DNA from: Amoebophrya sp. A120
Lineage: Eukaryota; Protista; Dinoflagellata
Direction of reading: 5' to 3'
Length of the DNA: 64,000 nucleotides
Assembly: GCA_905178155.1 (NCBI GenBank)
Contig: CAJINV010000001.1
Span: 6,419,860-6,483,859, forward strand
The position numbers were made by a program, and so were the translations under genes. The notes under the pieces were generated by a model. That model had not been told where the DNA came from. It was given only the letters and a program-made list of their open reading frames with translations, and ran no database searches. Shown here piece after piece: positions 1-64,000 of this stretch (within the stretch, counting starts at the first letter, position 1; each line of letters opens with the position of its first letter).

Positions 1-189
1 AAGGGACGCATTCGCGTGGACCTGGGCACGGGCAACCCTCTGTCGATAAAGCCTGCCAACCTGACCAACGAGGAGGAGTTCCGGAAAACGGGTCTTGTCA
101 TGAGTCTGGAAAAGGAAAAGCAAAATACCGTGTGGCCAATGCCCCCATGGAACGATGGCGCAGACGAGGAGTCGGCGTTGCCACAGTAA
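1..189 (+). CDS. 3' end of a gene truncated by the window edge (KGRIRVDLGTGNPLSIKPANL...PQ*); unknown product
   Basis: Open frame from base 1 to TAA at 187-189 with coding-like codon usage; the R.x.V.L...LS.KP.NL pattern resembles a small beta-barrel (SH3/KOW-like) motif. Confidence 0.55.
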   Translation, partial: KGRIRVDLGTGNPLSIKPANLTNEEEFRKTGLVMSLEKEKQNTVWPMPPWNDGADEESALPQ

Positions 190-1687
190 ACAAAGCATAA
201 GCAACGAGTAATAGAGCTGCACTACGACATCTTCGGAAGGACGATAGCGAAGCAAACCGATCGTACATCACACTCGTGCGAATCGATCGAGGCGATTCAT
301 GTTTACCAAACTCAACAGTTTAACAAGTCAAACAAGTTTGCGTTTTTTTACTAGTATCACACCCCGACGCGATATCCTCGTGTCTCTCCATAGAGGTCTA
401 CTTAGCGTATGGATGTACTTTATCATTGTCAAAGATTTTTTCAATCGCTACTGCGTGTACAACAATGACGCGAACGTGATGAAGATTTTGCTGTCGCTTC
501 ATTTTCAGGGTTATTCCAAATGAAACGGACGGTGGCGCCTTTTTTTTGCTGCCACACGATCCACATCGCGTATAATTTGTTGAACGAATGAACCCGCGAC
601 CCTAGCTGTGTGCGATTTCCGTCCCAGTGGTTATCGTGTGCATTCATGATCGACGAAAATCAGAATTTTGAAAATTTCGAAGAAACAGAGCGGCAATGAA
701 ATTATGCATTCGTGGAAGCGACGAGAGAACTCGATCAATTGCAAGCAGCTTGTCTTTGATGTAGTTGCGCAAACATCAACGGACGGTGTGGCCGCAGTTG
801 GCACCTTTTTCGCAAAGACCATCATTTGATTTCAACAGCGTTCACGACCCTTTTCAGCAGGAAATCGTGCGGTGCTTGCCAGTTACATTTCTGGATCGGC
901 ACACTCAGACTTCTGAGTACACATGTACCTCCTGCTGCTATGAATATATCAGGAGGCTCTGGTGAGGCCCTTTCCTTTTGGTTCACATCACAGTCGGTAG
1001 AAATTTGATCCACGGATTTTTAGAAAATAGAGTTGCACATGAACGAAGAAGATGGTGATGGACCCATGGCCATGTGCTGCACGACAGAGAAACGAAACGG
1101 TTTTTCTTGCACTTTTACAAGCATGGAGTAGAAGGAGAATTAGTCCCAAAAGAAAAGATAAAGAAAACAAAGAGCAAGACCGGTCGCAAAGCCCCGCCAC
1201 TGCCTTTCATAGCAAGATCTTCATCGACGCTCCTCTTCTAGTTCTACGACGTAGTTGTGGCATCAACAATGGTGCCATCAACAGTAGCAGTAGCACCCCG
1301 TTCTCGATGGCTCCTTTGGTTCCACTTCAGCTACCCACCACAAAAAGTACTTCTTTTCCCGATCTTCTTTTCGAATTACTTATAAGGAGAGTCGTCCACT
1401 AGCGCTATCATTATTATCCTCAATTCTGCAGCGCGGTGCTTTTTTCCACTTTTTCAAAGACGATCTTCCTTGTATTAGTATTTGTTTTAGATCGATTTCG
1501 CGGTAGTTCTGATATTGGTGCAGAAACTCCTTTCACGCTTCCCTTGGCGCTTATTCGTATTCCTACTTTAGACCATAACCATTTTTTTCAAAAGGAAGAC
1601 AGAGATAAAAAACGCTCTTTTCGAAAAATACTTTACATTCTTGTTGTTTTTGCGATCGAAGTGTGACAACTTTCGAGGTCACGAAAA

Positions 1688-4264
<2,577 letters not shown>

Positions 4265-4454
4265 GGGAGATAGTGCGTATTTTTCCTGCATCTGTGCCAG
4301 CTACTATCCGCTGACGACGACCTTCATTGGTTCCACGACCTGGAGACCACTCGACGAAGTTCGACGTCTTCAGCTTTTAGTTTGTGTAGAAGTAGTGATT
4401 TTTTTTGTATTGCGCAATGAAAAGCAAAATTCTGCGCCGTCAGAATTCAACATC

Positions 4455-4489
4455 GATTTTCATCCGCGCAGACTGCGCGGATGAAAATC
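4455..4489. repeat. Perfect 17-bp inverted repeat with 1-nt spacer
   Basis: GATTTTCATCCGCGCAG-A-CTGCGCGGATGAAAATC downstream of the malic enzyme stop. Confidence 0.9.
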
Positions 4490-5598
4490 AAATGATACGC
4501 CATCGAATCAGATCTGTCGAGTGGTTGATGCAAAAAGTCGTGCAGTCGCAAAGCAAACGCAAACAGCTTCAATTTTAAAACATGAAATTATGTGTGTATT
4601 CAAAACTCGTGTGTGTAAATAGTATAGTGGATGAGTCATCCTGCTTATCGATATCGTTTATTTTTTGCTACTAGTACTACACATCTGAGGATGACCCCAA
4701 TGAACCAATATCGCGCATACCCCCCGCACCCGTAGGATTCTACTTCATGATTAAGTATTTTCATTATGATGACGAGAGAACCCATGAGTATTGAAAACGA
4801 TCGTGCTGGTTGGCACTGATCATGGAAAAAGTTCAAGATTAAGATTTCCTTGTCCTCTCCTTCTGAATCTTGCAGGAGAAGGTTGTAAACCATGGGTGTG
4901 AAGATGGTATACACAACTTCTTTCACGCTGCAGAGTTCTGATGTTCATCAATCGTTTCTGCAGTTTTAGTGAGCGCCAGAAGATGAAGAACAAGAAGATC
5001 AAGCTCAAGAAGAACGCGCACCGCAGCCATTCCGCCGTCGTTCACGTTCTCTGTGAGGAGCAGAAGATAAGAAGCTTACCAGAGTAAGCTAGCCGCAGAA
5101 GTACGTTGGTTATGGTTCCCAATCCAAAATGTTGTAGATGTGGTTCAAGAAGTCTCGCTGACGTGGAGATGAGGTGTAATACGAGGTCGAAAGCGAAATT
5201 CCAAAACGACACACAAAATGATGTATGTAAAGAATAGGTCACATACGGAACAGAAGCCAGGGTAGGAAGTTAACGTTTGAAAAAATAGAAGGACGACTTC
5301 ACACTTCTTCATCAGGCGAACTATAGGAATACTTTATATGCGCCGTTAGCAATTCTTTACATTTTTCCAAAATCAAATTTAGGTCGTACATCGCAATGCA
5401 AGAACGCACTTCATCTCGGTCTCATTTTATTCACTTCTTTGTCTAGCGACCATGATCACAAATCCGGTCGATAACTCAGAGTATTGGCATTCGACATGTT
5501 AGATTCTCATTGAGAATTAGAAAACGCGACACGAGTACCACAACTTGAGTAGTGTATTATACACCTCAAAAGTATAAGTATATCGACCAGCACCAATC

Positions 5599-6166
5599 AT
5601 GTCTGGCGCGGGTGGTAGCAGCTCAAGCAACCCCGCGGGAAGTGCGGGAGCAGGCGGCCCAGTCTGCATGGATGTAGATTCGGGTCCAGCGCTCACCGGG
5701 CCGCGATTCGAAGTGAAAAAGTGGAACGCCGTGGGCTTGTGGGCCTGGGACATCATCGTGGACAACTGTGCCATCTGCAGGAATCACATAATGGACCTCT
5801 GCATCGAGTACTTATACTATGATTTTACAAATACAAGAGGAAGAATGCTTTGATTTGCATGTTGGACGTGATGGTTGCCCATGATGAACTTCTTCACTCT
5901 CTGTTAGTTTCTTTACTGTAGGTGTAGCTAGTCGTAGTCCTGGCGGAACACGTACGCAACATCTTTCGATGTTGGTAGCAAAGACTTGCTTGCTATACCC
6001 TTTCAGGTGCCAAGCAAACCAGCACGCGAATCCGGAGGAGTGCACGGTAGCGTGGGGTGTCTGCAACCACGCGTTTCATCTGCACTGCATCTCAAGGTGG
6101 CTGAAGACACGAAACGTGTGCCCGCTAGACAACGGAGAGTGGGAGTTCCAGAAGTATGGACGGTGA
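5599..6166 (+). CDS. RBX1: RING-box protein 1 (cullin-RING ligase subunit), exons 5599-5807 and 6007-6166
   Basis: [35 protein letters not shown]|CQAN...[32 protein letters not shown]; GT-AG intron 5808-6006. Confidence 0.97.
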
Positions 6167-6894
6167 AGCAGCCGCATCATCAAGTTCAAGCGGGATGGTT
6201 GATTTGCGGGAGCCGCAGACCGACACAAAGCACTTTCTCCTAAGCGACCAAGAAACGACCCCGCCCCACAGTTTTTTCTCCGACGACTTATTACAAAGCG
6301 ACACCCGCGACCAGCACAGGCACCCTGACCACCTTCCTGATTTTTTCTCGCTGAACATGTCGAAATTCAAATCGAACCGGAATGACGAGAAGGCCTTCTT
6401 GATGTGGGCCTCTATTGAGAATATCGCGGATGATCGTGACTCTGGACGATAATGCTTGCTGTTGATCGCAACTTTTTCTAGCTGCGTCTGGTTGCCTCCA
6501 TTAGGCAAATGAACTTCAGAAGGAGCAGGGTGCTGATCATGATGCCTTCAAGAGCTTACACGTTGTCGCTACGCCCCAACTACGAGGCACAACGAAAGCG
6601 AAACTCCTACTGAAGACTCTTTATCGTTATCCAGCGGGTGCTGCTCGTCAATTTATTTTTTTTGAAGAAGCTAACAAATCAAATGCAAGCGAGCCTGAGA
6701 ATTGCAAGCGCGACCCATCTCGTCGTGGTCCAGGAGGCTTCTCCGATCTAATGCCAACTCCCCCACTTCAGGGCCTAAGGTGTTCACATATTGCAGCACT
6801 ATGCCGCTTCCTGCAGCTCGCTGTTGCAGCTGCTATTTTTCATTCGCTGTTGATAAACATCATAAACGGTAGTTGCGTCTTGAGTATATTGCAA

Positions 6895-9285
6895 CAACTG
6901 CACCCGCCGGCGTGCGGGGCCCGTCGCCGCGGGGGAAGGGGCGACTGAGCCGAAAAATGGCGCGGCCCCTGTGCCGGCATGCCGCGCACAATGCAGGGCG
7001 GGAAGTCGCAAAACGCAATAAGAGGCAGGCGACGCTATCCCGCGCCGCCCGAGCCTCATTGACGGAGAAGAAGGCCCGCGCGTAAAATGTAAGCCGCGCG
7101 CCCTCCTCTAGCGACGCAGTTTCCCCCCGGAGAGTGGGGCGGGCCGAGGCAAAGCAACCGCCCCCGTGCGTTGATATTTAGCGACCGGGAGCAGTTTGGG
7201 GCGCGTTGCAATTCGGTCGCCCCGATTCCGTCGCGGCAAGGCGCGGCCGCAAGCGAAGGGCCCACGTGCCGCGGCCAAGCCGCGCATTGAACGCATACAG
7301 ACAGACTCAATCTCGACGGACCCGCAGCGCGCTTCGCGGCGGCGCCGGCCCCCAATCATTGCGCAGCCTCTTCTGATGCGCGTCCGACCCGAGCGAAAGA
7401 AACCGCAGGGCCGATTTCTTGCATCTCCGCCAATTGCTGGAGCATAAACAGACCGCGACCCGACACGTCCCGGGTAAGGTGATGCCTGCGGTTGGGCTAA
7501 CAAAATCACCACCGCAACAAAATGCGGGGCGTCGGAAAAGACGGAAACGCCGACGATGGCGCCAAGGTTGGCAAGAGAGGCGATTTCGACAAAGGCGGTA
7601 AGGCGGGCACTTTCGCCAGGCGCGTCAGCAGTGTGGGGCAGCCAGCCGCGAAGGGCGCCGCTGCGGCAACTCAATGAGGTCAGGCCCGCCGCCCGGGGGG
7701 GAGGCTGCCCGGCGGGCTACGGCATTGCCAGAGCGCTGCAGATGTATGAAGGGGTGGGAGAAAGTTCCAAGGCGGTGCCTAGGTGCGCAGACCTATTCCT
7801 TCCCGATAAGAGGATGGGCGGCGCCGGGATTGGGGCGCCGTGCGGCCGCGTCTGCCTGGATCGACAGGGGCGGGCGGGGCCGCTTCACATTGCGGCGCCG
7901 CGCAACGGGGTGGATGGGTGCATGGGTTGCGCAGGGCGCGTTGGCTGATTTCACGAAGCAGCGCCCCGGGCCGGAGGTTCGCAATCAATCTCGCCGAGAA
8001 AGAAGCGCGCGCGCAGCGCGCAAATCCGGGCGGCTGCGCGGCATGTGCCCAAGTTGGAGGACCGGACGAGAAAAATCAGCGACGCGCCGGCGCCCCTAAC
8101 CCCGAGCAGAATCATGGCGCTATGCCCGTGCTGGTCCCGTGTGTGTTTCTGGGGAGGGCATTCAAGCCGGGGCGTCGTTCTGTTGGAGAACTCGCTCTGC
8201 TGAAGAACTCGCATCACTTTCGTCCGTGCATCGCACTCGGCTGCGAAGTTGTTCGGGGCCTGAACGTCGCCGGCCACCGTTCTGAAACCAACGAAGGAGG
8301 TGGGCAGGCGCCGGCGCTTGGCCCGGGCTCGCTTAGCTTCTCCCGCTTTTTCTCGACAGCCCGACCCTTCCAAGCAGTTGTGGCCCCCTTGCCCTTGCCG
8401 GTGCGTGGAACGAGGGCCGCGCGCCCCGCTAGCAGACGCTACCTGGAGCGGGGTGGCACTCCGGTGCCACGCATTGGCCCGGTGTGTGTAGTTCCGCCAG
8501 CCCGGGACTGTGTCGGGCCCGGCGCCCGGGTGACACGTTCAAGCGCGGCCGCGAAGCCAAAGCGCTGCCGTCTTCGCACGCACGAGCCCAAACAAGCGCG
8601 CCGCCAGGAACAAAGTAAAGAATGCAGAGAAGGCCGGGGCCGAATTTGGGCGGGCCAAGACAGAGGCAGGCGGGGGCTCCGAGTGGGCCCGGGAAATGGC
8701 GGAGGGGAGCGGCGCCCGCGACGAGGGAGGTAGGCGGCGCAACGCACCCGGCTGGAATCGGGCCGCGCCTTCGTGCTCTTGGTTGGGCCAGCCCGGCCCC
8801 GAGCGCGCCCGGGGATTGGCTGCGCGGGCGTCCGGCGCTTCAGCAGCTTCGCCGAAGAGGCGGCTCGGTTCGTTGGTGGCCCGGGCAGATTGTCAGCACA
8901 CACACAGCGAGGCGTGATCGACAGCACGCACCCAGGTTGGCGCGCTGATCAGCCGGGCAGGGTCGCCTGTGCCGCTTGGGCGTCGGATTGCCGCGCGCGG
9001 GGGGCCGACCGAGGTAGAGCCTACCTTGCGGCAGTTTTCTTTTTGGGCCCTGCAACGGGAACGGCTTTGTGCCGTGCTTCCGCAAATGATTCAAGGAGGC
9101 GCGTGGGGTCGACGTCATTTTCGTATGCCGTTATGTATTGCTGGTTTTGGCAAAGAAATGGCTATGGCCTCGGTATCCATGCCTCGGGCTGCCAACCTCG
9201 GCATGCGCCGCCTTGAGGTTTCCCTGGTGGTTCTAGCCGAAGAAGGGGGCGGGCGGAACGTCCTTCGCGTTTGAGATCGCAGTGC
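6895..9285. other. GC-rich island with no credible ORF; possible decayed mobile element or pseudogene
   Basis: Abrupt compositional shift relative to AT-rich flanks; only short overlapping Arg/Ala/Gly/Pro-rich ORFs in all frames; no clear TIR or TSD found. Confidence 0.35.
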
Positions 9286-9668
9286 AGCATTGCTGGCGTT
9301 GCATGAGGAGGGCCTTCCTTGCTTTTCGAGAGTGGTGTATCGTGGCTATCATGCTTCTCTCGTTGGCGCATGTTGAGTTGTTCTGGCACGAGTGTCAAGC
9401 CAGATTCTCCCGCATCGACGGAGGACCGCGAGTGCGGGCTGCAAACCGCGAATGCCTGCACCGTGTGGTGTCGAGTGACAATAGGAATAGGAGTAGCTGC
9501 TGCTTTGAGAATTTATGTAACAAGTCAGTGGGATCGTCGCGTCTTTCGATGCCGCGATTGATCTCCATACTCAAATTCATTTTCAATGACTACCGTGTGG
9601 TAGGTGGTCGTCGTGTTGTAGTATCTTTCTCCGCTCCGTGGACGTGGTTGTCGTCCGTCTTGATGAAG

Positions 9669-10523
9669 ATGGTCTATTTGTTGTGTCGGTCTCGGTTCAT
9701 TGCCTCAACATTTTTGGTTGTGGCTTCAGTAACATGTGCGCGGGACGACAAGGGCTTCGTGGTACCGGCTTCAGAAATTTCGCCAGAAAACTTCTCCGGT
9801 CAACATTTGCGCCGCAGCACACAAGATGATGGCGGTCCGAATGAAGCATTTAGCTCAACAAGCCACCAGCACGGCAGCAAAGTTGTAGCTCTCTCTCCGT
9901 CCGCAGAAGTGGATGAACGACACATCCGGCATACCGATGTTCCTGACGATTCGCAGTTATTGGCGCTTCCACGACGTCGAGATAATCGCCTAGATGTTGG
10001 GCAAGCACAGCATAGACCACCAACAGGAATATCCAGCTCACTCGCAGTTGCGTCCACCTCTGAAAAATTCACACAAACCCCCCCAGTAAAGCTATTACGC
10101 GGCGCAGCACCAGGACCAGCGGATAATGACAAAGTGCACACCCAACGAAGTCACCAGATGCGCGGAATCATCAGCGGCATACATCGCGAAGGCATGCAAG
10201 AATCGCAGAAAGGCCGTCCGCAGGCTCCTGGCGCAGGTCATTCTCAATCATTTGTTGAAGAAGAACCTGTGGGGCTAGAGCAGCGACGAGCCCAAAACCG
10301 AACAAGTCTGTCGCAATTGTCAGACACTTCCTCATCTTGGTCCTCCGGCTTTGCCTTGCCTCTCTTGGTAATCGGCGGCACAGTGACAAGTTGCTTTTGC
10401 GTCGGCTACTACTACATGCGATGTCCCAAAGATACTGCGATGACGGACGACGAGGAGGAGCACGAGGTGATAGTGGACGGGGAATTTGTCGACAAGGCTC
10501 AGAAGAGTAGAGCTCGTGCTTGA
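9669..10523 (+). CDS. Hypothetical type-I membrane protein (signal peptide, disordered ectodomain, one TM helix, acidic tail)
   Basis: MVYLLCRSRFIASTFLVVASVTCA signal-like start inside ORF 9282-10523; TM-like FALPLLVIGGTVTSCFCVGYYYM; start could be 9663. Confidence 0.6.
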   Translation: MVYLLCRSRFIASTFLVVASVTCARDDKGFVVPASEISPENFSGQHLRRSTQDDGGPNEAFSSTSHQHGSKVVALSPSAEVDERHIRHTDVPDDSQLLALPRRRDNRLDVGQAQHRPPTGISSSLAVASTSEKFTQTPPVKLLRGAAPGPADNDKVHTQRSHQMRGIISGIHREGMQESQKGRPQAPGAGHSQSFVEEEPVGLEQRRAQNRTSLSQLSDTSSSWSSGFALPLLVIGGTVTSCFCVGYYYMRCPKDTAMTDDEEEHEVIVDGEFVDKAQKSRARA

Positions 10524-11019
10524 TTGTTCCAACGGAGAAATAACAGTGAGATTGCTGTTGACGCTGAACAAGTACAGCCGCTGTTCCAATTTCCGTGTTG
10601 ATTGTTGTCCAACGTTTCTCCAGTTGTTTCGGTTTCAATAATGATAGGGCTGCTTTGCTATTGCGGGTGCATTATAATCAATCACCACGCCTAACAGTAA
10701 CAACGCGGAAGCGGAAGATCGGGACTCTCAGGGAGTGACTGTGGTGTTCTCCAACCGCTAAAAAGCTGCAGTTTAACTTTGACAGTGGCTTCTGATGTGT
10801 ATCCAAGAATAGAAAGCCCAGGGAAACAACAAACGAAGACGAACAACAACGCATGGAGATCCCGACTGAGTGAGCAAAGCATGACTTGAATAATATTCAT
10901 GTGCAGTCGTATTGGTCGTCCCTAAGCCTACTTAACCCTACATGATCATCAAATCATCTCCATCTTCAATGCGCTGCAGTCGAATATTCTCCCTCATTAC
11001 GAGCGAATAATTGCGGCAG

Positions 11020-14000
11020 GCACAAAGCGATATCAAGATGGTGGAAGGAGCTGCACTACCGTTCCAGCAGCAAGACCCTTCGCTGGTGGATCCGGAGTCA
11101 GGCACGATCTCCCCTGCTTTGACACACAATTTCGATGACCTCGTCCGTTTGATTGAGCTCGCAAACAAAAACTACAAGGTTCGCACCCAATCGCTGGATG
11201 CGCAGGCCGCCCGGGACTACCAGCTCGATTTGGACCAAAGGGGATGGAAGGTTCTGACTGTAGTGTTAGTGTACGATTTCGCGAAGAGTTCTGTAGTATC
11301 TGAAAAGCAAGTGCCATTGGTCATCATCACGAAACAATCTTCTGCTTCTTTTGTGTCTCGATGCAATGCAACAAGTACTTACGTGGCTATGGGTATGGCT
11401 ACTCGCATGATCTTCGTTGCTTCGTCTTCACACCAGGTCCTCATACCCATTGGCACAGACGAGTATGGCTTAGTTGCTCATAGCCCGAACAAAAGTCTCA
11501 TCGTTCTTGCGTTCGCCGGATCCTGTGGGCAGACCGATTGGGAGACGAATCTGCACTGCCGTGCGACCTACTCTGAGCGGCACCGCGGAGACGTTCACAC
11601 TGGGTATCTAGCACGGTACGACGCACTACGAGATCAGCTGCTTCAAGTGCTCGCCTCGCTGCAAGGAGCTGTCACGCAAGCCACGAAAATTTTGGTCACC
11701 GGTCACTCCTGTGGCGGAGCGGTCGCGCAGCTGGCACTGGGCGAAGTCGTAAGAAAGACGATACATAGCTATGTCTATTGCAGCAGCAGAATGAATTTGT
11801 GCATCCCTTAATGCGAAAAGCAAAGGTAGACATGGAAACTGCAGGGCCTTGTGGTGAGTGCTTGTTTTTGTACACCTGGAATAAATGATGTAACTAAAAT
11901 ACTGCAGGTGTCTCTCTGCGCCAGCTCGTGGTTTGGTCGAGAATGGAGCAACGTGCTGCAGCCGAAAGTTTTTGGCTACTTTCTGTCATCTCCAATGGCG
12001 GTGACCTTCGCTACTGGTGCCTACGAATACCTGAACGCGATCGTCGGCGAGAAGAACATGGCGTCACAATTTCCGGAGGGAGACCTGGTGAAATGTTTTT
12101 TGTTTGTGTTTCAAGAGCCACGAAGATATCGAAGATTATATGGAACAGATTCAGATACAGATGTAGGAAAATAATTTGGCTTTGGTTTTGGAGGTGAGCG
12201 TGTGTGTGTCTTTGACTTTGACAGTGAAATTGTACGAAGGAAAGTAGCGAAAAATCTCTTCAGGTCGCCGCCACGGGCTGGGACGCAACGATTCAGGGCC
12301 TGCTTCGTAAACTTTCTCAGACGAAGGAAACCGACGCGGCGGCCATGGATCTCTTTGAGCAGTTGCAGGGGATCACGTGGGTGCAGGAGCTGCAGTATTA
12401 CCGCCCCCTGGGCCGGTTTCTCGTCCAAACCGTCTCCGGCGGGATGGTCTTGCAAAAAGACTTCGGTAATGGGGCAAGTGCGTCAATGATGTCCGCAACG
12501 CCGCCAAGTTCTAGCGTCGCTGCAGCAGGGATGGGCAACGAAGACAGCAATAAAGCTGCTACGGAGCAGCCACTTGATCCGGATGACCTCTACGTGTGGG
12601 ACACGTTTCGGCAGGCTCTTGCCGACTGCGGACTAGCTGCGCATCTTGGCGGCCGCAACAGCGAGCGCGAGTTTGTCCGGTGGATCACCGAACCGCCTTC
12701 GGTCAGTATCGTGAGAAAAATGTGTTACAGTTACACAGTCTCATGCAAAACAAGCAAGACAGACAACCTCTGTCATGCAGAAAACGCTTGCCAGCGTCAT
12801 TTCATTCGTGTTTTCCCTTCTAGTCTGCGCATTACAAGTTGTCTCTCTCATGCAGAGAAATTTGTGTTGCTGAATTCACTACAAATGTGTAACTGTAACA
12901 CTTTTTTCTTGTGATAGTCAGTCTGCTGGAGAAGGGGAACCGGTTGTGGAGTGACTGGAACGCGAAAACGGAAGAACGTGCGGAAAAATTACCGCCGATG
13001 CCAGCAACGGTCTTCGCCGAAGCGGGTGCATCTTCATCGACTTCCACGCCGTCCCGAGTGGAAGTTGGCGGAGGTCCTCGCCGTCTTCTCGCGTTTCAAA
13101 GTCCGATGTTGCAGGTGCCGCCAGTTGTAGCGCCAGTAGTAGGTGCTGCTGCCGCTGCTGTGGCACCCTCTCCCCTGCGCAGCATGATGTTCGTGCCTCA
13201 ACAGGCACAACTGCCCGCAGCGGCATCGCCTTGGAACGGCGCAACAGCAGCTCAACAGCTACAGCAACTACAATACCAGCAGCCTGCCGCACCTGCGATC
13301 CCAATATCGGCGGGATCGCTTGGCAATACAATCAGACCAGTTGGAGTTAGTGCCCTAGTAGGGTCTCAAGTTCCCGGAGCTGCCTCCACATCAGCATCAG
13401 CCTCAGAATCTGCGCCAAATCAACATGTTGCACAACACCAGCAGCCGCATCCGATAGCCGCTCCCGGACCACCTGCAGGAGCGCAGCCCGTAGCTCCTAC
13501 CCCGTTTCAGCAGAGCGGACCTGCTCCTCAAGCTCACCCGTCATTTATGACGACCAGGCCGCACGCCATGGGACGAGTCGAGCTCGCAGCTCCTACTTTG
13601 CACATGCCCTCGCAGCTACATGAATCACTCCCACAACCACAGGCACAGAACCAACCTCAAGCAGTCGCATTCCCGCAGCACCCCGGGCTGACGAAACCGC
13701 AGATACAACCCCCGGAGGTGAAAAAGGCGAAACTTCGCAAGTTCGTCTTCGTGGATCCAGCGACGGCGAACGAGGACACGAAGGGAACCACCGTCACGAC
13801 AACCAGCGAAGAAAGAAACGGAATAAACGGAACAACAGTACCGCAAGACCCCGACGCTGGCCTCGTCGAGCAACCGGCTGCTCTCGCACCGGAGCCACAC
13901 GCTCCGCCTGTTTTGTTTGCGCCCGAAGCTGGTGGGACTGCTGGTATGTCTGCAACAACAGGGCCTTCTTCCGCATTATCAGCCGCGGAGGCTTACCGCC

Positions 14001-14464
14001 AGCAACTAGCAGCGGTAGTTGCAGCGCCCGCACGATCACCTGGGGGAGGTCCTCCGAACGTCGGAGCAGTGTCATCAAGTCCCGCTGAAGCCGCGGCCAG
14101 TATTAAGCAGGCCTTTCTTGCGTCGTTCGCGAAGCCTGCCTACGTACCACCACTACAAGGACTGCAGGTAGTTCGAGCTTTTTCTTTTCGTTTCTTCTTT
14201 GCGTTTTCGGATTTGTTGAGTCGGTATGCGCCGTTCCCGCCGCTCTAGGATGTAGATGTCCGGACTTGATGCGCTTGCATCTTCCCGATCCCTGACCAGT
14301 ATTGCGCAATTTGTTGTATATTATGTTGCCCACTTTTCATCTACTACTGCGCTTCTCAGTTGCCGTCTACGATCGCGCCGAATGTTGGAAAGGTGCAAGC
14401 GATGCTTCCTACATTTCGCGAGAAATTGCAGGCAAACCAGCGCTACTTCGCTTCGCCAACGTAG
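11020..14464 (+). CDS. Class-3 (fungal-type) lipase-domain protein with long Pro/Gln/Ala-rich C-terminus; 5' start uncertain
   Basis: IVLAFAGS, VHTGY, VTGHSCGGAVAQL (GxSxG); introns ~11251-11436, ~11746-11907, 12088-12263, non-canonical 12707-12921, 14168-14359; last exon 14360-14464. Confidence 0.8.
12707..12916. mobile_element. IR introner (non-canonical intron) in lipase gene; TSD GTCAG
   Basis: Left TATCGTGAGAAAAATGTGTTACAGTTACACA vs right revcomp TATCACAAGAAAAAAGTGTTACAGTTACACA; GTCAG at 12702-12706 and 12917-12921; removal joins PPSV-SLLEK in frame. Confidence 0.92.
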
Positions 14465-15590
14465 CAATCCAATTCGGCGGTAGAGAAGATTTCTTGTAGG
14501 ATGCTTTCTTCTAACAACGATGGATGACGGATGACGCTGAATGAAACCTGAAGAAAGACAAAAAGAAAAACACGGTAAGCATTTAGAGAAAAAGAAATTC
14601 GCCAAAAACGAGGACACTTGCTTCGTGCTCTTCTTGCACCGTTAGCGAAAAACACGTTTCCAGTTTCTCGCCCGTTTCTGGCGATTCGAGAATTGAAGTA
14701 TGAAATACAAAAAAATCGCATCTCCACGATGGTTCAGTATCGAGTTCGTTGCACATGCGCCACTTCGTTCCTCCGCATGGATTTTCTGGCTTGCACTGCT
14801 AAGTTAGATAGTACTAGTTTCTAGATGCCGTTTGTGATCGTGAAAATGTTGTGTGATCCTGCATTCAGACATCATCCAGGTGAGGCTGTGTCTTCGTTTC
14901 GTTCACGCTTTCGTTCGCAAATTTGTCAACAAAAACCGAGCTGCCCATGTTTTATTCGTCCATCCGTTCCTGATGATGTTGTCTTGAAGAAAACGTTCCG
15001 GCAGTCCTCGGTCATCCGTCGTTCGTCCTCTCCAGTAGGATCGCATTGTATTTTTTGTAGATGATCCTACGAAGAAACCTGACCTCAACACACTTGAGCA
15101 AGTATCGACACGTTCTTGTTCAACATTTTGACAAAAAAACGAAAAAGCTGACATACGCGCTCTATTTTCGCCCTGGAACAAACGAGAGATTCAATATTTT
15201 GTACGCGCACACATTATCTCCAACCTCTTTCTTTTCATCCATTTTCACAACAGCTCCTGTTCTGCCTGTGTTTCGAATAAGTAGCGATCTGTACTAAGAA
15301 AACTACATTAAAGCAAACCAGTAGTACCAACGCCAACCTCGTCGGAACAAGTAGTTTTCATTTCATTTCAACCTTGGTCGATTACGGGACTTCCCCCTTA
15401 CCTATAAGCGTTGATGTTCCTCAACTAGTTAGCCATGCTCTGGTCAGTGTGGAGAACACGAGCCACTCCTCCCCTTGTTGGGGATGGGGACACCGACACC
15501 TCCAACTCTACTTCTTGACTCATCCTTTTCCTTTCACCCCCGAGCCCGACCCCCTCTATTTGAATAAAGTTTCCCACACTCCACGTCAAC

Positions 15591-18500
15591 ATGTTCGAGT
15601 CGGTGGTCGACGGGCTGCTCCAGACGTACCTGGCCCCGTACGTGGAGGGGCTGAACTCCGAGACGCTGCGGATCGGAATTTTCAGTGGGCAGATCGAGCT
15701 CAAGGCCTTGAAGGTCCGCAAGAACTTTTTTCAGCTGATCGGGGTGGACAGCCTGCGCGTCATCAATGGCGAGATCTCCAGCATTCGGATCGAGCTCCCC
15801 AGCTGGCGCGAGCTCACGTCCGGACAGATCAAGATTTTGGTCAGCGGCGTCAAGGTGGCGCTCCGGGCGCTGCACGGGTCCACCGAAACCACCCTGGAGG
15901 AGGACGTCGAGGCGCTCCGGCAGTCGCGGAAGCAAACCATTGAGGCCCGGGAGCAAATGCTTCTGAAAGAGTACGAGCAGCGGCAGCTGCGGGGGCAGGA
16001 CGGGGAGAACACCGGGGAGAGCCTGTCGTTCTTCGCGAAGGTTGGGCGACGCCTGTTGGATAATCTGTTGATCGAGGTCACCGACCTGAGCTTCACGTTC
16101 ATCGACACAGTGCGGCGCGTGGACATCGGCGCGGATCTCCCGAGTCTCCTCGTCCGCTCCACGAACGAAAAATTCGAAGTGTTAGAGCCTGGGGCGGGAG
16201 GTATGTCTACTTGGTTGATGAATGGTTCATCTCAGTCTTCTTTTTCGAATGCTGAGTGAGATGCTTTGTTTTCTTAGTACTTCATGATCTTTGCGTCTAC
16301 TCATGTCCGCCTGAAAATAAAAAACAAAGTGAATCAACTTTCTGAAAAAAAACAAAATTTCACCAGGCGACGATGCTGCCGAAGCCACGACCACAAGTCC
16401 GCTGTTCAAACTTCTGGAAGTCAATGGCCTTGCCCTGTGGTTTACGGATGCCTCGCAGCGCTCTAGCGAAAAAATCAACGAACTGCGCGACGAATTGGAG
16501 AAGCCCGAGGAAAAACAGTACATGCTGAAGCCCTGCCGCTTAGCCCTGAAGCTTGCCCACGAGCCCGCCAAGGGCATGCTCCGGCTGCTCATCGACTTCA
16601 CGGGCGCAAGAAAACACAATCCAGAAGCGGAGAGGAATAAGAAGGCGGGGCTGATGGGAAAGCTGATGGCAAAGGCTGGCAATGCTCTAGGTACAACTAT
16701 TGCGACAGGGTCTCAGGGGGAGAAAATTTTTGGCGACCATGCGGACGACGACGAGGAGGATAGCGATCTGTATCAGGAAAACGGTCTGTCGATGACGCGA
16801 TCCCAATTCGTGGCGATCATGCGTATGGTGACAAAAAACACCCGAGATGCGGCGAAGGTGCAGGACGCTCTGACACCCCCGGAGGTGCTGGAGAAATTCC
16901 CGCTTGCGCACCACAGGTACGCGCAGGAGTACATGTTCTTGTATGGCACGAAGCTCATGCGGGAGTACAAACTTCCCCCGAATTTGCGACGAGTCATCAC
17001 CAGAAACGCGCATCGGTCGCTGAGAAAGGAAGACGCTACTTCGACGGCCCCGACCGACGCCGGACTGAACGAAGCCGCCGCCGCCGCGCAGGACAACGCC
17101 GCGTTTCAAGATGCTCTGTCTTCCTCGGAAAATGAAGAAGAGGAAGACGTCAACGAGCTGGACGATAGCGCCGCGATTGAGGAAAAACTAGCCTTGTTCG
17201 AGGATGTGATGAGCGCTTACCACATCGCAAAATGGCGAGCTGCGATCAGGCAAGCTGTGATCAAAACGAAGCAGATCGTCGAGAAATCGTCATCCGCCGC
17301 CGCGTCTGCCCGAGAAAAGGAAGAGCAGAAGAATCAGAGCTGGTGGGGGTGGTTTACGGGAAAGACGAAAGAGCGCGGCTCGCAGGCCGGGGTTGCACTC
17401 GAAACAGAAGAGCAGTGGCGGAAGCGGATCGCCGAGCAGGATAAATTAGCGGAGGAAGTGTTGCAAAACTTGCACAAGGAAGTGGAAACCGTGGCCGAAG
17501 TGGAGCTGCCGAGCCGGATTGTGGTCGGTTTCCAGTGCGCACAGTTTAGCGCGGTCCTGACGGAAGATTTGCCGAGCAAGCTGCTACAGCGGAACAAGCA
17601 TTTGTCGACCAAGTCGCGCGATCTGCTCCGCGGCAACTTCACCGGGGCGTCTTTCATGCTCGGGCTGAACACGAAGCTGGACTGCCGCGGCAACGATGGG
17701 ACGGAGCTGATCATCATGGTCGGTGGCGAAGCCATAGACGCCACGCACTACGGGAGGCCGGTGATTCGCACCAGAAGAAAAAAACAGACCAAGCGCCATC
17801 ACGGGGGCGGCCTGCGGACGCAGAAAGCGCGGGACTTCTCCACCCAAAAGTTGTCGCAAAAGCTGTCCGGGTACTCCAGCCCACAACTTCAGGGCCCTCC
17901 GTCGGCGACAGCTCCACACCAGAACAATTTGGCGTCTCAGGACACAGCCTTCTCTGACGACGAATACGACGTCTGGGGCGACCACGACCTGCAGACCCCG
18001 GGGCGCTCTACCCCCGAAGAAATCCCGTCCCCACGCACGGGGCAGCTGAAACCGATGGTCATGAAAAAGCGGGCGAACAAGTACATCCTGGATGATTTGG
18101 AGGCCGCCATGATCACCGCCTTTGCGACGCAGGAGAGCGACATGCAGTCGCTTCGGGAGGACTTGAAGCAGCGGGGCAGGGAAGCGGGTACGTTCATCCT
18201 GTTCAACAAACTCGGCACCGACCGCAACGTCATGGGCCTGTCCTACGAAGCCGTCCCGGTGGGCTTCTTTCTTCGCCCGCTGATAGTGCCAAGCATCGTT
18301 TCTTTTTTCGACGTCAATGACGAAATCGTTCAGGTGCTGGGCCCGGATCCAGCACACTTGGCGGAACAGCAGCAGCATAAGGAACAACAGGATAACGACC
18401 TTACGGACCACGTCAATTCCGGAACCACTTCTGCTGGAGTAGCATCAAGCTCGACTCCTCTACTGCCCTCAGGTGCGCTGAAGAAAACTTCTCCGCTCGG

Positions 18501-21500
18501 GGCGGCTGCAATTTCTATGTCCGAAAGCGGTGCTGCTGCCTCGTCCAGCAGCACGAGGCAAACCCGAAACGAGCACGCAGAGCTGATGGAGCAACGGCTC
18601 GACACGATCGATTACTACCTGAATTACGCCACCCAGGCGTACGCGAACAACAAGGAGGAGGTGTTGAAGCGCATTCCGGACGCGATGGACTTGTACTTCT
18701 CACTGAAATCCCCAACCGTTGAGTTCGCGACCGAAAATCGTGCGACCGCGTCCTTCAAACTGGGCAACATGCTGTTCTTCAGCCCCGTCCCTTTTGCCAT
18801 GGACAAGGCGCAGTTCCAGGTGTTCATGAACGACACCAGCTTGAAAGTGACCACGCCCCGGAAGGAACGGCTCTACGTGCTGAAGCCCGTCCCGATTTCG
18901 GCGACCATCCAGACCGACATGAGCGTCAACACTTTGGTCAACGTCAGCGTCGGCCGGTGCGAGCTCCACGCGGCGCCGCAGGCCGTATTGATCTTGATGG
19001 CCCTCCCGAACATGATCACGTCTGCGGTTTTAGACTATTCCGCCCCGGTGGCGGCTTCGGCCGGAGCAGTAAAGCCGAACAGCAGACCGCTTGCGATCGA
19101 ATCCTCCGCGGTCTCCTCTGGGATGGGTTCCAACGCCACGACCGCAGCCGCAGTTGCGCGGGGCGAGAAGCTGGGGACGATTGATGAAGGTGGGAGAACA
19201 AAAGCTGCTCCGCGGCGCGCGACAGCTGCGGCACCCGCGCTCGCCGGCTTAGTTTACAACAAGGTACGGGAGCGCTTCACCGAGAATATCAGAAATGAAG
19301 ATAGGGACGCTGCTGGTAACAAGCGACTCCGCGTGCACCGGGCAGTCTCCACCGCAACGCCGGACGAGCTGGAGGGCAGAGCCAGTGACGTTGTGGATCA
19401 GCTGGACGAGTTCGATCGCATGCCCTCGGAGGCTACGGAGATGGTTGCCGACCAGGAGGGTCTGGTGGAAGAACCCGATGCCGCTCCAGAGATGAACACG
19501 ATGGTTACGGTCGGTGTGGAGAGGATCCTCGTTACGCTGGGCGACACTGTGATCCCCGTGTTGCAGACCCAAATCCGCCTTCCGGACCTCTTATACCACG
19601 CAAAGGGACTCTCCTATTCGGTTTTGACGGAGAAGGGATTGTTTATGGACGTCAGTATGTACAACACGCGAAACGGGTGCTGGGAGCCCTTGCTGGAACC
19701 CTTCTGCTTCAACGAACTGAGTTTGAAAGTGGAAAACAAGATGGTTCTCACCTTATCCGGCACACACCGACCCTTCTACTTGAACTTCTCACCTACGTCG
19801 GTCGCAAAGCTTTCCTGGTTCGCACCCTGGTTCCTCGGGGAGGTCTTCGGCACGTCTCCTGCAGCCACCGAGGAGGCCCGCCTGCAAAAGTTGCGCTCGC
19901 AGTTGTCCGGGCTGGGACCATCGAAAGGGTCCATGTTCCAGGACGTTCTGATGCTTGAGCAGCCCAGTGCCGCCTTGGAGGCCAAGAAGTCGATGGGCCT
20001 GGGCTCTATCCATTCGGATAACTCCTCCCGGGACACGCGAGATGGCGATAGCAGAATGACCGGCGGTTTTGATTCGGTGATTTCAAACGGAGACGAGAGT
20101 GACGGGCTCGGAAGTAGTCGCTTCCAGTCGCTTTCCTCTAACACAACGTCAAATGCAGCAGCTAGCCTCGAGCCCGGCTCGACCGTGCCCGCTTCGTCGA
20201 CAACCGGTGTTGATTCGATCCTCGCCTCTGTTGCCGGCGGCAACAACGCCGCACAGCACGTCCGCTTCGATGTGAAGGCTTTAGAGGACCACGACGAACT
20301 CACGAGCGAGGAGGAACAGCAGCAGAAAACCCCGATGCACTTGTATCAGTCCCTGATCTTGTCCTTGCACCCAACCTCCTACCCGGCGTTGGTCCGCTCG
20401 CCCTACCAGGACATCGAGGACGCCTCCCTGCTGAGCTGGAACACGACCCGATTTCGCTGCATCAACGTGCTGCCCTTCACCGTCGCTGTGCGCTTCTTCC
20501 CCGCGGCTGACACCGCCGTGTCCACCGATCGGTCGGATCAAGACAGGTCCAGCTCGCGGCCGAGCGGATATTCGGGCTCAAGAACATCGAAGAAGCACGA
20601 TCGCAATCAGACCATGTACAAGACGCAGTTTGGCCAGATGTCTACGCGTCGGGGAGGCGAGACCACGCCCGGAGTTGGTGGCCAGACCACGGTGCGTGGC
20701 GGGGCTTTTGACCTGGACATAGATGCGCTGATTGAACTCCTGCCGCCGCGGATGCCGGGAGAGGCAGAAACCCTGCTGATTTCCCCGGTTCGCGGGCCTC
20801 GGGACTGGGCCGCACTGGACCCGGGTATTTTGCCGACGTTGGCGGAGAGCCTGGACTGTCGGTTGGTGAAAGCTGCCGAGAATACCGTGAAGGTTCAGCA
20901 CTGGCGAAACCACATGGACCACGCCGCGACGGCGTTGCTGACGCCCACCGGCGCAGTGACACCGGGGACAAAAGAGGTAGACGGCAGCGAGCCCGGCACT
21001 CCGAAACCCGGTGCCGTTGCACCCACCGGAAGCGACGAAACAAGCGGCACGGAGGGCGGTCTTTCCGCACGCCACCAGCTCAAAGCGCAGCGCGCGGCAG
21101 GCGTGTCGCCCGAGGCGCTCGGCAAAGCCATCGAGGCCGCTAGGAGGCAGCAAGACACAGCTCCCGACGGAAATAAAGTAGAACAAAACAAAAACAAACG
21201 CGTAGGGGGTGTTATGGCGCGCCGTCATCGTTTGTCCGTCTACCAGCAGGGTGGCATGGAATTTGGCAACAGCGTCGAGCTGAAAAACATTTGCTTCGTT
21301 GCCCGCATGCTCGCACCAAAAGCGTCCCACAAGGTGATGGTGCTCTCCAGTTCCGTAACGCTGCACAACCATTTGTCGGTGCCCTGCCGCATGAAAATGA
21401 ACGGGGAGAACGCACAGCTGAACAGTTTAGTCAGTAAATGCTGCTTCCTGGACGAAGCGGCGGCGCTCGAGCGCAACACGTACCCGCGGAAGAGCTTCTA

Positions 21501-24500
21501 CGAAAAGCACGTGCAGATGGACCTGCAGAAGCAGGAGAAGGACTGCCCCGTGAAAAAGTACCTCAACCCCGAGGAATACCTGTCCGTGTGTTCCAACGAA
21601 GTCCAGTTTCGCATTTTCGACTTCGCCTGGTCCCCGATCGTCGACCTGGCCCGCAAGCCGCAACAGAACGAAAGCCGCTGGTGCGTCGGCGTTTTCAACC
21701 TGCCCAAATCCAGCAAGGACGCGAAACTGAACGCCGAGAGCCCGAGTTTCAACTTTCTGCTCGCCCGCGAAGAAATTTTGTCCGGCCCGCCAATGAACAA
21801 GCCGATCCGTGAGATCCACATGCTCCCGGCGCTGGTCTTCGAGAACGCGCTGCCCTGCCGCCTGGCGATCGTGATCGAGGAGGTCCGGATTCGCGGCGGC
21901 AAGGACCGATATAAACCGGAGGACCTGGACGAGGACGGAAATCCAATAAAGCAGAAGCGGGTGCGGGTGGAGACGTTTGTGGACCCTTTGTCCGTCTGGC
22001 ACTGTTACGAAATCGATCCGCGCTGCTACGTGCAGCTGCATGTGCGCGTGTATGAGGGCGAGAATGCGAAGCAGAAGAACCCGAAGATAAAGCTCCCCCC
22101 GTTTTCCCCCTACGTCGAAGAGTCGCGCCGCCGTCAGCACTTGGCCGCACAGAAGCGCGCCAAGGCGGAAGCATCCGCGGGGAACGAGCGGGCGAAAGCG
22201 GGCGTGTATGGCGCAGACCAACAGGCGTCGGAGGACGCGAAAAAGACGGAAGAGAGCATCAACCGACACGTCGAGGTCGCGTTCGAGCACGCCGGCATGA
22301 GCCCCTTCCAGGCCGTCGCGAGGCTGGGGCTGCGGACGAAAGTTTTCTGCCCGATTTGGATGGTCAACCGGACGGATCTGAAACTTCCGATAGACGCCTT
22401 TCCGTCCTTTGGCGGGAACACGTTGCTGGGAAACGTTATATTGGGTGAGGACGAGAAAGCAGAAGACGACCATGAGAAGCAGCTCCTGCACACGCTCGAC
22501 ATCGCGGGCCGCTCGGTCGAGCTCCCGGCGGAATACTGTGTGCTGGACCGGGGGGTGAATCTCTGCGTGCAGGCACACACCTTCACCGTCATGGGCACGC
22601 TCTGCCAGATGTTTCACCTTCTCCCCCGCCTGATCTTCCATAACAAGAGCGAGCAGGCGACCTTTGAAATCCTCCAAGTGCCAACAAAAGAGCTGCCTCA
22701 GATGCTCCGGGTGAAGGAAGAGAAGCGCGCAGAGGAGCTCGTGGCCCAGATGGAGAACAAGCTGGCAAAGCGATCCGTGTTAGTCAACGAGCGCAACACT
22801 TTCACCCTGGCCCCCGGCGGCATTTACGTCCCGGCCCAAGACCTTGTGGCCGTGCGCTTTCGGGTCCAGGGAATGAAGCACTGGAGCAGTTTGGTCGTCC
22901 TGGGCGACGACCAGGCCGGGGATTTTCCGTTTGTGCTCGAGGGTTCCACGATCGCGACGGTCGAAATTTGCCCTGACCGCGGGCGGTTGGGGGTGAATTT
23001 TTCCACCAATAGCAGTTATCTCGTCGAGAATTACACGTATGACTACTACATGGTGATCAACAAGTGCGTGAAGGCCGAGCCACGGAAGGAGGTGGACGCC
23101 TTTTCCGACGAGGACCAGCTGTACTTCGCCGAGTTTCTCCCGGGCGAGCAGGAACAACTCGACCAGGAGCAGCCACCTGCTATCACGAACTACGGCTGGA
23201 CCGATCCGTTTTTCGAGGAAAATTTGCAGCTTCCAGAAGACGAGTTCAACGCCACCATGTCGGATCGGCAGCGACCACCGAGCTCGGTGCTGCTCAACAC
23301 CGACGACGCGCAGCACACGCCGGGCCCGGTTGACCAGCGCTGGCTGGTGGACATCGAAATTCGGGCGCGCGAACGGAACGTGCTGATCGACCGCATGCAG
23401 ATCTACGCGTACGAGGCAGCCACCTATCACATGAAGCCAGTGAGTCTGGAAAAACCGGAGGTGGTTGTTGCGAATAACAAGGCTGGCAAAAAGAACATAA
23501 AAGACAATATCCTCAAGGCCAAAAAAGGCTCGAAGCAGGCTCCTAAAGTGGAACGCAAGTCCGACCCGCTGATGCTTACAGTGACGAGAATAGGAGCCTC
23601 CAACGTGCTCCGGCTAGATCGCGACGAGGCGCACCACTTCGGCAGCCTCGCCTCGCGCAAACAGGAGGCCCAGAAATTTGAAGCGCGGGTGAATTTGAAC
23701 CGCGTTGGGCTCAGCTTCATCTCCGAGGAGCGGAAAGAAGAATTTTTGTACATGCAGCTGGATTTGCTGCGCGCGGTGTACCTGCAGGAGACGGACAAGA
23801 TGACCACGCAACTGATCATCTCCGACATTCAGTGCGACTGCCAGTTTCAGAGCCGCAAACGGGGGACCCTGTTCGATCCGAAGAGCAACGTGGCGCCGAA
23901 CACGCGGACGCTACTCTGGGACTCCATCGACACGAAGCTCCCCGTGGTCTTCGGAAACCGCGGGAGCAGCACGGGCACCGTGCCCTTCCTCGAAGTTTTG
24001 ATCACCCGGACCGCGATTGCGAGCCGCGATTTGGTCATCCCCGTGCTGGAGATCAATGTGGACGACATGGAAATCTCCATCGACGACGAAATTCTGCTCG
24101 GCTTCCAAGAGTACATGAACATCGACTTCTACGGCGAGCAAATGGGCGGCGACCTGACCGCAACAGGAGCCTCCTCAACGGAGCTGAGTCGAAGCCGCGG
24201 CGACGACGAATCTGGGGGTGGCTTCACCAGTGTCAGTGGGGGCGTCACGCCACTGCAGCAGCGAAGCATGTTGACGCGCGGCGACGCGAGCAGAAGCGGG
24301 GTCACTATGATGTACACGGAGAAGCACAGCGCAGACACGATCTTGGCACCCGTAAAAAAGTTGCCCCCACAGTTTCAAAAGTTCATTACTCTTCAGAGTG
24401 CTGAGCATGATAAAGACGAGAATTCTAGTACCGTTGACCTCGCAGCCGCAGGGCTCACGAAGCAAAAGCGCAAGACCAACCGCCAGCTGGTGTCCGCAGC

Positions 24501-27500
24501 GACGCACAAGCTTTTGCTCGCGAGGACGCCGCAGATGTGCTCCTGGGCCGAGTTGCAAGCATTCGCGAGCACGCCGATGGTTTTGGATCCGGGCTACAAG
24601 TTCCCGGAAGTCCCAGCGGTGTTGCAGATTGACCAACTGCGTATCTCCAGTATCCGCCTGCTAATCTGGGTGGAGCTCTTACTAGACAATATGGACTTCC
24701 TACCCGAGTCCGCCAAGACCGTGATTCGCGTCCTCTCTTTCGGCAACAGCTTCACAGTCGAGCGCGGCGAGCTGATTTTCGACGCCATTGGCGGGCCGCC
24801 TCAGCACCTGTCCACCAGCAACGTGTACGCGACCGCCGATGCCGCTGCCGCGGTGAAGGGCAAGGGTAAAAAGGGCAAAAATCTTGGCTTGCTCGGTCCG
24901 GTGCAGGAGGAAATCGCCATCGAGTCCGACCACAGTGCGGCCGAGTCGGAGAAGCCGGAGTACGTGGTGATTACGCCGTTCCGCGGTTCCATGCCAGTGT
25001 TTCTGCAGGGCCTGCTCTGCGAGTACACGCGCAACCTTCTGATCAACGTGATGAAAATCCTGGGCAAGTCCGGCACGCTCACCCTCGCGCGGTCGCCGTT
25101 GCAGGCCACTTCGAAGACCTTCGTGTTTTTCTCCGATTCGCTGGGAGGACTGTTCGCCGACGGCGCGCACATTTTCAACCACTTGACCTTTGATCCGGAG
25201 TACATCAGGAATCAGAAGAAAGTCCGGGCCATGAAGAAGGCCGAAATCGACGGTCTCATGGCAGGAGCAGGCGAAGCGCTGAAATCGCTGGGCGATGGCG
25301 CCGTAGGTTTGTTCGACATCGTCACCAAGCCGATCGAGGGTGCGCAAGAAGACGGCGTCGCGGGCTTCTTCACCGGCCTGGGGCAAGGGGCCATGGGCAC
25401 GCTTGTGAAGCCCTGGACAGCTCTGGGAGGGGCAATTGCCGACGTTGGTACGGGCATTTCCGCAGCGATTGCCACCGAGAAGACAGCCCAGAATAGGAAA
25501 GGGGTAAATCTAAATACATTCATAAATCATATTATAATAGTACTCAGCATTTTGTTTTCATTTCACCAGGTCCAGTTCGTTGTCGTTGCTTGTGTTTGCA
25601 TGGTTTTTTCTTTTCCTAGCTTGAGAATGTAGCTGCCACGCCATGAACATCCTTCAACAGCGGGAAGCAATGATTTCAAAAAATCAAATACGAAAACAGA
25701 TGGCCTTCGCACGCACCCTGATCGAGCCAAAGCGCCTTCCCCGGTTCCTGAGCGGCAACATGGGCGTGATCGAGTGGTACGACCCCATTGCCGCCCGTGT
25801 GCTCCACCATTGCCACCTGTTTGTCAGGCACGCGGAGCTGATGGTGCCCTTCGGACTGGTTCCCACGGCCGAAGCAGGCGCGCTTGGCGACGACGCGGCC
25901 GACGTGGACTACGGCCCGGCGATGTACGTTCTCTTCGCGCACCCAGACCACATTTCCTTCGCGCGCGTTCCGATGCGGGTGGAGTACAAGAAAAACGCGA
26001 TATCGCCGCTGGACGATGAAGAGGAAGAGGTCAACGTCCTCACCGCGATTGGCGAGGCCGGCGCGAACGTTTTGTCCGCGGCGTTGGTCTATCAACTGTA
26101 AAAATGTCTGGGTGTGGAAGATTTCGAAACTTGTGATGCACGTCTTGCATGAGCCATGATGTCTGTGATGCGCGCCCTAGCATCACATATTTTCGGAGGG
26201 CATCTTGATGCCTATTCCGCATGACAAATGCCCTATGTATCCTTGTAGCAAAACTTATACTCCTTTTGCTACTCATGCAGTACAGATTTTTTTGGAATCC
26301 AAATGCAGCATCACAAGTTGCATTCTTCCAGACCCAGACACTTTTGCAATCCATATGGTCCCTGCCGCGACGGCGGGAGCGCTGATGCAGAAGACCGCCG
26401 ACATGATTTTTGAGGAAGACGTATCCTGTGTAAAAACGTCCCCGCCACCCCAGAGTTGTCATGCAGATTTGCCATGACAGGAACATTTGTGATGCGCAAC
26501 CCAATGACAGGCATTTTCAATCGTGTTTGGGAACTTGTAATGCCGTAAACAGGATCAGAAGGTCGATTTGTGATGCGGCTTTCCTTGCTAACTTGCACTA
26601 CCTTACGGACTGAAACTCGTCATGCGTGACTCGTAAAACTCCTGGGTTTGTGTTGCAAAATCCCCATCCTGACTCTGGTGTGGGTACGTTTTTACTCAGG
26701 ATAAGACGACGATGTCTACAGCCTGGCTAACGTGGCGCCCGCCGTGCGAAACCGCATCAAGTGGCAGTGCTACCTCAACAACGTGCAGAAGGTCACAACT
26801 CAGAAGGGCGCGATCACGATGCGGGTGGGTGGAAAAAACCAAGACTCGAAAAAGCTGCCGCCCTTGAACTTCCTCCGCGCGGAATGGCTCCGAATGAAGC
26901 AACTGGTGGCGAATCAGGGCGAGACATTGTTGTTCTTCTGGCAGGAGTCAGCAGTGGAGCAGGAGCTGAAGTATTCCAACTATCAGCGGTACCGCCGAGC
27001 GAGGGAGCGCGAACTAGCGGCGCTGAACGAGGGTTGGGAGACGATCTCCATCGCCACAAGATACACGGACGACGTTCCCGCGGGTTCGCCCCCTGCGAAC
27101 AGGTTCGCCCCCGCATTGCCAACGATTCCGGATATTGAGGAAGATGAGGCAGCTAGCGGGAAGGCACAGAAAAAACGGGGAATAAAGGGTGAAGCCGAAG
27201 GCGGACCTCCGGAGCGAATGATGAGCATGGAAGATTTTCTGTCTCCGGACCGAGAGGGCGAAGACGGACAAAATTCGGAAACAACGCTGACCACGACCGC
27301 CGCGACCGCTTCAAGTACTAGCAAACAGATGCAACAAGGCCGCGAGGGCAGTGCGTACTTACCAGAACAAGCCGAGGGAAGTGCGTATGACATCTTTCCC
27401 GAGTTTCGTCAAACTACGGGGACATCGTCGCAACAGAGCGACGACGAGAGATCATCTGCAGCAAGCTCTTCCAGTGTCAACAGCGGCACTAGCGATAGTT

Positions 27501-28393
27501 TTTTCCCCCAGAAACTGCAGGTCATTTCAAAGAACCCTGTCCGGGAATCCGCAGCAGAGGCGACGCTCACCGGCAGAGGGCCCTTCATGCTGCACCCAGG
27601 CACTGGCACGTCGTCCTCCAGCGCCACTTCGTCTGCTGCCACAAATAAGAAGAAAAAGAGCCCGCACTTCGACTTTGCACCCAATGCAAGGATAAACGAC
27701 CAGGATGAGGTTGGCGGTGTGCGCGACATCGAGGACGGTGGTGCAACTACATCTAGCAGCTCCAGTCGCGCCGGTCAGCAACCACCTCCGAAGGGTTCTC
27801 CCCGTGCTGGCGGAAATAATAACGGTCACCAGCAGATAGTCGCGACGAGCAACAAGACGATCGAGCCACCGGACCACACGGTTCTGCGAGAAATGCTGAA
27901 AGTGCTCCGCGGCGAGACGCAGGAGTGGAAGCGGGTTAAAGATTCCCTAGCCATGTTTCATCGGGCGCAGCTGTATCTGGAGCTCCTCCTCCCTCACAGC
28001 AGGTCTTTGACCACCGAAGACAGCGGCAGCGTGATGACCAGCAGAATCGTGGAGTGCTACGAGGTCGAGCGGAACAAAGTGTTCGAGTGGGGCCCGGCGT
28101 TCCTGCCCACCGACGGCGACAGCCGGTGGAAGTGGATGTCGCTACAGATGGAAAAGCACCCTTTTCTCGACCCCACTCTAACCAGGTCGCAGTGCATCCG
28201 AGCGCGCAGGCCTCCCTTCGTCTTTTCCAAACTGTGGAAGCCCAAGGGACCGTGGCGAATCGTAAAAGATCCCAAGTTGACGGACCCGGAGGGCTGGACG
28301 TACGCAGTAAACTGGGGCAATAAGGTCTGGACCAAGGACGAAGGTATCGTCGACTACGTGCGGAGGAGAAAGTGGATACGTGAATTTCTGTAA
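15591..28393 (+). CDS. VPS13: VPS13-family bridge-like lipid transfer protein (~3,960 aa) with C-terminal DysF/peroxin-like domain; exons 15591-16200, 16367-25503, 25700-26089, 26361-26421, 26709-28393
   Basis: Chorein-N start MFESVVDGLLQTYLAPYVEGLNSETLRIGIFSGQIEL; YNTRNGCWEPLLEP; ATG2_C-like IVTKPIEGAQEDGVAGFFTGLGQG; terminal EGWTYAVNW...DYVRRRKWIR; all joins in frame. Confidence 0.9.
26090..26355. mobile_element. IR introner in VPS13; TSD TGGTC; same family as 53618-53884
   Basis: TGTAAAAATGTCTGGGTGTGGAAG / CTTCCAGACCCAGACACTTTTGCA inverted repeat; TGGTC at 26085-26089 and 26356-26360; removal gives AALV-PAATAG. Confidence 0.92.
26422..26703. mobile_element. IR introner in VPS13; TSD AGACG
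   Basis: TATCCTGTGTAAAAACGT vs right revcomp TATCCTGAGTAAAAACGT; AGACG at 26417-26421 and 26704-26708; removal gives FEED-DDVYSL in frame with ORF 26732. Confidence 0.92.
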
Positions 28394-29237
28394 AGAGAAG
28401 CCGCTCGTACCACCTCAACTGCTGCAGTTCCAAGAAACAGATGAAATACTTAATTTAGCGGGCGCCCTTGGAGGTTTTCCAGTGTGTAATAGTACAAGCA
28501 AAACACTAATTACAGCGACACAGCGACACCAATCTACTATCATTTCTACTTTTGTGTACCAAGATAGAAGAAGAAAAAAAAAGATAAGTTTCGCGATGCA
28601 AAAAGATGTTTTTGGAATCGTGTTCGTTTTTGTCATTACGGTTGACGCCAAAGGTGAATGTCGTTGATGTGGTCGATCGAACATTGAATACATTACCAAG
28701 CCTTAGCCTCTGATCGTCATCAACAATAACATCGTCAGTGCTGCAAAATAATCGTAGCGTCGTCTTCATAATGCGAAGTTCAATAAAATGAAATTTGTGC
28801 TGGCTCAACGAATCTGAATCATGATTGTCGTCATGATTTTTATCGTCAGTTGTGAACGAATCTCGTTTTGGGGCGGTACGTAAGTAGTCGTAAACCAGTC
28901 GTAGATGAACATGATCACCATCACACCTCCTTTATTTTCACGTCAGACGCGACAAGATCTTCGTCTTTTTGCTTCTCCTCTCTCTGATCCGGAAGATCGC
29001 CAATTTGTCTGTGGTCGTTGAGGTGTCGCATTTTTGAACGAACGGTACGCGCCTAAGAACGCAGTTTTCGTTTTCAATGTTTCTCTTGCGATCCCGAAAG
29101 ATGAAGTGAAATTGCAGTCGTGTCCTTTTTTTTGTTTGAATTTTTTGTGGTTTTTCTGTTTTGTGTGTACTTGAGAACGTATCTGTATCCTAGTTTGTTT
29201 CAAGCTTTGAGCATCTTATTTACTTTGGAAAACAACA

Positions 29238-30673
29238 ATGCCGGATTTCGGGTCTAGTTCTGCCAAGGCACACGGTGCCAACTACATGGACGACAGTGTC
29301 ATGGTAAGATTTTCATTTTGTTTCTCGTCTCTCTTTTGTTTTTTGTATTAGTATCGTCTTACAAGAAAATTTAAATTAGACACGATGCAAAGGAATCGCT
29401 CCTATGTTGGTTAGGTTAATATTATGCAAAAACACACATGCATCAACAACAACAACATACAGCAAACAACCGCCCGGGAGCGAAAACTGCGGGAAAACGA
29501 CATCGAGCGATGCCCGTTTTTGTACTCCACGGCGTCTTTTTCGCAGACCTACAGTATGGAGGCCGACGACGATCCGGGTCCGGGCACGTACGACGTGACG
29601 GACGCGTCCGCCGCACTGGGGCCCCAGTTTTCGTCCATGAAGCACACCGCCCCACGGGTGCCCATCCTCGAGAAGCACGAGTCCTCCTGGGCGAAGGTCT
29701 TTATCAGTCGGGCCGCCTCCGATGCCGCCGGGCGAGCGAAGGAAACCCCGGGACCGGGCACCTACGCAGTGCAGGTGGAATCCATTCCGGCCACAACAGG
29801 GGTACGATTTGGTCACGCGGCGCGACCAGAGCCGGGTTACACGAGCGACGGTCCCGGACCTATCTACGATGTGCGCGGAAACCCAAGAGAGCAGGGCGTC
29901 TCGGCGTTTTCTGCATCGGATCGGTACTACAGCAGATTTGCATTTGGATTCCGTTGCTCTTGTGCCGCATAAAGGTAGTGCTTGAAGATCATGATGCTCC
30001 TTCGTCTAAGTGCTGCTTTTTGCACCATTGACGTCGAATTAAGATCTCTTGTTTCTAACTTGTTATCAATAAATACCAGATGGGCGAGCGGCCCGTCGGA
30101 CAGGAGCTATCTCGGACCCGGTGAGTACGGTGCGGGCGAGAGTTTCACGGGTCGAATGCGAAAAGCAAAATCTTTCGCGGAGGGTCGCGACAAGTGGGAG
30201 AAGGTGGTCTTTCCGGGCTGCGAAAAAGTCTTCCTCGGCCGTGCCAGTCTCGGACCCGGAAAATGCCATGCATTTCAAAGTATACAAATTTACGGTTGAG
30301 GATGTCTTCACGCAATCATGTCAAGTTCGCTTCGCTTCCTTCTTCTTGTCCTACTTGTGTTTTTTCTTCTAAAATCGAGATCCAATTCGCAAACTCCTAA
30401 ACAGCCGGCGGCAAGACGGCTCCGTTCTGCAAGGCGGGGCGCGAAGGTCCGGGTGGCATGTGGGAGGGGCTCAAGCGGAAGGGCGAGATCCCAGGACCCG
30501 GGGCGTACAAGGTCGGTGGGCCGAAGCACAGCATTTTCAACAGCAAATCCGCCTTCAACTTCGGAAAGCCGCCACCTGCTGCGCGGTTGAACTGGAAGCG
30601 CCAAGTTTACGAGACCGCCTCCTGGTCGAGACTGGCCATGTCGAAAAACGAAAAATCGCAAGCACGCGGATGA
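29238..30673 (+). CDS. SHIPPO/ODF3-type PGPGxY-repeat protein (probably flagellar); exons 29238-29303, 29463-29923, 30080-30279, 30405-30673
   Basis: Repeated DPGPGTY, TPGPGTY, GPGPIY, LGPGEY, IPGPGAY; three GT-AG introns keep the frame. Confidence 0.8.
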
Positions 30674-31798
30674 GGTGACAGCGAGGAGAAGAAAATAAAG
30701 CGAGCTTGATTATCGAAGTTTTTTGTTATTGTTTGCATCCAAAGTTACAGGAGTTTGCTCATCCTATTACTAATTGTTCTGTTTGATTGACACTGAAAAA
30801 TGTAAAATGTTTGCACAAGTTTGACGATTTTCGTTTGTTTTGTTTTGATTGACAATTTGCACACTATTTGATTGACAACTCTTTGATCAGCCAGATTCAC
30901 ATCCACTGTAATGTTTCACTTTGAATAAATTTGACGGTACTTGAACCTAGTTTCACAACAGTCGAATATCGGTGTACAAAATTTCAAAATTGAGAAGTTT
31001 CGAAACTTGTAGATTTAGGTGTTGACCTCCACGACGGCAGATGCAGTAGAAAATGTACAGCTTTGTGGCGTGCCTGCGTGGCTGGTGGAGAAAGTGGGTT
31101 CATAAAAGGTTGTGGCCCTCGTCCAGGTCGAGCCACCAGTCTCCGCGATCTCGTTGACTTACTTTTCATCTTCTACTGCCCTTTTGTTTGATTCCAATTG
31201 ATCACATTTCACACACCACTCATTCCTGTAGTTCTTGTTTGATTGTGACGAACATCCTGTACACCAGTTTTTTAGTGCCTAGCAAGAAGAGGAACGATCA
31301 GCGTGATGATGTTACTCTGCTTTCAAAACTTTTGAAGAAATATAGAGCAGCGAATTTGAGCTGCATCACCAATAACCTGTACACTACAAAGCCAAAGAAA
31401 GTATCGCAACTACGAAAACCCTTACTGCGCTGGTGGCACACGCACAGCCAGTGCAAAAGTAGCAGTGTCACTGCTACAAGTTGTTTTGCTGGTTCTTGGC
31501 GATTCCACCTTTATGGTTGTTGGCGTCATGGTCATCATCACGAAGAAGAATAGGTGGAAACAAAGATGACTTAAAGATCAGAAAGTCAAACTACGAGGAA
31601 GTAATAGTTCTTGAACAAGTTGATGTTGAACAAATTCAAATAGAAATACAAAAGTGACGCCCCAGTATCAAAACTCAAGGAGGAGCGAGCAGTGAGCAGA
31701 CGTTGACTTTTATTCCACTTCTGGAAGGACGACGTATGCGTAACTAACTAAGAGAGAAATTAGAATAAGATCCGTTCTTGCAAGCTGCCAGTCAGCAC

Positions 31799-34700
31799 AT
31801 GACCGCCCCAATTTCTGCTCGTCGTTCCAGCAACATGTTGCTACGCACTTTCGTGAGTGTAGCAGCAACTCAGCTGCTCACCATTGCTCCGACACCCAGC
31901 GCCGCGACGAAATATCACAGGAAAAAGTGTTAACGTTTGCGGAATTTGTGATGCGGCAATGCATTACAAAACGTGCCCAAATTTGTCATGCATAGCATGC
32001 ATACTAGGCTAGATTTGTAATACATGGCTGCAATCTGTGAAAACCGTAAACGTTGACATTTTTTCTTGTGATACGAAAATGATTCCGATCATGCTTCCTG
32101 CAAAGAAGGTGACCTGCCCCGAAATCGAAGTCGGGAATTTTTGCGGTGGGACGAGTCGGGAGCAAACTCCGACCTATGCCGCTTACCAGAGCGACCAAAG
32201 TACAGCCGCATCTCCTTATGGAGGACACAGCCCAGGAGGAAGTTTTGGATTCAATGTCGGCAACATGTCGCCCAACGGCGCAGGAGCTGCAGGAAGTCCG
32301 TCGAACTTTCAGTTTACGGCTGGCGGCGCAGTCAGTCCTTCCTGGCAGATCGGCGTCAAGTCAATGCTCGCGCGCGGCGGCAGCGCGCCTCCCGTAGTGC
32401 AGCGCGGCAGATCGGCGGGCGAGGTCGCGTTTACTGGCGCAAACAGTCAGCAGCAAGGAAGTGCTGCGGCGCGCTCTGGTTCGGTGCCGTTGCTGAATTG
32501 CTGTGGAGGCGGGGGGAACAACAGGGTGTATAAACGCCCGGCTGTGCCAAGTGTTGAACCCACGGCGAGGGCGCAGAGCATGTCAGACATGCCAAAGCAG
32601 ATGCTGCACTACATGAAAGATCAGTACTACAAGACCTCGTTCGGACGCGAGAACCCCATCACAGATTACGTCGATTTTACCAACAGCGTCTTCCTCGGCC
32701 GCGGCACGTCCGCGGTGGTGGTATCCGGCACCCTGAAACGGACCGGCGCACCGGTCGCCGTGAAGCGGTTTCCGAAGCGCAAGGACAAGAACAGTTTTGT
32801 CACGTGGACCGACTACTTGCAGGGAGAGCGCAGGTTCGAGATCGACCGGGCCCGGGACGAGTGCGAGTGGGCGCAAAAGATACAGGAGGTCGCCGGAAAA
32901 ACCAGGTTGTACAAGGGTATTACCTTCACGATTTTTCTGTTTCGTTAATAACAGGTCTTCCAATTGTAAGTACGTCTACTACTTCTCCATGTACTGACCT
33001 TTACAACCTGTACAGCACAAGCTCAAGCATGCACTTACAGATGCGTGCCAGATCTGTGCCCCCTTTGCTTCTAAATGTGATAGAGATAGTGATTATACCA
33101 TGCAGGGTGAAGTTTTGCAGGACGGTGCACTGGTTTGTATCTTTCTTGTTTTCGCTTTCGGTGATTCATAAAAAAATCTATAACCGCGCAAACGATCTTC
33201 AGTTTCAACCTGAAAAGATCCAAAAATCATTTTCCGGGGGCGTCACCCCGGGAAATAAATTTTAGATTTTTTTATGTAAGAATGTAGTGAAAAATCAATT
33301 TGATATGGTGGGACAAACCTTCACCCTTTCCTCATTTTATAAGTGAACCACTACCCTTTGCATTACTATTAATTTTTATAATTATGATAATTGCAATTCT
33401 GCATTCGGTCTGGTGGCAGCTCCATTTCTTCCGCTTTCGTCCTCGTTTTTATCCGTTCACCTTCGTCGATCTCGATAGCAAGAGAAGAAATTGCTATTCA
33501 TTTTGCATCGTTGTGTTCTCGTTTCGTCATCGGTTTTTTTTCGTCACAGCCATCGAATCGTTGAACGGGACGGAGATGGCGCGAAACGGATTGGATGAAG
33601 GCGATGATGGGCAACCGCACCTGAAAGATGCTTGAGGTTTTGTTTTTGATGAGAAAGCACTTATTTTCATTTTGACCGCAAGGCGAATCGAGCCGAAAGA
33701 CACGCACTGAAATCAAATTGAAGCTGAAGACGAAAAGTGAAAAAGAAAATGAAAAACAAAAAGCAAAATGAAAAATAGTACGATGCCGAACAGACGCAAG
33801 GCAGTCACAGGCTGGCCGTATCTGTCGAGCGTGTCGAAAACCTTCACCGCTCCGCCCACATCCGCCGTGTTCTCCATCGTTGTTCATTTTGCTGTGGAAG
33901 CTGCCTGTTGGATTTTTGTAGTCAGCCTTGCTGCACTTGGCCAAAGTGTCGGCTTTTGTTTTGGGTCGGAACTAAGAACCAGCTAGCACCTGTGGTTCAC
34001 ATCTTCGGAGTCTTACTCTTAATCGTTTTTGTTTTTCCACCTTCGTGCTCAGCTCCAAAGTAAAAGTTTAAGGCATTGTCGAGTTTCAATTTTAGCACAG
34101 AGAAAATCTAGAAAGTAGAAGCAGTTTTTTTGTCATCGTCTTATCGAAAGTCAAAGTCTAAGTCGAGAGTTATTCTGGTTTACCTCGTGCTCGTGGGTCG
34201 TGGTCGGAGTGTCGTCAGTTCGTTGTGGGAAAGTAGATCATGAGTTGCTCGCAGGATATCGGGATGGGGTCGCGGCCGTGAGTTGTAGAGTTGTATCGTG
34301 GTCGTGCTTTTTGTTTTCGGTCTTATTTGCTCGCTCGCGTTAGGACCTTGACCTTGAGCTTGACCTTCACCTTGACCTTCGGCCTCGACATCGAACAGCG
34401 CGCACTAGTACGGGCCCAGAATTAGAAATAGCACTACAGTACTAGCAGCAGTCTATCTTTTCTGTTTTTCATTTTCTTCTTCTCACCCTGACAACTGAGG
34501 ATGAGTTTCATACATCCGCGAGTCTAGCTCTAGACTTTTAGTTCGATCACAGATTTTGATTTACGTTTACGTTTAGACCTGCAAAAGCGTTTACAGTTTT
34601 AACCCAAGAAAAAGCAAAGTAAAAACATCATGCCGCCCTCTCCGCAGTATGGCGAGGATGTGCTGTCAACTTCTGGGGCGAGGTTTGCGCATCTCCAGAA

Positions 34701-37700
34701 GCTGCTTGTTTTCTATCATCCTACTGCTCCGCAATCCGCCGTCGAAGTTGGGATCGAAGTTGGGTCGAAGGTCGGGAAGGGACAACCTGGAAAACCAAAA
34801 ACGAAAACGAGCAGAGACGGTGACAAGGCTGCAGGATCAGAAAGCGAAGATGCGGCAGTTCCGAAGAAGGACGCGTTGCGAAAACGGTACGACGTGTGGA
34901 TCAACGAAAGTCCCGCGTTGCGGTGGGAGGACTTCGCTCGGATTCAGTGCAAAAAATTTGGAGCACCGTATTCCCGCGAAGAAGAAAACCAAAGCCAGGG
35001 CGAAGGCCTACTCTCTCAGCGCGTAGGCCCGGATGCGGAACAACAACAATCACAGCAACAAAAACAAGCACCTACTGGCACTGCTGCAAATGTTTCTTCT
35101 TTTGGCGCAGCGATGAGCCCGTCGGTGCAGATCGCCGCCCAATCATCGCGAGACAACTATCTGCGAAAGCTGCAAGACGACCGGCCCAAGGAGCACCTGT
35201 GGTACACTTTGGGAAAAAGCGGCGGCACGGCGCGAGCGCGGAACAAGACGGTGCAAATCACCCGCGACGCGAGCGCGCACAGTCGCCACACGAAGACGAC
35301 CCAAGGTGCCAAACTGCGGGTCGTGCATGGAAAAGCAAAGCCATCTTCTTCAAATACGCGAGCACTGTGTCCGCGACGGAAGAAGCAGGTCGTGGCTCAG
35401 CGGCGACGTGGAGATCTCGGGCCACTGGATGAGGAAGACGACCTGTTGGAAGACGACAACCCGAATCCGCCACCACGAAAAGATCCGGACGAGATGACGG
35501 ACTGTTTGACCGAAATTTCTGAAACGGACACGTCGTGCATCGAGTCCAGCAGTGACGAAGGCGAGGACAACAGCATTCAGACTGATGGGGATACAAGGCT
35601 GCACAACAAGCGGAGCGCTTTGTTTTCCGATGGTGTTCGGATCGCGGCGGGTGGATGGTCGGAAGACAAAGCGAAGAAAACCGCCATCAAAGAAGAAAAA
35701 GCAAAGGTGACCGAGGATGGGAACGATCGCAAAGAGGCTTCGAGAGCGGAGTTGCGGTTTTTCGACATCGCGCGGATCTCCGGCCGTGCCCGCATGATGT
35801 CGCTTCTCGTCTCTACCGGCGTGGTTGCTGATGATCGAGAACCGCGTCCATCCAAAAAAAAAAATGATACAAACGAGTCGCAGGAAACAACAGGCTCCGG
35901 GAAGACAGCAACTTCTTCAACATCTTCATCCGCAAGAGCGAAGCTCGGCTTCGCAGGGCGGGCAGCTGCAATGAAGCTGGATCTGGTGAGCAGTGGGTCT
36001 GACGTCGATGATGAACCTGTGTCGCAGATGGACTTGGACATCGGCGGTTCGCTCGCAGTTATTCCCGAAGATGAGGAGGGCGTCTTTCTCGACCCGAGTA
36101 CCGGGTTGGAGAAAAATGCAGACGGGTTTCGCAGCGTGACGAAGGACCGGATCGCGAAAATGAAAACCAAAGGAGCCAACAACAAGCAGGGCAGCTCGAG
36201 TTCCTCCGGATCCGGTCCACTGAAGCTGGACCCTGTCACGGGGTTGCCGCTGTCTTCCACGGGAAAACGGCCGCGAAGCAACACTATTGAAACGTTGCTA
36301 CCGCCATTAGGTACTTGTGCTTCTATCTTCAGCCTCTTCCTGTTTTTGGATTTGCATTTGATCTACCACTAAGTCGAACTCTAGCAAGCAACGCGCGCAA
36401 GTATCGTCTAAGATCGACGCTGACACTTTTGCGCATGACAGATTGGGTTTTCAACTTTATGCTTTTCGAAAGCGACTTGCTTTCGGTTTTGAATTTGATT
36501 TTGAAATACATAAAGTTGAATCAAACCCATCGAGCTTTAGATTTTGTTTTTTGAAAAGCAAAAATGTGAAGATGAAAACGACATCGGTTTCGACTTTGAC
36601 GCTGCAACGGCTTTTCAAAAACAAAACAAAAACAGAAGAAGACGAACACGAACCCACTAGCAGCCTGTTTGCTGGAAAGAGCGGAGCTGCATCTGCGGGG
36701 CAGGTGCAGACCCGCAGCGTGTTCATGTTGAATCCGGAGAATCTCGCGCGGGCGGATGCAGCGTCGGGCTTAGGCGGTAGCTTCGGGTCTTCTTCATCCT
36801 CGCGAGCTGCGGGGGAAGATCTGCAGGCGACTATGAGCGACATGTTCCGCAATGCCCGGGAAACAACTAGCATCTTCGGCGACGCGGTGACGATGGACGA
36901 CACGGCGTTGAAGTCTGCGGGCCCGACCGGAGAACTGACAAAAAGCGGGTACCAGTATGGGCCGGGGGTCAAAGAAGATCTCGGACAAAAGGAAAAAAGA
37001 CCAAGAATCGCGATCAGGTGCAGTCCCGATGCGACTCCATACGACGAGATCAAAGCCATGAATTGTTTCGCGACTTTGTTCAAGAGCGACTTCCGCGACC
37101 CGATGATCGTGTACAGCCACGACGTCGCTCTGCCGACAATCTCCACGGCATCGGGCGCGGAAAGTTTTCTGCAGGACCTGTACGAGGCTGCTTTCTCGGT
37201 GGGTTTTCCGTTGCCGGGAATGTGGTCGAAACTTTGCAGGCTGGGAGGGAAAATTTTGAAGTTTCGCCCGTCGTTAGTAGTTACTAGTGACAGTGGGTCG
37301 GACGTGAAGAAGGGGGTGAAGATGATGATGCAGTGGTGCGAGGCGCAGCGGAAGTACGACGCGGAGGAAAAAGATGGCGAGCCGCATTGGACAGTGTCGT
37401 GGTTGCAGTGTCAGCTCCACTTGGCGCACATCATAGGCGGAACAATCACCAGCGTAGCGTCGAAGTTGTTCAGTCTGGACTATCGCAAAAGCGTTGCCGC
37501 GGTTTCCAAAACTGTGAACTTGTGGACTGCACCGAGGAGAACAGGGAACGACCGCGGAGGGAGAGGAAAGAAAACAATTGAGGAGCTGAAGAAGGAGTTG
37601 TACGCCGTCGATGCAGAGCAGCAAAAACTCCTGGACGGGATGACAGCGATTGACCGAGAAATCTGGCACAGCGAGCGGATTCAGAGCGACCCGGTCTTGC

Positions 37701-40700
37701 AAGAAAAGCAGGCGAAGCTGGAAGAAAAAGTGGAGAAAAAGAAAAACCCGGTGAAACGAGTGAAGTCCTTCGTCCGCACCCGGTGGCTGAGTATCGGAAA
37801 GTGCATCAAAGGTCTTTGGACACAGCAGGAGGAAATCACAGCACGCATCCTGGACCGGACTGATAAGGATTTGCAGGATAAGAACCGAAAATTTTTGCAG
37901 CGGGCGAAGAAGGCGATGCTGGCGCCGCTGTGGTGGTCGGGTCTGCGGATTCTCCACCTGCTGCTCACCGAAATTGACCGGGTTGCTGGTGTTGTCATGC
38001 ATTCGACCAGCAAGGAGATGGACGGCGCCTCGGTGGAAGCGTTCGCCAAACATCTTCCCAGATGCCACTCCGTCGACTTGTGCCAGCGTGTCGGGGAGTT
38101 TTTGGTTACGCTCGGTGGGCTGGTCTATCGCGGCCTCGAAACAGTCGGTCTTGCGGGTCCTTTAGTCATTTTGTTTTATACATTGGCTAAAGAGCTCGAC
38201 ATCCGCCACCGCCCGCTCCGCTCGTGGCCGTACCGACTTGCGTTTTTATTTTCTGCGGACCAGAGCGAACGGCTGAAGACCATTCAGGACCTGTTGAAGG
38301 ATTGCGAGAGCGAAGCTGGTAGGAAGGACCTGCCGCTGGAGGTTCGGGATTTGTATCGGCTTTTCCATCTGGAGCTGAAAATGGTTGCGGAATCGCTCAA
38401 GAAGAAGAAGAACATCGGGCGGAGCCGGGCCTTCGTTCGAAACTTAGCGCCGATTATTCGGGCGTTTTTGGCTTCGAGCCAAATCGCCGAATCCCTGAGC
38501 TCCACTACCAGCTGGATCAAGCGAGAAGCTGGCGGTTTAATCGGAATGCTTCTTGCTTCTGCGCGTTTGTTTACGCGCCGCGGAGCAGGGCGGGACGTCG
38601 ACTTCGAACAGTATCTCTTCGTTGAGGACAACGCCCGATGCCAGAAAGCAACGATGCAAATCCGAAAGGAGTTGCTAACCCACGGGATACACGGCGCGCC
38701 GCAGATCAGTGATAGGTCGGATCACTTTCTGCGGAACCCAATAAACCCGCAACTCACGCCGGAAGCGATTGTTGCGGATTTTTTTGAAGTTTTGAACCGG
38801 CCGGACTGCCCGGAGGCGCCGAAGTTGGCCACAGGCGACAAAGCAAAAGGGAAAACTAGGGAAAGGCAGCAGTACGGCGCAGCGCCGCTGAGCATGAAAC
38901 TCTTTCAGTTTTCGGTTATGGACATCATCGGCATCCCCAAGTACGACAAAAACAACAACGCGAGAAAAGGAGCGGGCGCATCAAACTACTTCGTGTTGGA
39001 GAAATTGAAGAAAGACGCGGTGCTGTGCGAGGTGAACATCGTGCAAGGCGGGATGAAGGAGAAGGGTCACGAGGTGAGAATGGAAATTGACCTCGACGCC
39101 CAGTGCTGGTTCTCGGACGCTATTGGCGCGCGGAAAGAAGACCATCCCTCCAAGGCAGCAAAAAAAAACTTCAAAAACAAAAACCCGGAACTGCGCCCGG
39201 TGGTACTTGATGGCCAAAACGTGCTGAAGTACTTTCACATCGACACCAAGCAGCGGCGGAAGTACTTCCAGGTTCGACAGACGGAGGAATCTTATGTGGA
39301 GTTTTATTTTCAGCACCGGGTGCGGGCCGATGGAACACCGGATCCAAATCCGACGGCCTATCCGGGAAACGAAGCAGACCAGATTTGGGCTCGGGGTGAG
39401 CTGGTCCGCATGGAGTGGAATGACGCTTGTTTGTCGAAGGAAGTCGAAGAAACCAACATCGAGGAGAAAAAGTTGAAGAAAGCGTTGAAGCAGGACCGGC
39501 TGGATTCTCCCACGCGGCGAACGCGAGAATCAAAGTGGAACCTCGTACCGCTGCGGACCCGCGTCCCCGAGCTTGCAGTGAGTGGTCTAATCGGTCGCGG
39601 ATACGCGATCTACCAAATCGAGTCGAAGACGTGGTGGGGCCGGTTGAAGAATGCAGTTCCTTTTTCTCGGGGTAGTGTGCCAGCTGCTAGCGCCGCAGCT
39701 GTTGCTCCGCCGCAGGTTGCGCCGGACAACAATCCGAAACCCCAAGCGAAGCAAACCAAAAAACAAAAGAAAGCAGCTGCAGCAGGCGACAGTAAATCTG
39801 CAGGCGCGAGTGCGCGCGCGGGCGCACAGGTGGGCGCGGGCGTGCGCGCGCACACGCACACGGGCGTGCAGGCGCACGCAGGTACAGGCGCGGGCGCGCA
39901 GGCAGGCGCGGGTGCACGTGCAGGCGCGGGCGCGCAGGTGGGCGCGCAGGCGGGCGCGCAGGCGCACGTGCACGCGGACCCGCACGTGCACGTGCACGCG
40001 CAGGCGGGTGCGCAGGCGCATGTGCACGCGCGGGCGAGTGCGCGTGCGGACGCGGGCGCGCGCGCGCACGAGGCGGGTGCGAAAATAGTCGGACATGCTG
40101 GTGCGGAATTGCAAGCGGAAGTAGTTTCGGAGAATAAAAGTGGTGGCGACGGAAAAGTGAAGAAAACGCCAAACGGTGGCGTTTATCGGGATCGGTACTT
40201 CGGGGGGAAGACCAGAGAGGCGCTGGTGAAAAACATGATCGAGTACGAAAAGGGGTCGAGCGAGTCGTACATCGCTCCGGCGGGTGAGGATGTGCTAGTT
40301 GCTTCCACGACGCTAACGGCGTACCTGAAGGACAACAAGCTATTTGCAAAAAAACAAAAACGCAATGACAACATCGAAATGAATTCCGACGACGAAAGTA
40401 CCTACGAGTCGTCGGGAACCGACTCGGATTTCGACGAGTCTGACAGTTCTGACGAAGACTAAATGATGGCAGGGTGAGACGCTGAAGGCAGTGCTAGCGC
40501 TGCGCTTCTGATGTAAAACCCGCATGCGCTAGTAGGTCGAGCACTGCTGCAGCGTAGTAGTAAATTTTGTTTGAGCACTCACCTCCTTCTCTTTGTTTTG
40601 AAATTAGTTTCATTTTTCTACCTCGCGTTAAGATCCAGCATGAAGCGAATCTGTCATGCAAAATAAACGAAAACCAAAATTAAAGCGTGTACATTTTTAC

Positions 40701-43700
40701 TTAATGTTGCTTGAAATAGGTGGACAGAAGCTCCATGCAATAAGCTATCCACCGAGCAAAAGACGAGAGCTTCTTATTATTTATCAACGAGGCGCAACTA
40801 GGCGAATTTGCATCGCAAACCAATAAAATTATGCACAATAAATCGCCGAACTCGAGATGCAAAAGTTGACTGCAGTACTGCTAATTGCATCTGTTTTATA
40901 TGTACGTGTATGATTTTTGGCTCTAGAGTTTTGATCTTTTGATAGTTTTAGAATAGGAAAAAGCTAAAAAGTGCATCGAGATTTGTCATGCTAGAGCTAG
41001 AATCTTGAAACAAAATTCCTACCTGTGCGAAGATTTCTGGCGTCGTTTGGAGGTGTTTGAGCTCCGTTTCGCCGCTTTCTCGTCCTGCAGATCGAGGCAG
41101 ATTCGTGTGTTCCAAAGGGCAAAATAGATGAGATCGAGGCTGTCCAAGACTGCAGCGAACCGCTTCTGTTGTTGTTTTTTGATGAATGTGGGTCCTTTAC
41201 CGAGCTGAAAACTGATGACGTTCGACGCCAATCGAAGGCGATTTTGTATGATGAAACGACAACCAAAAAACAATGATTCAAAAACTAAATTGTACGCAAA
41301 GGGAGGTCGATCACTTCCAAAGGGACAGCCAACACATCACGAAGTGGCCAGGATCGCTTTGGAAGTGAAGGGCCTCCCTTTGCGTACAATTTAATTTTTG
41401 AATCATCATTTTTGGGATCGTTTTCCAACGTCCAACTTCGACTCATTTTAAGTTGTAAAGCCATCTCGTTTTGATTTTTTTCATTCTCATTCACCACCAA
41501 AAATATCATAGTAGGAGAAGAAAACCAGGTAGAAAATAAGCTAAGACCAAGTAAGTTGCGACCTATTTTCCATCTCTGTCAACCGGAGTTTCGTGTAAAA
41601 AAAGTTGCGCATCGACGTGCTTTTTGTGTAAAAAAATACTTATTTTCCATTGAATCCACCTCGAAAATGCCGCTTCCGACCGCAGCGGAAGTGAGCGACT
41701 TTGTCTCGTTACTGGATGCGGGAGAGGCTGGAAAGCCCGAGGCCGAGGCCTTTATGGCTCGGCTCTCGAAGCTTCCGTTCGACAGCAAAAATCCGAAATC
41801 CGTCGAAATTCCTCTGACCGAAGTGCACGTGTTGCGGAGCGGGCGCCACCCGCAAAACCGCGTTACAAACCCCGACAACCTGAAAACGTTGAAACACGCG
41901 ATGAAAAACAAGGGCAAAAAAGGAGGATATGAAGGAATGAAAGTCGGTACGTGCAAAATGTTTTTTCGTTTCACATACATTTTTCGTTCAAAAATATTAG
42001 CGCTCACTGTCATCCTATCGCGCAAATGTCTCGTTCAAAACTAGAGCTGCGTTGAGAATTTGTATTGCGCGTTTTGTTTTCTTTGCATCATTTAGATCGA
42101 TAGTCTCTATGTCAGTCCTCATGTAGATGTACTTGCACATGCACAGGATAACTGAAACCACACCCGCACGCAAACAAGAATAAAACTAAAACCCAATCCT
42201 AATACCAGTTCTCTTTGCTGTCGATTACGGCAACACCGGAAAGTGCGAGTACGTGTGCGCCTTCCTGCACGGCGGACATACGATCCTCGCCCTGTACGAA
42301 GAGGGGTGGTTCGATTTCGGGATCAGTGTGATTTTACTCGACCCGGAAGTGGACCAGTACGAGGCTACCAGAGAAACACGCGCTACTGCAAAAAAAAATG
42401 GAAATGCAGCAAGATCAGGAGCACTTCCTTATAGTTTGACTTCGTTATCGTTTTGCACAAAATCAAAATTAAAACTTGTTATGCAAAAAGTGAAAAGGAA
42501 ATCTGTAATGCAAAAGATTTGCCACGCAGAAAATTTGTAATGCAGAAAAAATGAAACGCCATGCAAAGCGTCTTGCTCTTGTGCCATTTCTTTTTGCAGT
42601 AGCAGCTGTTTCATTCCATAGCAGAATTAATCTCGCAGTTCGTGCTCCTGAAAAACGACGAACCCGTCGGAGTGGCTCCGTCCTGGCTGGAAGTCATCAA
42701 GCGCACCGCGCGGGTGCGTTTCCTTCTTTCATTTTAGATGAAGCTCTTAGTCGTTGCAGCTCCAACTCCATTCGTTCCTGCGTCTCCAGCTTCAGCTCGA
42801 TCTTCAAAAGTTATCCTTTCTGATTTCCATTCTGCAATGCAAGTTGTAATGCTCCTTCATGTTTGAGTGTGGTTTTCGTTTTTCATTTACTTTTTCGCGA
42901 TCTAATTTTCGAATGAAAAAATGAAAATCAAAATATCAGAACGACGAAGCCTATGCGGAACACGAGGAAAACCAAAAAGCCAAGGGCAGAGAGCCCCGCC
43001 CCATGGAGGAATGGACCGAGGGCCAGGTGGGAAAAGAGTGGAAGGGGCAGGTGAAGACTTACAAGCAAACGGCGTGCGCAATGGTGAAGAAGGGTTTGTT
43101 ATGCATCGAAAGCGAAAATATAGCACCAGCAGGTGGGGACAAAAGCAAAACCAAAAGTGAAGGGCATGTCTTTTTTTCATCCGCATGACACAAAAATAAA
43201 AAAACCAAGAAAGCAGATGCTTGTCATACTGAGAAATTTTTTGATCTTGGTTGGAGCCTGTCATGCAACTGCAACTGCTAGTGGTGCAATATTTTTGAAA
43301 ATGCATGACCGTGCCACGAATGGACCATGTTCGGAATCGCGATCAGCACCCAAGTGCCGCGGCCGCGGGAGAAGGACGAGCACATGACGCTGTTCAGCTT
43401 CGCGCACGTATTTTTTTACTTCGTTATCGTTTCAAAATCAAAAATCAAATTCAAAAGCAAAAGTAGAGCTACGCTGTGGATTAGCATTACAAAATGAAAA
43501 CATTTTTCAAAAAATTTTTTCGCTCAGAGTCAGACTTTCGCCTCCCGATCCGAATCCATTTCGAAAAAAATAAAAACTAAAAACAGAACAAGCTGATGCG
43601 CGTGGTCATCTACGACGAAGAAACTCCGGTGCGGAGTTTGCGGCTCGATATGCACTTTGCGATTTGGACCACATTGACCTACGCTTGCGGGAAGCCGGAG

Positions 43701-46700
43701 GACCAGGTCAATCTGCAGGAGGATGATTTGAAGCGGCTGCGGAGTCTGATCACATCCAACGTGTCGGCGTTGAAGTTTGACGACTTGAGCGAGCAGGCGA
43801 AGACGAAACGGGACCCCGCGGCGATGGAACAACTGACTCCGATCTCGCGGAAGGAAACCAGAAACAAAATCATCCAGTTGTTCCGCGCAATGAAGACGTT
43901 GAAAAACTTCTACGGTAGTTTGAAGTCTTTGACTTTGGGATGGACAAGGCCGATCCGAAATCGTACGAGTTGAAGTACAACGGAAACTGGATCATCCCGC
44001 GGGACTACACCAAAACGCAGCAAGAAGTTGCGGACGAAAAGTTTCTGCTGAACGAGTTGCCGAAGCTGATGACCCAGATCCACATGTTCACCGCCAACCG
44101 CTGCTCCGCGTTGACCCTCGCCGTGTGTCTGGCGGACAAGGATTTCGACGAAACGCCCAGCCTCGCGAAGTTCATGTACGTCTGCGACCGCGAGGAGAAC
44201 AGCTACTACGTCGAGAAGCTGACCGGTGCGGAACCGAAAGACGCGAAGGACCGGATCCAGAAAGCCGTGGACCAGGACCTGCTCTTGTTGCCGCTGTACG
44301 CGAAGCATGACTGCTACGCTTTGGACGAAACCGTGGATGTGCGATCCAACTGGGGGTCGAAGCCCGGTAAGAAGACTTCCAACAAAAAGGGAAAGAAGGA
44401 CGCGGAAGCGGAGGTGAAAGTGCAGGTACTACTCCTAACTTAGTTGTTTTCTTTTCAGTTCGAATCTGACGGAACATATTTAGTTTTTCACTTTTTTGCT
44501 CGCATAGCAAAATGCTTCTTGATTTGAAAATGAAAATGAGTTCACGTGTGCGCGCGCGCACGTGCGCGTGCGTGCACGTGGGTGCGCGTGCACATGCGTG
44601 CGTGCGTACACGTGCGCGCGCGCCCACCTGCGTGCGTGCGTACACACGCATGCATGCGCGCGCGCGCCCACGTGCGCGTGCATGTGTGCGCGCGCACGTG
44701 TGCACACGCGCGTACATGCGTGCGCGCGCACACATGCACACGTGCGTGTGCACGCGCGCCCGTGCGTGCACGCGCGCGTGCGTGTGCGCGCCCGTGTATG
44801 CGCGCGCACGTGCGCATGCGCGTGTTGGTGTTCGTTTTCATTTTCAAGTCACAAAGAACTGCGCTATGCGAAAAAGAAAAAGTGAAAACCAGAATTGTTC
44901 TGCTTTTGTCTGACTCGTTAATAGTTTTTTAGTTTTAGTTTTACTTTTACACACATTTTTATTTGCAAACTTGTGATGCAAAAAAACAGAACTGAACTTA
45001 CGACGTTGCCATGTGACTACGCATGACAAACATCGAAAAAAAAACCAGGTCAAAGAAGGCCAGGGTGCCGAAGAGGAGGAAACCGAGGATCAGAAAAAGT
45101 CCCGCGAAAAACGTGAGAACGTGCTGAAGAGCGATCCGAAGAAGGCCAGCCAGGAGTTCTTGAAGCAGAAGCCCTTCCGATCCCCGCTGTGGTGCTCCGC
45201 CGTGCCCAGTGAGTTCGCGTCGCAGACGGAGGGGGAGATGCAGAGGAACGCCGAACGTGTCCCCCGCCTGCGTATCCTCGTGAAACCCGACGCAAACATG
45301 TACAAACCCCCGACCAACGACGGAGAGGAGTTTCAGCTGGACACGCTGTTTTACTATCCCCAGAAGAAGAAGCTCGGCGGTGACTGGGACTTTCAGGACG
45401 ACCTCACCCACACGTTGTCGCTCTCGTAAGATTTGACTTTTTGAAAAAAATTGACATTGACTTTTTTCACAGCATCACAAACGCATAAAAAGCACAAACA
45501 GATCTGAAATGGCACCGCGTGACAGATGCAACATGACACCAACACTCTTTTCAATCCATTTCGATGCGAGCACTATTAGCATCTTCATTGCCGCTCCACC
45601 GCATGACAAACGAGAATCACAAACAATGCATCACAGCAGGCGCGTGAACTATTTTTGGAAACCGGCCGACAACAATAAAGTCGACCGGTTGACCATGATC
45701 TCGTGGAAGACCTGCGAAGTCCCCTTCTGGGGAAAGGATGGGAAGAAGACGTCGATTAAGTTTCAAGTCCCGGTGGAGGCGTCGGTGAAAAGCAGTGGAA
45801 ACCCAAAGAAGGCGAAGCAGAGCAACATCTTGTGCTGAACCCCAAGAGACTACGGGTATGGAGTCGGAGACGGACGGATACGAAAATCAAAATTAATAAA
45901 CAGGTAAGCGCGCCTACTCATACACCTACCTCTACTTTAGATTTAGTTTAAGTCTTTGGCTTCTTGTTCTTTTAGTTTTAGAAACCACGCGAAGCTTTGA
46001 AACATCTTGCGCGCGACTTCTCGTCGCGTTCAAAAATTTTTGGTTTTGTAGCGGCTTCTTTTCGGTCGTGAAGTAGACACTTAGACTCAAGCCCCGTTGT
46101 TAGTCAAATCCCAATCCCAAAAGCAGCACCTACTCCCACTGACTCCCAGTCCCACACCATCACAAATTGAAAAAAATACGCAGGTAGTCGCAACAGCACT
46201 ACGGCCATGAAGGTACACAGCAACGGTCTTGCTCTTCGTGGTTTCAAGACTCTTCTTCTCGACATGAGCATCAAGAAAAGCTACCACAAAAACGAACTGC
46301 TCTTCCACGACGAATGCAAGTGATCGACTATTTTTCCTACCTGCTGCGGCTGCGCGGTGTTGGTCAAGTTCTTCTTTTTGGAAGCAAAGGCGCGGAGGGG
46401 CGATGGCGGTTGATCGGTGGGAAATGCCACGCAACCTAGGAGGAGAAGTTTCCAACTTTCACAAAGCTGCAGCCTACCGGTTTACTTTCGATCTAGATCT
46501 AGAAGCAAAAAAAAACATGAAGTTCTTTTGTCTTGCACAGTGACAATTCAGATTGCGTTTCGATTTTTTACGTTCGCGTTAGATTTCAGTTTAAAGCTTG
46601 AATCTCAGGAAGCAAAGCCTTCAAAGTAAAAACTACTTACGACTGGTCGAGCCCCAGATCGCCGACCTAGATTGTGACTTACGTTTACGCTTACCGCTAC

Positions 46701-49700
46701 TGTCAGTGTAGCTCGACTTCATCATTAGTTTTAACTTTTAAGTTTGTGTCTGTCACCGACTCAGTAATAGTCTTCAGCTACAGTTTAAATTTCAAAATCT
46801 AAATCATCATCCTCATCAACAAACAGCTTGTTTGTCAGCAGCGGCATGCTTGGCCTTTTGGTCAAAGCGTGGCCGTGTGCTTTTTCGCTTTATTGAAAAA
46901 ACAAAAAACAAAGCTACAACCTAATCTTCGTTTCCACCTCCGGGTGTAGTCATGCGACGGCTGCTACTTGCCAATCATCAGGCCCTCGGGTCGTACTAGT
47001 ACAAGTACTAGATCTAGAACTAATTCTAAGACAGGCAAAACCAAAATTAAAATTTTCAGGAAGGCGCTAATTTTACCCCAAGCGGAAGAGGAAAGGTTGA
47101 ACAAAATCAAAAAGCGAGCGCGAGAAAGAAATCCGCTGCACCTCTTCCAGTATCTTCCACTACTAGAACTAGGAGTTTCGAACTCGATGCAACTTGTCGA
47201 CTTTCGCTTTCATTCTTTGCGACGGCAAGATTGAAGTAGAGGCGCATCTTCACCAATTGCGATGCGGATGCTTTTTTCTTCGACGAGGTGGAGGCTCGAA
47301 GATTTTGACTATGAGACTCTCCTTCTCAACCTTTAAATTTTGAATGTCGACCTGTACCTGTAGACTCTCGAAACCGAAAAAACAAGAGCCAAAAAATGGG
47401 CCGCGTTCTCACGATGCAATGAGAACGACGCGAAGATGTTCGCGCTCGTGATCGCCTGGCAGTTTCTGAAAAAAGCTGAAACTTAGAGGGAGATGGATGG
47501 ATGAAGAATGTGAAATCGCAAAGGAGATCAGACCGTGTCTAGATCCAAAAAAAAGAAAGCCGAAGTTCCGCCAAAGACTGGAAGTTGATCGCCTGGATCC
47601 AAAGCAGGCGACCGCTCAGCTCCGAGGGGTCTAGAAGATCAAGCGAAAAAAAAAAAACGTGGATCGCCTGCTTCCACCTACAAGCTTGGAGTTTTTGGAT
47701 CTCCTTGCACTGTGCGTTTTGAATTTTTCCTCATAGTTTTTTCTTTTTCATTTCAAACTGTCAGGGACCAATGTACTTCTACTTGTGCCTGTAGGTCGTT
47801 ATCGCTTTCGTCTGAGTTTACTCTAGCTTCTCGCTTCCCTCCACAGCAAAGAAAGTAGTTGCCCTTCCGTCTGAGTTTACTTTTTTTCTTTTCCCTCGAA
47901 CCTGATCTCGGGTAGCGTAACTTCGATTCCGATCTCTACGTTTACTTTCTTTTTTTGCAAAAGCAAAAAAACAACATCAAAATGTCGGACCAGAAAGCGA
48001 AGCTGGTGAAGCTGGGCCCGAAGTGTGCCGTCGATGATGACGAGGATGGTCCGCCGCCGGGAGGGGTGCGATTTAGAACCATACACGGGGCAACACGGGC
48101 GGAAGTGGAAGAATTACACAAAGACGAAATCAACAAATGGGTCCCCGCGAAGAACGGACACATGAAGTGCATTATGTTCTTGGATGATGTTGACGAAGAT
48201 GTCCCCGGATGCACCCAGGCGGAGATGTGGGTACTAATGCTGGCGCTTTTGTTTTTTTGTTTTGCATTGAGAGGGATTTTGCGTTTTCGAGTCGAAGTCT
48301 AAATTTCAAACCTAGCAGTGGGATCAAACCGACAAGGAGGAGAACTTCGTGGACAACCTTTTTGGGATGTTACGGGGCCAGACCAAGCGGAGAACCGGGC
48401 CAGAACAAGTGGAAGTGGATGCGTCCGAGATGACGAAACAGGAGCAGCCGGAAATCATCAACCTGATTTTCAACATGGCGGAATCTGATGATAACGCGGC
48501 CTGGGCGAAGGCTTTTTTGGTGGACGAGGCGACCGGTGGTGCTTACGGATCAGCTTCTTCTTCTTCTTCGACTGGTTCCGGAATTACTCCTGGTGGAGCT
48601 TCTTCTTCTTCGCGCCCGAACAACGAACAGATGGAAGAAAAGACGAACGACGACGATGCGAGCGAGGAGATGGAGGTGGAGGCGGAGAGCACCCCGACCA
48701 CCAAGGCCGGGAAAAAGAAGAAGAAGCAAAAGACCAAGAAGTAGACATCTTTCACCTGTTCAGCGCGTCGAGCTCGAACGGAAAAGCGTCGGAATCGGCA
48801 CAACAAGTGCTTCTTCTACATCTTCAGCTTCTAACTCTACTGCTAAAACAAGAAGCTCAGACTTTTGATGACGCGAATGGCAACGAGAAACAAGCACAAG
48901 TAGATGAAAAAAAAACGACAACGAAATGCAGCCGGAGCTGTGAAATTTTTTATGGGTGTGTTCGGCGCTCCCTTCGGTGTCTTTCTCCTTCGTTGATGGG
49001 TGTCATTGGTCTGACGATGGTTCATCGCGTCCTACGACATTGCCCCGACCACTCTGACCTTCCACTGAAGCCGGCGCAAAAATGGAATGCAACAGTCGTC
49101 AGGACCGACGTCGTTATATAAATTCAGGGGCGTGGGCATCCTTCTAAACACCCACTTTTCGCATGCCAAAGCTCAACATCAAGATCAAAATCGTATTGAG
49201 AAAAAGTGGCAAATCGGTTCAAAAAAAATAGAAGTGAAGACGTTCACGAACAAAGATAATCATGCCAATTTTCATAGTTATAAAAATTGATAGTATTTCA
49301 AAGGGTAGTGGTTCACTTATAAAATGAGGAAAGCTGAAGGTTTGTCCCACCATACAATTTGACCTATTCCAGTAGGACATTCGTACAAATTTAAATTATG
49401 TGTGTGTGTGTGTGTGTGTGTGTGGTCGTCGATGCGCATATTCCAATAACCGCCAGCGTGCTGTATAATGTTATGCTCGACGCTAGTACGGAGGATCGAT
49501 GCTTAAACCAAAATTTCACTGGCTGCGCCCATCACGCACGACTGCACTTTTCAAAGCACCACTGGACTCATCTTCCTCACAAGGTATTGGACGGAACTTC
49601 GCGCATTGTTTGCGAATGAACATCGGCGAGGTGGAGATGCGACCGCACACCGATCCGGACACCGGTTTGCTGAATCCGCAGTGGCGGGAACTGGGCCATT

Positions 49701-52013
49701 TCGAGATGCACGCTTTGTCCCCCCTTCCGAAAAACGTCGACGACGAGCTGTATCTGATCTACCAGTTGGCGGGTACCCCCGTGGTCGACTACCTCCGCCA
49801 GCAAACGTACCAGAGCAATAGCAGCGGGCTCGGGTTGGTGCGCGAGCCGGAGATCTATGCATTGGAAATTTTCCGTATGTGTACAAAATGCATGACAAAT
49901 TTCCCTAACATGGAGTGTCCAACTTGTCATGCTGAGGACCAAGATTGAAGAGAAGGAAAGTTTTGTCATACATAGCATTTGTACGTCGTGTACGGGAAAT
50001 TTACTGTGGATAAGACCATCCCGATGATGCTGCAACAGCTGGTCTTCGCGGTATCGTTCCTTCGCGAGGAGGTAAAAGCGGTGCATCATGACTTGAAAGC
50101 CGAAAACGTTCTGTGGGACGATATGCATTGCAAAAGCATCGCACTAGTTTGATTTGCATGACAAACCTTTGGGAGAACGAAAACGGAATTTCTCATGCAG
50201 ATTCAATTAAGAGCCTGGTGATCTGTCATGCAAGATTGCGAGTACTACAAGTGCAATACTTTTGCCCAGGATAGAAAAGACCGAGAAGCGAATCGTCCTG
50301 ATCGACTTCGGCTCCATGTCCGCACTTCTGTCCGAGGACGAAGTCCGCGAACACCAGCAAGCCTGCTCGATCCGCATGGTGCCGCGCACCGCGGAGGACG
50401 ACGCGTTGGACGAGGATTTGATGAACGCCGGGGGCTTTGGCGACGGGGGGATCATGTCCAGTTGCGATTGCTGCACATCAACCAGCGGAGTTGGTGGTGC
50501 TTCTTCTAAACGCGAAGGACAGCATGGATTTCGCAACATGGAGATGGACCTCGACGAGGTGCGGTCCATCAGCTACCAGCAACAGCAAGAACAGTCCTCC
50601 CTCTTCTGCTGCCCCACGACCGGCAGCTCTTGCTGCGGCCCCTCGGCGAAAGATAGGTTTATCATCGATGGGCAGGATGTGGGGAGAACACACAAGTCGG
50701 CCATGGTTGTGAGGGACCACGGACGGCGGCTCGATCGAACCGACGGCGACAGAAAACGGCAAATTATCCGTGGCCTCGGGCACACCCCGCACTCGATTCA
50801 GCAGTGGACCCCCGGATTCGCGCCGATAGAAAAGGAGGAAGGAACCAGTTTGCAGGCGATGCAGACCGCGAGCTCCGTGGACATTTTCGCGTTGGCGACA
50901 CTGATGGGGCAAATTTTACTGGACGGAACGAACCTGATCATGGCACACTACATGCAATTCGACGGGTTGACCAGGAGCGCGACGGCAAGGTTAGCTGCTG
51001 GCGGGGAGAACGCGCCTGCCCGATCCTCTACCTCCGCGTCTACTTTTTCCGGCGCGCGGGTGACGCCACAGGGTCAGCCGGTACAACGGGGCCAGCCACG
51101 CGAACTTATCATTCAGGACCAACAGCAGCAGCCGGAGGTGCAAGTCATCAACTTGACACCCTGCTGCCCGAAAGACAGCCAAGGATTTTGCAGTCCATTG
51201 TGCTGCATGACGCCAACCATGACGATCGACTGCACGGAGTGCTGTGGAATGTCTGCAGAGAAGCAGCTCGAGCTGTACGGAAACGGCAACAAACCGGTGG
51301 GGTCGCGGTTCCTGGCGGACGGACACAAGACCAAAAAACCGTACAAAATCTTCTGGGCCGAACTGTTCGAAGATATCGCGGACTCGGATATAGGTCTCAA
51401 GAAGCTGTACATCACGCCGCGCGTGAAGACTCGACAGGGCGCCGGTCCGCACATCCCGCCGGGAAAAAGCAACGCCGTACTGCAGGCATTGGTGGGGACG
51501 CTGCCGTCACAGTGGACGGATGCCTTCTTCATCTTTTGGCCGCGGTTGTTTTTGAGTCACGAAACGCGCGTGAACGCGTTCACGATCATGGCGATGTCGG
51601 TCTTCCAGGAGATCGATCCAAATACCGGACGCTGGCGAGCAGTAGCACAGGGCGCCGCGGGAAGTTCTTCAACACCCGCCGGTGGTGCTGCTGCTGGGCA
51701 GTTGTTCACAAAAGTTGTTGGGGACCGACGCAGCGGCCCCATGGGCGGTGCAAGTGGACCTGTGCAGCAGGGTTTTCTCGGCGCAGCGGCCGCGGCTGGT
51801 GGAATGAACAGTCGTGGCGCTGTTCAGGTACAAGAAATCGATCCGCGGGACCCGAACCGCGGGGCGAAGTACCAGCAATTTATCATGACCATGGAAAACG
51901 ATCCCAATGGTCCCGTAGGAAACTGCAACTGGCTAACGCGCTTGCTCTACAGCTGTTGTTACTCAACCGAAGCAACAGGAAACACGCAGGTGCAGTGGCA
52001 ACAGAATCAGTGA
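31799..52013 (+). CDS. Protein kinase with signal-peptide-like N-terminus, split by a 16.7-kb transposon-containing intron; exons ~31799-31912, 32079-32916, 49584-49852, 50015-50121, 50279-52013
   Basis: N-lobe LGRGTSAVV, VAVK and alphaC E at ~32690-32880; C-lobe HHDLKAEN, IDFG, TPGFAPIE, VDIFALA after 49584; GT(32917)-AG(49583) phase-1 join reads RLYKG-IGRNF. Confidence 0.8.
31913..32073. mobile_element. IR introner in kinase gene; TSD CGAAA; ends related to 12707-12916
   Basis: TATCACAGGAAAAAGTGTTAACGTTTGCGG vs right revcomp TATCACAAGAAAAAATGTCAACGTTTACGG; CGAAA at 31908-31912 and 32074-32078; removal gives SAATK-MIP. Confidence 0.92.
33304..33392 (+). repeat. Left TIR of giant hAT element
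   Basis: TATGGTGGGACAAACCTTCACCCTTTCCTCATTTTATAAGTGAACCACTACCCTTTG... matches revcomp of 49267-49354 with few differences. Confidence 0.95.
34630..40462 (+). CDS. hAT-like DDE transposase, ~1,835 aa; exons 34630-36310 and 36636-40462
   Basis: Ordered motifs CSPDAT (D1), VTSDSGSDVKKG (D2), CQLHLAH (CxxH), VRTRWLS (TRW.S), ASSQIAESLSS (catalytic E region); phase-1 GT-AG intron 36311-36635 fuses the 580-aa and 1339-aa ORFs. Confidence 0.8.
39805..40082 (+). repeat. GC-rich, largely purine/pyrimidine-alternating repeat read in frame as an AGAQ/AHVH tract of the transposase
   Basis: GCGCGAGTGCGCGCGCGGGCGCACAGGTGGGCGCG... with no stop or frameshift. Confidence 0.85.
41667..45838 (+). CDS. Multi-exon cargo gene of the giant element with ParB/Srx-like N-terminus; apparent frameshift near 43915 (possible pseudogene)
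   Basis: Exons ~41667-41946, 42209-42363, 42639-42713, 42940-~43092, ~43312-43407, 43587-44425, 45049-45425, 45640-45838; IPLTEVHV...QNR...LKHAM...AFLHGGHTILAL pattern recalls the ParB-N core. Confidence 0.55.
44460..44918. repeat. Foldback element in cargo-gene intron: imperfect ~80-bp IRs around a ~280-bp alternating (GC/GT/AC) tract
   Basis: TTTTCACTTTTTTGCTCGCATAGC...TTGAAAATGAAAA vs TTTTCATTTTCAAG...GCTATGCGAAAAAGAAAAAGTGAAAA; core 44543-44824 is CGTGTGCGCGCGCGCACGTG... Confidence 0.8.
47982..48744 (+). CDS. Small acidic cargo protein with C-terminal poly-Lys (NLS-like) tail; exons 47982-48230 and 48316-48744
   Basis: Phase-0 GT-AG intron 48231-48315 joins QAEMW-QWDQTDKEENFVDNL; ends GKKKKKQKTKK*. 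Confidence 0.65.
49267..49354 (-). repeat. Right TIR of giant hAT element
   Basis: ...CAAAGGGTAGTGGTTCACTTATAAAATGAGGAAAGCTGAAGGTTTGTCCCACCATA followed by TSD CAATTTGA. Confidence 0.95.
49399..49424. repeat. (TG)n microsatellite
   Basis: Uninterrupted TG dinucleotide run in the kinase intron. Confidence 0.9.
49856..50012. mobile_element. IR introner in kinase gene; degenerate TSD AGATC/AGACC
   Basis: TATGCATTGGAAATTTTCCGTA vs right revcomp TATCCACAGTAAATTTCCCGTA; removal joins VREPE-(T/I)IPMMLQQ. Confidence 0.8.
50122..50273. mobile_element. IR introner between kinase HxDLKxxN and DFG motifs; degenerate TSD
   Basis: TATGCATTGCAAAAGCATCGCACT vs right revcomp TATCCTGGGCAAAAGTATTGCACT; removal joins ENVLW to TEKRIVLIDFG. 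Confidence 0.78.
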
Positions 52014-53078
52014 AGGTGGGGAAAGAGATACCGATACCATCTGAGAGGTGGAGGTGGTGGGCGGCTAGGATGGAATAAAGACCAAGCTACAGCTAGCTCC
52101 TCCTACTTAATGAATATGTATTTCAACGACCAATTTTTGTATTCATGTTCTTACTTGTTTTGGTCTACCAAATAAATGTTGAAGAAGTCTGGTTTATTTT
52201 CAGTCTGCAATCTGAATCAGTTGTTTCTCTTTCTGACGTTCACGTTGCGTCTGGTGACTTGTTTTTCACGACCTGGCGACGTTTCTCTTGAGAAAATATA
52301 TGCACCGTGCGCAGTGCATGTGCAGTGTCAATGAGAGCGGAGCGCGCAGAAATTTTCCTAATGATTAGTGTGTGTTTTTACACTCGCCAAACTTCCTACT
52401 TGCTATAGTCTTTTCTTTTTGCGAAAACTCAAACCTATGCCGGTGAACGAGAATAAAGTTGTCTGTGTTGAAGTTGTCTAGAGGTAAAAAGAAGAAATTG
52501 AAATTGGCCTAGTTGACGAGGTCCCCTACCGCACATGAACAAAGTAGTTTCGGCTTTTCGGTCAAAAATAAATTGCCGCAGATTGGTGCTACTCCGATGC
52601 ACATGCAGCCTTGTGTCTCCCTGCTCTCCACAAGGCGTCATTGGAATTCGGTAGTTTTTGTCGGGCGGCCTCTCATCTAACTACGAACCGACTAGCAGGA
52701 AAGTAAGGATCTTGATCTTGCAGGAGATTATGATGGCGAAAGAAGTAGCTGATAATTGAAACTGCAGCTTCTCGCATGCGTAGGCTTCGAGCGAAACATC
52801 ATCATGAGAGCGAAGGTTATACCTCTGTCTTCATAGCAGACGAGTGAGCATTATGAGCATCTCCTTTACTGCTTATGGATAGATGAGTATGGCACCCATC
52901 AGGTCCTCTATTGGAACGAAGTCGCTGGCCAACGCAGCATTGTGTTGGTTGATGCGGCCGCAATCTCCCGTAACTAGAACAATACCAAGCCACTGAACTA
53001 CCACATTGACATTCTACCTTCAGACACGAGTCGTAAACAGTGATAGGAACGCAAAAAGCACACATACCCTACACCATC

Positions 53079-54190
53079 ATGCTGCTCCAGTCGGGCGCCT
53101 CTAAAGAGGCACTGCGCACGCTGATCGTGGGAGGCCGGGGTGGTATCGGGACGGCGTATGGAAAGTTCTTCAACCCTGCGAACACGGTTGTCACCGCGTC
53201 AACACCGAAAAAAGTCGAGGAGCTGAAGGCCAAAAAGTTTGCCAACGCGCTTCAGTTGGACTTCAACCAAGAAGCACACTTCAAGAACTTGTCAACGGAG
53301 CTGAAAAACATGGATTTCGTTCCCGACCTTGTCATCAACTGCACGGGCGTACTCGGCCTGCCACACACGGACCCAGCGAAAGCGGAAAAAGGCGAGATCG
53401 TTCGGCCAGAATCTTCCGTGAAAAAGATAACGCCCGACATTCTGCAGAGGACGTTTCTCACCAACGTCTTTGCCAACGCATTGTTGCTGCGGGAACTCGC
53501 CTCGGGCATTTGGAGCAAAGCGCCGAAGGACCACCCGCTTCTTTTCGCGTCCTACTCCGCCCGGGTGGGCAGTATTGCGGCAAACGAATTGGGTGGGTGG
53601 TACAGTTACCGGGCCTCTATCAAATGCAAATATGTCTGGGTCTGGAAGAATGCGCGATTTGTCATGCTGCTTTTCCATGACCCATGGCATGGGGTTTGGA
53701 ATGCAGGACCTAGCATGACAGTTTCTGTGCGATCTCTCTCATGCCTATCCTGCATGAGAAAGTCCCTCCCGGCTTGGTCAAAACTGAACGACTTTTGGTA
53801 ATCATGCAACACAGATTTTTGCATGCTGCAGATTTAGCATGAAAAGTTGCAATGTTCCAGACCCAGACATTTTTACATTTGATAGCCTCGAAAGCGGCGC
53901 AAAACCAGTTGATCAAGACATCCAGCTTAGAGTTCAAGCGGTCACACCCGAAAGCGTGCTTGCTTGTCGTGCACCCGGGGACCGTGGAGACGACTTTGAG
54001 CACGCCTTTTGTTGGAAACGCGAAGAAGCAAACGCTCCAGTCAGAGGTCCTGGATGACGTGGAGAAGCTGTCGGGCTACTTTACACCCGACGTCGCCGTG
54101 CAACTGATGTGGAATAATGTTTTGAGCAAGGTCGGGCCGGAAGACACAGGGAAATTTCTCGACTACGCGGGCCAAGAAATTCCGTGGTAG
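53079..54190 (+). CDS. Short-chain dehydrogenase/reductase (C-factor/CsgA-like); exons 53079-53617 and 53890-54190
   Basis: GGRGGIG, INCTG, SARVGSI, GGWYSYRA|SKAA (YxxxK split by introner), VHPGTVET, GKFLDYAGQEIPW. Confidence 0.92.
53618..53884. mobile_element. IR introner inside the SDR catalytic YxxxK motif; TSD GCCTC
   Basis: TATCAAATGCAAATATGTCTGGGTCTGGAA vs right revcomp TATCAAATGTAAAAATGTCTGGGTCTGGAA; GCCTC at 53613-53617 and 53885-53889. Confidence 0.95.
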
Positions 54191-55014
54191 GTAGTCGGTT
54201 TTACTGCTCGACGCGATGCTTTATGTGTGGTGATGTGATGAAAAATTCTGATATATCCACTTCTAGAGATGAATGCCGCTTCTGGCATCTCGACATACTA
54301 GCCGTGCTGAAGTATGCAGCAGTAACTGGTTTCAGTGTCGAATATGTGTGCAGATCGAGATCCTCGCTTTGTTGAAAGAACAAACACCTTTCAATTCATT
54401 TTTTTGTACGGACGGCCCGCGCGTCGGCGTGGGCGTCGATTGCCGGCCTCCATAATTTGCTGAACTGAGATTCTTTTCCAAGTTTCACCGCGCGAATCAA
54501 GTTTTCCATTTTCGCCCTTTCGCAGTCGCAGATCGATTCTGTCACGCCGACGCATTTGCAGAAAAAGGAGAAACGCATGCTCCACAAAGGTATCGTCGAA
54601 ATCGTATAATTTCGAGGTGCATCATTGTCGATGTTCGGATACTGTTCGAAGAATTTGAATTTCACGAGAGTTGTAAAGTGGAGAGGAGGAAGGCGAGCGT
54701 TTGGCACGCCCGCCTATGTGGCGAGGCATTTCCTTAACGTAACCTGCGCGTGGAGGGAAGGAAATAAGGTGTACGACCCGTAGTTCTACGTTGCTCTCGT
54801 TTCCATTTGTTGATCCGCCTTTATTCTTTACCAGCTGCTGTTTTTAGAAGTTTTGCGCCAGCGTATTGTGCCAGCAAAAGGTGACTGGACTTGTTGTGCC
54901 TACCTTCCCTCTGAGTTATCGTCCGACGATGTTTCAGCCGACGTGCTAGAAGAACAATTGTTGCTACCTTTATTCTGTTCCGTTGCTACGTCTACCACGC
55001 AAGTGCAACACGAC

Positions 55015-58000
55015 ATGGCTTCGAGACCGAGCACGATGTCACCTCCCGGCAAGCCGGGCGACCGCCCGACTTCTTCCTCGTCTCTACCGCCGGCAGAGGA
55101 CGAACCCGCACCGCTGTCCAACTTTGCGCAATGGGTGCAGCGTGTCATTCTCGCGCTCGGGGTAACCGTTGGTGAAAAGGAGTTGCAGTTGGCCGGCATG
55201 GTGGAAGAAGCGACCACAGATACGGTTTTTGGATCGCTTTCCCTCGTTTTCATGATTCTGCAGCAAAACATTACAGCCTGGACAGACGTTAGAAAAGAGG
55301 CGGGTGATTTTAAAGTGATTTTATAGAGAGGGGGCGCGTTAGGTCTTTGATTTTCCAAGCTCGCCGGCCTTGCCTGCACTAGGCGCGTGGTGGGTATTTG
55401 CCTGAGTAGGCTAAGGAATTGCGGCGGGCACTGCATTGTGTCGGCGCTGTTTGTCCGGTGGATTTCGAAAAAAAACACGTCGCAAAAACATCGCGAGCAA
55501 CACGAAAAGAACGCGCTTTCAACACCACTGCGCTTTTCTTCTTTCGCTTATGAATTTGCTTCGTCGTTTTTGTGCGTGGATGTTGCAAAAGGCCAGCCAA
55601 AAAAAAACACCGAGCGCCATCGTGAATAATTTTAAACCGCATGCTACGGCGTCATCTTAAAAAAGCCGCTGTTTTGCGGGTCCAAAAAGTTGCACAAAAG
55701 TTGCTGGTGACTTTACAACAAAAAAAGATGCTTTGGCTCTCCATTTTGGAGCCAAAATATCGACCATAGCGTGCGGGTTGCCGGGACGCAGCCCGTAAAG
55801 TCACCGCAAAGTCACCCTAAAGTCACCGCTAAAGTCACCAACATCCGGACGGCAAAAATTCCAAACCCAATCCGCATTGCAAATTGCCGACTTGGCCGAG
55901 TAGAATTCGCATCGAAAAAGTGCCAATCTCGGTGGTAGTAGGGACATCGGCAAGACTTAGCGGCGTCAGTTTTGGTCTCGTGTGCCGAAAAAAGCAGCGC
56001 AAAAATTGAGAGCGCTCGCCGCGTTGCAAATTGCGCATTTTGCCTTCAGAATTTTTAAAAATTATGCCTCAAATGCCGATGGTATGGTGCTTGTTTTTTG
56101 GCCCTCCTTTGTCTCCTCTTGTTGGTATCTTCTCCTTTGCTCTCAGGGACAAAAGTAGAGAAATCTTCTGAAGGCCATGAGGCGTCTTTTTTTCGGCACC
56201 ATGCTTGAGAGTATAGCCCTAAAATCACTGGAAAATCACCTATAGAGAGTCTAACGGGTGTCCAAGCTCTAAGCAAAACAGCGACACGCGCGGCAGTCTC
56301 TGTCTGTACTACCTGGAAAATGTCCTGTACGCGCACCCAAATGCGTTGGCTTTATACTTCACGCCCGACATGGTCCCTATTCTGTTTTCCACCAGTGGCG
56401 ACGGCGGTGGAGATGACCTGCGTGCAGGGGTGCTACTCTGGCGGCTGCTGAAGTACAAGTACGAGTCCTCCGGGCAGACCTACCCGTGCGAATTGGAGGC
56501 GTACAAGCTTCTGCGCATTTTGGAAAAGAGGAACAGCACGAAAGTGGTTCGAAAATTTTCGCCCTCCTGCATCCGGTACATTCTGGTGAAAATTTGGGCC
56601 GACATTGAGCCATCCCGGCGCGTCGTGGAAAAATTATCGGACCGCCAGCGGCGGGAAGACGAGATGAATGGGAAGTTCAATAGCCCGGTAAACACCAAAT
56701 CTAAGCCTCAGCTCGCTGACGACCACCCGGCGGACGACTTGTCGTTCGTGAGGCCAAAGAAACAAAACACGACGGCGGTCACGAACCCCACGACCGTCAT
56801 GCTGGACGTCTGCATGCACTGGTTGGCGGAGACGGAGGAGCCGCCGGAGAGCAAAGCGCCGCTGCTGGAGCTGCTTCGATCGGTCGTCAAGGGCCAGAGC
56901 GCGGTGGAAATGACGTCCCAGCTCCTGACCCGGTTCTTCGCGCTGCTTTCCTCAACCGCGGTCACGGGGTCTTTGTCGGACGACCTGCAGTTTTCGCTCG
57001 CATTGGTCGACTGGGCGGAGATCGGGGCGATTTTACCCGCTCTGTTGCAGCCGTTTGGGGAGGACAAACTGGTCGCGATTTGGACGTTCCTCTGCACCAT
57101 GCACCCCGTGAAACTCCCCGAGCCACTGCAGATCAACCCGTCCTGGCACTTCTTCAAGGCGGAACAGCCATTAATTCGCTTCCAGAAGCTGCTCGCGCAG
57201 CACTTCTTCCAGCGGAGCTACCGTTTAGGTGGGTCAGCCTTGGCGGTGCTGCTGTCGTTAGCCACGACGGAACAAACCGGTGTCGTCGCCGTGCGTTTGT
57301 TGGACGAGCTTGGCGTCGCAGGAAACTACGAAACGTTTCTCCGGGCGTTGCGCGAGAAAGCGGCAATCCATTTGGAGGTTTTGGATGACGACGACGAGGA
57401 GGAGAAGGAGGAAGGGGGAAATTTTTATGCAGGTGGCTCGTCCATGTTTAAGAAAGGACCCGCCGCACTGATCCAGCAGATTGACGTCGCCTTGGGTGAA
57501 GAACAACCAGCACCGCCAGCAGCAAACACATCAAGCTTTAGACCGCGAAGCGAAAGCGAGCTGAATTTGCTCGGGCGAAAAATTCATCCATCCGATATAA
57601 TCGCCGGTGGGGGCGCCGCAACATCATCTTCAGCCGTTTTTGGAAATCATGAGCACCGGCCAAACAAGCTTTCGGCACTTTTCAGCGAGTGCTTTCAGTC
57701 CGTGCCGAACGCGGCGAGAAACACGTTCTTGCTGCAGAAACAGAATCAACACCTGCTCGCCGAAAAGCTGCGGTCTGCGAACCAGAACAAACTGAAGCAG
57801 TTGAACCAGCACGCGGTCGACCGCGGCACGCTGGAATTGAACGAGCTTTTTCGGGAAAATCTAGCGTTGACGCAGCAGATTTCCTGGAAACAGATGGAGA
57901 TCGCAAATGAAAACTTGAAGTCTTGGGAGAAACTGCAGAAGGGCATCGAGGAGGAGGAGAGGCAGAACGCCGCCTCGCCGAAAAAGCGGAAGCCCGCACC

Positions 58001-59108
58001 TCTGCCCGCCCAGTACCGCTTCATTTCGCCCGCCGAGGCCGGGCCGCAGATTCGGATGGGGCTGCCAGACGATTCCGCGAGCGTGCAGTTTGGGCAGTCA
58101 CGGTCGGGGATACGGAACAGCAACAATACCTGCTTTGTGAATACGGTTTTGCAAGCGTTATTCCACACCGACGCGTTCGTCTCGACCTTGTTTCGTTTCC
58201 GGCTCCGTCAGCCGGACCGGTCCGTCGACGAGGCGCAGTACCAGCTCGGGGCAGAACTCCTGCGGCAGTTGCAATTTTTGTTCGGCATGTTGCTGATCAC
58301 GGCGAGGCCGCACGTCGACATCGAGAGCCTGCTCAGCGTTTTACCCTCCGTCGAGTTTCCCAAGGGAGAGCAGCAGGACGCGGGCGAATTTCTGCGGTTC
58401 CTGTTCGACAAGCTCGGCGGGTTTCAGCAGGGCCTGATCCGGCAAAGTTTCGCGGGGGAGTTGAGCGAAGTCACGAAGTGCGCGGACTGCGGCTACGAGA
58501 AACGACGCCCGGAAACCTTCACGGAGATCATTCTGCCGGTGCCGGACGTTCCGGGGAAGAGCGTCCAGCAATTACTCGGGGAAAAGTTAGACCGAAAGCG
58601 GATGCAGGACGCGCTCACCTGCAGCCAGTGCGGCAGCAAAAACTGCCCTGAGACGTGGAGCGAGATCCGCAGCCCGCCCCGGCAACTGGTGATCGCCTTG
58701 ATCCGCTTCGATTTCCGCATGGACCAGGGGGGCTTGGTGAAACTGAAGACGCCGGTGCAGATCTCGCAGACGCTGCAATTGGGCCAGTTTGCGTACGAGT
58801 TTTACTTCAGTATCCAGCACTGCGGCGCCACCGCGGACTCGGGACACTACACGGCGTTTGGGAAGCGCAGCGACGTCAGCGCGAATGCCGGAGGTGGGAC
58901 GACCTACTGGAAATTCGACGATTCGCAAGTGAAACCCTCGTCCTGGGCGGAGCTCCAACAGATGGCGTCAGGGTCTTCGGACGACACGCCTTACTTGCTG
59001 TTTTACCGCTGCGCGTCCGCACCCGTGGAACCGGACCCCTTGCTGCCGGCAATGTACCTTGACATGTTGCAACAGGAAGACAGAAGGCAGATTCAAATGA
59101 CCAGCTGA
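55015..59108 (+). CDS. Ubiquitin-specific protease (peptidase C19); exons 55015-55270 and 56281-59108
   Basis: Cys box GIRNSNNTCFVNTVLQAL, EQQDAGEFL, His box HCGATADSGHY, WKFDDSQV; removing the 1-kb element joins ILQQN-SDTRGSL in frame. Confidence 0.9.
55271..56272. mobile_element. 1,002-bp non-autonomous TIR element with 8-bp TSD GCAAAACA (hAT-like), apparently acting as an intron in the USP gene
   Basis: Left TTACAGCCTGGACAGACGTTAGA...GGTGATTTTAAAGTGATTTTA vs right revcomp TTAGAGCTTGGACACCCGTTAGA...GGTGATTTTCCAGTGATTTTA; TSD at 55263-55270 and 56273-56280; internal AAAGTCACC x4 at ~55797-55840. Confidence 0.85.
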
Positions 59109-59261
59109 TTGTGGAAGTGCGAAGGCAAACTCGTTGTGCTACGAGTTTGGCCTCTGAAGGAATATCAATATGAATATTTCAATCGATAAGTTGTACAGCG
59201 CTATAATAAAATATGTTGACAGTTCCAGGTTGACAGTCGCTGGAACATGACGAAAACCTTA

Positions 59262-59519
59262 GAGCGAGGTAACAAATGTGCCGTTAACTCGCGCCCGCGA
59301 GTTAAGCCTCCGGCCGGCCGGCCGGGCGGTTAGCTCGCAGTTTGAGCCGGTCTCAACTTCTTAACCGACCCAATTCTCTCGGTTTGAGACCGAAGACTCT
59401 GAACCGGTCTCAACTTCTCTCGGTTTGAGACCGGCTCAAACCGCGAGCTAACCGCCCGGCCGGCCGGCCGGAGGCTTAACTCGCGGGCGCGAGTTAACGG
59501 CACATTTGTTACCTCACTC
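59262..59519. mobile_element. MITE, PIF/Harbinger (Tourist)-like, ~95-bp near-perfect TIRs, TTA TSD
   Basis: GAGCGAGGTAACAAATGTGCCGTTAACTCGCGCCC... mirrored at the right end; TTA at 59259-59261 and 59520-59522. Confidence 0.88.
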
Positions 59520-60319
59520 TTACAATAAAGGGCATTTCAATTCAAGTATGCGGGCCTCGCGATTGCAAGGCAGCGTGGTGACCCTGAGCGTCGATAGTGT
59601 TTTCTCAAAGACATTCGTGTCAAAGCACGCCGCTTTCTTCACAATGTAACTAAACGCGTAAGTACGAAAGTTCTTTCTCTTTGAAAAAAGTCTTTTTTAG
59701 TCTTTTTCTCGGTGACGGTGTTTCTCAGCTGCACAAAAGATCGAGACCATCGGTATTCCCGCAGAACAGTTCGTGAAAGTCAAAGCTTTTCGTCCCCCCG
59801 TCTGCGGTACGAGCGACGGTAAATCAGTTATCGCTCAGCGCTCCATTGCTGTCGGTCCTCCACTACTCGTTTCTATTCGGTTTTCTGTACGCTTCGACAA
59901 GATGTCAAAAATCGGCTGTATTTACGCGTCACTGAAATCGGAATGTACTAGATGAAGATGATTAGGAATAACAGGTGCAGGTCGGTTAGCATGGACTTGG
60001 ACATGACTTTCGGTTAATACGTTTCGCATACTTGTTGTTCATTCTGCGTGTGCTCCGGACCCGGAAGATGATATTGATAGTGATACAACGCATAACATTA
60101 ACAACTGCCATCCGTCCTCCACAACCACTCAGGATTCTTTCATTTTTTGTAGTCCTCCGTCTTAATCATTCGCAACATACGTTTATTTTTGCAAGTTTCT
60201 TTTTTCAATTGAATTTCAAGCAACTCCGCACCGAACTCCAAGACCAAGTCGAATTCATTTCACACATTATTACTTTCCTTCTGACTCGTTAAAATTTCGC
60301 GGCTTCGGATTCTTTTTGC

Positions 60320-63300
60320 ATGGGGGGCACAGCCTCTTCCCCGGCTGACCAGCCGCGTTTGAAGAGTTCTACTGGCACGAAGAATCAGCACCCGGGCTAT
60401 TCTGGCCTGGAAGCGGTCTCCGGCGACTACAGCGAGGAGTTTCTCAAGCGACCCAAGGGGAGAAACGAGCAACTCTTCACAAAGTCGATTTCTTCATTTG
60501 CGCAAGAGGAAAGGTACGACCCAAACATCGGCGCCGGGAAAGTCGCCAGCTTTCAGGACGAACGAAACCCGGCATCCGACAACCTCGACGCCTTTCCGTA
60601 CGAGCCGGAGGAGCGTTTTGACTCGGAGTACGAGGCTTCACAGTTTCTAGCGCCCGCGTCGTGGTCGTACAGCACCAAGCAACAAAGCACAAAGGGAGGA
60701 CAGAGTCAGCGATCCGGCAGCGCACCGGCCTCGGGGCGCCAGGCCGCTGCAACAGGGTTCGTGCCCTCTGCTCCACGGCAGCCCTCGGAGCGCACGCGGT
60801 CTAAAGGAACCACTCTCGCTTCATCCGCTTCGCAGCCACCTGTTTCTTCGCAGCAGCAGAGCAGCACGCGCAGTGGCATTCCTAGTGGAACTACAGAGCA
60901 GCCAGCGTCGACTTCTTTCTCACACAGTGTTGGGATAGCTGCAGTACCAGTTGTTGTATCTGTTCCTTTCCAGCAGCCTCTAGGTGGATCTGTACATCAG
61001 CAGCAACCACTAGCGAGTGGAAAGCCAGCCGCGGCTCCGGCGTCCTTCCGGAGCCGTTCTAGCGAAGTTAAGCGCGTCGAGCAGGCTTCATCTTACACCT
61101 CCGAACAGAAGAACGCGAAACTCTCGGTGACTGAGAGCAGTGAGAAGGCCGGCACTCCTGCTCCAAGAAGTCGATCGAGCGGGACCACAAGCTCAACACC
61201 AGCACCGGCGATTGTTCCATCCGCGCAGCCGCAGCGGTCTGTCGTCCAAGTAGCAGGAGAGCCAGCAGGCCCGTCCAGCGCGAAGCCCGCTGCTCCGGCG
61301 TCGTTTCGCACGAGTTTGATTGCAGGGGGAGGTACTAGTACTACCGCGGCACAGGTGGAGCAACAGGACAACAAGATGAATTCCGACGGGGCATTCCTCA
61401 CCGACGAGGACGCGTATGCTAGGATGCTAAATGCGCGTCAGTCGAATCCGGATGCGCCCCAGTCTCTCGTCCGCGCTCCGTCCGCCCGAAGCCGGGGTAG
61501 CAAAAGCAAAACATCCGTCGGAATGAACAACGTCGGCTTCGCCCAAGATCAGTTGAGCATGTCCCAAATGGAAGCTTTTAATGAAGAAGACGCGTACGCA
61601 CTGATGTTGAATTCCCGCCAGTCTGATCCCGGTGAGGCTCCGCAGTCCGCTGTCCATAGCGTCCAAAATGTTGGCGCGCCACAGTCAAACGCTGGGCGGG
61701 CAAGCAAAAACAAGGCATCGAAAAAACAAGCAACCATAGCGTCAGAGTTTGCACCACAAGACCCGAGCTCTGCAGGAGCTGTTCCGCCGAGTGCTGCTTT
61801 TCCGTTGTCCAACAAGACGAATAAGCAGTCAGTGTTTTTTTCGGCTAAAAACGAGGCGACGCTATCCATGTGGGCGGACAACCCTCCGTCGCTCAACCAG
61901 CTTGGCCCGGGCGGTCAGGCCGTAGCGCTCACGAGCGAGGAGGTGGATGCGATGATGCAAAGTGCTCGGGAAGAAAACTCGAAAAGCATGTTCTACAGCA
62001 GAGTGCCAGCGCCGGTGTCTATGAAAGGCAAAAATCAGGACCAGCCAGGCAGTGCCGACTACAATGCAGCAGCTGCCGTACCGGTACCAATGAGCAAGAA
62101 TTCAGTCGGGCTCGGCGGACCTGGGTCGGTGACCTCGCAGATCAAGGGTGCCGCCGCAATGCCTTCCTCTGGCGGCTTTCGCGGCGTCAGCACGAAGCCA
62201 ACCAGTCAAGCGCCGACGAGCGGGAAAGGGACAAAGAGCTTGCGAAGCGGCAATAAAATGCCAAACTTGATCCCCGATGACGCCACAAATCTGCAGAATA
62301 TGGGCTTCGACGAGGCCTCCAAGCACGATTCCTTCGACCAGAATTCGTATCTCAGCATGCAGGGAGCTTTTGCGAGGGCAGACTCGAAGCAAAGCAACAA
62401 AGGAGGCAAAAACATGGCCACGAAAGCCGGCCCGTCGAGCACGAAGTCCAACGTTTCCAATCCCGCCTACACTACGCAGAAGCAGACGCGGTTCATGAGC
62501 GACTCCAGTCTGGAATCAGCCCGACTAATCCCCGCAGGAGCCGTATCCCACGGAAAAACTGTCTCAGTCTCAACCTTTTGCAGACTCAGAAAGAACACGT
62601 CTGTCATGCGTCATATAGCAAACAACAGGAACAGAATAGAAAACACATGTAACATCAAAGACTAAGACTCCCTTTCTTGCATGTCCAGGGGGACCACAAA
62701 AAAAACTATCTCAATATCAATTAGGAAATGGCACAGCACATTCTGAGACTCGTGAGACAGCTTTGTCATCTTTCGATAAGTCGCCACTGGAGGGCTGAGC
62801 AGTGGCGGTCCTGGGAGCGTTATCGGGGCTCCGATCATGTCCTCGTACGGCTATCTCGGTATGCCGGTCAACCGTAATTCCAGGGGGATGCCGACGCTCA
62901 CGCCGGGAGGTGGCTATCCCGGGGGCATGATGACGTACAGCTACCAAGGACAGCGAAGGATTGGTGCCCGGGACGACGAGGTGCCGGAGCTGTGCTGTGA
63001 CTGCTGTGCCTTTTTCTGCGAAACCCGGGCAGATAGACGGGAGGTCCGCAGGCTACAGAGGCACGGAACGATGGAATCAGCTTACGTAAACCTCTCTCAG
63101 CTTTCATTTTTGTTTCCCTGTTCTTCTCGTTAGAATCTTATTAGGAAGTAGATTCTTGTTGCCTTTTCGAACTCGAGGTTTGGTTTCACTCACTTGAGAA
63201 GAAGTAGATTAAGGTGTGTGAAGATGCTCCAGACAAGTAGAAGTACGAGCTGAAACATAAATCATAATCATGTGATATTTTTTCTCAAACTCCTGCGACA

Positions 63301-63632
63301 AATCGAAATCACTATCACAGGCCGAGCCGACGAGCGAGCACACGGGTATGTGGCACTCGCAGTTTTTCAACGCACAGGCGGCGGATTTGAAGGAGTTGCG
63401 GCGGCTCGAGGAGTATGGTGTCATGATGTCACGCGTGTACGAGGGCGAGGACTATAACGAATTCAACCGGTACCACAATTCCTGCTACCGGTGCATCCTG
63501 GTGGCTCCCTGGCCAATGATCGTCCAGCTCATTTGTTGTTTCGTGGTCGCTATCGCGGTGCAGATAAGAATGGGACAGATGGGCAAACCAGACTACGGGT
63601 TTTGCGGTTGGGATTTTGCCGAATACAATTGA
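60320..63632 (+). CDS. Low-complexity Ser/Ala/Gln-rich protein with N-terminal MG (possible myristoylation), Cys cluster and C-terminal TM helix; exons 60320-62543, 62784-63085, 63321-63632
   Basis: 781-aa ORF joined in frame to ORFs 62837 and 63348; TM-like ILVAPWPMIVQLICCFVVAIAV. Confidence 0.7.
62544..62778. mobile_element. Degenerate IR introner; TSD AGCCG/AGTCG
   Basis: TATC...AACTGTCTCAGTCTCA vs TGAGACTCGTGAGACAGCT...GATA; removal joins IPAGA-ATGGLSS. Confidence 0.7.
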
Positions 63633-64000
63633 GTGGCTACTACTTCTTGCGCTCCATTGTCATGATCACTTTCGTCCGGAGCCTTCTGATAATTTGGCGA
63701 GTGAAGATTGATCTTCTTGTTGTAAAAAATGCGTCGCGTTTGACTTATTTCGGTGTAACGGTACAAAGCAAAAAATGTCGAGTACTTGCTCGTCATATTG
63801 TACAATCACGACATCAGTTTGAGACTGCCTAGGATTCATTATTTTCCAATAGATTTATAGCTGAGTGAGTTTTCCATTTGTGGTTTTTTTCTTACAGTAG
63901 AAGCAGATCCCCGCTGATCTTTTCATGCTTGTTGTTTTCGTTCATTACACATTTATTTCCATTTGCAACGCTGACTCAGGAGAAAGCGCACAGCTGTGCC

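Follow-up and report, generated by a model that had tools for sequence, protein, structure and literature searches.

The closest described system is that of the introner elements of Amoebophrya sp. A120 itself. In Farhat 2021 (PMC7789003), the inverted repeat of these introners consists of TAT, seven less-conserved nucleotides and at least three A residues. Direct repeats of 3–5 nt lie over the exon/intron borders, with 5 bp given in the legend of Fig. S19, and the non-canonical borders are validated by RNA-seq. The introners are described there as lacking a transposase and as falling into many strain-specific families with tens of thousands of copies. The legend of Fig. 3 gives the position of the intron border as unknown, and Fig. 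S23 places the inverted repeat 1–5 nt from the splice sites. Gozashti et al. 2025 (PMC12130899) list A120 families of about 150–305 bp as 'TIR DNA, superfamily unknown', with mostly non-canonical splice sites and 4–5-bp duplications (22 of the 58 rows of supplementary file 8).

MITE-type introners with canonical splicing are given for Micromonas and Aureococcus in the discussion of Farhat 2021 (PMC7789003). Like the elements analysed here, they are non-autonomous inverted-repeat transposons with fixed duplications, and this type creates introns genome-wide. Huff et al. 2016 reportedly treat MITE-type introners with canonical splicing as well. The introners of Micromonas and Aureococcus carry or co-opt GT...AG and are spliceosomal, whereas the elements analysed here are without a canonical pair.

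In Euglena, a lineage unrelated to the host studied here, nonconventional introns share with the present elements non-GT-AG borders, pairing ends and a fixed distance from motif to splice site (Nomura et al. 2025, PMC12501133). The Euglena splice sites lie 3 nt (5' side) and 5–6 nt (3' side) from the paired motif. A MITE origin is suspected for these introns, and their machinery is thought to be distinct from the spliceosome (PMC12501133). In Fritillaria and its relatives (tunicates), most introns escape GT/AG. Removal of these introns is attributed to the spliceosome, with a divergent U2AF and snRNA modification, and the sections of that account drawn on here make no mention of a hairpin or duplication geometry (PMC13326754).

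Inserted elements

The window, meaning the whole 64,000-nt stretch of contig CAJINV010000001.1 that was analysed, contains eight elements, E1–E8, which are read in the sequence at the sites listed by a first-pass annotation. All lie on the + strand, are 152–282 nt long, start with TAT[CG] and end with [CG]ATA. E1 (12707–12916; 210 nt; TATC...GATA ends) has the target-site duplication (TSD) GTCAG at 12702–12706 and 12917–12921. E2 (26090–26355; 266 nt), flanked on both sides by TGGTC, belongs to the same family as E7 (53618–53884; 267 nt), flanked by GCCTC; the two are 70.8% identical over 267 nt. E3 (26422–26703; 282 nt) is flanked by AGACG, and the nearly palindromic E4 (31913–32073; 161 nt) by CGAAA. 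A 66-nt exon is the only spacer between E2 and E3. E5 (49856–50012; 157 nt) has AGATC upstream and AGACC downstream. E6 (50122–50273; 152 nt), whose end is corrected here to 50273, has GACGA upstream and GAAAA downstream. The degenerate E8 (62544–62778; 235 nt) has AGCCG upstream and AGTCG downstream. The 5-bp repeats are perfect in five of the eight elements, match at 4/5 positions in two and at 3/5 in one, in agreement with the five perfect and three degenerate repeats annotated earlier. An insert of another kind, L9 (55271–56272, + strand; 1,002 nt), has TTA... termini and imperfect inverted repeats of about 60 nt. An ordinary GT..AG intron (63086–63320, + strand) in the same gene as E8 forms a contrast case.

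When scanned for stretches that run from TAT to ATA with a gapped terminal inverted repeat and a flank match of at least 4/5, the window gives six matches and each of ten Markov shuffles none. This filter misses E6 for its 3/5 repeat and E8 for its interrupted inverted repeat. Matches to the terminal motif TATSNNNNNNAAA number 30 in the window versus 9.6 ± 3.0 expected, a count reached in 0 of 100 shuffles, and they include 15 of the 16 termini of E1–E8. The E2/E7 family has 27 further complete copies in public metagenome contigs, 23 of them with a perfect 5-bp duplication. Across 107 kb of metagenome loci, taken with no repeat filter, the duplication is perfect in 58 of 70 TAT elements. In DNA run X7, 4086 contigs lie on a 19.9-kb stretch, and summed depth is highest in the element-bearing bins. 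No target-site consensus able to supply splice signals was found, and no transposase domain is present in the 15 long ORFs of the window.

Terminal inverted repeats, a fixed-length target duplication, small size, the lack of an ORF and many copies characterise E1–E8 as they do MITEs. The elements are best explained as miniature inverted-repeat DNA transposons, with no coding capacity, that inserted into transcribed genes. The 5-bp duplication may be linked to an integrase-like enzyme. Orientation is called confidently for 11 of 29 copies (3 sense and 8 antisense relative to E7), with the strands of the metagenome copies taken from a codon-usage model that is correct for five of five held-out ORFs. 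Under this model, related copies appear in both orientations within coding DNA.

E1–E8 look like the published introner elements of Amoebophrya sp. A120, an already known phenomenon, with no essential difference. The first-pass annotation had recognised introners of the Amoebophrya type with inverted and direct repeats, and the TAT-7 nt-AAA termini (15/16), 5-bp repeats and non-GT-AG borders match Farhat 2021 (PMC7789003). The sizes of E1–E8 fit the 40–1000 nt range analysed there. By their description, the A120 families of Gozashti et al. 2025 resemble E1–E8 (PMC12130899).

Reading frames

No + frame stays open through any of the eight elements: with the flanks included, every one of them has stops in all three. 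Once the element and 5 nt are removed, frames of at least 100 aa are open on both sides of seven of the eight junctions. The ORF lengths on the two sides of the junction are 159 and 442 aa at E1, 155 and 581 aa at E2, 175 and 561 aa at E3, and 152 and 943 aa at L9. Since insertion duplicates 5 bp and removal takes the element plus 5 nt, the pre-insertion reading frame is exactly restored. The one junction that lacks such long frames on both sides is that of E4. The long frame downstream of E4 starts with an ATG immediately after the element, and only 48–56 aa are open upstream. Because the ATG is so close and the upstream open stretch this short, E4 may lie outside the coding sequence, in a 5' UTR. 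The earlier statement that the elements interrupt coding exons may therefore need correction at E4.

E6 lies in a kinase-like gene, where it separates the catalytic-loop region from the DFG region. The preceding exon, 34 aa long, aligns to positions 103–132 of the Pkinase profile with an E-value of 0.0045, below the curated cut-off. The gene that contains E7 resembles a short-chain dehydrogenase, and the match of its upstream exon to adh_short is weak (E 0.00087; 19.3 bits versus a curated cut-off of 26.6).

Contig joints and cut positions

Contigs from four runs of one sample, whose RNA label is a guess, join the sequences on either side of several elements. The E5 joint (49854>50017; skip of 162 nt; 1 ambiguous letter), the E6 joint (50120>50278; 157 nt; at most 1 ambiguous letter) and the E7 joint (53612>53885; 272 nt; 5 ambiguous letters) are each present in all four of these RNA-type runs. 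The E8 joint (62541>62782; 240 nt; 2 ambiguous letters) is present in one, and the other three have zero depth there. Each of these four skips is exactly the length of the element plus 5 nt, which agrees with the earlier claim that the element is removed together with one TSD copy. At E1 an RNA-type contig piece starts at 12917, and at E3 one starts at 26703, the leftmost placement that the repeat permits. Among the contig rows listed, RNA-type joints cover E5–E8 and piece ends E1 and E3, whereas E2 and E4 are seen in DNA contigs. The ordinary GT..AG intron is skipped in run X2 (63085>63321; 235 nt). Among three raw-read RNA runs with the same species label, the two aligned to the window gave 1 and 2 reads.

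L9 is flanked by an 8-bp duplication, GCAAAACA, at 55263–55270 and 56273–56280, and its outermost predicted pair is 55271–56272. Its joint (55269>56277; AT..AA ends; 4/4 RNA-type runs) skips 1007 nt. This is 1002 + 5 and not 1002 + 8, and 3 nt are left behind. The termini of L9, TTAC...CTAA, are unlike those of the TAT family, and the cut geometry is the same; the argument for a common geometry depends on L9 as the one non-TAT element. L9 has no homologue in the window or in the fetched metagenome loci.

The joining runs have zero depth over 45000–48169 and patchy depth elsewhere. Every listed piece from them, kilobase-long pieces included, contains 0 other letters. The runs are taken as RNA from the same strain because of the depth gaps, the 0 other letters, the skipped GT..AG intron and the L9 joint. 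It is highly improbable that the element-free form is DNA, produced by excision in some of the cells, like the eliminated sequences of ciliates, or coming from a strain free of the insertions. The guessed RNA label would allow it, and the L9 joint, with its 8 + 3 nt, could look like the footprint of transposon excision. That joint, however, retains the duplication as 8 + 3 nt, which rules out an empty insertion site as its source. Contigs of DNA run X7 pass from unique sequence into E1, E2, E3 and E4 at a depth of 43–46, equal to that of the unique flanks. The joining runs leave some 3 kb of intergenic DNA blank, contain only about 0.6 of the words and skip a GT..AG intron. Another strain is contradicted by the pieces, some kilobase-long, that match letter for letter, and excision by the single uniform joint per element across runs, with no spectrum of footprints.

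A GT..AG or GC..AG pair is present in none of the eight elements in any of six registers. The first-pass annotation had made this claim for the perfect-TSD cases, and it extends to all eight. On this count a U2-type intron is rejected, nearby canonical pairs being excluded by the joints at E5–E8. Judged by its terminal dinucleotides, a U12-type AT-AC intron is rejected as well, AT..AC being found in no register of E1–E8. AT..AA occurs at register 4 in E4 and E6. Rfam covariance models give 0 matches at the gathering score over the whole window, which rejects a group I/II self-splicing intron or another known RNA family.

Ordinary introns at nearby cryptic GT-AG sites, with the element-plus-5 length as an alignment artefact of the direct repeats, are scarcely credible as an explanation. 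Several elements do have in-frame GT/GC..AG pairs no more than 20 nt away, such as 12706..12917 around E1, 3 nt short of the element plus 5. The E1 piece, however, starts at 12917, and the canonical alternative needs 12918. E4 and E8 are without an in-frame GY..AG alternative within 20 nt. The E5, E6, E7 and E8 joints have at most 1, 1, 5 and 2 ambiguous letters, and none of the placements that these allow is GT-AG. For E5–E8, the use of nearby canonical sites, which the first-pass annotation had named as evidence against its own proposal, is thereby contradicted.

The mismatched duplications, proposed earlier as a means of fixing the register, are informative in E5, E6 and E8. In all three, the upstream copy of the duplication is kept. 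The registers still allowed are 4–5 for E5 and E6 and 3–5 for E8. This places the cuts, counted from the stem, at (0,+5) or (−1,+4). With the upstream copy kept, the 5' cut coincides with the first paired base and the 3' cut comes five bases after the last one, or both are shifted one base to the left.

Stems and mode of removal

Seven of the eight elements have arms of 19–48 nt. The first-pass annotation had given inverted repeats of about 18–45 bp for all eight; E8 departs from this with a 4-bp end and an inner stem of about 12 bp. The arms are 31 nt long and 87% complementary in E1, and 37 nt long and 89% complementary in E7. E4 is self-reverse-complementary at 71.5% over its length. The minimum-energy fold closes at the ends or within 2 nt of them in six of the eight elements and in L9. 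Stem energies are −40 to −108 kcal/mol, and fold z-scores are −2.1 to −9.4 in seven of the eight elements (E1, −5.9; E4, −9.4). The E8 fold is no better than its shuffles (z +0.3; outermost predicted pair 21/222), and E8 is skipped in an RNA-type contig despite this weak terminal stem. Among the stem mismatches on the sense strand, G-U is not in excess over A-C (10 vs 7); beyond the DNA inverted repeat, selection on an RNA helix is thus not indicated.

On balance, E1–E8 are probably transposons that are cut from pre-mRNA at positions measured from the base of a hairpin, not at sequence-defined splice sites. The inverted ends of the element would pair in the pre-mRNA and form the hairpin. The stem, rather than the TAT/ATA letters or the duplication, would set the cut. 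Machinery that does not recognise splice sites as classical U1/U2AF do is slightly preferred here over a relaxed spliceosome; it may consist of an endonuclease and a ligase. Hairpin-guided removal is likely. The first-pass annotation had suggested removal that is both structure-guided and non-canonical. The non-canonical part is borne out by the non-GT-AG borders at E5–E8. The data are consistent with structure guidance, which we infer, because the unrelated L9 has the same cut geometry and removal is apparently independent of orientation. The splicing of E8 with a poor stem is explained equally well by recognition of the TATC/GATA ends and by structure.

It is fairly unlikely that a relaxed spliceosome reads the conserved ends (UAUC... 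on the 5' side; on the 3' side a U-run some 10 nt ahead of ...GAUA, with 5 nt following) as unusual splice signals and that the hairpin is a by-product of the transposon's inverted repeats. The ends are the most conserved part of the elements, with TAT[CG]/[CG]ATA in 8/8 and the A-run (a T-run in the 3' arm) at 15/16 termini, and both the splicing of E8 and the missing bias of G-U over A-C in the stems fit such a reading. A25 and A120 are reported to have nearly all spliceosomal proteins, and the same layout of inverted and direct repeats occurs in 15% of the canonical introns of A120 (Farhat 2021, PMC7789003). There are tunicate genomes in which 95% of introns escape GT/AG and are handled with a changed U2AF and snRNA modification (PMC13326754). 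On the other hand, L9 ends in TTAC...CTAA and is nevertheless cut with identical geometry. In neither of the allowed registers are the intron's opening and closing bases both constant, and a branch site would sit inside stems of −40 to −108 kcal/mol. U1 snRNA is given as undetected in Farhat 2021 (PMC7789003).

Discussion

The mix of gt, at and other borders in Gozashti et al. 2025 is the mix expected from arbitrary placement within a 5-bp repeat (PMC12130899). In Euglena, a CAG/CTG pair follows 3 free nt (PMC12501133), whereas the window elements have a 5' spacer of 0–1 nt and a stem of 20–45 bp. The 5' positions 4–6 of E1–E8 read CGT, CAA, CCT, CAC, GCA, GCA, CAA and CCC, respectively, and none of these triplets fits C[AGT]G. 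Nor does the exon beyond the cut consistently begin with a purine. The Euglena code, 5'-N3-C[AGT]G ... C[ACT]G-N5-6 followed by a purine, is rejected at both places.

The present analysis adds to Farhat 2021 a register narrowed to (0,+5) or (−1,+4). It also adds the removal of L9 with the same geometry and the apparent presence of copies in both orientations in coding DNA. A broader form of hairpin-measured removal is put forward tentatively and is somewhat doubtful. In this form, a molecular ruler starting at the base of the RNA hairpin would set the borders for any family, orientation or duplication length, and a non-spliceosomal cut-and-ligate process would be convergent with the N3/N5 code of Euglena. 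If the ruler holds, only duplications equal to 5 modulo 3 (5 or 8 bp) would be tolerated in coding exons without a frameshift.

Inverted-repeat elements and the genes that they interrupt

The window contains eight inserts on the + strand, here called E1 to E8, at 12707-12916, 26090-26355, 26422-26703, 31913-32073, 49856-50012, 50122-50273, 53618-53884 and 62544-62778. They are 152-282 nt long, start with TAT[CG], end with [CG]ATA and have complementary arms. The flanking 5-bp direct repeat is perfect in E1, E2, E3, E4 and E7, matches at 4/5 positions in E5 and E8, and at 3/5 in E6. The places, the ends and the division into five perfect and three degenerate duplications are thus as described in the first-pass annotation and can be read directly in the sequence. 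An anchored scan required TAT and ATA 80-700 nt from each other, gapped inverted repeats at the two termini and flanks matching at 4/5 positions or more. It recovers six of the eight with no other match in the window and none in each of 10 Markov shuffles. E6 and E8 are missed because their repeats are weaker.

Within the window, 30 copies of the terminal motif TATSNNNNNNAAA are present, compared with 9.6 +/- 3.0 expected, and 15 of the 16 element ends have one. E2 and E7 are 70.8% identical over their full length. The other elements have in common only their ends and a short internal word, TCATGC, which occurs 14 times inside the elements versus 0.32 expected (44-fold). Its reverse complement occurs 7 times, so both orientations are represented. 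This word may be a subterminal protein-binding repeat. Within E1-E8 it is often extended as TGTCATGCA, and three clustered copies lie at 43183-43303 without recognisable element ends. The G+C content of the elements is 38-47%, and they are richer in A+T than their surroundings.

All long frames in the window are on the + strand. Pfam searches of these frames identify a malic enzyme, a class-3 lipase, a ubiquitin hydrolase and, weakly, a VPS13-like giant ORF, and they detect no transposase domain. Single exons give Pkinase (16.8 bits) and adh_short (19.3 bits) matches that are both weak and below the curated cut-offs. The 577-aa exon 3' of E6 has no match at E <= 0.001 among 7989 candidate proteins of 317-1010 aa, and the window contains no dinoflagellate spliced-leader relic with three or fewer mismatches. 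Towards the end of a 3,099-aa frame there is a likely GT..AG intron at 25504-25619 (GTAAAT...CCTAG), beside which an RNA-type contig piece stops at 25502. After this intron the frame ends at a stop codon, 25644-25646, that overlaps the start codon of the next frame (ATG at 25643) as ATGA.

None of the eight elements can be read through in any + frame. Removal of an element plus one copy of its repeat had been proposed to restore the frame every time, and this is the case at seven of the eight junctions, where, once the element and 5 nt are taken out, the frame is open for 100 aa or more to each side. Agreement between the long frames of the two sides is expected by chance at one junction in three. 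The exception is E4, which lies directly 5' of the ATG opening the downstream frame and has just 48-56 aa open upstream; on this arrangement, E4 may be located in a 5' UTR.

Joints in RNA-type contigs

Four assembled contig runs from one sample (X1-X4), identified as RNA by guess, contain approximately 0.6 of the words of the window, and DNA runs contain 0.95. Joints in the X1-X4 contigs were tabulated over 45000-64000. E5, E6 and E7 are skipped by joints 49854>50017 (162 nt), 50120>50278 (157 nt) and 53612>53885 (272 nt), and E8 is skipped in run X2 only by a joint 62541>62782 (240 nt). In each case the skip equals the element plus 5 nt. A longer insert of another kind, L9, is skipped by a joint 55269>56277 (1007 nt, ends AT..AA), and the RNA-type contigs also lack an ordinary GT..AG intron (63085>63321, 235 nt).

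These runs are treated as RNA from the strain of the window because depth is zero over 45000-48169, every listed piece, including those that are kilobases long, has 0 differing letters, and the canonical intron is skipped too. In addition, the 1007-nt joint retains 8 + 3 nt of the duplication, which are absent from an empty site. The last point and the identity of the pieces also reject the alternative that the joints are empty sites of another strain.

Over 12500-32400, pieces of the RNA-type contigs start at 12917, one base past E1, and at 26703, the leftmost position compatible with the E3 repeat. DNA contigs extend into E1-E4 at a depth of 43-46, equal to that of the unique flanks, and the elements are therefore at full copy in DNA. 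Excision at the DNA level is rejected in part for this reason, and also because each skipped element shows a single joint shared by all the runs that cover it. Of three raw-read RNA runs with the same species label, two were compared with 12500-32400, where 1 of 3.3 million reads (X10) and 2 of 3.1 million (X11) map. At 14262 an RNA-type contig has a loose end whose consensus has no match within the window.

Borders and cut register

The repeat allows six registers at each of E1-E8, and none of them offers a GT..AG or GC..AG pair. This extends to all eight elements what had been observed for those with perfect repeats. In-frame canonical pairs do occur close to some elements, for example 12706..12917 at E1. 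Use of such nearby cryptic sites is ruled out at E5-E8 by the joints, and at E1 the start of an RNA-type piece at 12917 counts against it.

The mismatched repeats, suggested earlier as a test of the register, are informative at E5 (AGATC/AGACC), E6 (GACGA/GAAAA) and E8 (AGCCG/AGTCG). At all three joints the contigs carry the upstream version, with 1, 1 and 2 ambiguous letters, respectively. It follows that the intron comprises the element and the downstream repeat copy, or else the same interval one base leftward. Expressed as 5' and 3' offsets from the base of the hairpin stem, the cuts are at (0,+5) or (-1,+4).

L9, an insert of another kind with matching cut geometry

L9 (55271-56272, + strand) is 1,002 nt long and has TTA... 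ends, imperfect inverted repeats of approximately 60 nt and an 8-bp duplication, GCAAAACA, on either side. It interrupts a gene whose downstream part codes for the ubiquitin hydrolase. Its predicted fold closes exactly at 55271/56272. The skip in RNA is 1002 + 5 nt, not 1002 + 8, so the second copy of the duplication retains three bases, in frame. This one case argues for a cut positioned by distance from the stem, not by the duplication.

Minimum-energy folds were computed with 5-nt flanks and compared with dinucleotide shuffles. For E1, E3, E4, E5, E6, E7 and L9, the predicted fold has a long terminal stem whose closing pair is no more than 2 nt from the element ends. The predicted stem of E2 closes 7 nt inside the element, and E8 has an inner stem only (z +0.3). 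Except for E8, z-scores range from -2.1 to -9.4. Selection on the RNA helix, examined as a bias of G-U over A-C mismatches in the stems, gives no signal: there are 10 G-U versus 7 A-C on the sense strand, and hence no sign of selection on the helix itself.

Other fold-back sequences in the window

A generic scan for inverted and direct repeats without the TAT anchor returns mostly low-complexity palindromes at 39.8-40.1, 44.5-44.8 and 59.3-59.5 kb, with 0-2 matches in each shuffle. The stretches at 44490-44880 and 39800-40100 are G+C-rich, of the (GCGT/GCAC)n type, with many overlapping palindromes, and the former is flanked by a 48-nt inverted repeat. A 260-nt fold-back at 59261-59520, whose 96-nt arms show 98% complementarity, lies just 3' of the ubiquitin-hydrolase frame. 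RNA-type contigs of this gene stop at its edge, at 59268, which may be a transcript end or merely an assembly break. Inverted-repeat pairs at 41236-41443, 42373-42612 and 46769-47366 (arms of 90, 42 and 35 nt) lie in A+T-richer DNA without long frames, and their sequences are not related to those of the TAT family.

Related copies in metagenome contigs

The 15-nt core of the E2/E7 arm occurs at at least 141 loci in public metagenome contigs, and none of the listed loci overlaps the window outside the element. At least 27 copies are complete with both cores, and their duplications are perfect in 23, 4/5 in 3 and 3/5 in 1. Within 107,122 nt fetched from the listed loci there are 70 TAT...ATA inverted-repeat elements, identified with no repeat filter, of which 58 have perfect flank matches, 7 match at 4/5, 2 at 3/5, 1 at 2/5 and 2 at 0/5. 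Homologues of L9 and of three other fold-back elements were not found among the fetched loci.

Pairwise identity among the 29 copies of the E2/E7 family in the matches listed has a median of 0.70 and reaches 0.96 in the top pair, and the arms and CATG-containing internal words are conserved. No letters are preferred at their target sites. Strand was assigned by a codon-usage model trained on window frames, which ranked the right frame first in 5/5 held-out frames; a confident call had no stop and a margin of at least 8. Such calls were obtained for 11 of the 29 copies, 3 sense and 8 antisense relative to E7, and one locus (L024) carries two copies in opposite orientation, 374 nt apart. Because the frames are intact, the antisense copies are probably also removed.

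At ten loci (L003, L017, L024, L028, L040, L066, L074, L099, L105 and L108), two or three TAT elements lie often 50-100 nt apart, resembling E2 and E3 of the window. This spacing would leave exons down to approximately 60 nt between two hairpin introns.

Relation to known introns

In Amoebophrya A25 and A120, more than 60% of the introns validated by RNA-seq are reported as non-canonical, and in A120 29,850 non-canonical introns are repeated introner elements, which account for 17% of the assembly (Farhat et al. 2021, PMC7789003). The direct repeats have a length of 3-5 nt (5 bp in the example shown in a figure), and the legend of Fig. 3 in the same paper states that the intron border position is unknown. 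Among the A120 families of a later survey (Gozashti et al. 2025, PMC12130899), those in the 22 of 58 table rows consulted are entered as TIR DNA elements, superfamily unknown, and their borders are mostly non-canonical. The published end signature fits E1-E8, and their original identification as Amoebophrya-type introners is correct. On the basis of this signature, the window very probably derives from Amoebophrya A120 or a close relative. The elements are real and of a kind already described; no new kind is added. The additions are the narrowed cut register, the L9 case, which separates a stem ruler from a duplication-defined cut, the enriched internal word, and an apparent orientation independence. 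A literature search, which was not exhaustive, found no later paper fixing the cut register or the enzyme of Amoebophrya introners. The nearest mechanistic parallel to the removal of E1-E8 is provided by Euglena introns, for which knock-in tests define a code, 5'-N3-CDG...CH'G-N5-6|R, in which the lengths of the spacers are strict (PMC12501133).

Every element-carrying gene in the window will be mis-modelled by gene finders requiring GT-AG borders. Copies with mismatched duplications can settle where in the repeat the cut lies, a position left undefined in the 2021 paper, and elements with other duplication lengths can separate a hairpin-measured ruler from duplication-defined removal. Exact removal of tens of thousands of introns that lack splice signals is common to Amoebophrya and Euglena.

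What the first reader, a model, noticed from the sequence alone, without database searches (positions are those of the whole stretch)
33296..49362. 16-kb giant hAT-type transposon carrying multi-exon cargo genes
Seen: ~88-bp TIRs, a perfect 8-bp TSD (CAATTTGA) and three same-strand genes inside. Established: an 8-bp TSD plus D/D/CxxH/TRW/E motifs is the hAT signature, and typical hAT elements are a few kb long with a single gene. Inference: this is an unusually large cargo-carrying cut-and-paste element. Its near-identical TIRs, intact TSD and uninterrupted transposase suggest a fairly recent insertion.
Basis: partly seen in the sequence, partly recalled or inferred. Interest (0 to 1): 0.95.

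Follow-up and report, generated by a model that had tools for sequence, protein, structure and literature searches.

The report
Giant Hermes-like transposon inside kinase gene
A 16-kb jumping gene with matching inverted ends and an exact 8-base target duplication sits inside a protein-kinase gene of what is probably a parasitic-dinoflagellate genome; its very large enzyme is predicted to fold like the Hermes/hAT transposase, and at least one of its extra genes likely belongs to the element family and is not captured host cargo.

Summary
The element spans 33304-49354. Its 88-nt inverted ends match at 81 of 88 positions, and a perfect CAATTTGA duplication flanks it. All detectable coding sequence lies on the + strand.

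The large gene has two exons and an intact 1875-aa reading frame. Pfam and PDB sequence searches find nothing, and only 5 relatives turn up among 1.84 billion representative proteins; three are from Amoebophrya sp. AT5.2. The D, D, CxxH, RW and E motifs are conserved in these relatives. A low-confidence model has Hermes as its best structural match (Z 8.8-9.4). So it works like a hAT transposase, but membership of hAT by sequence models is not shown.

- **Gene 2:** it is colinear with the C-terminal half of an Amoebophrya protein that also carries the transposase. It is therefore probably a companion gene of the family. In this copy a 31-nt gap, relative to a second copy, shifts its frame.
- **Gene 3:** a 225-aa orphan, 81% identical to a protein on another contig.
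- **Other copies:** contigs from one sample hold a second, diverged full-length version, plus other ends that start exactly at 33304 with different flanks.
- **Host site:** the element splits a protein-kinase gene, probably within an older intron.

The result is a new variant of a known kind.

The parts
33296..33303 (.). left copy of the 8-bp target site duplication CAATTTGA
33304..33391 (+). left terminal inverted repeat, 88 nt, starting TATGGTGGGACAAACC
   Evidence: Other contigs break off exactly at 33304.
34630..36310 (+). transposase gene exon 1. It encodes the low-complexity N-terminal region, with short motifs colinear with the N-termini of P0001, P0003 and P0004.
36311..36515 (+). predicted GT..AG intron (205 nt, phase 1) joining the two transposase ORFs
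   Evidence: The second copy diverges across 36313-36509. No RNA evidence.
36516..40462 (+). transposase gene exon 2. With exon 1 it gives an uninterrupted 1875-aa frame ending in TAA.
36947..38671 (+). catalytic core (575 aa). Motifs: D at 37028, D at 37289 and/or 37301, C..H at 37409-37420, RW at 37781-37786, E at 38489. The predicted strand order is RNase H-like, followed by a helical insertion.
39515..39646 (+). conserved C-terminal block of the transposase, shared with P0003 and P0005; function unknown
41667..45429 (+). gene 2, the multi-exon companion gene. Coding blocks lie at about 41667-41946, 42210-42356, 42602-42717, 42939-43090, 43310-43407, 43587-44425 and 45049-45429. It is colinear with P0003 residues 1571-2435.
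43938..43939 (+). frame break in gene 2. The second copy has 31 extra nt here, which would put ORFs 43581-43973 and 43919-44443 in one frame.
   Evidence: (table 5c)
47982..48744 (+). gene 3: two exons (47982-48230 and 48316-48744) with an 85-nt GT..AG intron, giving a 225-aa acidic orphan protein
49268..49354 (-). right terminal inverted repeat, 87 nt
49355..49362 (.). right copy of the target site duplication CAATTTGA
32013..32945 (+). host protein-kinase gene, upstream part. It holds the glycine loop and the VAVK lysine (Pkinase profile positions 3-40).
49487..52013 (+). host protein-kinase gene, downstream part. It holds the hinge, HHDLKAEN (Pkinase profile 97-136, at 49976-50149) and a DFG motif after 50211.

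Best explanation
This is a 16,051-bp TIR-bounded DNA transposon (33304-49354) flanked by an exact 8-bp target duplication, and it likely moves by cut-and-paste using its own 1875-aa enzyme, which is predicted to have a Hermes/hAT-like DDE core.

Shown directly:
- the ends and the duplication
- an intact two-exon transposase frame
- conservation of D, D, CxxH, RW and E in five distant relatives
- a second, diverged version of the whole unit in the same sample
- other ends that start at the same base with different flanks
- a host protein-kinase domain split by the element

Inferred:
- The enzyme binds the long TIRs, cuts both ends (by analogy with hAT, via hairpins on the flanking DNA, with the conserved W and CxxH taking part), and inserts with an 8-bp stagger.
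- Gene 2 is a companion gene of the family. It lies next to the transposase in this genome and within the same gene model in Amoebophrya sp. AT5.2. Its role is unknown. In this copy it is probably defective because of a 31-nt gap.
- Gene 3 is a small acidic orphan kept in both copies.
- The insertion lies about 390 nt after the last upstream kinase coding block and roughly 130-280 nt before the first downstream one. It therefore probably landed in an existing intron of several hundred nt, in sense orientation. Either that intron has grown to roughly 16.7 kb or the gene has been inactivated.
For: Ends and TSD.

Transposase frame: searches give 5628 nt with a single terminal stop.

Family size: 5 proteins at E <= 0.001 among 1,835,955,588 representatives. 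Three of them are named Amoebophrya sp. AT5.2 by EukProt.

Motifs: C155, H158 and R279 are invariant in 6 of 6 sequences. D28 and D115/D119 are present in the 5 sequences that cover them. E515 is present in 5 of 6.

Fold:
- The AF2 model shows strand-strand-strand-helix-strand-helix-strand followed by helices, with D28 after strand 1, D115 after strand 4 and CxxH after strand 5.
- In Foldseek, 8 of the top 10 rows are Hermes chains, with a best E of 0.011.
- In the VIA-align second look, the top 5 entries are all Hermes: Z 9.4, 8.6, 8.2, 7.8 and 7.7, with 176-249 residues aligned; the next entry scores 7.0.
- In the VIA-align search of 48,161 chains, the only chain with Z >= 8 is Hermes 8edg_A (Z 8.8, rmsd 8.3, 240 aligned).

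Companion gene: window blocks hit P0003 only beyond its transposase, and in order (residues 1571, 1701, 1783, 1908, 2340). Three blocks (E 1.7e-4, 1.7e-5, 1e-3) beat the best of 100 shuffles each (0.019, 0.03, 0.027).

Second copy:
- In X1 a 1188-nt contig with 0 differences and a 1165-nt contig with many differences both lie on 33482-34669.
- Likewise a 1303-nt contig (0 differences) and a 1326-nt contig (136 differences) both start at 41086.
- X2, from the same sample, shows the same pairs.
- Indels between the copies are multiples of 3 in exons: -6, -2 and -1 three bases apart (3 in all), -6, -3, +6, -6. In introns they are not: -1, +7.

P0007 is 81% identical to gene 3 exon 2 and has the same 2-residue gap as the second copy.

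Kinase split: Pkinase profile positions 3-40 lie upstream (E 0.0016) and 97-136 downstream (E 0.00081).
Against: - No sequence model recognises the enzyme: Pfam finds nothing, and PDB sequence and profile searches find nothing relevant.
- The model is poor (mean pLDDT 54.9, pTM 0.40), and the helix carrying E515 has pLDDT under 50.
- No Foldseek match reaches E <= 0.001. The tool's own note says a best Z of 7-8 is common for models with no true match.
- The TIRs (88 nt) are far longer than I recall for typical hAT elements, and the TSD does not fit the recalled nTnnnnAn preference.
- No empty site, excision footprint or transcript was seen.
- The second copy's own flanks were not seen. The contigs that break at 33304 match only 34 nt under the aligner's threshold.
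- Two of the five colinear gene-2 matches (E 0.012 and 0.17) are no better than shuffles.
- P0003 may be a merged gene model.
Confidence: 0.7

Rival explanations
1. The element is a real cut-and-paste transposon, but its enzyme belongs to a separate lineage and not to hAT proper. That lineage could be new, or Mutator-like. It would lie within the wider group of DDE transposases that share the C/DxxH motif, which by my recollection includes hAT, Mutator, P and Kolobok. Long TIRs and a second element-encoded gene are what I recall of MuDR.
For: - No hAT Pfam family matches in 0 of 6 members.
- The TIRs are 88 nt long.
- There is a conserved second gene.
- The structural matches to Hermes are only moderate.
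- As far as I recall, the PDB holds no Mutator or Kolobok transposase to compete with Hermes.
Against: - The TSD is 8 bp.
- About 235 residues of predicted helices lie between RW and E, which I recall is close to the spacing in Hermes.
- The RW motif is conserved.
- Hermes is the top match in two searches, and part of the insertion domain is aligned (model 21-437 against chain 175-456).
- No MULE or KDZ Pfam family matches either.
Confidence: 0.2
2. One reading: an ordinary hAT transposase whose element has captured unrelated multi-exon host genes as cargo.
For: - Gene 3 has no detectable relative outside the second copy, so its origin is open.
- Two of the five gene-2 matches to P0003 are not individually significant.
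- P0003 could be two neighbouring genes merged by an annotator.
Against: - Three gene-2 blocks match, in order, the stretch that follows the transposase in a relative only about 30% identical.
- No stand-alone homologue of that stretch was found among shorter proteins.
- Indels between the two copies keep the reading frames.
Confidence: 0.07
3. The unit is not mobile as a whole. Two small related elements, or a chance inverted repeat, bracket ordinary host genes, and the second version arose by segmental duplication.
For: No empty site or excision product was seen. Only the left terminus is backed by other contigs.
Against: - The exact 8-bp duplication sits immediately outside 88-nt inverted ends, and the terminal 20-mer occurs only there.
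- The interior encodes a DDE-type enzyme.
- The unit interrupts a kinase domain.
- Nothing else in the window resembles the element (best blastn E 0.87).
Confidence: 0.03

Closest known systems
hAT superfamily transposons (Hermes, Ac, hobo, Tol2); the solved example is the Hermes transposase (PDB 2bw3, 4d1q, 6dww, 8edg, 8sjd)
   Same: - 8-bp target duplication and a single TIR-bounded unit.
- A DDE core with D after strand 1 and D after strand 4.
- CxxH directly after strand 5, an RW motif, a long helical insertion, then E.
- Hermes is the best structural match.
   Different: - No hAT Pfam domain (dimerisation domain, DUF659, BED) is detectable.
- The enzyme has 1875 aa, against the roughly 600-800 aa I recall.
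- The TIRs are 88 nt, against the 10-30 nt I recall.
- The element is 16 kb, with a conserved second gene and a third gene.
- The family is seen so far only in Amoebophrya-like data.
MuDR/Mutator-like elements (as I recall them)
   Same: Long TIRs, a second element-encoded gene beside the transposase, and a CxxH motif after the second D.
   Different: I recall Mutator duplications as mostly 9-11 bp, with a much shorter distance from D to E and no RW-type insertion domain. No MULE Pfam family matches. Not testable by fold here.
Introner elements and TIR transposons of Amoebophrya (Farhat 2021, PMC7789003, passages read; Gozashti 2025, PMC12130899, passages and part of supplementary file 8 read)
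   Same: A transposon lying within a gene, in sense orientation, in a lineage where repeated introns with inverted and direct repeats are abundant. The same kinase gene also carries high-copy intron-sized repeats.
   Different: - The published introners are mostly short and non-autonomous, with direct repeats of 3-5 nt. This element is autonomous-looking, 16 kb long and makes an 8-bp duplication.
- Its ends lie inside non-coding flanks, not at the exon borders.
- Farhat et al. report two putative transposases in one strain and none in the other.
- Among the places I read in file 8 (31-60 of 63 for the word hAT), one Amoebophrya row mentions hAT-like termini: A120 fam135, 4 copies, consensus about 18.8 kb, finally filed as non-LTR/Unknown. 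Whether it is related was not tested.
Giant hAT-like elements noted earlier in this scan in dinoflagellate-like genomes (e1-7628739, e1-7695589; unchecked AI notes)
   Same: Very large TIR elements with an unclassified Hermes-like transposase and extra genes of unknown function.
   Different: A sequence look-up found no look-alike window. One of them makes a 4-bp duplication.

Membership tests
hAT superfamily | 8-bp target site duplication | tested here: met
   CAATTTGA lies on both sides and cannot be extended.
hAT superfamily | RNase H-like DDE core with a large all-helical insertion before the catalytic E | tested here: met
   The secondary-structure order and the motif placement fit. Hermes is the best match in Foldseek (E 0.011), in the VIA second look (Z 9.4) and in the VIA wide search (Z 8.8, the only chain at Z >= 8 of 48,161). 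Caveat: the model's mean pLDDT is 54.9, and the E515 region is below 50.
hAT superfamily | CxxH and RW signature motifs in hAT order and spacing (motif names and Hermes spacings are recalled) | tested here: met
   C155, H158 and R279 are invariant in 6 of 6 sequences, and W280 is present in 5 of 6. The order is D28, D115, C155, H158, W280, E515.
hAT superfamily | hAT C-terminal dimerisation domain (Pfam PF05699) or other hAT sequence models | tested here: not met
   0 of 6 members hit any hAT-related Pfam family at E up to 10. Language-model neighbours include hAT families, but only at 0.85, which is a lead only.
hAT superfamily | short TIRs beginning with the YARNG-type terminus (consensus recalled) | tested here: inconclusive
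   The TIR is 88 nt long and starts TATGG, which fits 4 of the 5 recalled positions.
hAT superfamily | N-terminal BED-type zinc finger (common, not universal; recalled) | tested here: not met
   No Pfam zinc-finger hit in exon 1 or exon 2.
Mutator-like elements | MULE / Transposase_mut catalytic domain | tested here: not met
   No such Pfam hit in any of the 6 members. The fold comparison is not informative, because I know of no solved Mutator transposase.
P element / Transib-RAG / piggyBac transposases | fold closer to these solved transposases than to Hermes | tested here: inconclusive
   None appears in the 50 entries listed from the 48,161 chains or from the 994 chains.
Autonomous TIR transposon (general) | more than one copy, with the same termini and different flanks | tested here: inconclusive
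   A second full-length version exists in X1 and X2 (one sample). Contigs that start at 33304 have other flanks: 2 in X1, 2 in X2, 1 in X3. Those contigs align over only 34 nt, the right end was not seen, and no whole genome is held.

The most novel reading that the evidence does not exclude
This is a founding member of a new lineage, at superfamily level, of giant multi-gene DDE transposons. The lineage would be restricted to Syndiniales and dinoflagellates, only distantly related to hAT, and would require a conserved partner protein. It would also be the missing autonomous source of transposase for some of the TIR-type introner elements that flood Amoebophrya genes.
Probability: 0.15. Interest if true: 0.85.

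Novelty: new variant of a known kind. Interest (0 to 1): 0.62.

Why it matters
- **A candidate autonomous element.** The published Amoebophrya genomes are described as having almost no DNA transposases, yet thousands of transposon-like introns whose means of movement is unknown (Farhat 2021, passages read). An intact, Pfam-invisible, Hermes-like transposase in an Amoebophrya-like genome, lying inside a gene, gives a concrete candidate to test. It also shows that standard annotation misses this family.
- **A conserved second gene.** A gene travelling with a hAT-like transposase across about 70% protein divergence would be unusual for hAT-type elements, if it is confirmed.
- **Limits.** Mobility, expression and any link to introners are untested.

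Tried and rejected
- **Whole genome:** none is held, so copies, duplications and empty sites could not be catalogued.
- **RNA:** no RNA holder was listed. Three raw RNA runs with the same species label laid 0 reads on 19 kb that included host exons, so this is no test of expression. In X7, which is only guessed to be RNA, contigs lie on low-complexity repeats; a 2576-nt contig starts at 49640. No conclusion was drawn.
- **Empty site:** no joint from 33303 to 49363 was seen. The joints 33495>37400 and 33498>44926 have sides of only 25-26 nt. They might be internal-deletion derivatives, but the support is too weak to count.
- **Depth:** not used as a copy number, as the tool warns.
- **Metagenome scan:** the alignment was not conserved enough to search with. 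The single protein gave 589 pattern matches, none confirmed.
- **Gene 2 function:**
  - The single-sequence AF2 model of P0003 residues 1555-2040 was useless (pLDDT 34.4).
  - No shorter homologues were found.
  - The Pfam hit is only a sub-threshold bZIP_Maf.
  - PDB hits to designed beta-trefoils (E 1e-5) come from one short motif counted three times in a symmetric protein, each stretch with E of 6-10, and that motif is absent from the window's gene. I rejected them.
  - My impression that the 'LFAVD...HGGHT..AL' block resembles a ParB/sulfiredoxin motif, and that the transposase C-terminal block resembles an AP2-type domain, rests on recall only. No search supported either.
- **Protein atlas:** the call for P0003 failed on length.
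- **Subterminal repeats:** no clear arrays were found in the 400 nt at either end.
- **Rest of the window:** no other fragment of the element.
- **Literature:** two full-text searches returned no paper on a giant or multi-gene hAT, or on this family, among the rows listed (12 of 199 and 15 of 307). This does not show that none exists.


Full report
**1. The observation**

The two ends are real.
- The left arm starts at 33304 and the right arm ends at 49354.
- The first 20 nt (TATGGTGGGACAAACCTTCA) are identical in the two arms. This 20-mer occurs nowhere else in the 64-kb window even with 3 mismatches allowed (2 matches, 0 expected from shuffles).
- A global alignment gives 81 matches over 88 nt, with six mismatches and one indel. 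Similarity decays beyond that.
- Directly outside the arms lies CAATTTGA, at 33296-33303 and 49355-49362. It cannot be extended.
- The element proper is therefore 16,051 bp.
- blastn of the element against the rest of the window finds nothing (best E 0.87).

**2. What is inside**

I scored ORFs with a codon log-odds measure trained on long ORFs elsewhere in the window. All 12 ORFs inside the element with positive coding potential are on the + strand. They group into three genes.

*Gene 1 (transposase).*
- The 589-aa ORF 34603-36372 and the 1366-aa ORF 36362-40462 overlap by a few bases in different frames.
- A GT..AG intron at 36311-36515 (phase 1) joins them into a 5628-nt frame with one terminal stop. 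This gives 1875 aa starting at the ATG at 34630.
- The upstream ORF carries short motifs that lie, in the same order, in the N-terminal parts of the relatives.
- The second genomic version diverges across 36313-36509, as expected for an intron.
- There is no RNA evidence for this splice.

*Gene 2.*
- It starts at the ATG at 41667.
- It runs through at least seven coding blocks to the stop at 45427-45429.
- The last two junctions (44425/44426 GT and 45048 AG/45049) are in phase.
- The earlier junctions are uncertain. Non-canonical introns are reported to be common in Amoebophrya (Farhat 2021, passages read).

*Gene 3.*
- It consists of 47982-48230 and 48316-48744, separated by an 85-nt GT..AG intron.
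- The product is a 225-aa acidic protein.

**3. The enzyme**

Sequence searches:
- Pfam finds nothing relevant in either transposase ORF or in any of the relatives.
- PDB sequence and profile searches find nothing relevant.
- A word-based search of 5.8 billion clusters gave one hit.
- An exhaustive phmmer search of 1,835,955,588 representatives gave five hits at E <= 0.001. They are P0001 and P0005 from Logan contigs, and P0003, P0004 and P0006, which EukProt names as Amoebophrya sp. AT5.2. Identity is about 30%.

The window therefore probably comes from an Amoebophrya-like (Syndiniales) genome. This is an inference. The window's own protein is not in the collection.

Motifs in the alignment of the 575-aa core:
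- C155, H158 and R279 are invariant in all six sequences.
- D28 (SPDATP) and D115/D119 (TSDSGSD) are kept in the five sequences that cover them.
- W280 and E515 (IAESLS) are each kept in five of six.
- The order and spacing are D28, D115, C155/H158, W280, E515. As I recall the Hermes numbering (D180, D248, C265/H268, W319, E572), this follows the same plan.

Structure:
- The AlphaFold2 model built from the six-sequence alignment is weak (mean pLDDT 54.9, pTM 0.40).
- Its secondary structure is strand, strand, strand, helix, strand, helix, strand and then only helices. D28 lies just after strand 1, D115 just after strand 4, and CxxH at the start of the helix after strand 5.
- Foldseek against 350,542 PDB chains gives no match at E <= 0.001. 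However, 8 of its top 10 rows are Hermes transposase chains (best E 0.011, best probability 0.94).
- VIA-align on Foldseek's top 994 chains ranks five Hermes entries first: Z 9.4, 8.6, 8.2, 7.8 and 7.7, with 176-249 residues aligned. Generic RNase H-like folds follow at 7.0 and below.
- VIA-align against 48,161 representative chains, run independently of Foldseek, finds a single chain at Z >= 8. It is Hermes 8edg_A (Z 8.8, rmsd 8.3, 240 aligned, model 21-437 against chain 175-456). The next chain scores 7.0.
- The tool notes that a best Z of 7-8 is common without a true match, so this is moderate support, not proof.
- Language-model neighbours include DUF659, Dimer_Tnp_hAT and ZBED1 RNase-like clusters at 0.85, which is a lead only.

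Taken together with the 8-bp duplication, the enzyme works like a hAT transposase. Membership by sequence model was tested and not met, so I call the family hAT-like and unclassified.

**4. The 'cargo'**

*Gene 2 against P0003.* BLASTP of the window's downstream ORFs against the five relatives gave hits to P0003 only in the part beyond its transposase region. The hits are in strict order:

| Window | P0003 residues |
|---|---|
| 41802-41900 | 1571-1603 |
| 42952-43065 | 1701-1739 |
| 43626-43925 | 1783-1882 |
| 43931-44287 | 1903-2018 |
| 45142-45411 | 2339-2435 |

- With composition-based statistics the E-values are 0.17, 0.012, 1.7e-4, 1.7e-5 and 1e-3.
- In 100 shuffles of each ORF, the best E-values for the last three were 0.019, 0.03 and 0.027. 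Those three are therefore significant. The first two are not significant on their own.
- So the gene that follows the transposase here is homologous to the stretch that follows a roughly 30%-identical transposase in another Amoebophrya genome.
- The simplest reading is a companion gene inherited with the family, not captured host cargo.
- P0003 may be a true fusion or two merged neighbouring genes. I cannot tell which.
- Its function is open. Section 9 lists the checks that found nothing.

*Gene 3.* Its only hit is P0007, a 130-aa protein from an NCBI record on an 8.8-kb contig. It is 81% identical.

**5. Other copies**

One DNA sample holds the stretch, in coded runs X1 and X2.
- At 95% likeness, a 1331-nt contig crosses the left junction (32025-33355) without a difference. 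This may be the window's own source, so it is not independent.
- At 82% likeness, a second version of almost the whole unit appears in both runs.
  - A 1188-nt contig (0 differences) and a 1165-nt contig (74 differences plus gaps) both lie on 33482-34669.
  - A 1303-nt contig (0 differences) and a 1326-nt contig (136 differences, 10 gaps) both start at 41086.
- Of 139 X1 contigs laid, 83 were at 99% or more, 13 at 95-99%, 22 at 90-95% and 21 under 90%.
- The listed indels between the versions keep the frame in exons: -6; -2 and -1 three bases apart; -6; -3; +6 in transposase exon 1; and -6 in gene 3 exon 2. That last one is the same 2-residue gap seen in P0007.
- The indels in predicted introns do not keep the frame (-1, +7).
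- This pattern suggests that both versions evolved under selection for coding. Only 12 of 120 indels were listed, however.
- The exception lies between 43938 and 43939. There the other version has 31 extra nt that would join ORFs 43581-43973 and 43919-44443 in one frame, matching the continuous P0003 sequence. In the window's copy gene 2 is therefore probably broken.
- Contigs in X1 (2), X2 (2) and X3 (1) match 33304-33337 and then run on, before 33304, into unrelated sequence. After 33337 their sequence still looks related to the TIR, but with indels. This places an element end exactly at 33304 at other loci.
- I did not see the right-end equivalent or an empty site.

**6. Where it sits**

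- The ORF just upstream (32013-32945) ends with a glycine loop and a VAVK motif. It matches Pkinase profile positions 3-40 (E 0.0016).
- Just downstream come, in order, a hinge-like LYLIYQLAGTPVVDYL, then HHDLKAENVL (49976-50149; Pkinase positions 97-136; E 0.00081), then LIDFGS.
- Each hit alone is below Pfam's cut-off. Together they are complementary, colinear halves of one domain.
- The element therefore interrupts a protein-kinase gene, in sense orientation.
- About 390 nt of non-coding sequence separate it from the last upstream coding block, and roughly 130-280 nt from the first downstream one.
- The likeliest history is insertion into an existing intron of several hundred nt.
- Whether the gene is still spliced across about 16.7 kb is unknown.

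**7. Comparison with what is known**

- *hAT.* As I recall them, hAT elements are 3-5 kb long, with short TIRs and one gene. This one shares the duplication length, motif plan and predicted fold. It differs in size, TIR length, enzyme length and the extra conserved gene, and no hAT sequence model detects it.
- *MuDR.* By my recollection it is the nearest analogue for long TIRs plus a second gene.
- *Farhat et al. 2021* (passages read) report few transposable elements in two Amoebophrya genomes. They found two putative transposases in one strain and none in the other, and abundant introner elements with inverted repeats of 8-20 nt and direct repeats of 3-5 nt.
- *Gozashti et al. 2025* (passages read; places 31-60 of 63 for 'hAT' in supplementary file 8) attribute Amoebophrya introners to diverse transposons.
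  - In the places I read, hAT-type introners with 8-bp duplications are listed for Polarella.
  - One Amoebophrya row is flagged for hAT-like termini. Its consensus is about 18.8 kb, it has 4 copies, and it is finally filed as non-LTR/Unknown. Whether it is related to this element was not tested.
- *Literature searches.* Two searches showed no paper on this family among the listed rows.
- *Earlier notes of this scan.* They describe giant Hermes-like elements in dinoflagellate-like genomes. They are unchecked, and a sequence look-up found no look-alike.

**8. Verdict**

This is a real, large TIR transposon with an intact, highly divergent Hermes-like transposase, at least one family-conserved companion gene and a small third gene. 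At least two diverged versions are present, and the element is inserted inside a kinase gene. It is a new variant of a known kind. Mechanism, expression, mobility and any role in mobilising introners remain inferred.

**9. Gene 2 function: checks that found nothing**

- No Pfam family reaches threshold.
- No shorter homologue was found.
- The single-sequence AF2 model of the P0003 stretch was useless (pLDDT 34.4).
- The designed-trefoil hits in the PDB are an artefact of a repeated short motif.

Noticed in passing
window 49903-50150: The sequences on both sides of a 109-nt kinase exon (50013-50121) are high-copy in run X1. The bin depth is 827, against about 25 elsewhere. Many contigs break off at 50012 (7 contigs) or start at 50122 (8 contigs). 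This fits two repeated intron-sized elements (introners) flanking the exon.
   Followed up: partly
window 41236-41443: A 208-nt near-palindrome (two 90-nt arms, 78% complementary, 28 nt apart) lies just upstream of gene 2. It could be a small foldback or MITE-like insertion, or a regulatory hairpin.
   Followed up: no
window 39796-40090 and 44540-44830: GC-rich GCGCGTGCAC-like low-complexity arrays occur twice. One lies inside the transposase coding frame, where it reads as an Ala/Gly/Arg/His-rich tract. The other lies in the last intron of gene 2. They are partly complementary to each other. High-depth contigs of run X7 match them.
   Followed up: no
window 39515-39646 and about 40200-40290: A conserved C-terminal block of the transposase (YAIYQ..K.WW, then later YFGG.TREAL) is shared with P0003-P0006. 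From memory it resembles an AP2-type DNA-binding domain split by the low-complexity tract. No search supports this.
   Followed up: partly
window 42210-42320; P0003 about 1610-1650; P0006 about 1240-1270: Gene 2 and the regions downstream of two related transposases share a block: a hydrophobic strand, then Y..., then GGH(T/R)..AL. From memory it resembles the ParB/sulfiredoxin motif. Pfam does not support this.
   Followed up: partly
window 49400-49424: A (GT)n microsatellite lies about 40 nt beyond the right target duplication, within the presumed host intron.
   Followed up: no
window 16333-25632: A single 3099-aa open frame has a sub-threshold match to the VPS13 adaptor-binding domain. All long ORFs with family hits in the window are on the + strand, which fits unidirectional gene arrays.
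   Followed up: no

Follow-up and report, generated by a model that had tools for sequence, protein, structure and literature searches.

At one locus of Amoebophrya sp. A120, the two parts of a putative protein kinase gene stand 16.7 kb apart with a transposon between them, which raises the question of whether the host reads the gene across the element or whether the kinase has been disrupted. We analyzed the locus within a window of 64,000 nt, meaning the whole stretch of DNA under study, to which all positions refer (Table 1). The reading we prefer, to which we assign a probability of roughly 0.85, is that a divergent kinase gene has a GT..AG intron at 32917–49583, that this intron holds a transposon of 16,051 bp with inverted repeats, likely of the hAT type, and that 32916 and 49584 are joined in RNA-like assemblies, the gene being read across the element. 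The observations behind it are inverted repeats with a perfect duplication, an exact transcript joint, an open 982-codon frame with kinase motifs, and a DNA-like run in which the element is present.

Table 1. Features of the kinase gene and of the element within its first intron (positions in the 64,000-nt window).
Feature	Position	Strand	Remarks
Kinase exon 1	32079..32916	+	coding part from first in-frame ATG; RNA-like contigs reach 32915/6, then jump
Intron 1	32917..49583	+	16,667 nt, GT..AG; joint in RNA-like runs X3, X4, X5, X6
Left TSD copy	33296..33303	.	8-bp CAATTTGA
Inverted-repeat DNA transposon	33304..49354	+	16,051 bp; coding-like ORFs all on + strand
Left terminal inverted repeat	33304..33393	+	starts TATGGTGGGACAAACC
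ORF, 589 aa	34603..36369	+	Lys/Ser/Glu-rich; coding-like codon use; no family matches
ORF, 1,366 aa	36362..40459	+	predicted hAT-like DDE transposase; core 36950–38581
ORF, 189 aa	41475..42041	+	coding-like, in element; no family matches
Coding-like ORF group	43581..45835	+	43581–43970, 43919–44440, 44977–45426, 45461–45835; no family matches
Two adjoining coding-like ORFs	47916..48741	+	47916–48299; 48316–48741 (acidic); no family matches
Right terminal inverted repeat	49266..49354	-	pairs with 33304–33393
Right TSD copy	49355..49362	.	8-bp CAATTTGA, identical to left
Kinase exon 2	49584..49854	+	holds LYLIYQLAGTPVVDYL stretch; RNA-like contigs
Intron 2	49855..50016	+	162 nt, CT..AC, end-to-end hairpin; joint in X3–X6
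Kinase exon 3	50017..50120	+	catalytic loop HHDLKAEN; Pfam Pkinase; RNA-like contigs
Intron 3	50121..50277	+	157 nt, AT..AA, hairpin; joint in X3–X6
Kinase exon 4	50278..52013	+	DFG, APIE, VDIFA (aa 605), long C-terminal tail, stop

When the four exons are joined, the kinase coding sequence runs to 2,949 nt, that is 982 codons and a stop, with no internal stop codons. Exon 1 codes for a low-complexity N-terminus followed by the Gly-loop, VAVK and alphaC, and ends in phase 1 (...TAC AAG G/GTATTACC, 32916/32917); intron 1 closes with ...CTCACAAG/GTATTGG (49583/49584), and the 32916–49584 join forms a GGT codon through which the frame stays open. Both the end of the Gly-loop/VAVK/alphaC half at 32916, which is borne out by sequence and contigs, and the phase-1 GT-AG join with its continuous frame agree with the original prediction. 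An HxDLKxxN/DFG half had also been placed from 49584 onwards: an exon does start there, but HHDLKAEN (exon 3) and DFG (exon 4) lie two non-GT-AG introns further on. Similarly, the kinase domain is indeed split, but the break follows alphaC (aa 279/280) and falls inside the N-lobe, not between N-lobe and C-lobe as had been proposed. Read by inspection, the LYLIYQLAGTPVVDYL stretch of exon 2 looks like beta5/hinge, and the exon as a whole looks as if it codes for beta4–beta5 and the hinge.

The motifs follow the order of eukaryotic protein kinases (Gly-loop at aa 207, VAVK at 226, HHDLKAEN at 393, DFG at 414 and APIE at 586), with an activation-segment insert of ~170 aa between DFG and APIE in exon 4. 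Their spacing is unusual: Lys and HxD are 164 aa apart, and DFG and APE ~170 aa. Exons were queried against Pfam singly, not as a spliced protein, and in these searches exon 1 matched Pkinase (PF00069) over profile positions 3–41 (E = 0.00095, 19.1 bits) and exon 3 over positions 99–132 or 103–132 (E = 0.0018–0.0045, 16.8–18.2 bits), the matches being collinear and every piece falling below the gathering score (16–19 bits vs. 31.7 bits). Exons 2 and 4 had no Pfam matches as single-exon queries, and a homologue search with exon 4 found none. Because of the motif order and the collinear, sub-threshold Pkinase matches, we regard the gene as likely to encode a divergent protein kinase. With Lys, the HxD Asp, Asn and DFG all kept, the enzyme is predicted to be active; it is also predicted to be of the non-RD type.

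Evidence on splicing came from runs X3–X6, which represent one sample of one study and were typed as RNA by the tool's guess; their exon-only, intron-less contigs fit RNA. Contigs of all four runs pass from 32915/6 to 49583/4, skipping 16,667 nt with GT..AG ends (cut +1). The shorter sides of the four joined contigs measured 30, 30, 30 and 255 letters, and their listed exon pieces showed 0 mismatches to the window. Run X6 supplied a single contig of 3,140 nt with all four exons (32453–32915, 49583–49854, 50017–50120 and 50278–52200); contigs as such give neither strand nor abundance. A boundary repeat, ACAAGG(G)TATT, makes 6 nt assignable to either side of intron 1, and pairing between the intron ends is absent (z = +0.8). 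In runs taken as RNA on the above guess, intron 1 thus has GT at its 5′ end, AG at its 3′ end and exact removal, as spliceosomal GT-AG introns do, and the exact exon join in transcripts means that the kinase reading frame stays whole. That the host splices across the element had been one of two options foreseen, and the RNA check of the 32916/49584 junction proposed with it has now returned the exact joint, in transcript contigs from one sample. A putative micro-exon at 33106–33132 (+), also considered at that time, was rejected: all four joined contigs skip it, running from 32916 directly to 49584.

The element has inverted repeats of ~90 nt that are about 93% alike with one indel, and the window has exactly two copies of its 20-nt terminus, compared with 0 expected from 100 shuffles. 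We call it a transposon because of these inverted repeats and the 8-bp CAATTTGA duplication, which agrees with what had been predicted for the intron. Between the donor and the left inverted repeat there are 387 nt, and between the right inverted repeat and the acceptor 229 nt, so the insertion would have brought no splice site and touched none. Intron length without the element comes to 16,667 − 16,051 − 8 = 608 nt, matching the earlier estimate of about 608 nt, and we infer that the element inserted into a pre-existing intron of this length. Transcription by RNA polymerase would then continue across the same-strand element, and the spliceosome would have to bring the original splice sites together from 16.7 kb apart. 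We also considered the 16-kb element as an introner, a transposon that makes its own intron with splice sites taken from its ends or its target-site duplication, and rejected this because donor and acceptor lie outside the element's ends by the distances just given. Three same-strand nested genes had been expected; coding-like ORFs on the same strand are present, but they number more than three, and a GC-rich palindromic stretch (44470–44930) breaks up the ORF group at 43581–45835. The 589-aa ORF, which showed no more than marginal similarity to the N-terminus of relative P0001 (see below), may be a candidate upstream part of the transposase gene.

Introns 2 and 3 are non-canonical hairpin introns from a high-copy family. 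Intron 2 folds with an MFE of −46.5 (z = −3.3), and end pairing reached z = −5.6 for intron 2 and −3.3 for intron 3. The two introns have a terminal motif in common (TATGCATTG...GGATA), and depth in the DNA-like run X1 was 1117 in the intron 2 bin vs. about 46 in the flanks. Both are bordered by imperfect 5-nt repeats (AGATC/AGACC and GACGA/GAAAA), compared with 8 bp for the duplication of the 16-kb element in the same gene. Non-GT-AG ends, pairing of the ends, short flanking direct repeats and high copy number are what characterizes Amoebophrya-type hairpin introns and introners, and introns 2 and 3 belong to this type. Introner elements and non-canonical introns have been described from Amoebophrya A25 and A120 (Farhat et al., 2021, PMC7789003; Gozashti et al., 2025, PMC12130899), and, as far as the portions of these accounts that deal with introns go, the locus follows the same style, with large ORFs all on a single strand, intron families that are repeated, and hairpin introns lacking GT-AG ends. 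Unlike the introners described there, the 16-kb element sits within an older intron and created none.

Run X1, from a study other than that of X3–X6, covered the whole element, with all 30 bins of the stretch at about 45–85x. Its contig 32300–33355 spans the element's left end, while RNA-like contigs 49134–49612 and 49188–49612 span the right end. Of the 229 X1 contigs placed on the stretch, 105 are 95–99% alike, and in several spots an identical contig is accompanied by a variant one, both at about single-copy depth (e.g., 50.8 of 91.9 at 35752–35803); the DNA run thus holds a second 95–99% similar copy or allele. Because of this second copy or allele, the intact ORF and the perfect duplication, the element has probably been mobile recently.

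The joined contigs might have come from elsewhere, namely from an allele or paralogue that is element-free and has a 608-nt intron, the element-bearing copy being null or poorly processed. An mRNA bears no trace of which intron was removed, and the 95–99% alike variant contigs over parts of the element imply that some sequence exists in at least two copies or alleles. Unspliced RNA-like contigs also extend over the acceptor in three runs (49134–49612, depth 5.35; 49188–49612, 6.88; 49493–49612, 3.5), a pattern that could arise if processing is incomplete or if a second transcript begins within the right end of the element. We nevertheless consider an element-free source improbable: X1 contigs contained neither an empty-site joint (33303 to 49363) nor a second version of the flanks, an absence that is no proof given that contigs lose rare variants; contigs 32300–33355 and 49984–52200 of this run differ from the window by 0 letters; and flank depth (~46–48) equals base depth within the element (~43–50). 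We see hardly any chance that the kinase is disrupted, its halves being separate genes or parts of a dying one, which was the other option originally foreseen. It would fit with an intron 1 that contains same-strand ORFs and is far longer than introns 2 and 3 (162 and 157 nt), with a read-through past the donor that ends at a stop after 10 further codons, and with the contigs that start at 49134–49493 and enter exon 2 unspliced. Recent disruption is contradicted by the exact joint in 4/4 RNA-like runs and by a 982-codon spliced frame that is open with its catalytic motifs all kept, and the one contig with four exons speaks against independent transcripts of the two halves. Retrocopy DNA as the source of the contigs was not seen in X1, in whose contigs the joined form (32916–49584) was not found.

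With the kinase read across the element as our preferred account, the kind of element involved can be considered. We predict that its 1,366-aa ORF encodes a DDE transposase belonging to the element itself. hAT transposases have a signature of conserved Asp, Asp, CxxH, Trp and Glu and an RNase-H-like DDE core that, as in Hermes, is interrupted after the second Asp and ahead of the Glu by a long all-helical insert; candidate catalytic residues in the ORF are D 37028, D 37289, C..H 37409/37418, W 37787 and E 38489, and its C-terminus contains an Ala/Gly/Gln-rich repeat at about 39800–40080. An exhaustive HMMER search identified five relatives (E = 1e-55 to 3.5e-6), confined to Amoebophrya sp. AT5.2, which contributed three of the five as EukProt proteins, and two other assemblies. 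When the ORF was aligned with these relatives, PDATP was present in 4/5 sequences with residues there and its Asp in 5/5, followed by (S/T)Dx GSD in 5/5, CxxH in 6/6, TRW in 5/6 and (A/V/T)E(S/A) in 5/5. An AF2 model of the core (pLDDT 58), together with the alignment, predicts an all-helical insert of ~400 residues that separates the second Asp from the Glu and contains TRW. The best six rows from VIA-align were all Hermes transposase (Z = 10.8, 10.2, 9.9, 9.6, 8.6 and 7.8; next row 6.7), the top row with rmsd 6.4 over 238 aligned residues, values that fall below the tool's caution line of Z ~13, under which hits for helical models may reflect a common arrangement. The Hermes alignments, at about 10–13% identity, keep the second Asp and CxxH in register (model 113 = chain 247; model 154 = chain 265) and leave out the Glu region; Foldseek gave E ~1 for Hermes with this low-confidence model, and Atlas returned weak hAT/DUF659/ZBED leads (0.82–0.87). 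Searches of the ORF and its five relatives against Pfam hAT families (e.g., the PF05699 dimerisation domain, BED finger) gave 0 matches up to E = 10, and PDB sequence searches gave none either. We take the Pfam result as a limit of profile reach, and therefore classify the element as "hAT-like", short of proven membership; the ORF probably encodes a hAT-type transposase that has diverged very strongly.

It is unlikely, though less so than either alternative for the kinase, that the element is not hAT at all and belongs instead to another 8-bp-duplicating DDE superfamily (Mutator-like, P-like), or is a gene island bounded by inverted repeats, its large ORF being something other than a transposase. 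Such an assignment would suit the lack of Pfam and PDB sequence matches, the low confidence of the core model, the CxxH motif, which is common to several superfamilies, and the length of the inverted repeats, since long ones are more usual in Mutator-like elements. The consensus for hAT elements is an inverted-repeat start of YARNG and a duplication of nTnnnnAn, from which the element's TATGG start and its CAATTTGA duplication depart. Against a non-hAT assignment, the Hermes rows stand 1 to 4 Z units over the first unrelated row and are in register at two of the signature positions, the predicted helical insert with its TRW lies where hAT transposases have theirs, and the duplication measures 8 bp. 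Like hAT transposons (Hermes, Ac, hobo; 2bw3, 4d1q, 6dww, 8sjd), the element has an 8-bp TSD flanking terminal inverted repeats, and its ORF has candidate residues in the order Asp...Asp-CxxH...(long predicted helical insert with conserved Trp)...Glu. Unlike them, it has no Pfam hAT, BED or dimerisation-domain match, its inverted repeats reach 90 nt, and at 16 kb it carries several extra ORFs of no family match.

In animals and plants, a transposon in an intron leaves with the intron and the host protein is unchanged, and same-strand nested genes are tolerated; unlike in those cases, introns of the host lineage here are mostly very short. U1 snRNA was not detected in this lineage according to the pertinent part of one study, whose intron search was limited to 10 kb (PMC7789003). 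Within dinoflagellates, the passages on Crypthecodinium cohnii ADH-C in Mendez et al. (2015, PMC5032977) describe an intron of 26,372 nt owing to one 26,073-bp insertion, with sister copies that lack it, and introns bordered by an "identically repeated intron boundary" of 2–11 nt. By that description the kinase intron is alike in owing its length to one insertion and in having a boundary repeat. It differs in that the insertion is delimited as a transposon by inverted repeats, an 8-bp duplication and a transposase-like ORF, and in that the host genome is compact and the locus lies outside a tandem array, the comparison including no insertion-free sister copy.

A transposon inside a spliced intron is a known and ordinary way of tolerating an insertion; the size is unusual for a compact genome. 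More tentatively, and with the odds somewhat against it, the element may represent an intact, recently mobile and autonomous member of a deeply divergent hAT-like lineage that is missed by Pfam and so far found only in Amoebophrya-type parasitic dinoflagellates. If so, this would be an autonomous DNA transposon of a kind beyond the reach of domain-based surveys of these genomes, and its same-strand genes would ride on the kinase pre-mRNA, where cis-splicing of intron 1 and the processing of the nested messages would be in competition.

Our main result supports splicing of the kinase gene across the 16-kb inverted-repeat transposon that lies within its first intron. In each of the RNA-like contig runs X3, X4, X5 and X6, a contig joined 32915/6 to 49583/4 at GT..AG borders, leaving out 16,667 nt, and a single 3,140-nt contig of X6 joined 32453-32915, 49583-49854, 50017-50120 and 50278-52200. 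The joined contigs showed no letter differences from the window in any listed exon piece. These four runs, which come from one sample of a study other than that of the DNA-like runs and are RNA by the tool's guess, contained 0.77-0.85 of the words, as expected from intron loss; the DNA-like runs X1 and X2 contained 0.98 of the words, introns included. The raw-read RNA runs X10-X12, which carry the same species label, placed 0 reads and hence provided no test. A joint placed exactly at GT..AG borders, in contigs that cover exons only, fits cDNA, since transposon-free DNA would keep the 608 nt that are left of the 16,667-nt intron when the element and one copy of its duplication are subtracted, a computed length that agrees with the expectation of about 608 nt. 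The original prediction had proposed either that the host splices across the element or that the kinase was recently disrupted, and the 32916/49584 joint in the RNA-like contigs supports the former; the micro-exon it had suggested near 33106-33132 is unused, being present in 0 of the 4 joined contigs.

We also considered whether the spliced mRNA derives from an element-free allele and not from the element-bearing locus, as mRNA alone cannot reveal which of the two it came from, and rare variants can be missed by DNA contigs. The DNA contigs nevertheless argue against such an allele: depth was about 46-48 in the flanks and about 43-50 as base depth in the element, and a second version of the flank was absent. 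In X1, 30 of 30 bins were covered, at a depth of roughly 45-85x; one of its contigs (32300-33355) spanned the flank and the left end of the element, and its contigs included no joined form and no joint of an empty site. The right end was crossed by RNA-like contigs at 49134-49612 (X3) and 49188-49612 (X4), so that data from two studies, independent of the assembly, contain both ends of the insertion. The observation of a kinase intron containing the element is confirmed.

Unspliced short contigs running through the acceptor were found in three of the four RNA-like runs, at depths of 5.35 (49134-49612), 6.88 (49188-49612) and 3.5 (49493-49612). They begin within the right end of the element (49134, 49188), from where they continue through its right inverted repeat, or at 49493, and pass the acceptor into exon 2. 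They may represent unprocessed RNA or a truncated kinase transcript whose start is driven by the element; contigs cannot separate unprocessed RNA from transcription starting in the right end of the element.

The splice sites lie outside the element, with 387 nt between the upstream donor and its left end and 229 nt between its right end and the downstream acceptor, which indicates that the intron is older than the insertion and was not created by it. An introner origin for the element was accordingly ruled out, as it supplies no splice site. The two terminal 200-nt stretches of intron 1 paired no better than shuffles did (z = +0.8), whereas introns 2 and 3 had complementary ends (z = -5.6 and -3.3); we therefore ruled out a hairpin intron and regard intron 1 as conventional. 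Its borders carry a repeat (donor ACAAGGGTATT, acceptor ACAAGGTATT), and the tool report gives six letters that fit on either side of the splice joint; this is the same feature as the 'identically repeated intron boundary' reported for dinoflagellate introns (PMC5032977). A (TG)n microsatellite occupies 49399-49424, within the intron sequence that separates the acceptor from the right copy of the duplication.

Exon 1 ends in ...AAG G at 32916, with GTATTACC opening the intron at 32917, and exon 2 starts at 49584, preceded by CTCACAAG. Sequence and reading frame bear out these boundaries and the phase-1 join predicted for them: the join forms a Gly codon, and the CDS assembled at the RNA-like contig coordinates (2,949 nt) is open over its full length. 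In the translation of the spliced gene we located GRGTSA (aa 207), VAVK (aa 226), HHDLKAEN (aa 393), DFG (aa 414), APIE (aa 586) and VDIFA (aa 605). Pfam Pkinase matched exon 1 at profile positions 3-41 (E 0.00095) and exon 3 at positions 99-132 (E 0.0018), both below the gathering score of 31.7 bits, and the two pieces are collinear. The kinase domain is interrupted as described, but the break falls after alphaC, within the N-lobe, and not exactly between the lobes; likewise, the half bearing HxDLKxxN and DFG does lie downstream of intron 1, but its motifs are in exons 3 and 4 and not directly at 49584. A homologue search with exon 4, in which 7,989 candidates 317-1010 aa in length were scored, gave no match at E <= 0.001.

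Features of the window, with positions counted within it
Feature	Position	Strand	Remark
Malic enzyme	2075-2983	+	ORF in window
Class-3 lipase		+	ORF in window
Short-chain dehydrogenase		+	ORF in window
Hairpin element	12707-12916		break between + strand ORFs
VPS13-like, 3,099 aa	16333-25629	+	ORF in window
Hairpin element	26090-26355		break between + strand ORFs
Kinase exon 1	32079-32916	+
Intron 1	32917-49583	+
16-kb element	33304-49354		within intron 1
Left inverted repeat	33304-33393
Coding-like ORF, 589 aa	34603-36369	+	codon usage; no Pfam family
Coding-like ORF, 1,366 aa	36362-40459	+	codon usage; no Pfam family
GC-rich repeat	39800-40080
Hairpin/palindromic stretch	41236-41443
Coding-like ORF	41475-42041	+	codon usage; no Pfam family
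Hairpin/palindromic stretch	42373-42612
Coding-like ORF group	43581-45835	+	codon usage; no Pfam family
Hairpin/palindromic stretch	44492-44879
GC-rich repeat	44540-44820
Coding-like ORFs	47916-48741	+	codon usage; no Pfam family
Right inverted repeat	49266-49354
Kinase exon 2	49584-49854	+
Intron 2	49855-50016	+	hairpin
Kinase exon 3	50017-50120	+
Intron 3	50121-50277	+	hairpin
Kinase exon 4	50278-52013	+
Hairpin element	53618-53884		break between + strand ORFs
UCH ubiquitin hydrolase	56223-59105	+	ORF in window
Foldback element	59261-59520		260 nt

The element is 16,051 bp long and is bordered on either side by the 8-bp duplication CAATTTGA. Its inverted repeats, of about 90 nt, are ~93% alike with one indel, and the window contains two copies of its 20-nt terminus and no more, with 0 occurrences expected from 100 shuffles. 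Coding-like ORFs were called by codon-usage score against the host ORFs of the window, and Pfam matched neither the 589-aa ORF nor seven other ORFs of the element. RNA-like contigs inside the element consisted of one of 154 nt (40636-40789) and low-complexity matches of 19-25 nt, a sparse cover that is not evidence of silent element genes. In the DNA run, 105 of the 229 placed contigs were 95-99% alike, and at 35752-35803, 38105-38116 and 38714-38768 a variant contig and an identical one each stood at about single-copy depth, indicating that the element, or at least parts of it, is present in a second copy or allele with slight divergence. Three hairpin/palindromic stretches fall at breaks between its coding-like ORFs, and its own genes may carry hairpin introns; these stretches do not have the TAT..ATA ends seen in the host introners. 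Two GC-rich low-complexity repeats (GCGC/ACGC/GCAG) are about 75% complementary to one another: the upstream one encodes the Ala/Gly/Gln/Arg-rich tail of the transposase-like 1,366-aa ORF, and the downstream one, which lies between cargo ORFs, is palindromic and copy-like.

The transposase-like ORF is free of interruption. When 1.84 billion representatives were searched exhaustively by HMMER with its residues 171-1050, only five relatives emerged (E 1e-55 to 3.5e-6, 29-33% identity), of which three are Amoebophrya sp. AT5.2 proteins in EukProt and the other two come from two assemblies; Pfam gave no explanatory family for these five, and in tblastn their sole matching stretch was 36908-39646. 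The 589-aa ORF matched the relative P0001 over 27 aa only (E 0.004), and the pieces were not collinear. In the transposase-like alignment, the PDATP and (S/T)DxGSD columns are conserved, CxxH is kept in 6 of 6 sequences and TRW in 5 of 6, and the Glu of A/V/T-E-S/A is present in all five sequences with residues at that column, about 400 residues from the second Asp. Such a motif order, with a long helical insert containing Trp, is the hAT signature. Neither the ORF nor its alignment found a real match among PDB sequences, and Foldseek gave no usable match with a first AF2 model (880 aa, pLDDT 43) and 0 rows at E <= 0.001 with a core model. Using this low-confidence core model (pLDDT 58), VIA-align placed Hermes transposase in all six top rows, with Z of 10.8 (rmsd 6.4, 238 aligned), 10.2 (rmsd 3.4, 161 aligned), 9.9, 9.6, 8.6 and 7.8, followed by an unrelated row at 6.7. 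The Hermes alignments are in register, pairing the second Asp (model 113) with chain position 247 and CxxH (model 153/154) with 264/265, which we take to be D248 and C265. The conserved motif order, the Hermes structural rows and the 8-bp duplication make it quite probable that the element is hAT-like. Against hAT membership stand the lack of a Pfam hAT match and the 90-nt inverted repeats; the TATGG terminus of the element and its duplication do not fit the hAT consensus.

Introns 2 and 3 each consist of 1 nt, a TATGCATTG...GGATA hairpin element and 4 nt, so that both exceed their element by 5 nt and have their cuts at matching distances from the terminal helix. The 5-mers flanking them are imperfect repeats (AGATC/AGACC and GACGA/GAAAA), which suggests that the hairpin serves as the reference from which excision is measured and that one copy of a 5-nt duplication is taken out. 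Further copies of these introns were sought in the window by blastn, and none beyond 12-16-nt words was found. Three hairpin elements of 210-267 nt outside the kinase start with TATC, end with GATA or CATA and are flanked by perfect 5-nt direct repeats (GTCAG, TGGTC and GCCTC); the motif AATGTCTGGGT(C/G)TGGAAGA is common to two of the three. All three are probably additional introns of the introner type. Mobilisation of the hairpin introns by the transposase of the 16-kb element was rejected, given their 5-nt flanking repeats and TAT..ATA ends against its 8-bp duplication; the terminus letters in common with that element are TATG in the two kinase introns and only TAT in the other three hairpins.

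All long ORFs of the 64-kb window are on the + strand. This one-directional gene order, the non-GT-AG hairpin introns and the repeated intron families resemble what is reported for Amoebophrya genomes (PMC7789003). Together with Amoebophrya sp. AT5.2 as the origin of the only named relatives of the 1,366-aa ORF, they point to a parasitic (syndinian) dinoflagellate of this group as the probable source of the window. Rfam gave 0 matches over the entire window. Just downstream of the UCH ORF, a foldback element with 96-nt arms, 98% complementary, is flanked by TTA on either side. Its appearance is that of a miniature inverted-repeat element, young and from another family; if the TTA is a 3-nt duplication, it would agree with PIF/Harbinger.

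Transposons that lie within introns and are removed along with them are common in eukaryotes. A direct dinoflagellate precedent for a large insertion-bearing intron is reported in Crypthecodinium cohnii, where one ADH copy has a 26,372-nt intron caused by a 26,073-bp insertion (PMC5032977). The kinase intron is a further case of this known phenomenon and, with spliced intronic transposons common and a 26-kb dinoflagellate case in print, it overturns no principle. In the literature searched, we found no description of the 16-kb element or the kinase intron, either of which may be listed in supplements. As reported in PMC7789003, introns in Amoebophrya were sought up to 10 kb and those of 40-1000 nt analysed, so that a 16.7-kb intron would escape the search and the kinase would be at risk of annotation as two genes. 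The same study describes two putative transposases found by domain search in one strain and 0 in the other, and introns mostly of the hairpin type, with U1 snRNA reportedly undetected (PMC7789003); in one of these strains, introners are said to stem from diverse TIR DNA transposons (PMC12130899). Our results indicate that a conventional donor and acceptor can be paired across 16.7 kb containing several same-strand ORFs in the Amoebophrya lineage. The added value is modest and lies in the size of this intron in a compact genome and in a transposase family invisible to standard domain libraries, of which the window supplies one complete element, a starting point for DNA transposon counts in Amoebophrya-type genomes.

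Follow-up and report, generated by a model that had tools for sequence, protein, structure and literature searches.

A 16-kb transposon with a predicted, divergent hAT-like transposase and its relation to Amoebophrya introners

The 16-kb element and its predicted transposase

The window considered here, which is the whole 64-kb stretch of Amoebophrya DNA that was analysed, carries one giant element of 16 kb and eight small elements of the introner type. The giant element occupies positions 33304-49354, starting with TATGGTGGG at 33304 and ending with CCCACCATA at 49354, and it is flanked on both sides by CAATTTGA. Direct reading of both ends agrees with the original prediction that its termini are TATGG...CCATA. 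The inverted repeats of about 90 bp are composed of 25 nt matching at 92% and 68 nt matching at 93%, and the first 20 nt are confined to the two ends of the element when the whole window is searched with up to three mismatches. With its perfect 8-bp duplication, the element is a genuine transposon with terminal inverted repeats (TIRs) and a target-site duplication (TSD). Its main features are as follows.

33296..33303, no strand: left copy of the 8-bp TSD, CAATTTGA, read directly from the sequence and identical to 49355-49362
33304..33393, plus strand: left TIR, starting TATGGTGGGACAAACC, from the inverted-repeat search
34603..36372, plus strand: upstream open frame of 589 aa from stop to stop, of low complexity and without a family match (ORF list and Pfam)
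36572..40462, plus strand: uninterrupted gene for a predicted hAT-like DDE transposase, first Met to stop (ORF, conservation and fold)
40463..45838, plus strand: interior comprising a spacer and some nine short putative exons (visual assignment based on ORFs and GT/AG sites)
49266..49354, minus strand: right TIR, from the inverted-repeat search
49355..49362, no strand: right copy of the 8-bp TSD, CAATTTGA, read directly from the sequence

These interior exons and introns are putative; RNA contigs scarcely cover the element, and a gap in their coverage carries no weight either way. The 589-aa upstream frame may belong to the transposase gene as an upstream exon or may represent a gene of its own.

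Transposases of the hAT superfamily share conserved blocks that include two D residues, a CxxH, a (T)RW and a C-terminal E within an S..E..S context. The ORF of the predicted transposase measures 1366 aa from stop to stop, in a frame that is open from 36362. Its candidate catalytic residues are D223 (37028-37030), D310 (37289-37291) and E710 (38489-38491), with CxxH at residues 350-353 and TRW at residues 473-475. Five relatives of this ORF are known, three of which come from Amoebophrya sp. AT5.2. When these were compared, D223, D310, C350xxH353 and E710 proved to be kept in all relatives covering them, and the TRW is retained in four of the five.

Searches by sequence returned little. Pfam (E values up to 0.1) gave no family for the 1366-aa ORF except one weak unrelated match; neither the hAT models (Dimer_Tnp_hAT PF05699 and the hAT-like RNase H) nor the BED zinc finger were matched, the five relatives yielded no Pfam family, and a sequence-profile search of the PDB with the ORF did not find Hermes. 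The AF2 model, which was built on six aligned sequences and is of low confidence (mean pLDDT 54.5), shows the RNase H-like order b-b-b-a-b-a-b-a and, after it, a long helical insertion; strands one and four end at D223 and D310. On comparison of this model with the PDB by Foldseek, the best ten matches were all Hermes, with probabilities up to 0.99 and E values from 3e-3 to 3e-2. VIA-align placed six Hermes entries at Z 8.6-9.8 over 312-329 aligned residues (the top one at Z 9.8, 324 residues and an rmsd of 5.2), and the next entry at 5.4. An independent structural scan of 48,161 chains likewise brought Hermes alone to a Z of at least 8 (8.3, with 341 residues aligned), the next chain reaching 6.0. 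The nearest named Atlas clusters are almost all hAT, DUF659 or ZBED families, at weak scores of 0.80-0.83. The match to the Hermes fold and the conserved D, D, E, CxxH and TRW residues uphold the earlier label 'hAT-like', and we predict that the ORF encodes a very divergent DDE transposase of the hAT superfamily.

The element as a whole can also be compared with known hAT transposons. Typical hAT elements are a few kb long, and their usual terminal nucleotides are YARNG. The 16-kb element differs in its length, its TIRs of about 90 bp and its extra, putative multi-exon genes, and its TATGG ends depart from the consensus at position 3, where T is not a purine. The relatives found for its ORF moreover all come from Amoebophrya-type data. 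The element resembles Hermes (PDB 2bw3, 4d1q, 8edg) in its 8-bp target duplication, its TIRs and its one large transposase, the predicted RNase H-like core of which is split by a big helical domain, and the positions of the D, D, E, CxxH and (T)RW residues are also kept.

Introners of the window and their removal from RNA

The eight small elements are listed below, together with the number of copies of the motif TGT[CGA]ATGC (or its complement) that each of them carries.

12707..12916, no strand: introner with ends TATCGTGAGAAAAA..., 5-bp TSD GTCAG, two strict motif copies
26090..26355, no strand: introner, 5-bp TSD TGGTC, right end CCATA, five motif copies
26422..26703, no strand: introner, 5-bp TSD AGACG, four motif copies in a single orientation, about 31-48 nt apart
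31913..32073, no strand: introner, 5-bp TSD CGAAA, three motif copies
49856..50012, plus strand: introner in a kinase gene, two motif copies, RNA contig joint
50122..50273, plus strand: introner placed between HxDLK and DFG of that kinase gene, two strict motif copies, RNA joint
53618..53884, plus strand: introner, 5-bp TSD GCCTC, two strict motif copies, RNA contig joint
62544..62778, no strand: probable introner, starting TATCCCACGGAAAAA and flanked by AGCCG/AGTCG, one motif copy, assigned by eye

Their ends read TATC or TATG at the start and GATA or CATA at the finish, with a signature of TAT, seven nucleotides and AAAAA. Exact 5-bp repeats flank five of them, and three more show three to four matching letters out of five. 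The termini had therefore been correctly described, including the CCATA at 26355, as had the difference in TSD length between the introners (5 bp) and the giant element (8 bp). A BLAST search of the introners against the window further relates the element at 26090-26355 to that at 53618-53884.

Exact RNA joints were obtained at three of the eight introners, which are those that RNA contigs covered. In the kinase gene, contigs leave out 49855-50016 (162 nt, equal to the introner plus 5 nt; one contig, depth 47.1) and 50121-50277 (157 nt, again the introner plus 5 nt). At the third site they leave out 272 nt, the element plus 5, joining 53612 to 53885 with five letters that fit either side. The borders are CT..AC, AT..AA and GC..TA, and the splice points lie at a constant offset from the inverted ends. 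These three introners are real introns that are precisely removed from RNA. When the RNA of the introner at 53618 is folded, the inverted motif copies pair mutually within a stem closed by the ends of the element (z -7.8; none of 200 shuffles folds as well).

According to Farhat et al. (2021, PMC7789003), the introners of A120 are about 240 nt in size and are flanked by direct repeats of 3-5 nt. Their inverted repeats begin with TAT, after which come seven variable nucleotides and three or more As; the splice borders are non-canonical, and a hairpin brings the intron ends together. The eight small elements fit this published description. The giant element differs in its 8-bp TSD and its length of 16 kb; no spliced form of it was seen under scant RNA coverage.

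A motif shared by the introners and the 16-kb element

TGT[CGA]ATGC or its complement is matched 36 times in the window, whereas 200 shuffles that preserve dinucleotides yield 5.4 matches on average and never more than 12. The 8-mer TGTCATGC/GCATGACA is the most over-represented non-simple one in the window (19 observed versus 2.2 expected). The eight introners, which total 1,739 nt, hold 21 of the matches, and the remaining 15 lie in the 16-kb element, where the shuffles average 1.1 with a maximum of 4. The motif positions given in the original prediction are all true matches to within 1 nt. The other 46,210 nt of the window, of which 11.3 kb are poor in ORFs, contain no match (3.9 expected in all, 1.1 in the ORF-poor part). 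The motif is consequently not one that random intergenic DNA carries anyway, and the refutation proposed at the outset on that ground does not apply. It is also absent from two canonical host introns (2904-3057 and 16201-16366, both frame-consistent) and so does not mark introns in general. Its sharing between the introners and the 16-kb element is both genuine and specific.

A wider consensus, aaTTTGT[CGA]ATGC, is common to both sets. The introners carry the motif in arrays with a spacing of about 32 nt, and its orientation is mixed in both sets. We found no mention of such arrays in the searched passages of the text and supplement of PMC7789003 or in the other literature searched.

In the 16-kb element, the outermost 3,129 nt on the left and 3,726 nt on the right contain none of the 15 copies, and the motif is not among the subterminal k-mers. 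Thirteen of the copies lie in the interior at 40463-45838, with 11 in five putative introns, two in the spacer that follows the transposase stop, and none in the putative exons. The copies are thus confined to interior predicted introns and spacers, in keeping with the claim that they recur in non-coding parts of the element. One of the five introns resembles an introner.

42366..42620, plus strand: introner-like intron with inverted ends of about 49 nt (TACCAGAGAAACA... / ...TGTTTCATTCCATA), from the inverted-repeat search

Its right end is CCATA, and its two motif copies are 32 nt apart, a spacing like that in the introners. This putative intron breaks an open frame, and removal of its length plus 5 nt would keep both frames in register by hand arithmetic; the flanking 5-mers are unmatched (GAGGC versus GCAGA). 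The other motif-bearing predicted introns run, as judged by eye, from GT to AG, and no TAT ends could be detected in them. Introner-type inverted ends are present in only one of the five, and an introner origin is inferred for the other four.

Is the 16-kb element the partner of the introners?

To compare the ends, a matrix was built from the terminal 20 nt of 14 introner termini, which themselves score 15.6-27.0 bits. The terminal 20 nt of the 16-kb element score 7.4 bits, and 33 of the 818 window 20-mers that start with TAT (4%) match the remaining matrix positions as well. Among all window 20-mers, only 0.07% (89 positions) match the matrix to this extent, which leaves room for a distant relationship of the ends. 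The terminal features in common are limited to TAT(G/C), one G and AAA; in both types of element a G or C comes after the initial TAT, and a run of As lies some 11-14 nt inward. When the eight introners were searched against the window by BLAST, no match fell in the 16-kb element, and an autonomous copy with a 5-bp TSD is absent from the 64-kb window.

The giant element had been put forward as a candidate autonomous partner of the introners, with its own transposase recognizing the TAT ends and the motif, moving the introners and thereby creating introns. Our data do not support this role, and we consider the proposal very improbable. Common to both are the TAT(G/C) start and the motif, the ORF appears intact with its candidate D, D and E residues, and an enzyme of this type that is invisible to Pfam could have escaped detection. 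Against this stand the duplications of 8 versus 5 bp, an end similarity far lower than that among the introners, the lack of any other sequence similarity, and the absence of the motif from the element's terminal stretches of 3.1 and 3.7 kb, where transposase sites would be expected. Nor do our data support the specific link suggested with intron creation, namely that the 16-kb element drives it.

The differing TSDs and ends, the lack of a BLAST match and the interior-only motif make the 16-kb element more likely a carrier of introner-derived introns than their driver. We therefore favour, with a probability of roughly 60%, the reading that this is a 16-kb transposon with ends of about 90 bp and an 8-bp duplication, which encodes a very divergent predicted hAT transposase and is likely not the mobilizer of the introners. 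The element would move by cut-and-paste of the hAT type with a staggered 8-bp cut of the target. The introners would be miniature elements moved by a different transposase with a 5-bp stagger, and their motif may be a subterminal binding site of that other enzyme or a unit that builds hairpins. The motif-bearing stretches of the 16-kb element would then probably be introner-derived insertions into its passenger genes, making it a target of introners and not their source.

Subterminal repeats that bind transposase are a feature of Ac/Ds and similar elements. By analogy, the short motif, which recurs many times in the introners, in either orientation and immediately inward of their inverted ends, could represent candidate binding sites; the 16-kb element differs in that the same motif sits far from its ends. 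Families of hAT elements with 5-, 6- and 7-bp TSDs (hAT5, hAT6 and hAT7) are described (cited in PMC12730594), and a miniature element with a 5-bp TSD could accordingly still be a hAT element. TSD length tells enzymes apart, not superfamilies. A relationship within one superfamily, in which the introners are miniature hAT elements with 5-bp TSDs moved by a sister transposase and the 16-kb element is a cousin with an 8-bp TSD, is unlikely but deserves some weight. The TAT start and the motif would have been inherited from a common ancestor, and the transposases would form one divergent, lineage-specific clade. The rank of the 16-kb end among window 20-mers and the Ac-like arrays are consistent with this, as is the label 'TIR DNA / Unknown' given to A120 introner families among the entries examined in Dataset S2 of Gozashti et al. 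(PMC12130899), a label that assigns them to no superfamily. However, the motif is not subterminal in the 16-kb element, the ends resemble each other only weakly beyond the TAT start, and no autonomous copy with a 5-bp TSD occurs in the window. In addition, three of the five protein relatives come from AT5.2, a strain for which 99.98% of introns are predicted to be canonical (Farhat et al., PMC7789003). A bolder version, in which the missing enzymes that create these introns belong to the same lineage-specific, Pfam-invisible hAT-like clade, with the 16-kb element as its 8-bp sister and TTTGT[CGA]ATGC as the ancestral binding site of miniature hAT introners, strikes us as speculative and rather improbable.

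It is similarly doubtful that TTTGT[CGA]ATGC is unrelated to any transposase and instead acts as a cis-element of this intron class, a hairpin or protein-binding unit that aids intron definition or removal and is present in the 16-kb element merely because its genes carry such introns. The location of the element's copies in predicted GT...AG introns and in the one inverted-repeat intron would suit such a role, as would the pairing of inverted copies in the folded introner at 53618 and the constant offset of the three splice points. Yet the mixed orientation relative to the transcript in both sets argues against a strand-specific RNA signal, the two canonical host introns do without the motif, and its repetition at about 32 nt resembles the repeat unit of a mobile element.

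A different class of enzyme, an integrase-like 'family 38' type, is described for A120 in PMC12130899. The sharply defined 11-nt motif marks the introners of the window and might be used to trace the partner to which they really belong. In Farhat et al. (PMC7789003), putative transposases are reported only in A25 and none in A120, which was taken to speak against mobilization by transposases. A genome with A120-type introners nevertheless carries an intact-looking predicted transposase that standard domain libraries miss, so that the published absence from A120 may reflect a detection limit.

Terminal repeats, target duplications and introner splicing

The big element, a 16-kb transposon with terminal inverted repeats (TIRs), and the introners, the eight small mobile introns of the window, were delimited by their ends and flanking duplications:

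33304-49354: the big element (16,051 bp), which starts with TATGGTGGGACAAACC and ends with its reverse complement
33296-33303 and 49355-49362: 8-bp target-site duplication (TSD) CAATTTGA on both flanks of the big element, read from the sequence
12707-12916, 26090-26355, 26422-26703, 31913-32073 and 53618-53884: introners with an exact 5-bp repeat, from the end scan
49856-50012, 50122-50273 and 62544-62778: three further introners with the same ends, whose flanking 5-mers match at 3-4 of 5 positions

The inverted ends of the big element extend for approximately 90 bp (25 nt at 92% and 68 nt at 93% identity, with a one-base offset), and its first 20 nt are unique to the element ends in a search of the window allowing up to 3 mismatches. 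These TIRs and the 8-bp duplication identify the big element as a bona fide TIR transposon. An RNA contig (49134-49612, 479 nt, depth 5.35) starts inside the right end and extends into the flank, and because it spans the right junction, some transcription must occur across it. The RNA contigs (run X3) barely cover the big element, a coverage gap that is not evidence of silence. A (TG)n microsatellite (49400-49425) is located immediately beyond the right end.

The introner scan required TA...TA ends, an exact 5-bp flanking repeat and matches at 13 or more of 20 terminal positions. It returned six candidates from the window, comprising five introners and one weak 800-bp stretch in the big element (46994-47793). 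The latter carries an exact 5-bp repeat, GGTCG, and inverted ends that start with TAC, but was rejected as an introner-type element given its weak ends (13 of 20) and lack of the motif; it could be either a chance match or a nested element belonging to a different family. All introner ends follow the pattern TAT, C/G, about six variable bases and AAAAA, which is the signature reported for Amoebophrya sp. by Farhat et al. (PMC7789003). With this signature, and with three of the five relatives of the transposase ORF (next section) found in Amoebophrya sp. AT5.2, the DNA most probably derives from an Amoebophrya genome that has introners of the A120 type. The introners themselves are previously described.

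Splicing was assessed using contigs of run X3, presumed to be an RNA run, placed on 34000-53990. Three joints were recovered: 49854 to 50017 (162 nt skipped, 49855-50016, borders CT..AC), 50120 to 50278 (157 nt skipped, 50121-50277, borders AT..AA) and 53612 to 53885 (272 nt skipped, borders GC..TA, where 5 letters fit either side, 53613-53889). At all three, the stretch removed equals the introner plus 5 nt. In the two introners with diverged flanks (AGATC/AGACC and GACGA/GAAAA), the cuts fall 1 nt upstream of TAT and 4 nt downstream of ATA. As this offset is fixed despite the divergence of the flanking 5-mers, the inverted ends rather than the repeat sequence seem to set the cut position. 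Nonconventional introns of the Euglena type (N3-CDG ... CHG-N5-6, PMC12501133) were rejected as a model because the ends here differ, and Diplonema was set aside because the corresponding paper records no such introns (PMC10161547). Three raw RNA-seq runs labelled with the species name given for the DNA yielded 2, 0 and 0 reads on 20 kb with well-expressed genes, and may come from another strain.

The predicted transposase of the big element

The largest reading frame of the big element, the transposase ORF, spans 36362-40462 (1366 aa, first Met at 36572). Sequence comparison with known families was uninformative. A Pfam search of nine ORFs of the element, including this one, found nothing significant, a word-indexed protein search with residues 200-900 against sequences of near length found no match, and a PDB sequence profile search returned only low-complexity noise. 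A metagenome scan using the single protein gave 589 pattern matches, none of which was confirmed. Exhaustive HMMER searching of 1.84 billion representatives recovered five relatives with E-values from 1.4e-54 to 3.8e-6, three from Amoebophrya sp. AT5.2 (EukProt) and two from Logan contigs; Pfam detected no domain in any of them. Residues D223 (PDATPY), D310 (TSDSGSD), C350xxH353 and E710 (SQxAES) are conserved in all relatives that cover them, and TRW473-475 is retained in four of the five. We take these positions to correspond to the hAT blocks.

An AlphaFold model, built from only six sequences and with a mean pLDDT of 54.5, shows the RNase H order of strands and helices followed by a long helical region, with D223 and D310 directly after the first and fourth strands. 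When this model was compared with the PDB using Foldseek, Hermes occupied all ten best rows (probability up to 0.99, E 3e-3 to 3e-2). Alignment of the Foldseek candidates using VIA-align gave Z scores of 8.6-9.8 for six Hermes entries (312-329 residues aligned, rmsd 5.2-6.8) and 5.4 for the next structure. In an independent fold scan covering 48,161 representative chains, a Z score of at least 8 was reached by Hermes alone (8.3, 341 residues aligned, rmsd 6.6), the next being 6.0. The closest named clusters in a language-model atlas are almost all hAT, DUF659 or ZBED, at scores (0.80-0.83) that constitute a lead only.

The Hermes-like predicted fold, the conserved residues and the 8-bp duplication support the 'hAT-like' label of the original prediction, and on this basis the big element very probably belongs to a highly divergent, lineage-restricted branch of the hAT superfamily. 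It would therefore be a new member of a known superfamily. Against this assignment stand the absence of a Pfam or PDB sequence match, the lack of a BED finger and the TATGG ends; the hAT terminal consensus is YARNG. Near the C-terminus of the ORF, low-complexity DNA (39815-40100), similar to a block found further downstream in the element, encodes an AGAQ/HVH repeat.

The shared motif and the relationship between the big element and the introners

The motif TGT[CGA]ATGC or its complement has 36 matches in the window, among which are all of the positions named originally, whereas dinucleotide-preserving shuffles gave 5.4 on average and a maximum of 12. For the big element the corresponding values are 15 observed against a mean of 1.1 and a maximum of 4. 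Among the non-simple 8-mers of the window, TGTCATGC shows the strongest over-representation (19 observed versus 2.2 expected).

Motif counts by region of the window
Eight introners (1,739 nt): 21
Left 3.3 kb of the big element: 1
Transposase ORF: 1
Interior of the big element (40463-45838): 13
Right 3.5 kb of the big element: 0
Other 46,210 nt of the window, including 11.3 kb of ORF-poor DNA: 0 (3.9 expected)

The motif is thus not as frequent in random intergenic DNA, given the absence of copies from 46,210 nt where 3.9 were expected. A flanking consensus, aaTTTGT[CGA]ATGC, is common to the introner and big-element copies. Introner copies occur in both orientations and are often spaced by 31-37 nt; five of the eight introners have their first copy 33-43 nt from an end. 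In the predicted RNA fold of the introner at 53618, inverted copies pair inside a stem closed by the ends (z -7.8). The canonical host introns 2904-3057 and 16201-16366 carry no copies. These are frame-consistent GT...AG introns, the hosts being a malic-enzyme-like gene and a VPS13-like one (>3,000 aa). A TACTAAC-type branch site is present in one of them, and inverted ends are absent from both. A literature search covering the text and supplement of Farhat et al. and part of the PMC12130899 datasets did not find the 8-mer in a relevant context. As far as these searches go, the internal motif of the introners is unpublished.

The interior of the big element was modelled by eye as a spacer and about nine short exons, with exons and introns predicted from ORFs and GT/AG sites. 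None of its 13 motif copies is in a putative exon; 11 reside in five short putative introns and two in the spacer that follows the transposase stop codon. Among the five introns, one resembles an introner:

42366-42620: introner-like putative intron, inverted ends of about 49 nt, right end ATTCCATA

Two motif copies sit in it at a spacing of 32 nt, and removal of its length plus 5 nt would leave the flanking frames in register. The other four motif-bearing putative introns start with GT, and no TAT ends were found in them. When the big element was screened for nested introners (end matrix, TAT-N6-8-AAA), only the end at 42620 and scattered singles were recovered, with no clean pairs. Farhat et al. 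(PMC7789003) report that 17% of the A120 assembly consists of introner elements and that 15% of the canonical introns in this strain share their repeat organization, and introner-derived introns in transposon-borne genes are therefore unsurprising. We favour, at a probability of roughly 60%, an explanation in which the motif is present in the big element due to introner-derived introns in its genes, an ancestry apparent for one of the five introns. Passenger genes would have received such introns, bringing the motif into the interior.

The original prediction proposed the big element as a candidate autonomous partner or relative of the introners. That it is a partner whose transposase moves the introners is highly improbable, as four tests speak against it. 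The caution about duplication length was justified, as the 8-bp CAATTTGA contrasts with the 5-bp repeats of the introners, exact in five of them. A matrix derived from 14 introner termini gives the big element's end 7.4 bits, compared with 15.6-27.0 for introners. As few as 89 of the approximately 128,000 20-mers in the window reach that value, but 33 of the 818 that start with TAT (4%) fit the remaining matrix positions as well as this end does, and most of the score is thus supplied by the TAT start. When the eight introners were compared with the window using BLAST, 26090 and 53618 matched each other and nothing matched in the big element. Finally, the motif is absent from the subterminal few hundred bases, where transposase binding is expected; the closest copies lie 3,129 nt and 3,726 nt inside the element, and the words repeated subterminally are different ones. 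Of the proposed common termini and motif, the TAT start and the motif are indeed present in both, but the ends match weakly beyond TAT.

These common features also speak in favour of a same-superfamily relationship between the big element and the introners, which we still consider rather unlikely. Families of hAT elements with 5-, 6- and 7-bp duplications exist (PMC12730594), and consequently the difference in TSD length separates enzymes rather than superfamilies. A tight link between this protein clade and non-canonical introns is opposed by the three relatives from AT5.2, whose introns were reported as 99.98% canonical (PMC7789003), although the point is weak because the percentage is itself predicted. 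For the motif, a role at the host level is quite unlikely. Whichever reading applies, a genome with A120-type introners encodes an intact-looking predicted transposase that domain libraries miss. PMC7789003 takes the lack of a transposase as ruling out transposase-driven introner spread, an argument that is weakened by the presence of such a protein.

Other features of the window

Several additional structures were observed in the interior of the big element. The spacer separating the transposase ORF from the gene downstream contains a hairpin with 90-nt arms (41236-41443, 78% complementary). By eye, putative exons 1 and 2 of the interior gene (41667-42368, …EIPLTEVHVLRSGRHPQNR… and …FLHGGHTILALYEEGW…, with an intron between them) give the impression of a split ParB or sulfiredoxin-type domain; Pfam searches of their separate ORFs gave nothing. 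A low-complexity block rich in GCGTGC and CACGTG (44492-44879), flanked by 48-nt inverted repeats, falls within a predicted intron. Beyond the big element, a near-perfect palindrome at 59261-59520, starting with TAGAGCGAGGTAAC, has 96-nt arms that are 98% complementary and 68 nt apart. It is GC-rich with CCGG repeats, lacks both the motif and a clear target duplication, and may represent a miniature element from a different family.

What the first reader, a model, noticed from the sequence alone, without database searches (positions are those of the whole stretch)
41667..45838. Transposon cargo gene with a ParB/Srx-like N-terminal domain
Seen after hand splicing: VEIPLTEVHV..GRHPQNRVTNPDNLKTLKHAMKNKG...VVLFAV...AFLHGGHTILALYE...ISVILL...FVLLKND. 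Established: ParB-N/sulfiredoxin cores show a helix-strand-(I/L)xDGxHR arrangement and occur in prokaryotic mobile elements. Inference: a divergent ParB-like NTP/DNA-binding accessory protein in a eukaryotic DNA transposon would be unusual. The canonical Arg is absent, so the assignment is tentative.
Basis: inference. Interest (0 to 1): 0.7.

Follow-up and report, generated by a model that had tools for sequence, protein, structure and literature searches.

The report
Orphan accessory gene inside a transposon
A spliced gene with no known relatives sits inside a 16-kb cut-and-paste transposon of an unidentified eukaryote and has been kept under purifying selection between two diverged copies, but its proposed likeness to bacterial ParB proteins could not be shown, and the copy in this window is broken by a 31-base deletion.

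Summary
The quoted peptides are all in the sequence, and the gene (41667-45838, + strand) is real. Its exons are gap-free against a second copy 80% identical (L103), its introns are not, and dN/dS is 0.20. The gene lies inside a 16,051-bp element (33304-49354) with about 93-nt terminal inverted repeats and a perfect 8-bp target-site duplication. It sits downstream of a large transposase-like gene in both copies. "Transposon gene" is therefore supported, and it looks like an accessory gene owned by the element, not a one-off capture.

The window copy has a 31-nt deletion that shifts the frame between two exon blocks and gives a premature stop at 43971.

The ParB/Srx reading is not shown:
- Pfam, PHROGs, PADLOC and PDB sequence searches gave no relevant match on the exon peptides.
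- My own ParB_N and ParBc_2 profiles gave nothing significant on the script-spliced N-terminus (127 of 2000 shuffles score as well).
- The only hint is a weak language-model lead.

A fold test was not possible.

ParB-like accessory proteins in eukaryotic transposons are already in print, so even if true this would be a new variant.

The parts
33296..33303 (.). left target-site duplication CAATTTGA
   Evidence: the same 8 nt directly flank both ends
33304..33396 (+). left terminal inverted repeat, begins TATGGTGGGACAAACC
   Evidence: (arms 33326-33393 / 49266-49333, 93% complementary)
34630..40462 (+). gene 1, transposase-like (ORF blocks 34603-36261 and 36551-40459; the join between them is not resolved)
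   Evidence: One homologue, P0001, at 29% identity. No Pfam or PDB match. The motifs DATP, SDxGSD, CQLHL, RTRWL and AESL are conserved with P0001
41236..41443 (.). imperfect 208-bp palindrome 224 nt upstream of the gene 2 ATG (90-nt arms, 78% complementary)
   Evidence: also present in L103
41667..41946 (+). gene 2 exon 1 (93 codons + 1 nt), holds the first half of the proposed ParB-like stretch
   Evidence: dN/dS 0.20; P0002 87% identical
42209..42356 (+). gene 2 exon 2 (3' end uncertain, 42348-42387), holds LHGGHTILALYEEG
   Evidence: (dN/dS 0.16)
42603..42713 (+). gene 2 exon 3 (5' end uncertain: 42603, 42606 or 42639)
   Evidence: (dN/dS 0.017 over 42940-43095)
43354..43407 (+). gene 2 short exon (5' end inferred)
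43587..43938 (+). gene 2 large exon, first part; its frame runs on to a stop at 43971 because of the deletion
43938..43939 (+). site of the 31-nt deletion relative to L103 (frameshift)
   Evidence: in L103 the exon is one open 291-codon block, L103 3181-4053
43939..44428 (+). gene 2 large exon, second part, now in another frame
44544..44830 (.). GC-rich alternating purine/pyrimidine repeat block in an intron of gene 2; inverted relative to a like block at 39800-40071 inside gene 1
45049..45425 (+). gene 2 exon 6
45637..45838 (+). gene 2 possible last exon (start uncertain)
47982..48744 (+). gene 3, two coding blocks, acidic and serine-rich, no family
49262..49354 (-). right terminal inverted repeat
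49355..49362 (.). right target-site duplication CAATTTGA

Best explanation
Gene 2 is a protein-coding accessory gene that belongs to a 16-kb terminal-inverted-repeat DNA transposon, and its product would work for the element, most likely by binding the element's own DNA or its transposase.

Shown: it lies inside the TIR/TSD boundaries. It follows the transposase-like gene in two copies that differ by dS 0.35. It evolves under purifying selection (dN/dS 0.20). It has no detectable relative outside these two copies.

Inferred: it has a role in transposition or in shielding the element.

Unproven, about one chance in three: its first 140 or so residues are a degenerate ParB/Srx-type module. Since the arginine is replaced (HGGHT), such a module would bind rather than hydrolyse CTP or cut DNA.

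The copy in this window can at best make a truncated protein. That protein would keep the N-terminal part and end 19 codons after the frameshift caused by a 31-nt deletion.
For: - Element boundaries: TIRs and a perfect 8-bp TSD.
- All coding blocks of the element lie on the + strand: gene 1, gene 2, gene 3.
- Second copy L103: 80% identity over window 40417-45235. It begins with the conserved last 15 codons of gene 1, so the gene order is the same.
- Exons versus introns: 0 gaps in 7 of 8 exon blocks against 10-57 gap columns in each of the 6 introns scored.
- Selection: 103 synonymous changes on 372 sites against 89 non-synonymous on 1368 sites, dN/dS 0.196, Fisher p 6e-26. The stretch EIPLTEVHV...HPQNRVTNPDNLKTLKHAMKNKGKKGGYEGMKV and LHGGHTILALYEEGWFDFGI are nearly invariant.
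- Both copy types occur in one DNA run: 39 of 40 variant letters of the run's contigs equal the L103 letter.
- Hints for a ParB-like module: the nearest family-labelled clusters for exon 1 in the language-model atlas are ParB_N (0.88) and DUF6551 (0.87). hmmsearch and hhalign place residues 52-83 on ParB_N positions 16-47, and GGHTILALYEEG on the HHHLGRALHDEG motif of ParBc_2, in the expected register but without significance.
- Precedent: ParB-like accessory genes of algal transposons (passages in PMC12477816 and 10.1101/2025.02.11.637652).
Against: - No family match for any exon peptide in Pfam or in PHROGs and PADLOC (apart from one weak PHROG of unknown function on exon 6, E 0.16). The PDB sequence searches gave only irrelevant weak hits: flagellin, a leucine-rich repeat protein, AQ_1857.
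- My ParB_N profile (18 bacterial domains) scores the spliced N-terminus at -0.6 bits, E 0.08 for one sequence. 127 of 2000 shuffles do as well. My ParBc_2 profile (26 sequences) reports nothing. hhalign probabilities are 0.3% and 0.2%.
- The atlas search with exon 2 gave no named family.
- The arginine that defines the ParB/Srx motif is absent in both copies.
- There is no element-wide palindrome array of the kind proposed as ParB landing sites in other transposons.
- Only two copies are known, so 'always travels with the transposase' rests on 2 of 2.
- Selection between two copies does not say whether the benefit goes to the element or to the host.
- No expression evidence.
Confidence: 0.55

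Rival explanations
1. The N-terminal resemblance to ParB/Srx is chance. Gene 2 is an element-specific protein of an unrelated or new fold, for example an adaptor for the transposase or a chromatin-directed factor.
For: No ParB-related match came from any profile test that could be run. The defining arginine is missing. Exon 2 gave no ParB lead. The atlas tool itself warns that scores under 0.9 are leads only, and that shuffled proteins reach 'all ten in one clan' a third of the time.
Against: Five to six motif elements stand in the ParB order and spacing, and both local alignments fall in the expected register. ParB-like domains are recurrent in accessory genes of eukaryotic transposons (papers above). 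The profile tests had little power, with a query profile of two near-identical sequences.
Confidence: 0.5
2. Gene 2 is a captured host gene (transduplicate) with no role for the element, carried along passively.
For: Large DNA transposons often carry captured genes (passage on giant elements in PMC12477816). The window copy is already broken.
Against: dN/dS of 0.20 over dS 0.35 between two element copies means that most of the divergence passed under selection. No parent gene or any other relative was found: the exhaustive search of 1.84 billion representatives with exon 1 gave only the other copy plus one spurious hit, and three word-index searches gave nothing further (for gene 1, 68). The position and orientation after gene 1 are kept in both copies.
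Confidence: 0.12
3. The two copies are not active transposon copies. They are old, host-retained (domesticated) loci, and the selection seen is for a host function.
For: Only two copies are seen. The TIRs of the window copy differ by about 7%. No RNA data are available.
Against: The perfect 8-bp TSD and long TIRs are intact. The window copy of gene 2 carries a frameshift, which is not expected of a gene needed by the host. L103 breaks off from the window sequence inside exon 6.
Confidence: 0.1

Closest known systems
PAG3, accessory gene 3 of giant Plavaka (EnSpm/CACTA) transposons of red algae, also reported there with Zisupton and Fanzor-bearing elements (Petroll et al., bioRxiv 10.1101/2025.02.11.637652; passages read)
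   Same: An accessory gene of a 17-19 kb TIR transposon that has no InterPro domain. Its N-terminus was called ParB-like on weak evidence (HHpred best hit 7BNR_B, E 0.29, per the paper's methods passage). The proposed role is binding the element's own DNA.
   Different: No 2OG-oxygenase signal here (Pfam none). There are no tandem arrays of inverted repeats beside the gene, only one imperfect 208-bp palindrome upstream. The carrier differs (8-bp TSD, other termini).
ParB-like + DNA methyltransferase accessory protein of Sola1-1_Ec32 in Ectocarpus, and similar proteins of green and red algal transposons (PMC12477816, passage read; it cites Iyer, Abhiman and Aravind 2011, which I did not read)
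   Same: An accessory protein of a giant eukaryotic DNA transposon (21.5 kb) with a proposed N-terminal ParB-like DNA-binding domain.
   Different: No methyltransferase domain here (Pfam none on all exon peptides). Same strand as the transposase gene here, opposite strand there. The ParB domain there is recognisable by domain search; here it is not.
Bacterial ParB/Srx superfamily (Pfam PF02195 ParB_N, PF08857 ParBc_2)
   Same: By eye, the order is: strand (EIPLTEVHV), PQNR loop, helix L..L..M...G, strand, Y-x-hydrophobic, GGH, helix ..AL.EEG, strand. ParBc_2 members fetched here also lack the arginine (DHHHL).
   Different: No significant profile score. No arginine. No recognisable HTH or C-terminal dimerisation part. 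The fold is untested.
Carrier element: hAT, Zisupton (KDZ) and IS3EU superfamilies of DNA transposons
   Same: The 8-bp TSD fits hAT and Zisupton. The termini TATGG..CCATA fit the TAYGG..CCRTA reported for fungal IS3EU (passages in PMC12730594). The motif order D, D, CxxH, RW, ..AES.. in gene 1 recalls hAT transposases; that is from my memory, not from a call.
   Different: No Pfam match to hAT, KDZ or any transposase family. IS3EU makes 6-bp TSDs. The 93-nt TIRs are long for hAT (recalled). The AlphaFold model of the core was unusable (pLDDT 38). The superfamily is unassigned.

Membership tests
ParB/Srx superfamily (PF02195 and clan) | Significant sequence-profile match to a family of the clan | tested here: not met
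   Pfam at E up to 10 on exon peptides: none. Own ParB_N HMM on the script-spliced N-terminus: -0.6 bits, E 0.08, and 127 of 2000 shuffles are equal or better. Own ParBc_2 HMM: no hit. hhalign: 0.3% and 0.2%. Power was low.
ParB/Srx superfamily (PF02195 and clan) | Conserved arginine of the GxxR / DGxHR motif (CTP binding or catalysis) | tested here: not met
   Both copies read LHGGHTILAL. The ParBc_2 sequences fetched here also lack it (DHHHL), so this alone does not exclude the fold.
ParB/Srx superfamily (PF02195 and clan) | ParB/Srx alpha/beta fold | not testable with these tools
ParB/parS-like module on a transposon (as proposed for PAG3) | Repeated palindromic or inverted-repeat sites on the element | tested here: not met
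   A k-mer and palindrome census of 33304-49354 found no dispersed palindrome family. It found only two GC-rich repeat blocks and one 208-bp imperfect palindrome upstream of the gene.
PAG3-type accessory protein | C-terminal 2OG-dependent oxygenase domain | tested here: inconclusive
   No Pfam, PHROG or PDB sequence match for the large exon. The AlphaFold model had pLDDT 33.6. In the paper, too, PAG3 was seen only by HHpred (E 0.016).
ParB + DNA methyltransferase accessory protein | N6/N4 DNA methyltransferase domain (PF01555) | tested here: not met
   No Pfam hit on any exon peptide.
TIR (cut-and-paste) DNA transposon | Terminal inverted repeats and a target-site duplication | tested here: met
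   About 93-nt TIRs and an identical 8-bp CAATTTGA on both flanks.
TIR (cut-and-paste) DNA transposon | More than one copy | tested here: met
   L103 is 80% identical. Both types occur in DNA run X1: 39 of 40 variant letters match L103. Only two copies are known.
TIR (cut-and-paste) DNA transposon | Recognisable DDE/D transposase | tested here: inconclusive
   No Pfam or PDB match. One 29%-identical homologue without a domain. Conserved acidic and CxxH/RW motifs were seen by eye only. The model was unusable.
hAT superfamily | 8-bp TSD and a hAT transposase/dimerisation domain | tested here: inconclusive
   The 8-bp TSD is met. No hAT Pfam family matched.
Zisupton/KDZ | 8-bp TSD and a KDZ transposase | tested here: inconclusive
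   The 8-bp TSD is met (Zisupton: 8 bp, passage in PMC12730594). No KDZ Pfam family matched.
IS3EU | Termini TAYGG..CCRTA and a 6-bp TSD | tested here: not met
   The termini fit (TATGG..CCATA), but the TSD is 8 bp, not 6 (passage in PMC12730594).

The most novel reading that the evidence does not exclude
Gene 2 founds a new, arginine-less branch of ParB/Srx-fold accessory proteins. It is carried by an unclassified transposon lineage (8-bp TSD, TAYGG termini, 1300+ aa transposase with no family match), has no methyltransferase or oxygenase partner domain and no palindrome array. ParB-type modules would then have been recruited by eukaryotic transposons more often, and in more forms, than the two published types.
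Probability: 0.3. Interest if true: 0.55.

Novelty: new member of a known kind. Interest (0 to 1): 0.35.

Why it matters
Large eukaryotic DNA transposons that carry their own accessory genes are a recent topic, and what those genes do is mostly unknown. This element adds one well-bounded case. The accessory gene is clearly under selection, yet it has no detectable relative in some 15 billion predicted proteins, and neither has its transposase, apart from one 29%-identical homologue. If the N-terminus does prove to be ParB-like, that would widen the link between ParB-type DNA binders and eukaryotic transposons beyond the methyltransferase and oxygenase fusions in print. If it does not, the gene is simply one more orphan accessory gene.

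Tried and rejected
**RNA evidence**
- No RNA holder was listed for the stretch.
- Three RNA runs with the same species label gave 0 reads on 41400-46100.
- They gave only 2 partly fitting reads on 9.8 kb of neighbouring host genes. They therefore do not test expression or splicing at all.

**Fold tests**
- Complex prediction with the exon 1 and exon 2 peptides as two chains was never accepted: queue full or not sent on. Nothing was folded.
- AlphaFold of the intact large exon of L103 (291 aa, 3 rows) gave pLDDT 33.6.
- AlphaFold of the transposase core (605 aa, 2 rows) gave pLDDT 38.1.
- Both models are too poor for a fold search, so none was run.

**Searches for relatives**
- Word-index search, exon 5, longer proteins: none.
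- Word-index search, large exon of L103, near lengths: only its own ORF, P0004.
- Exhaustive phmmer with exon 1: P0002 (the exon 1 ORF of the other copy) and P0003, a sushi-repeat protein that I take to be spurious.
- Cluster look-up: both clusters have one member.
- Metagenome scan with exon 5: L103, plus three weak hits (L104-L106: 30% over 39 residues, 57% over 21) that I did not follow.
- Viral contigs: none in two scans.
- Earlier notes of this scan by sequence: none.

**ParB-clan material**
- PF20188 (DUF6551) gave no match in 301 genomes or in the controls, so no profile could be built.
- My first ParBc_2 seed was an off-frame ORF; the run was redone correctly.

**Rejected ideas**
- A tiny intron between 43915 and 43919. 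It would be 11 nt, and L103 shows a 31-nt indel instead.
- The donor GAA|GTGGAC for exon 2. It reads AT in L103.

**Not possible**
- A search of the window's own genome: none is held.


Full report
**What is at the coordinates.** The window is eukaryotic. It has intron-bearing genes and host genes for malic enzyme, a VPS13-like protein, a class-3 lipase and a ubiquitin hydrolase. A codon log-likelihood scan trained on seven long host ORFs of the same window marks these blocks as coding:
- 41667-41946
- 42209 to about 42356
- about 42603-42713
- about 42937-43135
- about 43354-43407
- 43587-43915
- 43919-44428
- 45049-45425
- more weakly, about 45640-45838

**The gene is inside a transposon.**
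- A repeat search found 68-nt arms at 33326-33393 and 49266-49333 that are 93% complementary.
- Reading and aligning the ends extends the terminal inverted repeats to about 93 nt, starting TATGGTGGGACAAACC at 33304 and, on the other strand, at 49354.
- The 8 nt outside each end are identical (CAATTTGA at 33296-33303 and 49355-49362).
- The element is therefore 16,051 bp with an 8-bp target-site duplication.
- All its coding blocks are on the + strand: a long transposase-like gene (34630-40462), the gene of the finding, and a third small gene (47982-48744).

**A second copy.**
- A scan of metagenome contigs with one exon returned L103 (5165 nt), which aligns with window 40417-45235 at 80% identity.
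- L103 starts with the last 15 codons of the transposase-like gene, which are conserved, so the gene order is the same.
- Contigs of a DNA run that holds the window sequence also carry a variant over 44018-44858. 39 of its 40 listed variant letters equal the L103 letter. Both copy types therefore occur in one run.
- In the pairwise alignment, 7 of 8 exon blocks have no gap, while each of the 6 introns scored has 10-57 gap columns.
- Over all exon blocks there are 103 synonymous changes on 372 sites and 89 non-synonymous on 1368 sites: dS 0.35, dN 0.068, dN/dS 0.20, Fisher p 6e-26.
- Exon 1 and exon 2 taken alone give dN/dS 0.20 and 0.16.
- The donor of exon 1 (G|GTACGT) and the acceptor of exon 2 (CCAG|TT) are kept, and the 110-aa database protein P0002 (the exon 1 ORF of L103) loses similarity right after the donor.
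- The gene is real, the exon 1/exon 2 join is well supported, and the protein has been under purifying selection while the two copies diverged.

**What the hand splicing hid.**
- L103 has one open 291-codon exon (L103 3181-4053) where the window has two blocks in different frames.
- The window lacks 31 nt at 43938/43939, so its upstream frame runs into a stop at 43971. The window copy is broken.
- The exon 2/exon 3 join cannot be fixed. The only strong donor (CA|GTACGA; GC in L103) has no in-phase AG acceptor, and a dozen weaker GT/GC-AG pairs keep the frame in both copies.
- The last exon is also uncertain.
- These doubts lie outside the stretch proposed to be ParB-like.

No test gave significance.
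- Pfam at E up to 10, PHROGs and PADLOC found no relevant family on the exon peptides of either copy.
- PDB sequence searches with exon 1, and with profiles of exon 2 and of the large exon, found nothing relevant.
- phmmer of exon 1 against 1.84 billion representatives found only the other copy and one spurious repeat protein.
- The domain is split by an intron, which halves any score. I therefore fetched bacterial ParB_N domains (18 used) and ParBc_2 domains (26 used) from genomes, built profiles, and scored the N-terminus spliced in a script.
  - ParB_N gave -0.6 bits (E 0.08 for one sequence). 127 of 2000 shuffles did as well, and the reversed sequence scored -1.5.
  - ParBc_2 reported nothing.
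  - hhalign gave probabilities of 0.3% and 0.2%.
- The short local alignments do fall in the expected register. Residues 52-83 align to ParB_N positions 16-47, and GGHTILALYEEG aligns to HHHLGRALHDEG of ParBc_2, a family that itself lacks the arginine.
- The language-model atlas put a ParB_N cluster (0.88) and DUF6551 (0.87) among the nearest named clusters for exon 1. That is below the tool's own 0.9 line. It gave nothing for exon 2.
- A fold test was not possible. The two folds I could run, on contiguous exons with two or three rows, came out at pLDDT 33.6 and 38.1.
- I put the ParB/Srx fold at about one in three.

**Surroundings that would fit a ParB-like binder.**
- Earlier notes of this scan, from other genomes and unchecked by me, describe transposons that pair a ParB-fold gene with 20-30 copies of one palindrome.
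- I looked for such an array here and found none. There are only two GC-rich alternating purine/pyrimidine blocks (39800-40071 inside gene 1, 44544-44830 in an intron of gene 2, inverted to each other) and one imperfect 208-bp palindrome 224 nt upstream of the ATG.

**The carrier.**
- The transposase-like protein has no Pfam or PDB match.
- It has one 29%-identical homologue without domains. The two share the motifs DATP, SDxGSD, CQLHL, RTRWL and AESL.
- That order recalls hAT transposases, but this is my recollection, not a test.
- An 8-bp TSD fits hAT and Zisupton. The termini TATGG..CCATA fit the TAYGG..CCRTA reported for fungal IS3EU, which however makes 6-bp TSDs (passages in PMC12730594).
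- The superfamily stays unassigned.

**Comparison with print.**
- A passage in PMC12477816 describes a ParB-like + DNA methyltransferase accessory protein in the 21.5-kb Sola1-1_Ec32 element of Ectocarpus. [quoted passage not shown]
- Passages in bioRxiv 10.1101/2025.02.11.637652 describe PAG3 of red-algal Plavaka elements. PAG3 has no InterPro domain, HHpred hints of a ParB-like N-terminus (E 0.29) and of a 2OG oxygenase (E 0.016), and inverted-repeat arrays beside the gene.
- A ParB-like accessory protein in a eukaryotic transposon is therefore not unprecedented.
- The gene here shows neither partner domain and no detectable similarity to anything else.
- I read only passages of these papers. 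Their supplements, which hold the sequences, were not seen.

**Verdict.**
- The transposon context is confirmed.
- The gene is best read as an element-owned accessory gene of unknown family.
- The ParB/Srx assignment is neither shown nor excluded.
- This is a new member of the known class of large DNA transposons with accessory genes.

Noticed in passing
window 59261-59520: Near-perfect hairpin: 96-nt arms, 98% complementary, 68 nt apart, just after the ubiquitin-hydrolase ORF. It looks like a MITE-like insertion.
   Followed up: no
window 26263-26362, 53611-53653, 53792-53884: A roughly 93-nt repeat occurs in direct (75% identical) and inverted (81% complementary) orientation at two distant places. 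It may be a small non-autonomous element.
   Followed up: no
window 39800-40071 and 44544-44830: Two GC-rich alternating purine/pyrimidine repeat blocks (units such as GCGCACGTGCGC) lie in inverted orientation. One is inside the 3' part of the transposase-like ORF, where it reads as Ala/Gly/Gln/His/Val repeats. The other is in an intron of gene 2. Both are also in L103.
   Followed up: partly
window 47982-48744: A third gene of the element, in two coding blocks. It is acidic and Ser-rich with a Lys-rich tail, and has no Pfam match.
   Followed up: partly
window 42357-42398: The first 42 nt after the likely exon 2 donor are identical in both copies except for one base (the T/C of the donor itself), much better kept than the rest of the intron. 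This could be an exon extension with a GC donor or a splicing signal.
   Followed up: partly
L103 4847-5165: The second copy stops matching the window inside exon 6 (window 45235). That copy is rearranged, interrupted or mis-joined there.
   Followed up: no
window 33304-33308 / 49350-49354: The termini TATGG..CCATA match the TAYGG..CCRTA reported for IS3EU elements, yet the target-site duplication is 8 bp, not 6.
   Followed up: partly
window 33659-33893, 34459-34482: The motif AAAATGAAAAA recurs in both orientations in the left subterminal 1.2 kb. Similar words occur in introns of gene 2. No enrichment statistics were computed.
   Followed up: no

Follow-up and report, generated by a model that had tools for sequence, protein, structure and literature searches.

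A USP deubiquitinase gene of Amoebophrya sp. A120 carries, in the part that encodes the N-terminus of the protein, a non-autonomous transposon of about 1 kb with terminal inverted repeats (TIRs) and an 8-bp target-site duplication (TSD), which is missing from RNA within a 1007-nt intron whose ends are not GT-AG. The best explanation, to which we assign a probability of about 0.75, is that this element is removed as the small introners of the same organism are, likely by a process that is guided by the terminal hairpin and blind to sequence. The window analysed is the whole 64-kb stretch of DNA; joints between RNA-like contigs and the window were surveyed in 20 kb of it (44001-64000), and an element scan of the window was anchored on TAT/TTA ends. 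Coordinates of the element, its host gene and the neighbouring introns are collected in Table 1.

Table 1. Features of the transposon-derived intron, the USP gene that carries it and nearby introns (positions in the 64-kb window)
Feature	Position	Strand	Details
Intron removed from RNA, 1007 nt, ends AT..AA	55270..56276	+	Equal fit 55271-56277, ends TT..AA
Non-autonomous TIR element, 1002 bp, ends TTA...TAA	55271..56272		From sequence; non-coding
Target-site duplication, left copy GCAAAACA, 8 bp	55263..55270		9 bp counting 55262
Target-site duplication, right copy, 8 bp	56273..56280		Last 4 nt AACA (56277-56280) kept in mRNA
Left terminal inverted repeat	55271..55323	+	Two GTGATTTTA subterminal motifs
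Right terminal inverted repeat	56220..56272	-	Two subterminal motifs, inverted
Tandem array, 3.8 units, period 11 nt	55796..55839	-	Each unit with AAAGTCACC
5' untranslated part of USP transcript, as far as RNA-like contig reaches	54728..55014	+	X3 contig starts at 54728, X5 contig at 54850
Exon 1, coding, 85 codons (MASRPS...ILQQN)	55015..55269	+	From translation; identical to N-terminus of deposited protein
Exon 2, coding, with stop (N-SDTRG...QMTS*)	56277..59108	+	
UCH/USP domain (ubiquitin carboxyl-terminal hydrolase)	58107..59006	+	Pfam PF00443, E 5.8e-32, residues 629-928 of ORF translation; coordinates computed from 56223
Non-canonical RNA-only joint	49854->50017		162 nt skipped: 1 nt + TAT...ATA element + 4 nt (or 0 + 5); one shared letter
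Non-canonical RNA-only joint	50120->50278		157 nt skipped: 1 nt + TAT...ATA element + 4 nt (or 0 + 5); one shared letter
Non-canonical RNA-only joint	53612->53885		272 nt skipped; five shared letters; 1/4 allowed, not fixed
Non-canonical RNA-only joint	62541->62782		240 nt skipped; two shared letters, short side 28 nt; 1/4 allowed, not fixed
Canonical GT..AG intron	63085->63321		235 nt skipped; short side 29 nt; 7 kb downstream of element

The evidence for removal comes from public sequencing runs, which were analysed as Logan contigs. Two runs, X3 and X5, are samples of one study, a different one from that of run X1, and carry the label 'RNA?' by guess only. We read them as RNA because they have no depth over 44001-48669 or within the element, and uneven depth at 60.7-64 kb (about 510 in X3 vs 0 in X5); at 52.7-54.7 kb the depth of X3 is 250-900. 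Run X1 has depth in 30 of 30 bins of 44001-64000, mostly 40-66 with spikes at repeats only, and behaves as genomic DNA. The joint 55269->56277 is present in both X3 (depth 26.2) and X5 (depth 27.9), with a shorter side of 255 nt in each and 0 other letters. One letter is shared at the joint, and 55270|56278 fits equally. The transcript contigs (3467 nt in X3, 3412 nt in X5) extend from upstream of the ATG at 55015 to beyond the stop with no differences from the window. This agreement over 3.4 kb per contig is consistent with one clone as the source of the RNA and DNA runs, and does not prove it. The joint is absent from the X1 contigs, which cross both element junctions unbranched and keep the element. 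Neither minor junctions nor unspliced transcripts would be visible in contigs of this kind. Three further runs of 2026, X9, X10 and X11, consist of raw RNA reads and bear the same species label; none of their reads mapped to the 3-kb or the 20-kb region, not even at highly expressed neighbours, and they are hence uninformative on the junction.

A sequence-only reading of the window had proposed that the element acts as an intron in a deubiquitinase gene, and the joint in X3 and X5, the zero depth within the element and the deposited protein confirm this. Transcripts that start inside or after the element, which would have detached the USP frame from exon 1, were not seen; both contigs start upstream of 55015. 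The junction itself had been predicted at 55270/56281 (1010 nt), 3 nt off the 55269|56277 of the RNA-like contigs. By coordinate arithmetic, removal in frame needs a length of 2 mod 3, and 1010 and 1007 both fit. A GC(55263)..AG(56273) intron of 1011 nt was rejected, as it would shift the frame; this is the only GC..AG pair, and its being out of frame had been foreseen. From the coordinates, no GT/GC..AG pair at the junction keeps the frame. A canonical U2-type intron was likewise rejected, the RNA-supported ends being AT..AA or TT..AA and not GT/GC..AG.

Read from the ATG, the host frame passes through its 85 codons, enters the element and then meets a stop. The downstream ORF, 56223-59108, carries the Pfam UCH domain. 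In-frame fusion of the 85-codon exon to this USP ORF had been anticipated and is borne out. The accompanying idea of a precise removal is not: the element and 5 of the 8 duplicated bases are removed, and the 3 nt that remain form an extra AAC, one Asn codon. A database search returned a deposited A120 protein of 1028 aa that is 100% identical and reads SLVFMILQQNNSDTRGSLC, which is exon 1, one extra Asn and the USP frame (LQQN-N-SDT). The public gene model thus already uses exactly the RNA-supported junction. The same search found a 1127-aa ortholog in A25. An alignment across ILQQN-SDTRG had been suggested as a check, and over it the two proteins are collinear (62% identity, 168 columns), and the only gap is one residue that A25 lacks within ILQQNNSDTRG. 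This gap would fit a one-codon scar, as weak support at this divergence.

The ends of the element are well delimited. The direct repeat AGCAAAACA stands at 55262-55270 and 56272-56280, 9 bp with an overlapping A included, and GCAAAACA flanks the element on both sides with 8 of 8 positions identical, so the perfect 8-bp duplication extendable to 9 that had been described is present as such. By hand arithmetic, the chance of a perfect 8-nt match directly adjoining both arms is about 4^-8. The ninth matching base (A) doubles as the final base of the right arm, and the arms are symmetric (TTAsAGCyTGG...) only when the duplication is set to 8 bp; since the ninth base overlaps the right arm and the ends are then a symmetric TTA...TAA, 8 bp is the natural duplication length. 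A 5-bp duplication was rejected for this element, with 2 of 5 positions matching. The imperfect TIRs, put at about 50 bp beforehand, measure about 53 nt, with 38 of 53 positions matching when counted by eye. They consist of outer arms (55271-55293 paired with 56250-56272; 23 nt, 83%) and inner arms (55303-55323 paired with 56220-56240; 21 nt, 90%). The inverted partner is the sole other match to the 21-nt subterminal block in the 64-kb window (0.00 matches expected, 100 shuffles). In the MFE fold of the intron and 15 nt on either side of it, 45 pairs join the element end to end, from 55271:56272 inward to 55332:56217.

The interior of the element is built around one motif. The internal array had been read as fourfold and is so to a close approximation (3.8 copies of 11 nt). 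Read on the opposite strand, its core AAAGTCACC gives GGTGACTTT, the 9-mer that is also found as the subterminal GGTGATTTT. The window has nine exact matches to GGTGAYTTT, and seven of them are inside the element, where those of the left half are on the + strand and those of the right half on the - strand; at up to one mismatch, the element holds 10 of 38 window matches. Inverted about the element centre, these motifs are likely, as putative sites, to be where a transposase would bind. Coding capacity appears to be absent. No ORF longer than 98 aa occurs inside the 1002 bp, and the seven internal ORFs of 75-98 aa gave no Pfam match above cut-off. Two sub-threshold matches among them (16 and 14.5 bits vs cut-offs of 26 and 27) were taken as noise. 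An Rfam search of the element returned 0 matches at E up to 1.

The element is probably low in copy number. Self-BLAST of the 64-kb window gave no second copy, and an IUPAC pattern of both arms had 0 matches among metagenome contigs. In X1, summed depth rises from about 43, the level of the flanks and of the element's left 300 nt, to 104-220 at 55510-56216. The DNA depth suggests few extra copies of the right 700 nt, and none of the left 300 nt, at an identity of at least 95%.

The label hAT, which had been attached to the element on account of its 8-bp TSD, is not supported. A TSD of this length agrees with hAT elements and is produced by other superfamilies as well. The hAT terminal consensus is YARNG, whereas the termini set by the TSD read TTACA and TTAGA, and no transposase is present inside the element; hAT membership was rejected. 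The related proposal of an intermediate between small introners and full hAT elements likewise found no support.

The neighbourhood supplies small introners with which the cuts at the 1-kb element can be compared. As seen in Table 1, four non-canonical joints are found only in the RNA-like contigs of the surveyed 20 kb. The arms of these four introners begin with TAT, followed by seven variable bases and AAA, as in the motif given for A120 by Farhat et al. (PMC7789003), and the elements are flanked by 5-nt duplications. The scan of the window found six TAT-type elements, five of them with a perfect 5-bp TSD. Cut offsets were taken from the sequences at the joints together with the MFE fold, and a cut can be placed only where the duplication is imperfect. 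The offsets are fixed to 1/4 or 0/5 in two of the four small introners and permitted in the other two. At the 1-kb element, one cut precedes the left arm by 1 nt and the other follows the right arm by 4 nt (or 0 and 5). This geometry is common to the neighbours despite the TTA arm starts, the 8-bp duplication and the four to six times greater length of the 1-kb element. The base for a fixed-offset rule is three introns of these 20 kb whose cuts can be resolved, and coincidence among in-frame options is estimated at about 1 in 10-20.

Taken with the observed anatomy, the RNA-only joint in two samples, the matching deposited protein and the predicted terminal stem, these offsets suggest a simple course of events. 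The element would leave the transcript by the route of the abundant small introners of A120. The base of the stem would serve as the reference for both cuts, the 5' one lying 1 nt upstream of it and the 3' one 4 nt downstream (or 0 and 5), so that the positions would be measured from the hairpin and not read from the sequence or from the duplication. With an 8-bp duplication and 5 nt of it removed, 3 nt are left and the frame is kept (8 - 5 = 3), which would explain why an insertion that adds one Asn codon has been tolerated.

Much of this agrees with what has been published for A120, as given in the parts of the sources used here. Farhat et al. (2021, PMC7789003) report that more than 60% of A120 introns are non-canonical and that many carry inverted repeats of 8-20 nt and direct repeats of 3-5 nt ('introner elements'). 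The same parts of that paper report no transposases and no U1 snRNA found in A120, and describe the removal mechanism as unknown. The 1-kb element resembles these introners in its organism, its non-GT-AG ends, its pairing inverted repeats, the direct repeat at its borders and its lack of an internal transposase. Arms of 23 and 21 nt with 45 pairs in the MFE fold are predicted to form the inverted-repeat hairpin by which such introners are recognised. According to the legend of Fig. S23 (PMC7789003), A120 inverted repeats stand 1-5 nt from the splice sites, and this spacing agrees with the offsets at the 1-kb element and its neighbours. The differences are also clear. Our element has arms that start with TTA, the motif given for A25, and not with the A120 motif TAT(N7)AAA; its direct repeat is 8-9 nt vs the typical 3-5 nt, with 1 nt shared at the actual cut (repeat sizes of 3-8 are plotted in the supplement of PMC7789003); and it is low-copy and 1007 nt long as an intron, with 3 nt of the duplication persisting in the mRNA. 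The analysis of Farhat et al. covered introns of 40-1000 bp (PMC7789003), and an intron of 1007 nt falls just outside that range.

In the A120 rows of supplementary file 8 of Gozashti et al. (2025, PMC12130899), 58 introner families are listed, most of them as 'TIR DNA', and hAT is the final class of 0 of the 58. Automated TSD calls for these families are 2-6 nt, plus one call of 11 nt (fam99). Like our element, they include kilobase-scale TIR introns with non-canonical ends, such as fam103 (about 1.19 kb, TIR 16, non-canonical 5' ends in 24 of 27), and one family with an 8-9-bp duplication, fam65, classed as Mutator (627 bp, GG/CC termini). Membership in fam65 was rejected on a comparison with its listed description: the TSD length fits, and the termini are TT/AA here vs GG/CC. 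That varied TIR elements can be spliced out in this organism, which had been offered as a suggestion from the present element, is therefore correct but not new, having been published already (PMC7789003; PMC12130899, supplementary file 8).

Two more distant systems offer parallels in the portions of the literature drawn on. Nonconventional introns of euglenids also lack conserved border dinucleotides, have terminal inverted repeats that join the ends and TSD-like border repeats, range from tens to thousands of nucleotides and are cut in a stagger relative to the stem, by a mechanism described as unknown (PMC11282704). Circular excision products are known for them (PMC11282704). They belong to an unrelated lineage, and their pairing joins +4..+6 with -8..-6 (CAG/CTG) (PMC11282704), whereas the stem here runs from +1/+2 to -5/-6. 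In Aureococcus, insertion and splicing of introners alter mRNA length in frame, and as here the stretch removed is not exactly the element plus one copy of the duplication (Gozashti et al. 2022, PMC9860276). The Aureococcus introners differ in using canonical splice sites and in adding 12 nt, or four codons (PMC9860276), where the present intron has non-canonical ends and adds one.

Three other explanations were weighed. In the first, the intron is transposon-derived but is removed by a relaxed spliceosome that makes no measurement on the hairpin, and 1007 nt is the in-frame choice that selection has kept. The machinery is largely in place, as nearly all spliceosomal proteins and the U2, U4, U5 and U6 snRNAs are reported for A120 in the parts of PMC7789003 used here; that U1 snRNA was not found counts against this view. 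In its favour, published A120 families show varied TSD calls and varied end dinucleotides, and a canonical GT..AG intron lies 7 kb downstream of the element (63085->63321). Against it, the 1-kb element has the offsets of two unrelated, resolvable small introners, and an in-frame GT/GC..AG pair is absent at the junction. We consider this explanation improbable as a whole; a relaxed spliceosome without a ruler remains a real alternative as to mechanism.

In the second, the RNA-like runs derive from cells, or from an allele, without the insertion, and the joint is an empty or excised DNA site. The RNA label of the runs is a guess, TIR elements may be polymorphic and may leave footprints, and the joined form, 3 nt off a clean collapse of the duplication, could be such a footprint. 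Yet X3, X5 or both skip five further stretches of these 20 kb that X1 retains; an introner family among them has a DNA depth that sums to about 2x10^5. The transcript contigs show 0 differences from the window over 3.4 kb, the X1 contigs are unbranched at the junctions and, by reasoning from the sequence, an ancestral CAAAACAACAGC would give the observed 8-bp duplication only with an extra 3-bp deletion. An empty or excised site is thus very unlikely. We give even less credence to an artefact, be it a jump of reverse transcriptase across the hairpin or a contig misassembly: long terminal stems and flanking direct repeats do favour template switching, but with a 9-nt repeat on offer the joint shares 1 nt only and lies 3 nt away from the repeat collapse, it recurs in both samples with the depth of the full transcript while the element has none, no frameshift results, and the ortholog aligns collinearly over this site.

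Hairpin-guided removal of the 1-kb element could be extended to a general ruler for Amoebophrya A120, with cuts 0-1 nt (5') and 4-5 nt (3') from the hairpin base irrespective of sequence, family or duplication length. We put this forward tentatively and think it possible but on balance unlikely to hold in that form. A universal 5-nt ruler is doubtful because the published A120 TSD calls vary and the legend of Fig. 3 in PMC7789003, among the parts used here, calls splice sites variable relative to the hairpin. If such a ruler were true, any TIR transposon would be an intron on arrival; coding sequence would keep only elements with a duplication of 5 + 3n, and each insertion with an 8-bp duplication would add one codon.

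The element in the USP gene is one more case of the published hairpin-ended introners of A120. What is new is small but useful: a low-copy, TTA-ended element of 1 kb with an 8-bp duplication is cut with the geometry of introners that have 5-bp duplications. Collapse of the duplication and measurement from the hairpin cannot be distinguished in elements with 5-bp duplications, but they can where the duplication is 8 bp; the present element follows the hairpin geometry and leaves a one-codon scar, which argues for cutting measured from the stem. A120 has non-canonical introns of more than 1 kb, above the size limit of the original analysis. The rule can be tested genome-wide, and the case shows how such insertions can lengthen proteins.

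The small introner whose TAT-type arms are accompanied by a 5-bp GCCTC duplication is skipped in both RNA-like samples, being missing from the X3 and X5 contigs (two public samples labelled only "RNA?"). The summed DNA-contig depth over its bin is ~211,616 versus ~43 in the flanks, and this introner is therefore from a family with thousands of copies. A sequence scan of the window returned four further elements with TAT(N7)AAA arms (161–282 bp), and all four carry a perfect 5-bp duplication.

Sequence features located in the window
Feature	Position	Strand	Details
TAT(N7)AAA-armed element	12707-12916		perfect 5-bp duplication
Long ORF	16333-25632	+	3099 aa
TAT(N7)AAA-armed element	26090-26355		perfect 5-bp duplication
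TAT(N7)AAA-armed element	26422-26703		perfect 5-bp duplication
TAT(N7)AAA-armed element	31913-32073		perfect 5-bp duplication
Long ORF	36362-40462	+	1366 aa
TAT-type introner	53618-53884		267 bp; perfect 5-bp duplication GCCTC
Near-perfect palindrome	59261-59520		~260 nt; GGCC-rich core; 14/14 matching in sliding arms
Long ORF	60293-62665	+

All long ORFs of the window (1-64000) lie on the plus strand. Unidirectional gene clusters have been reported in Amoebophrya, and the shared orientation fits this organization. Depth over the gene or genes at 60009-64000 is ~370–700 in X3 and ~0 in X5, while the deubiquitinase (USP) gene has equal depth in the two samples (26 and 28, respectively); the region at 60009-64000 therefore differs strongly in expression between them. 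The palindrome is positioned shortly 3′ of the USP stop codon, and the USP transcript contigs stop at 59199 and 59268, roughly where it lies. It may be a member of a "palindromic" element family listed for A120.

In the 1-kb element that is removed from the USP transcript as an intron, the arms begin with TTA (55271-55276 and 56267-56272), after which come purine-rich bases and a G. In Farhat et al. (PMC7789003), such a TTA-type arm is given for strain A25 and TAT for A120; by that account, the A120 1-kb element has arms of the A25 type rather than the A120 type. These TTA arms may hint at a family common to, or exchanged between, the co-occurring strains A25 and A120.
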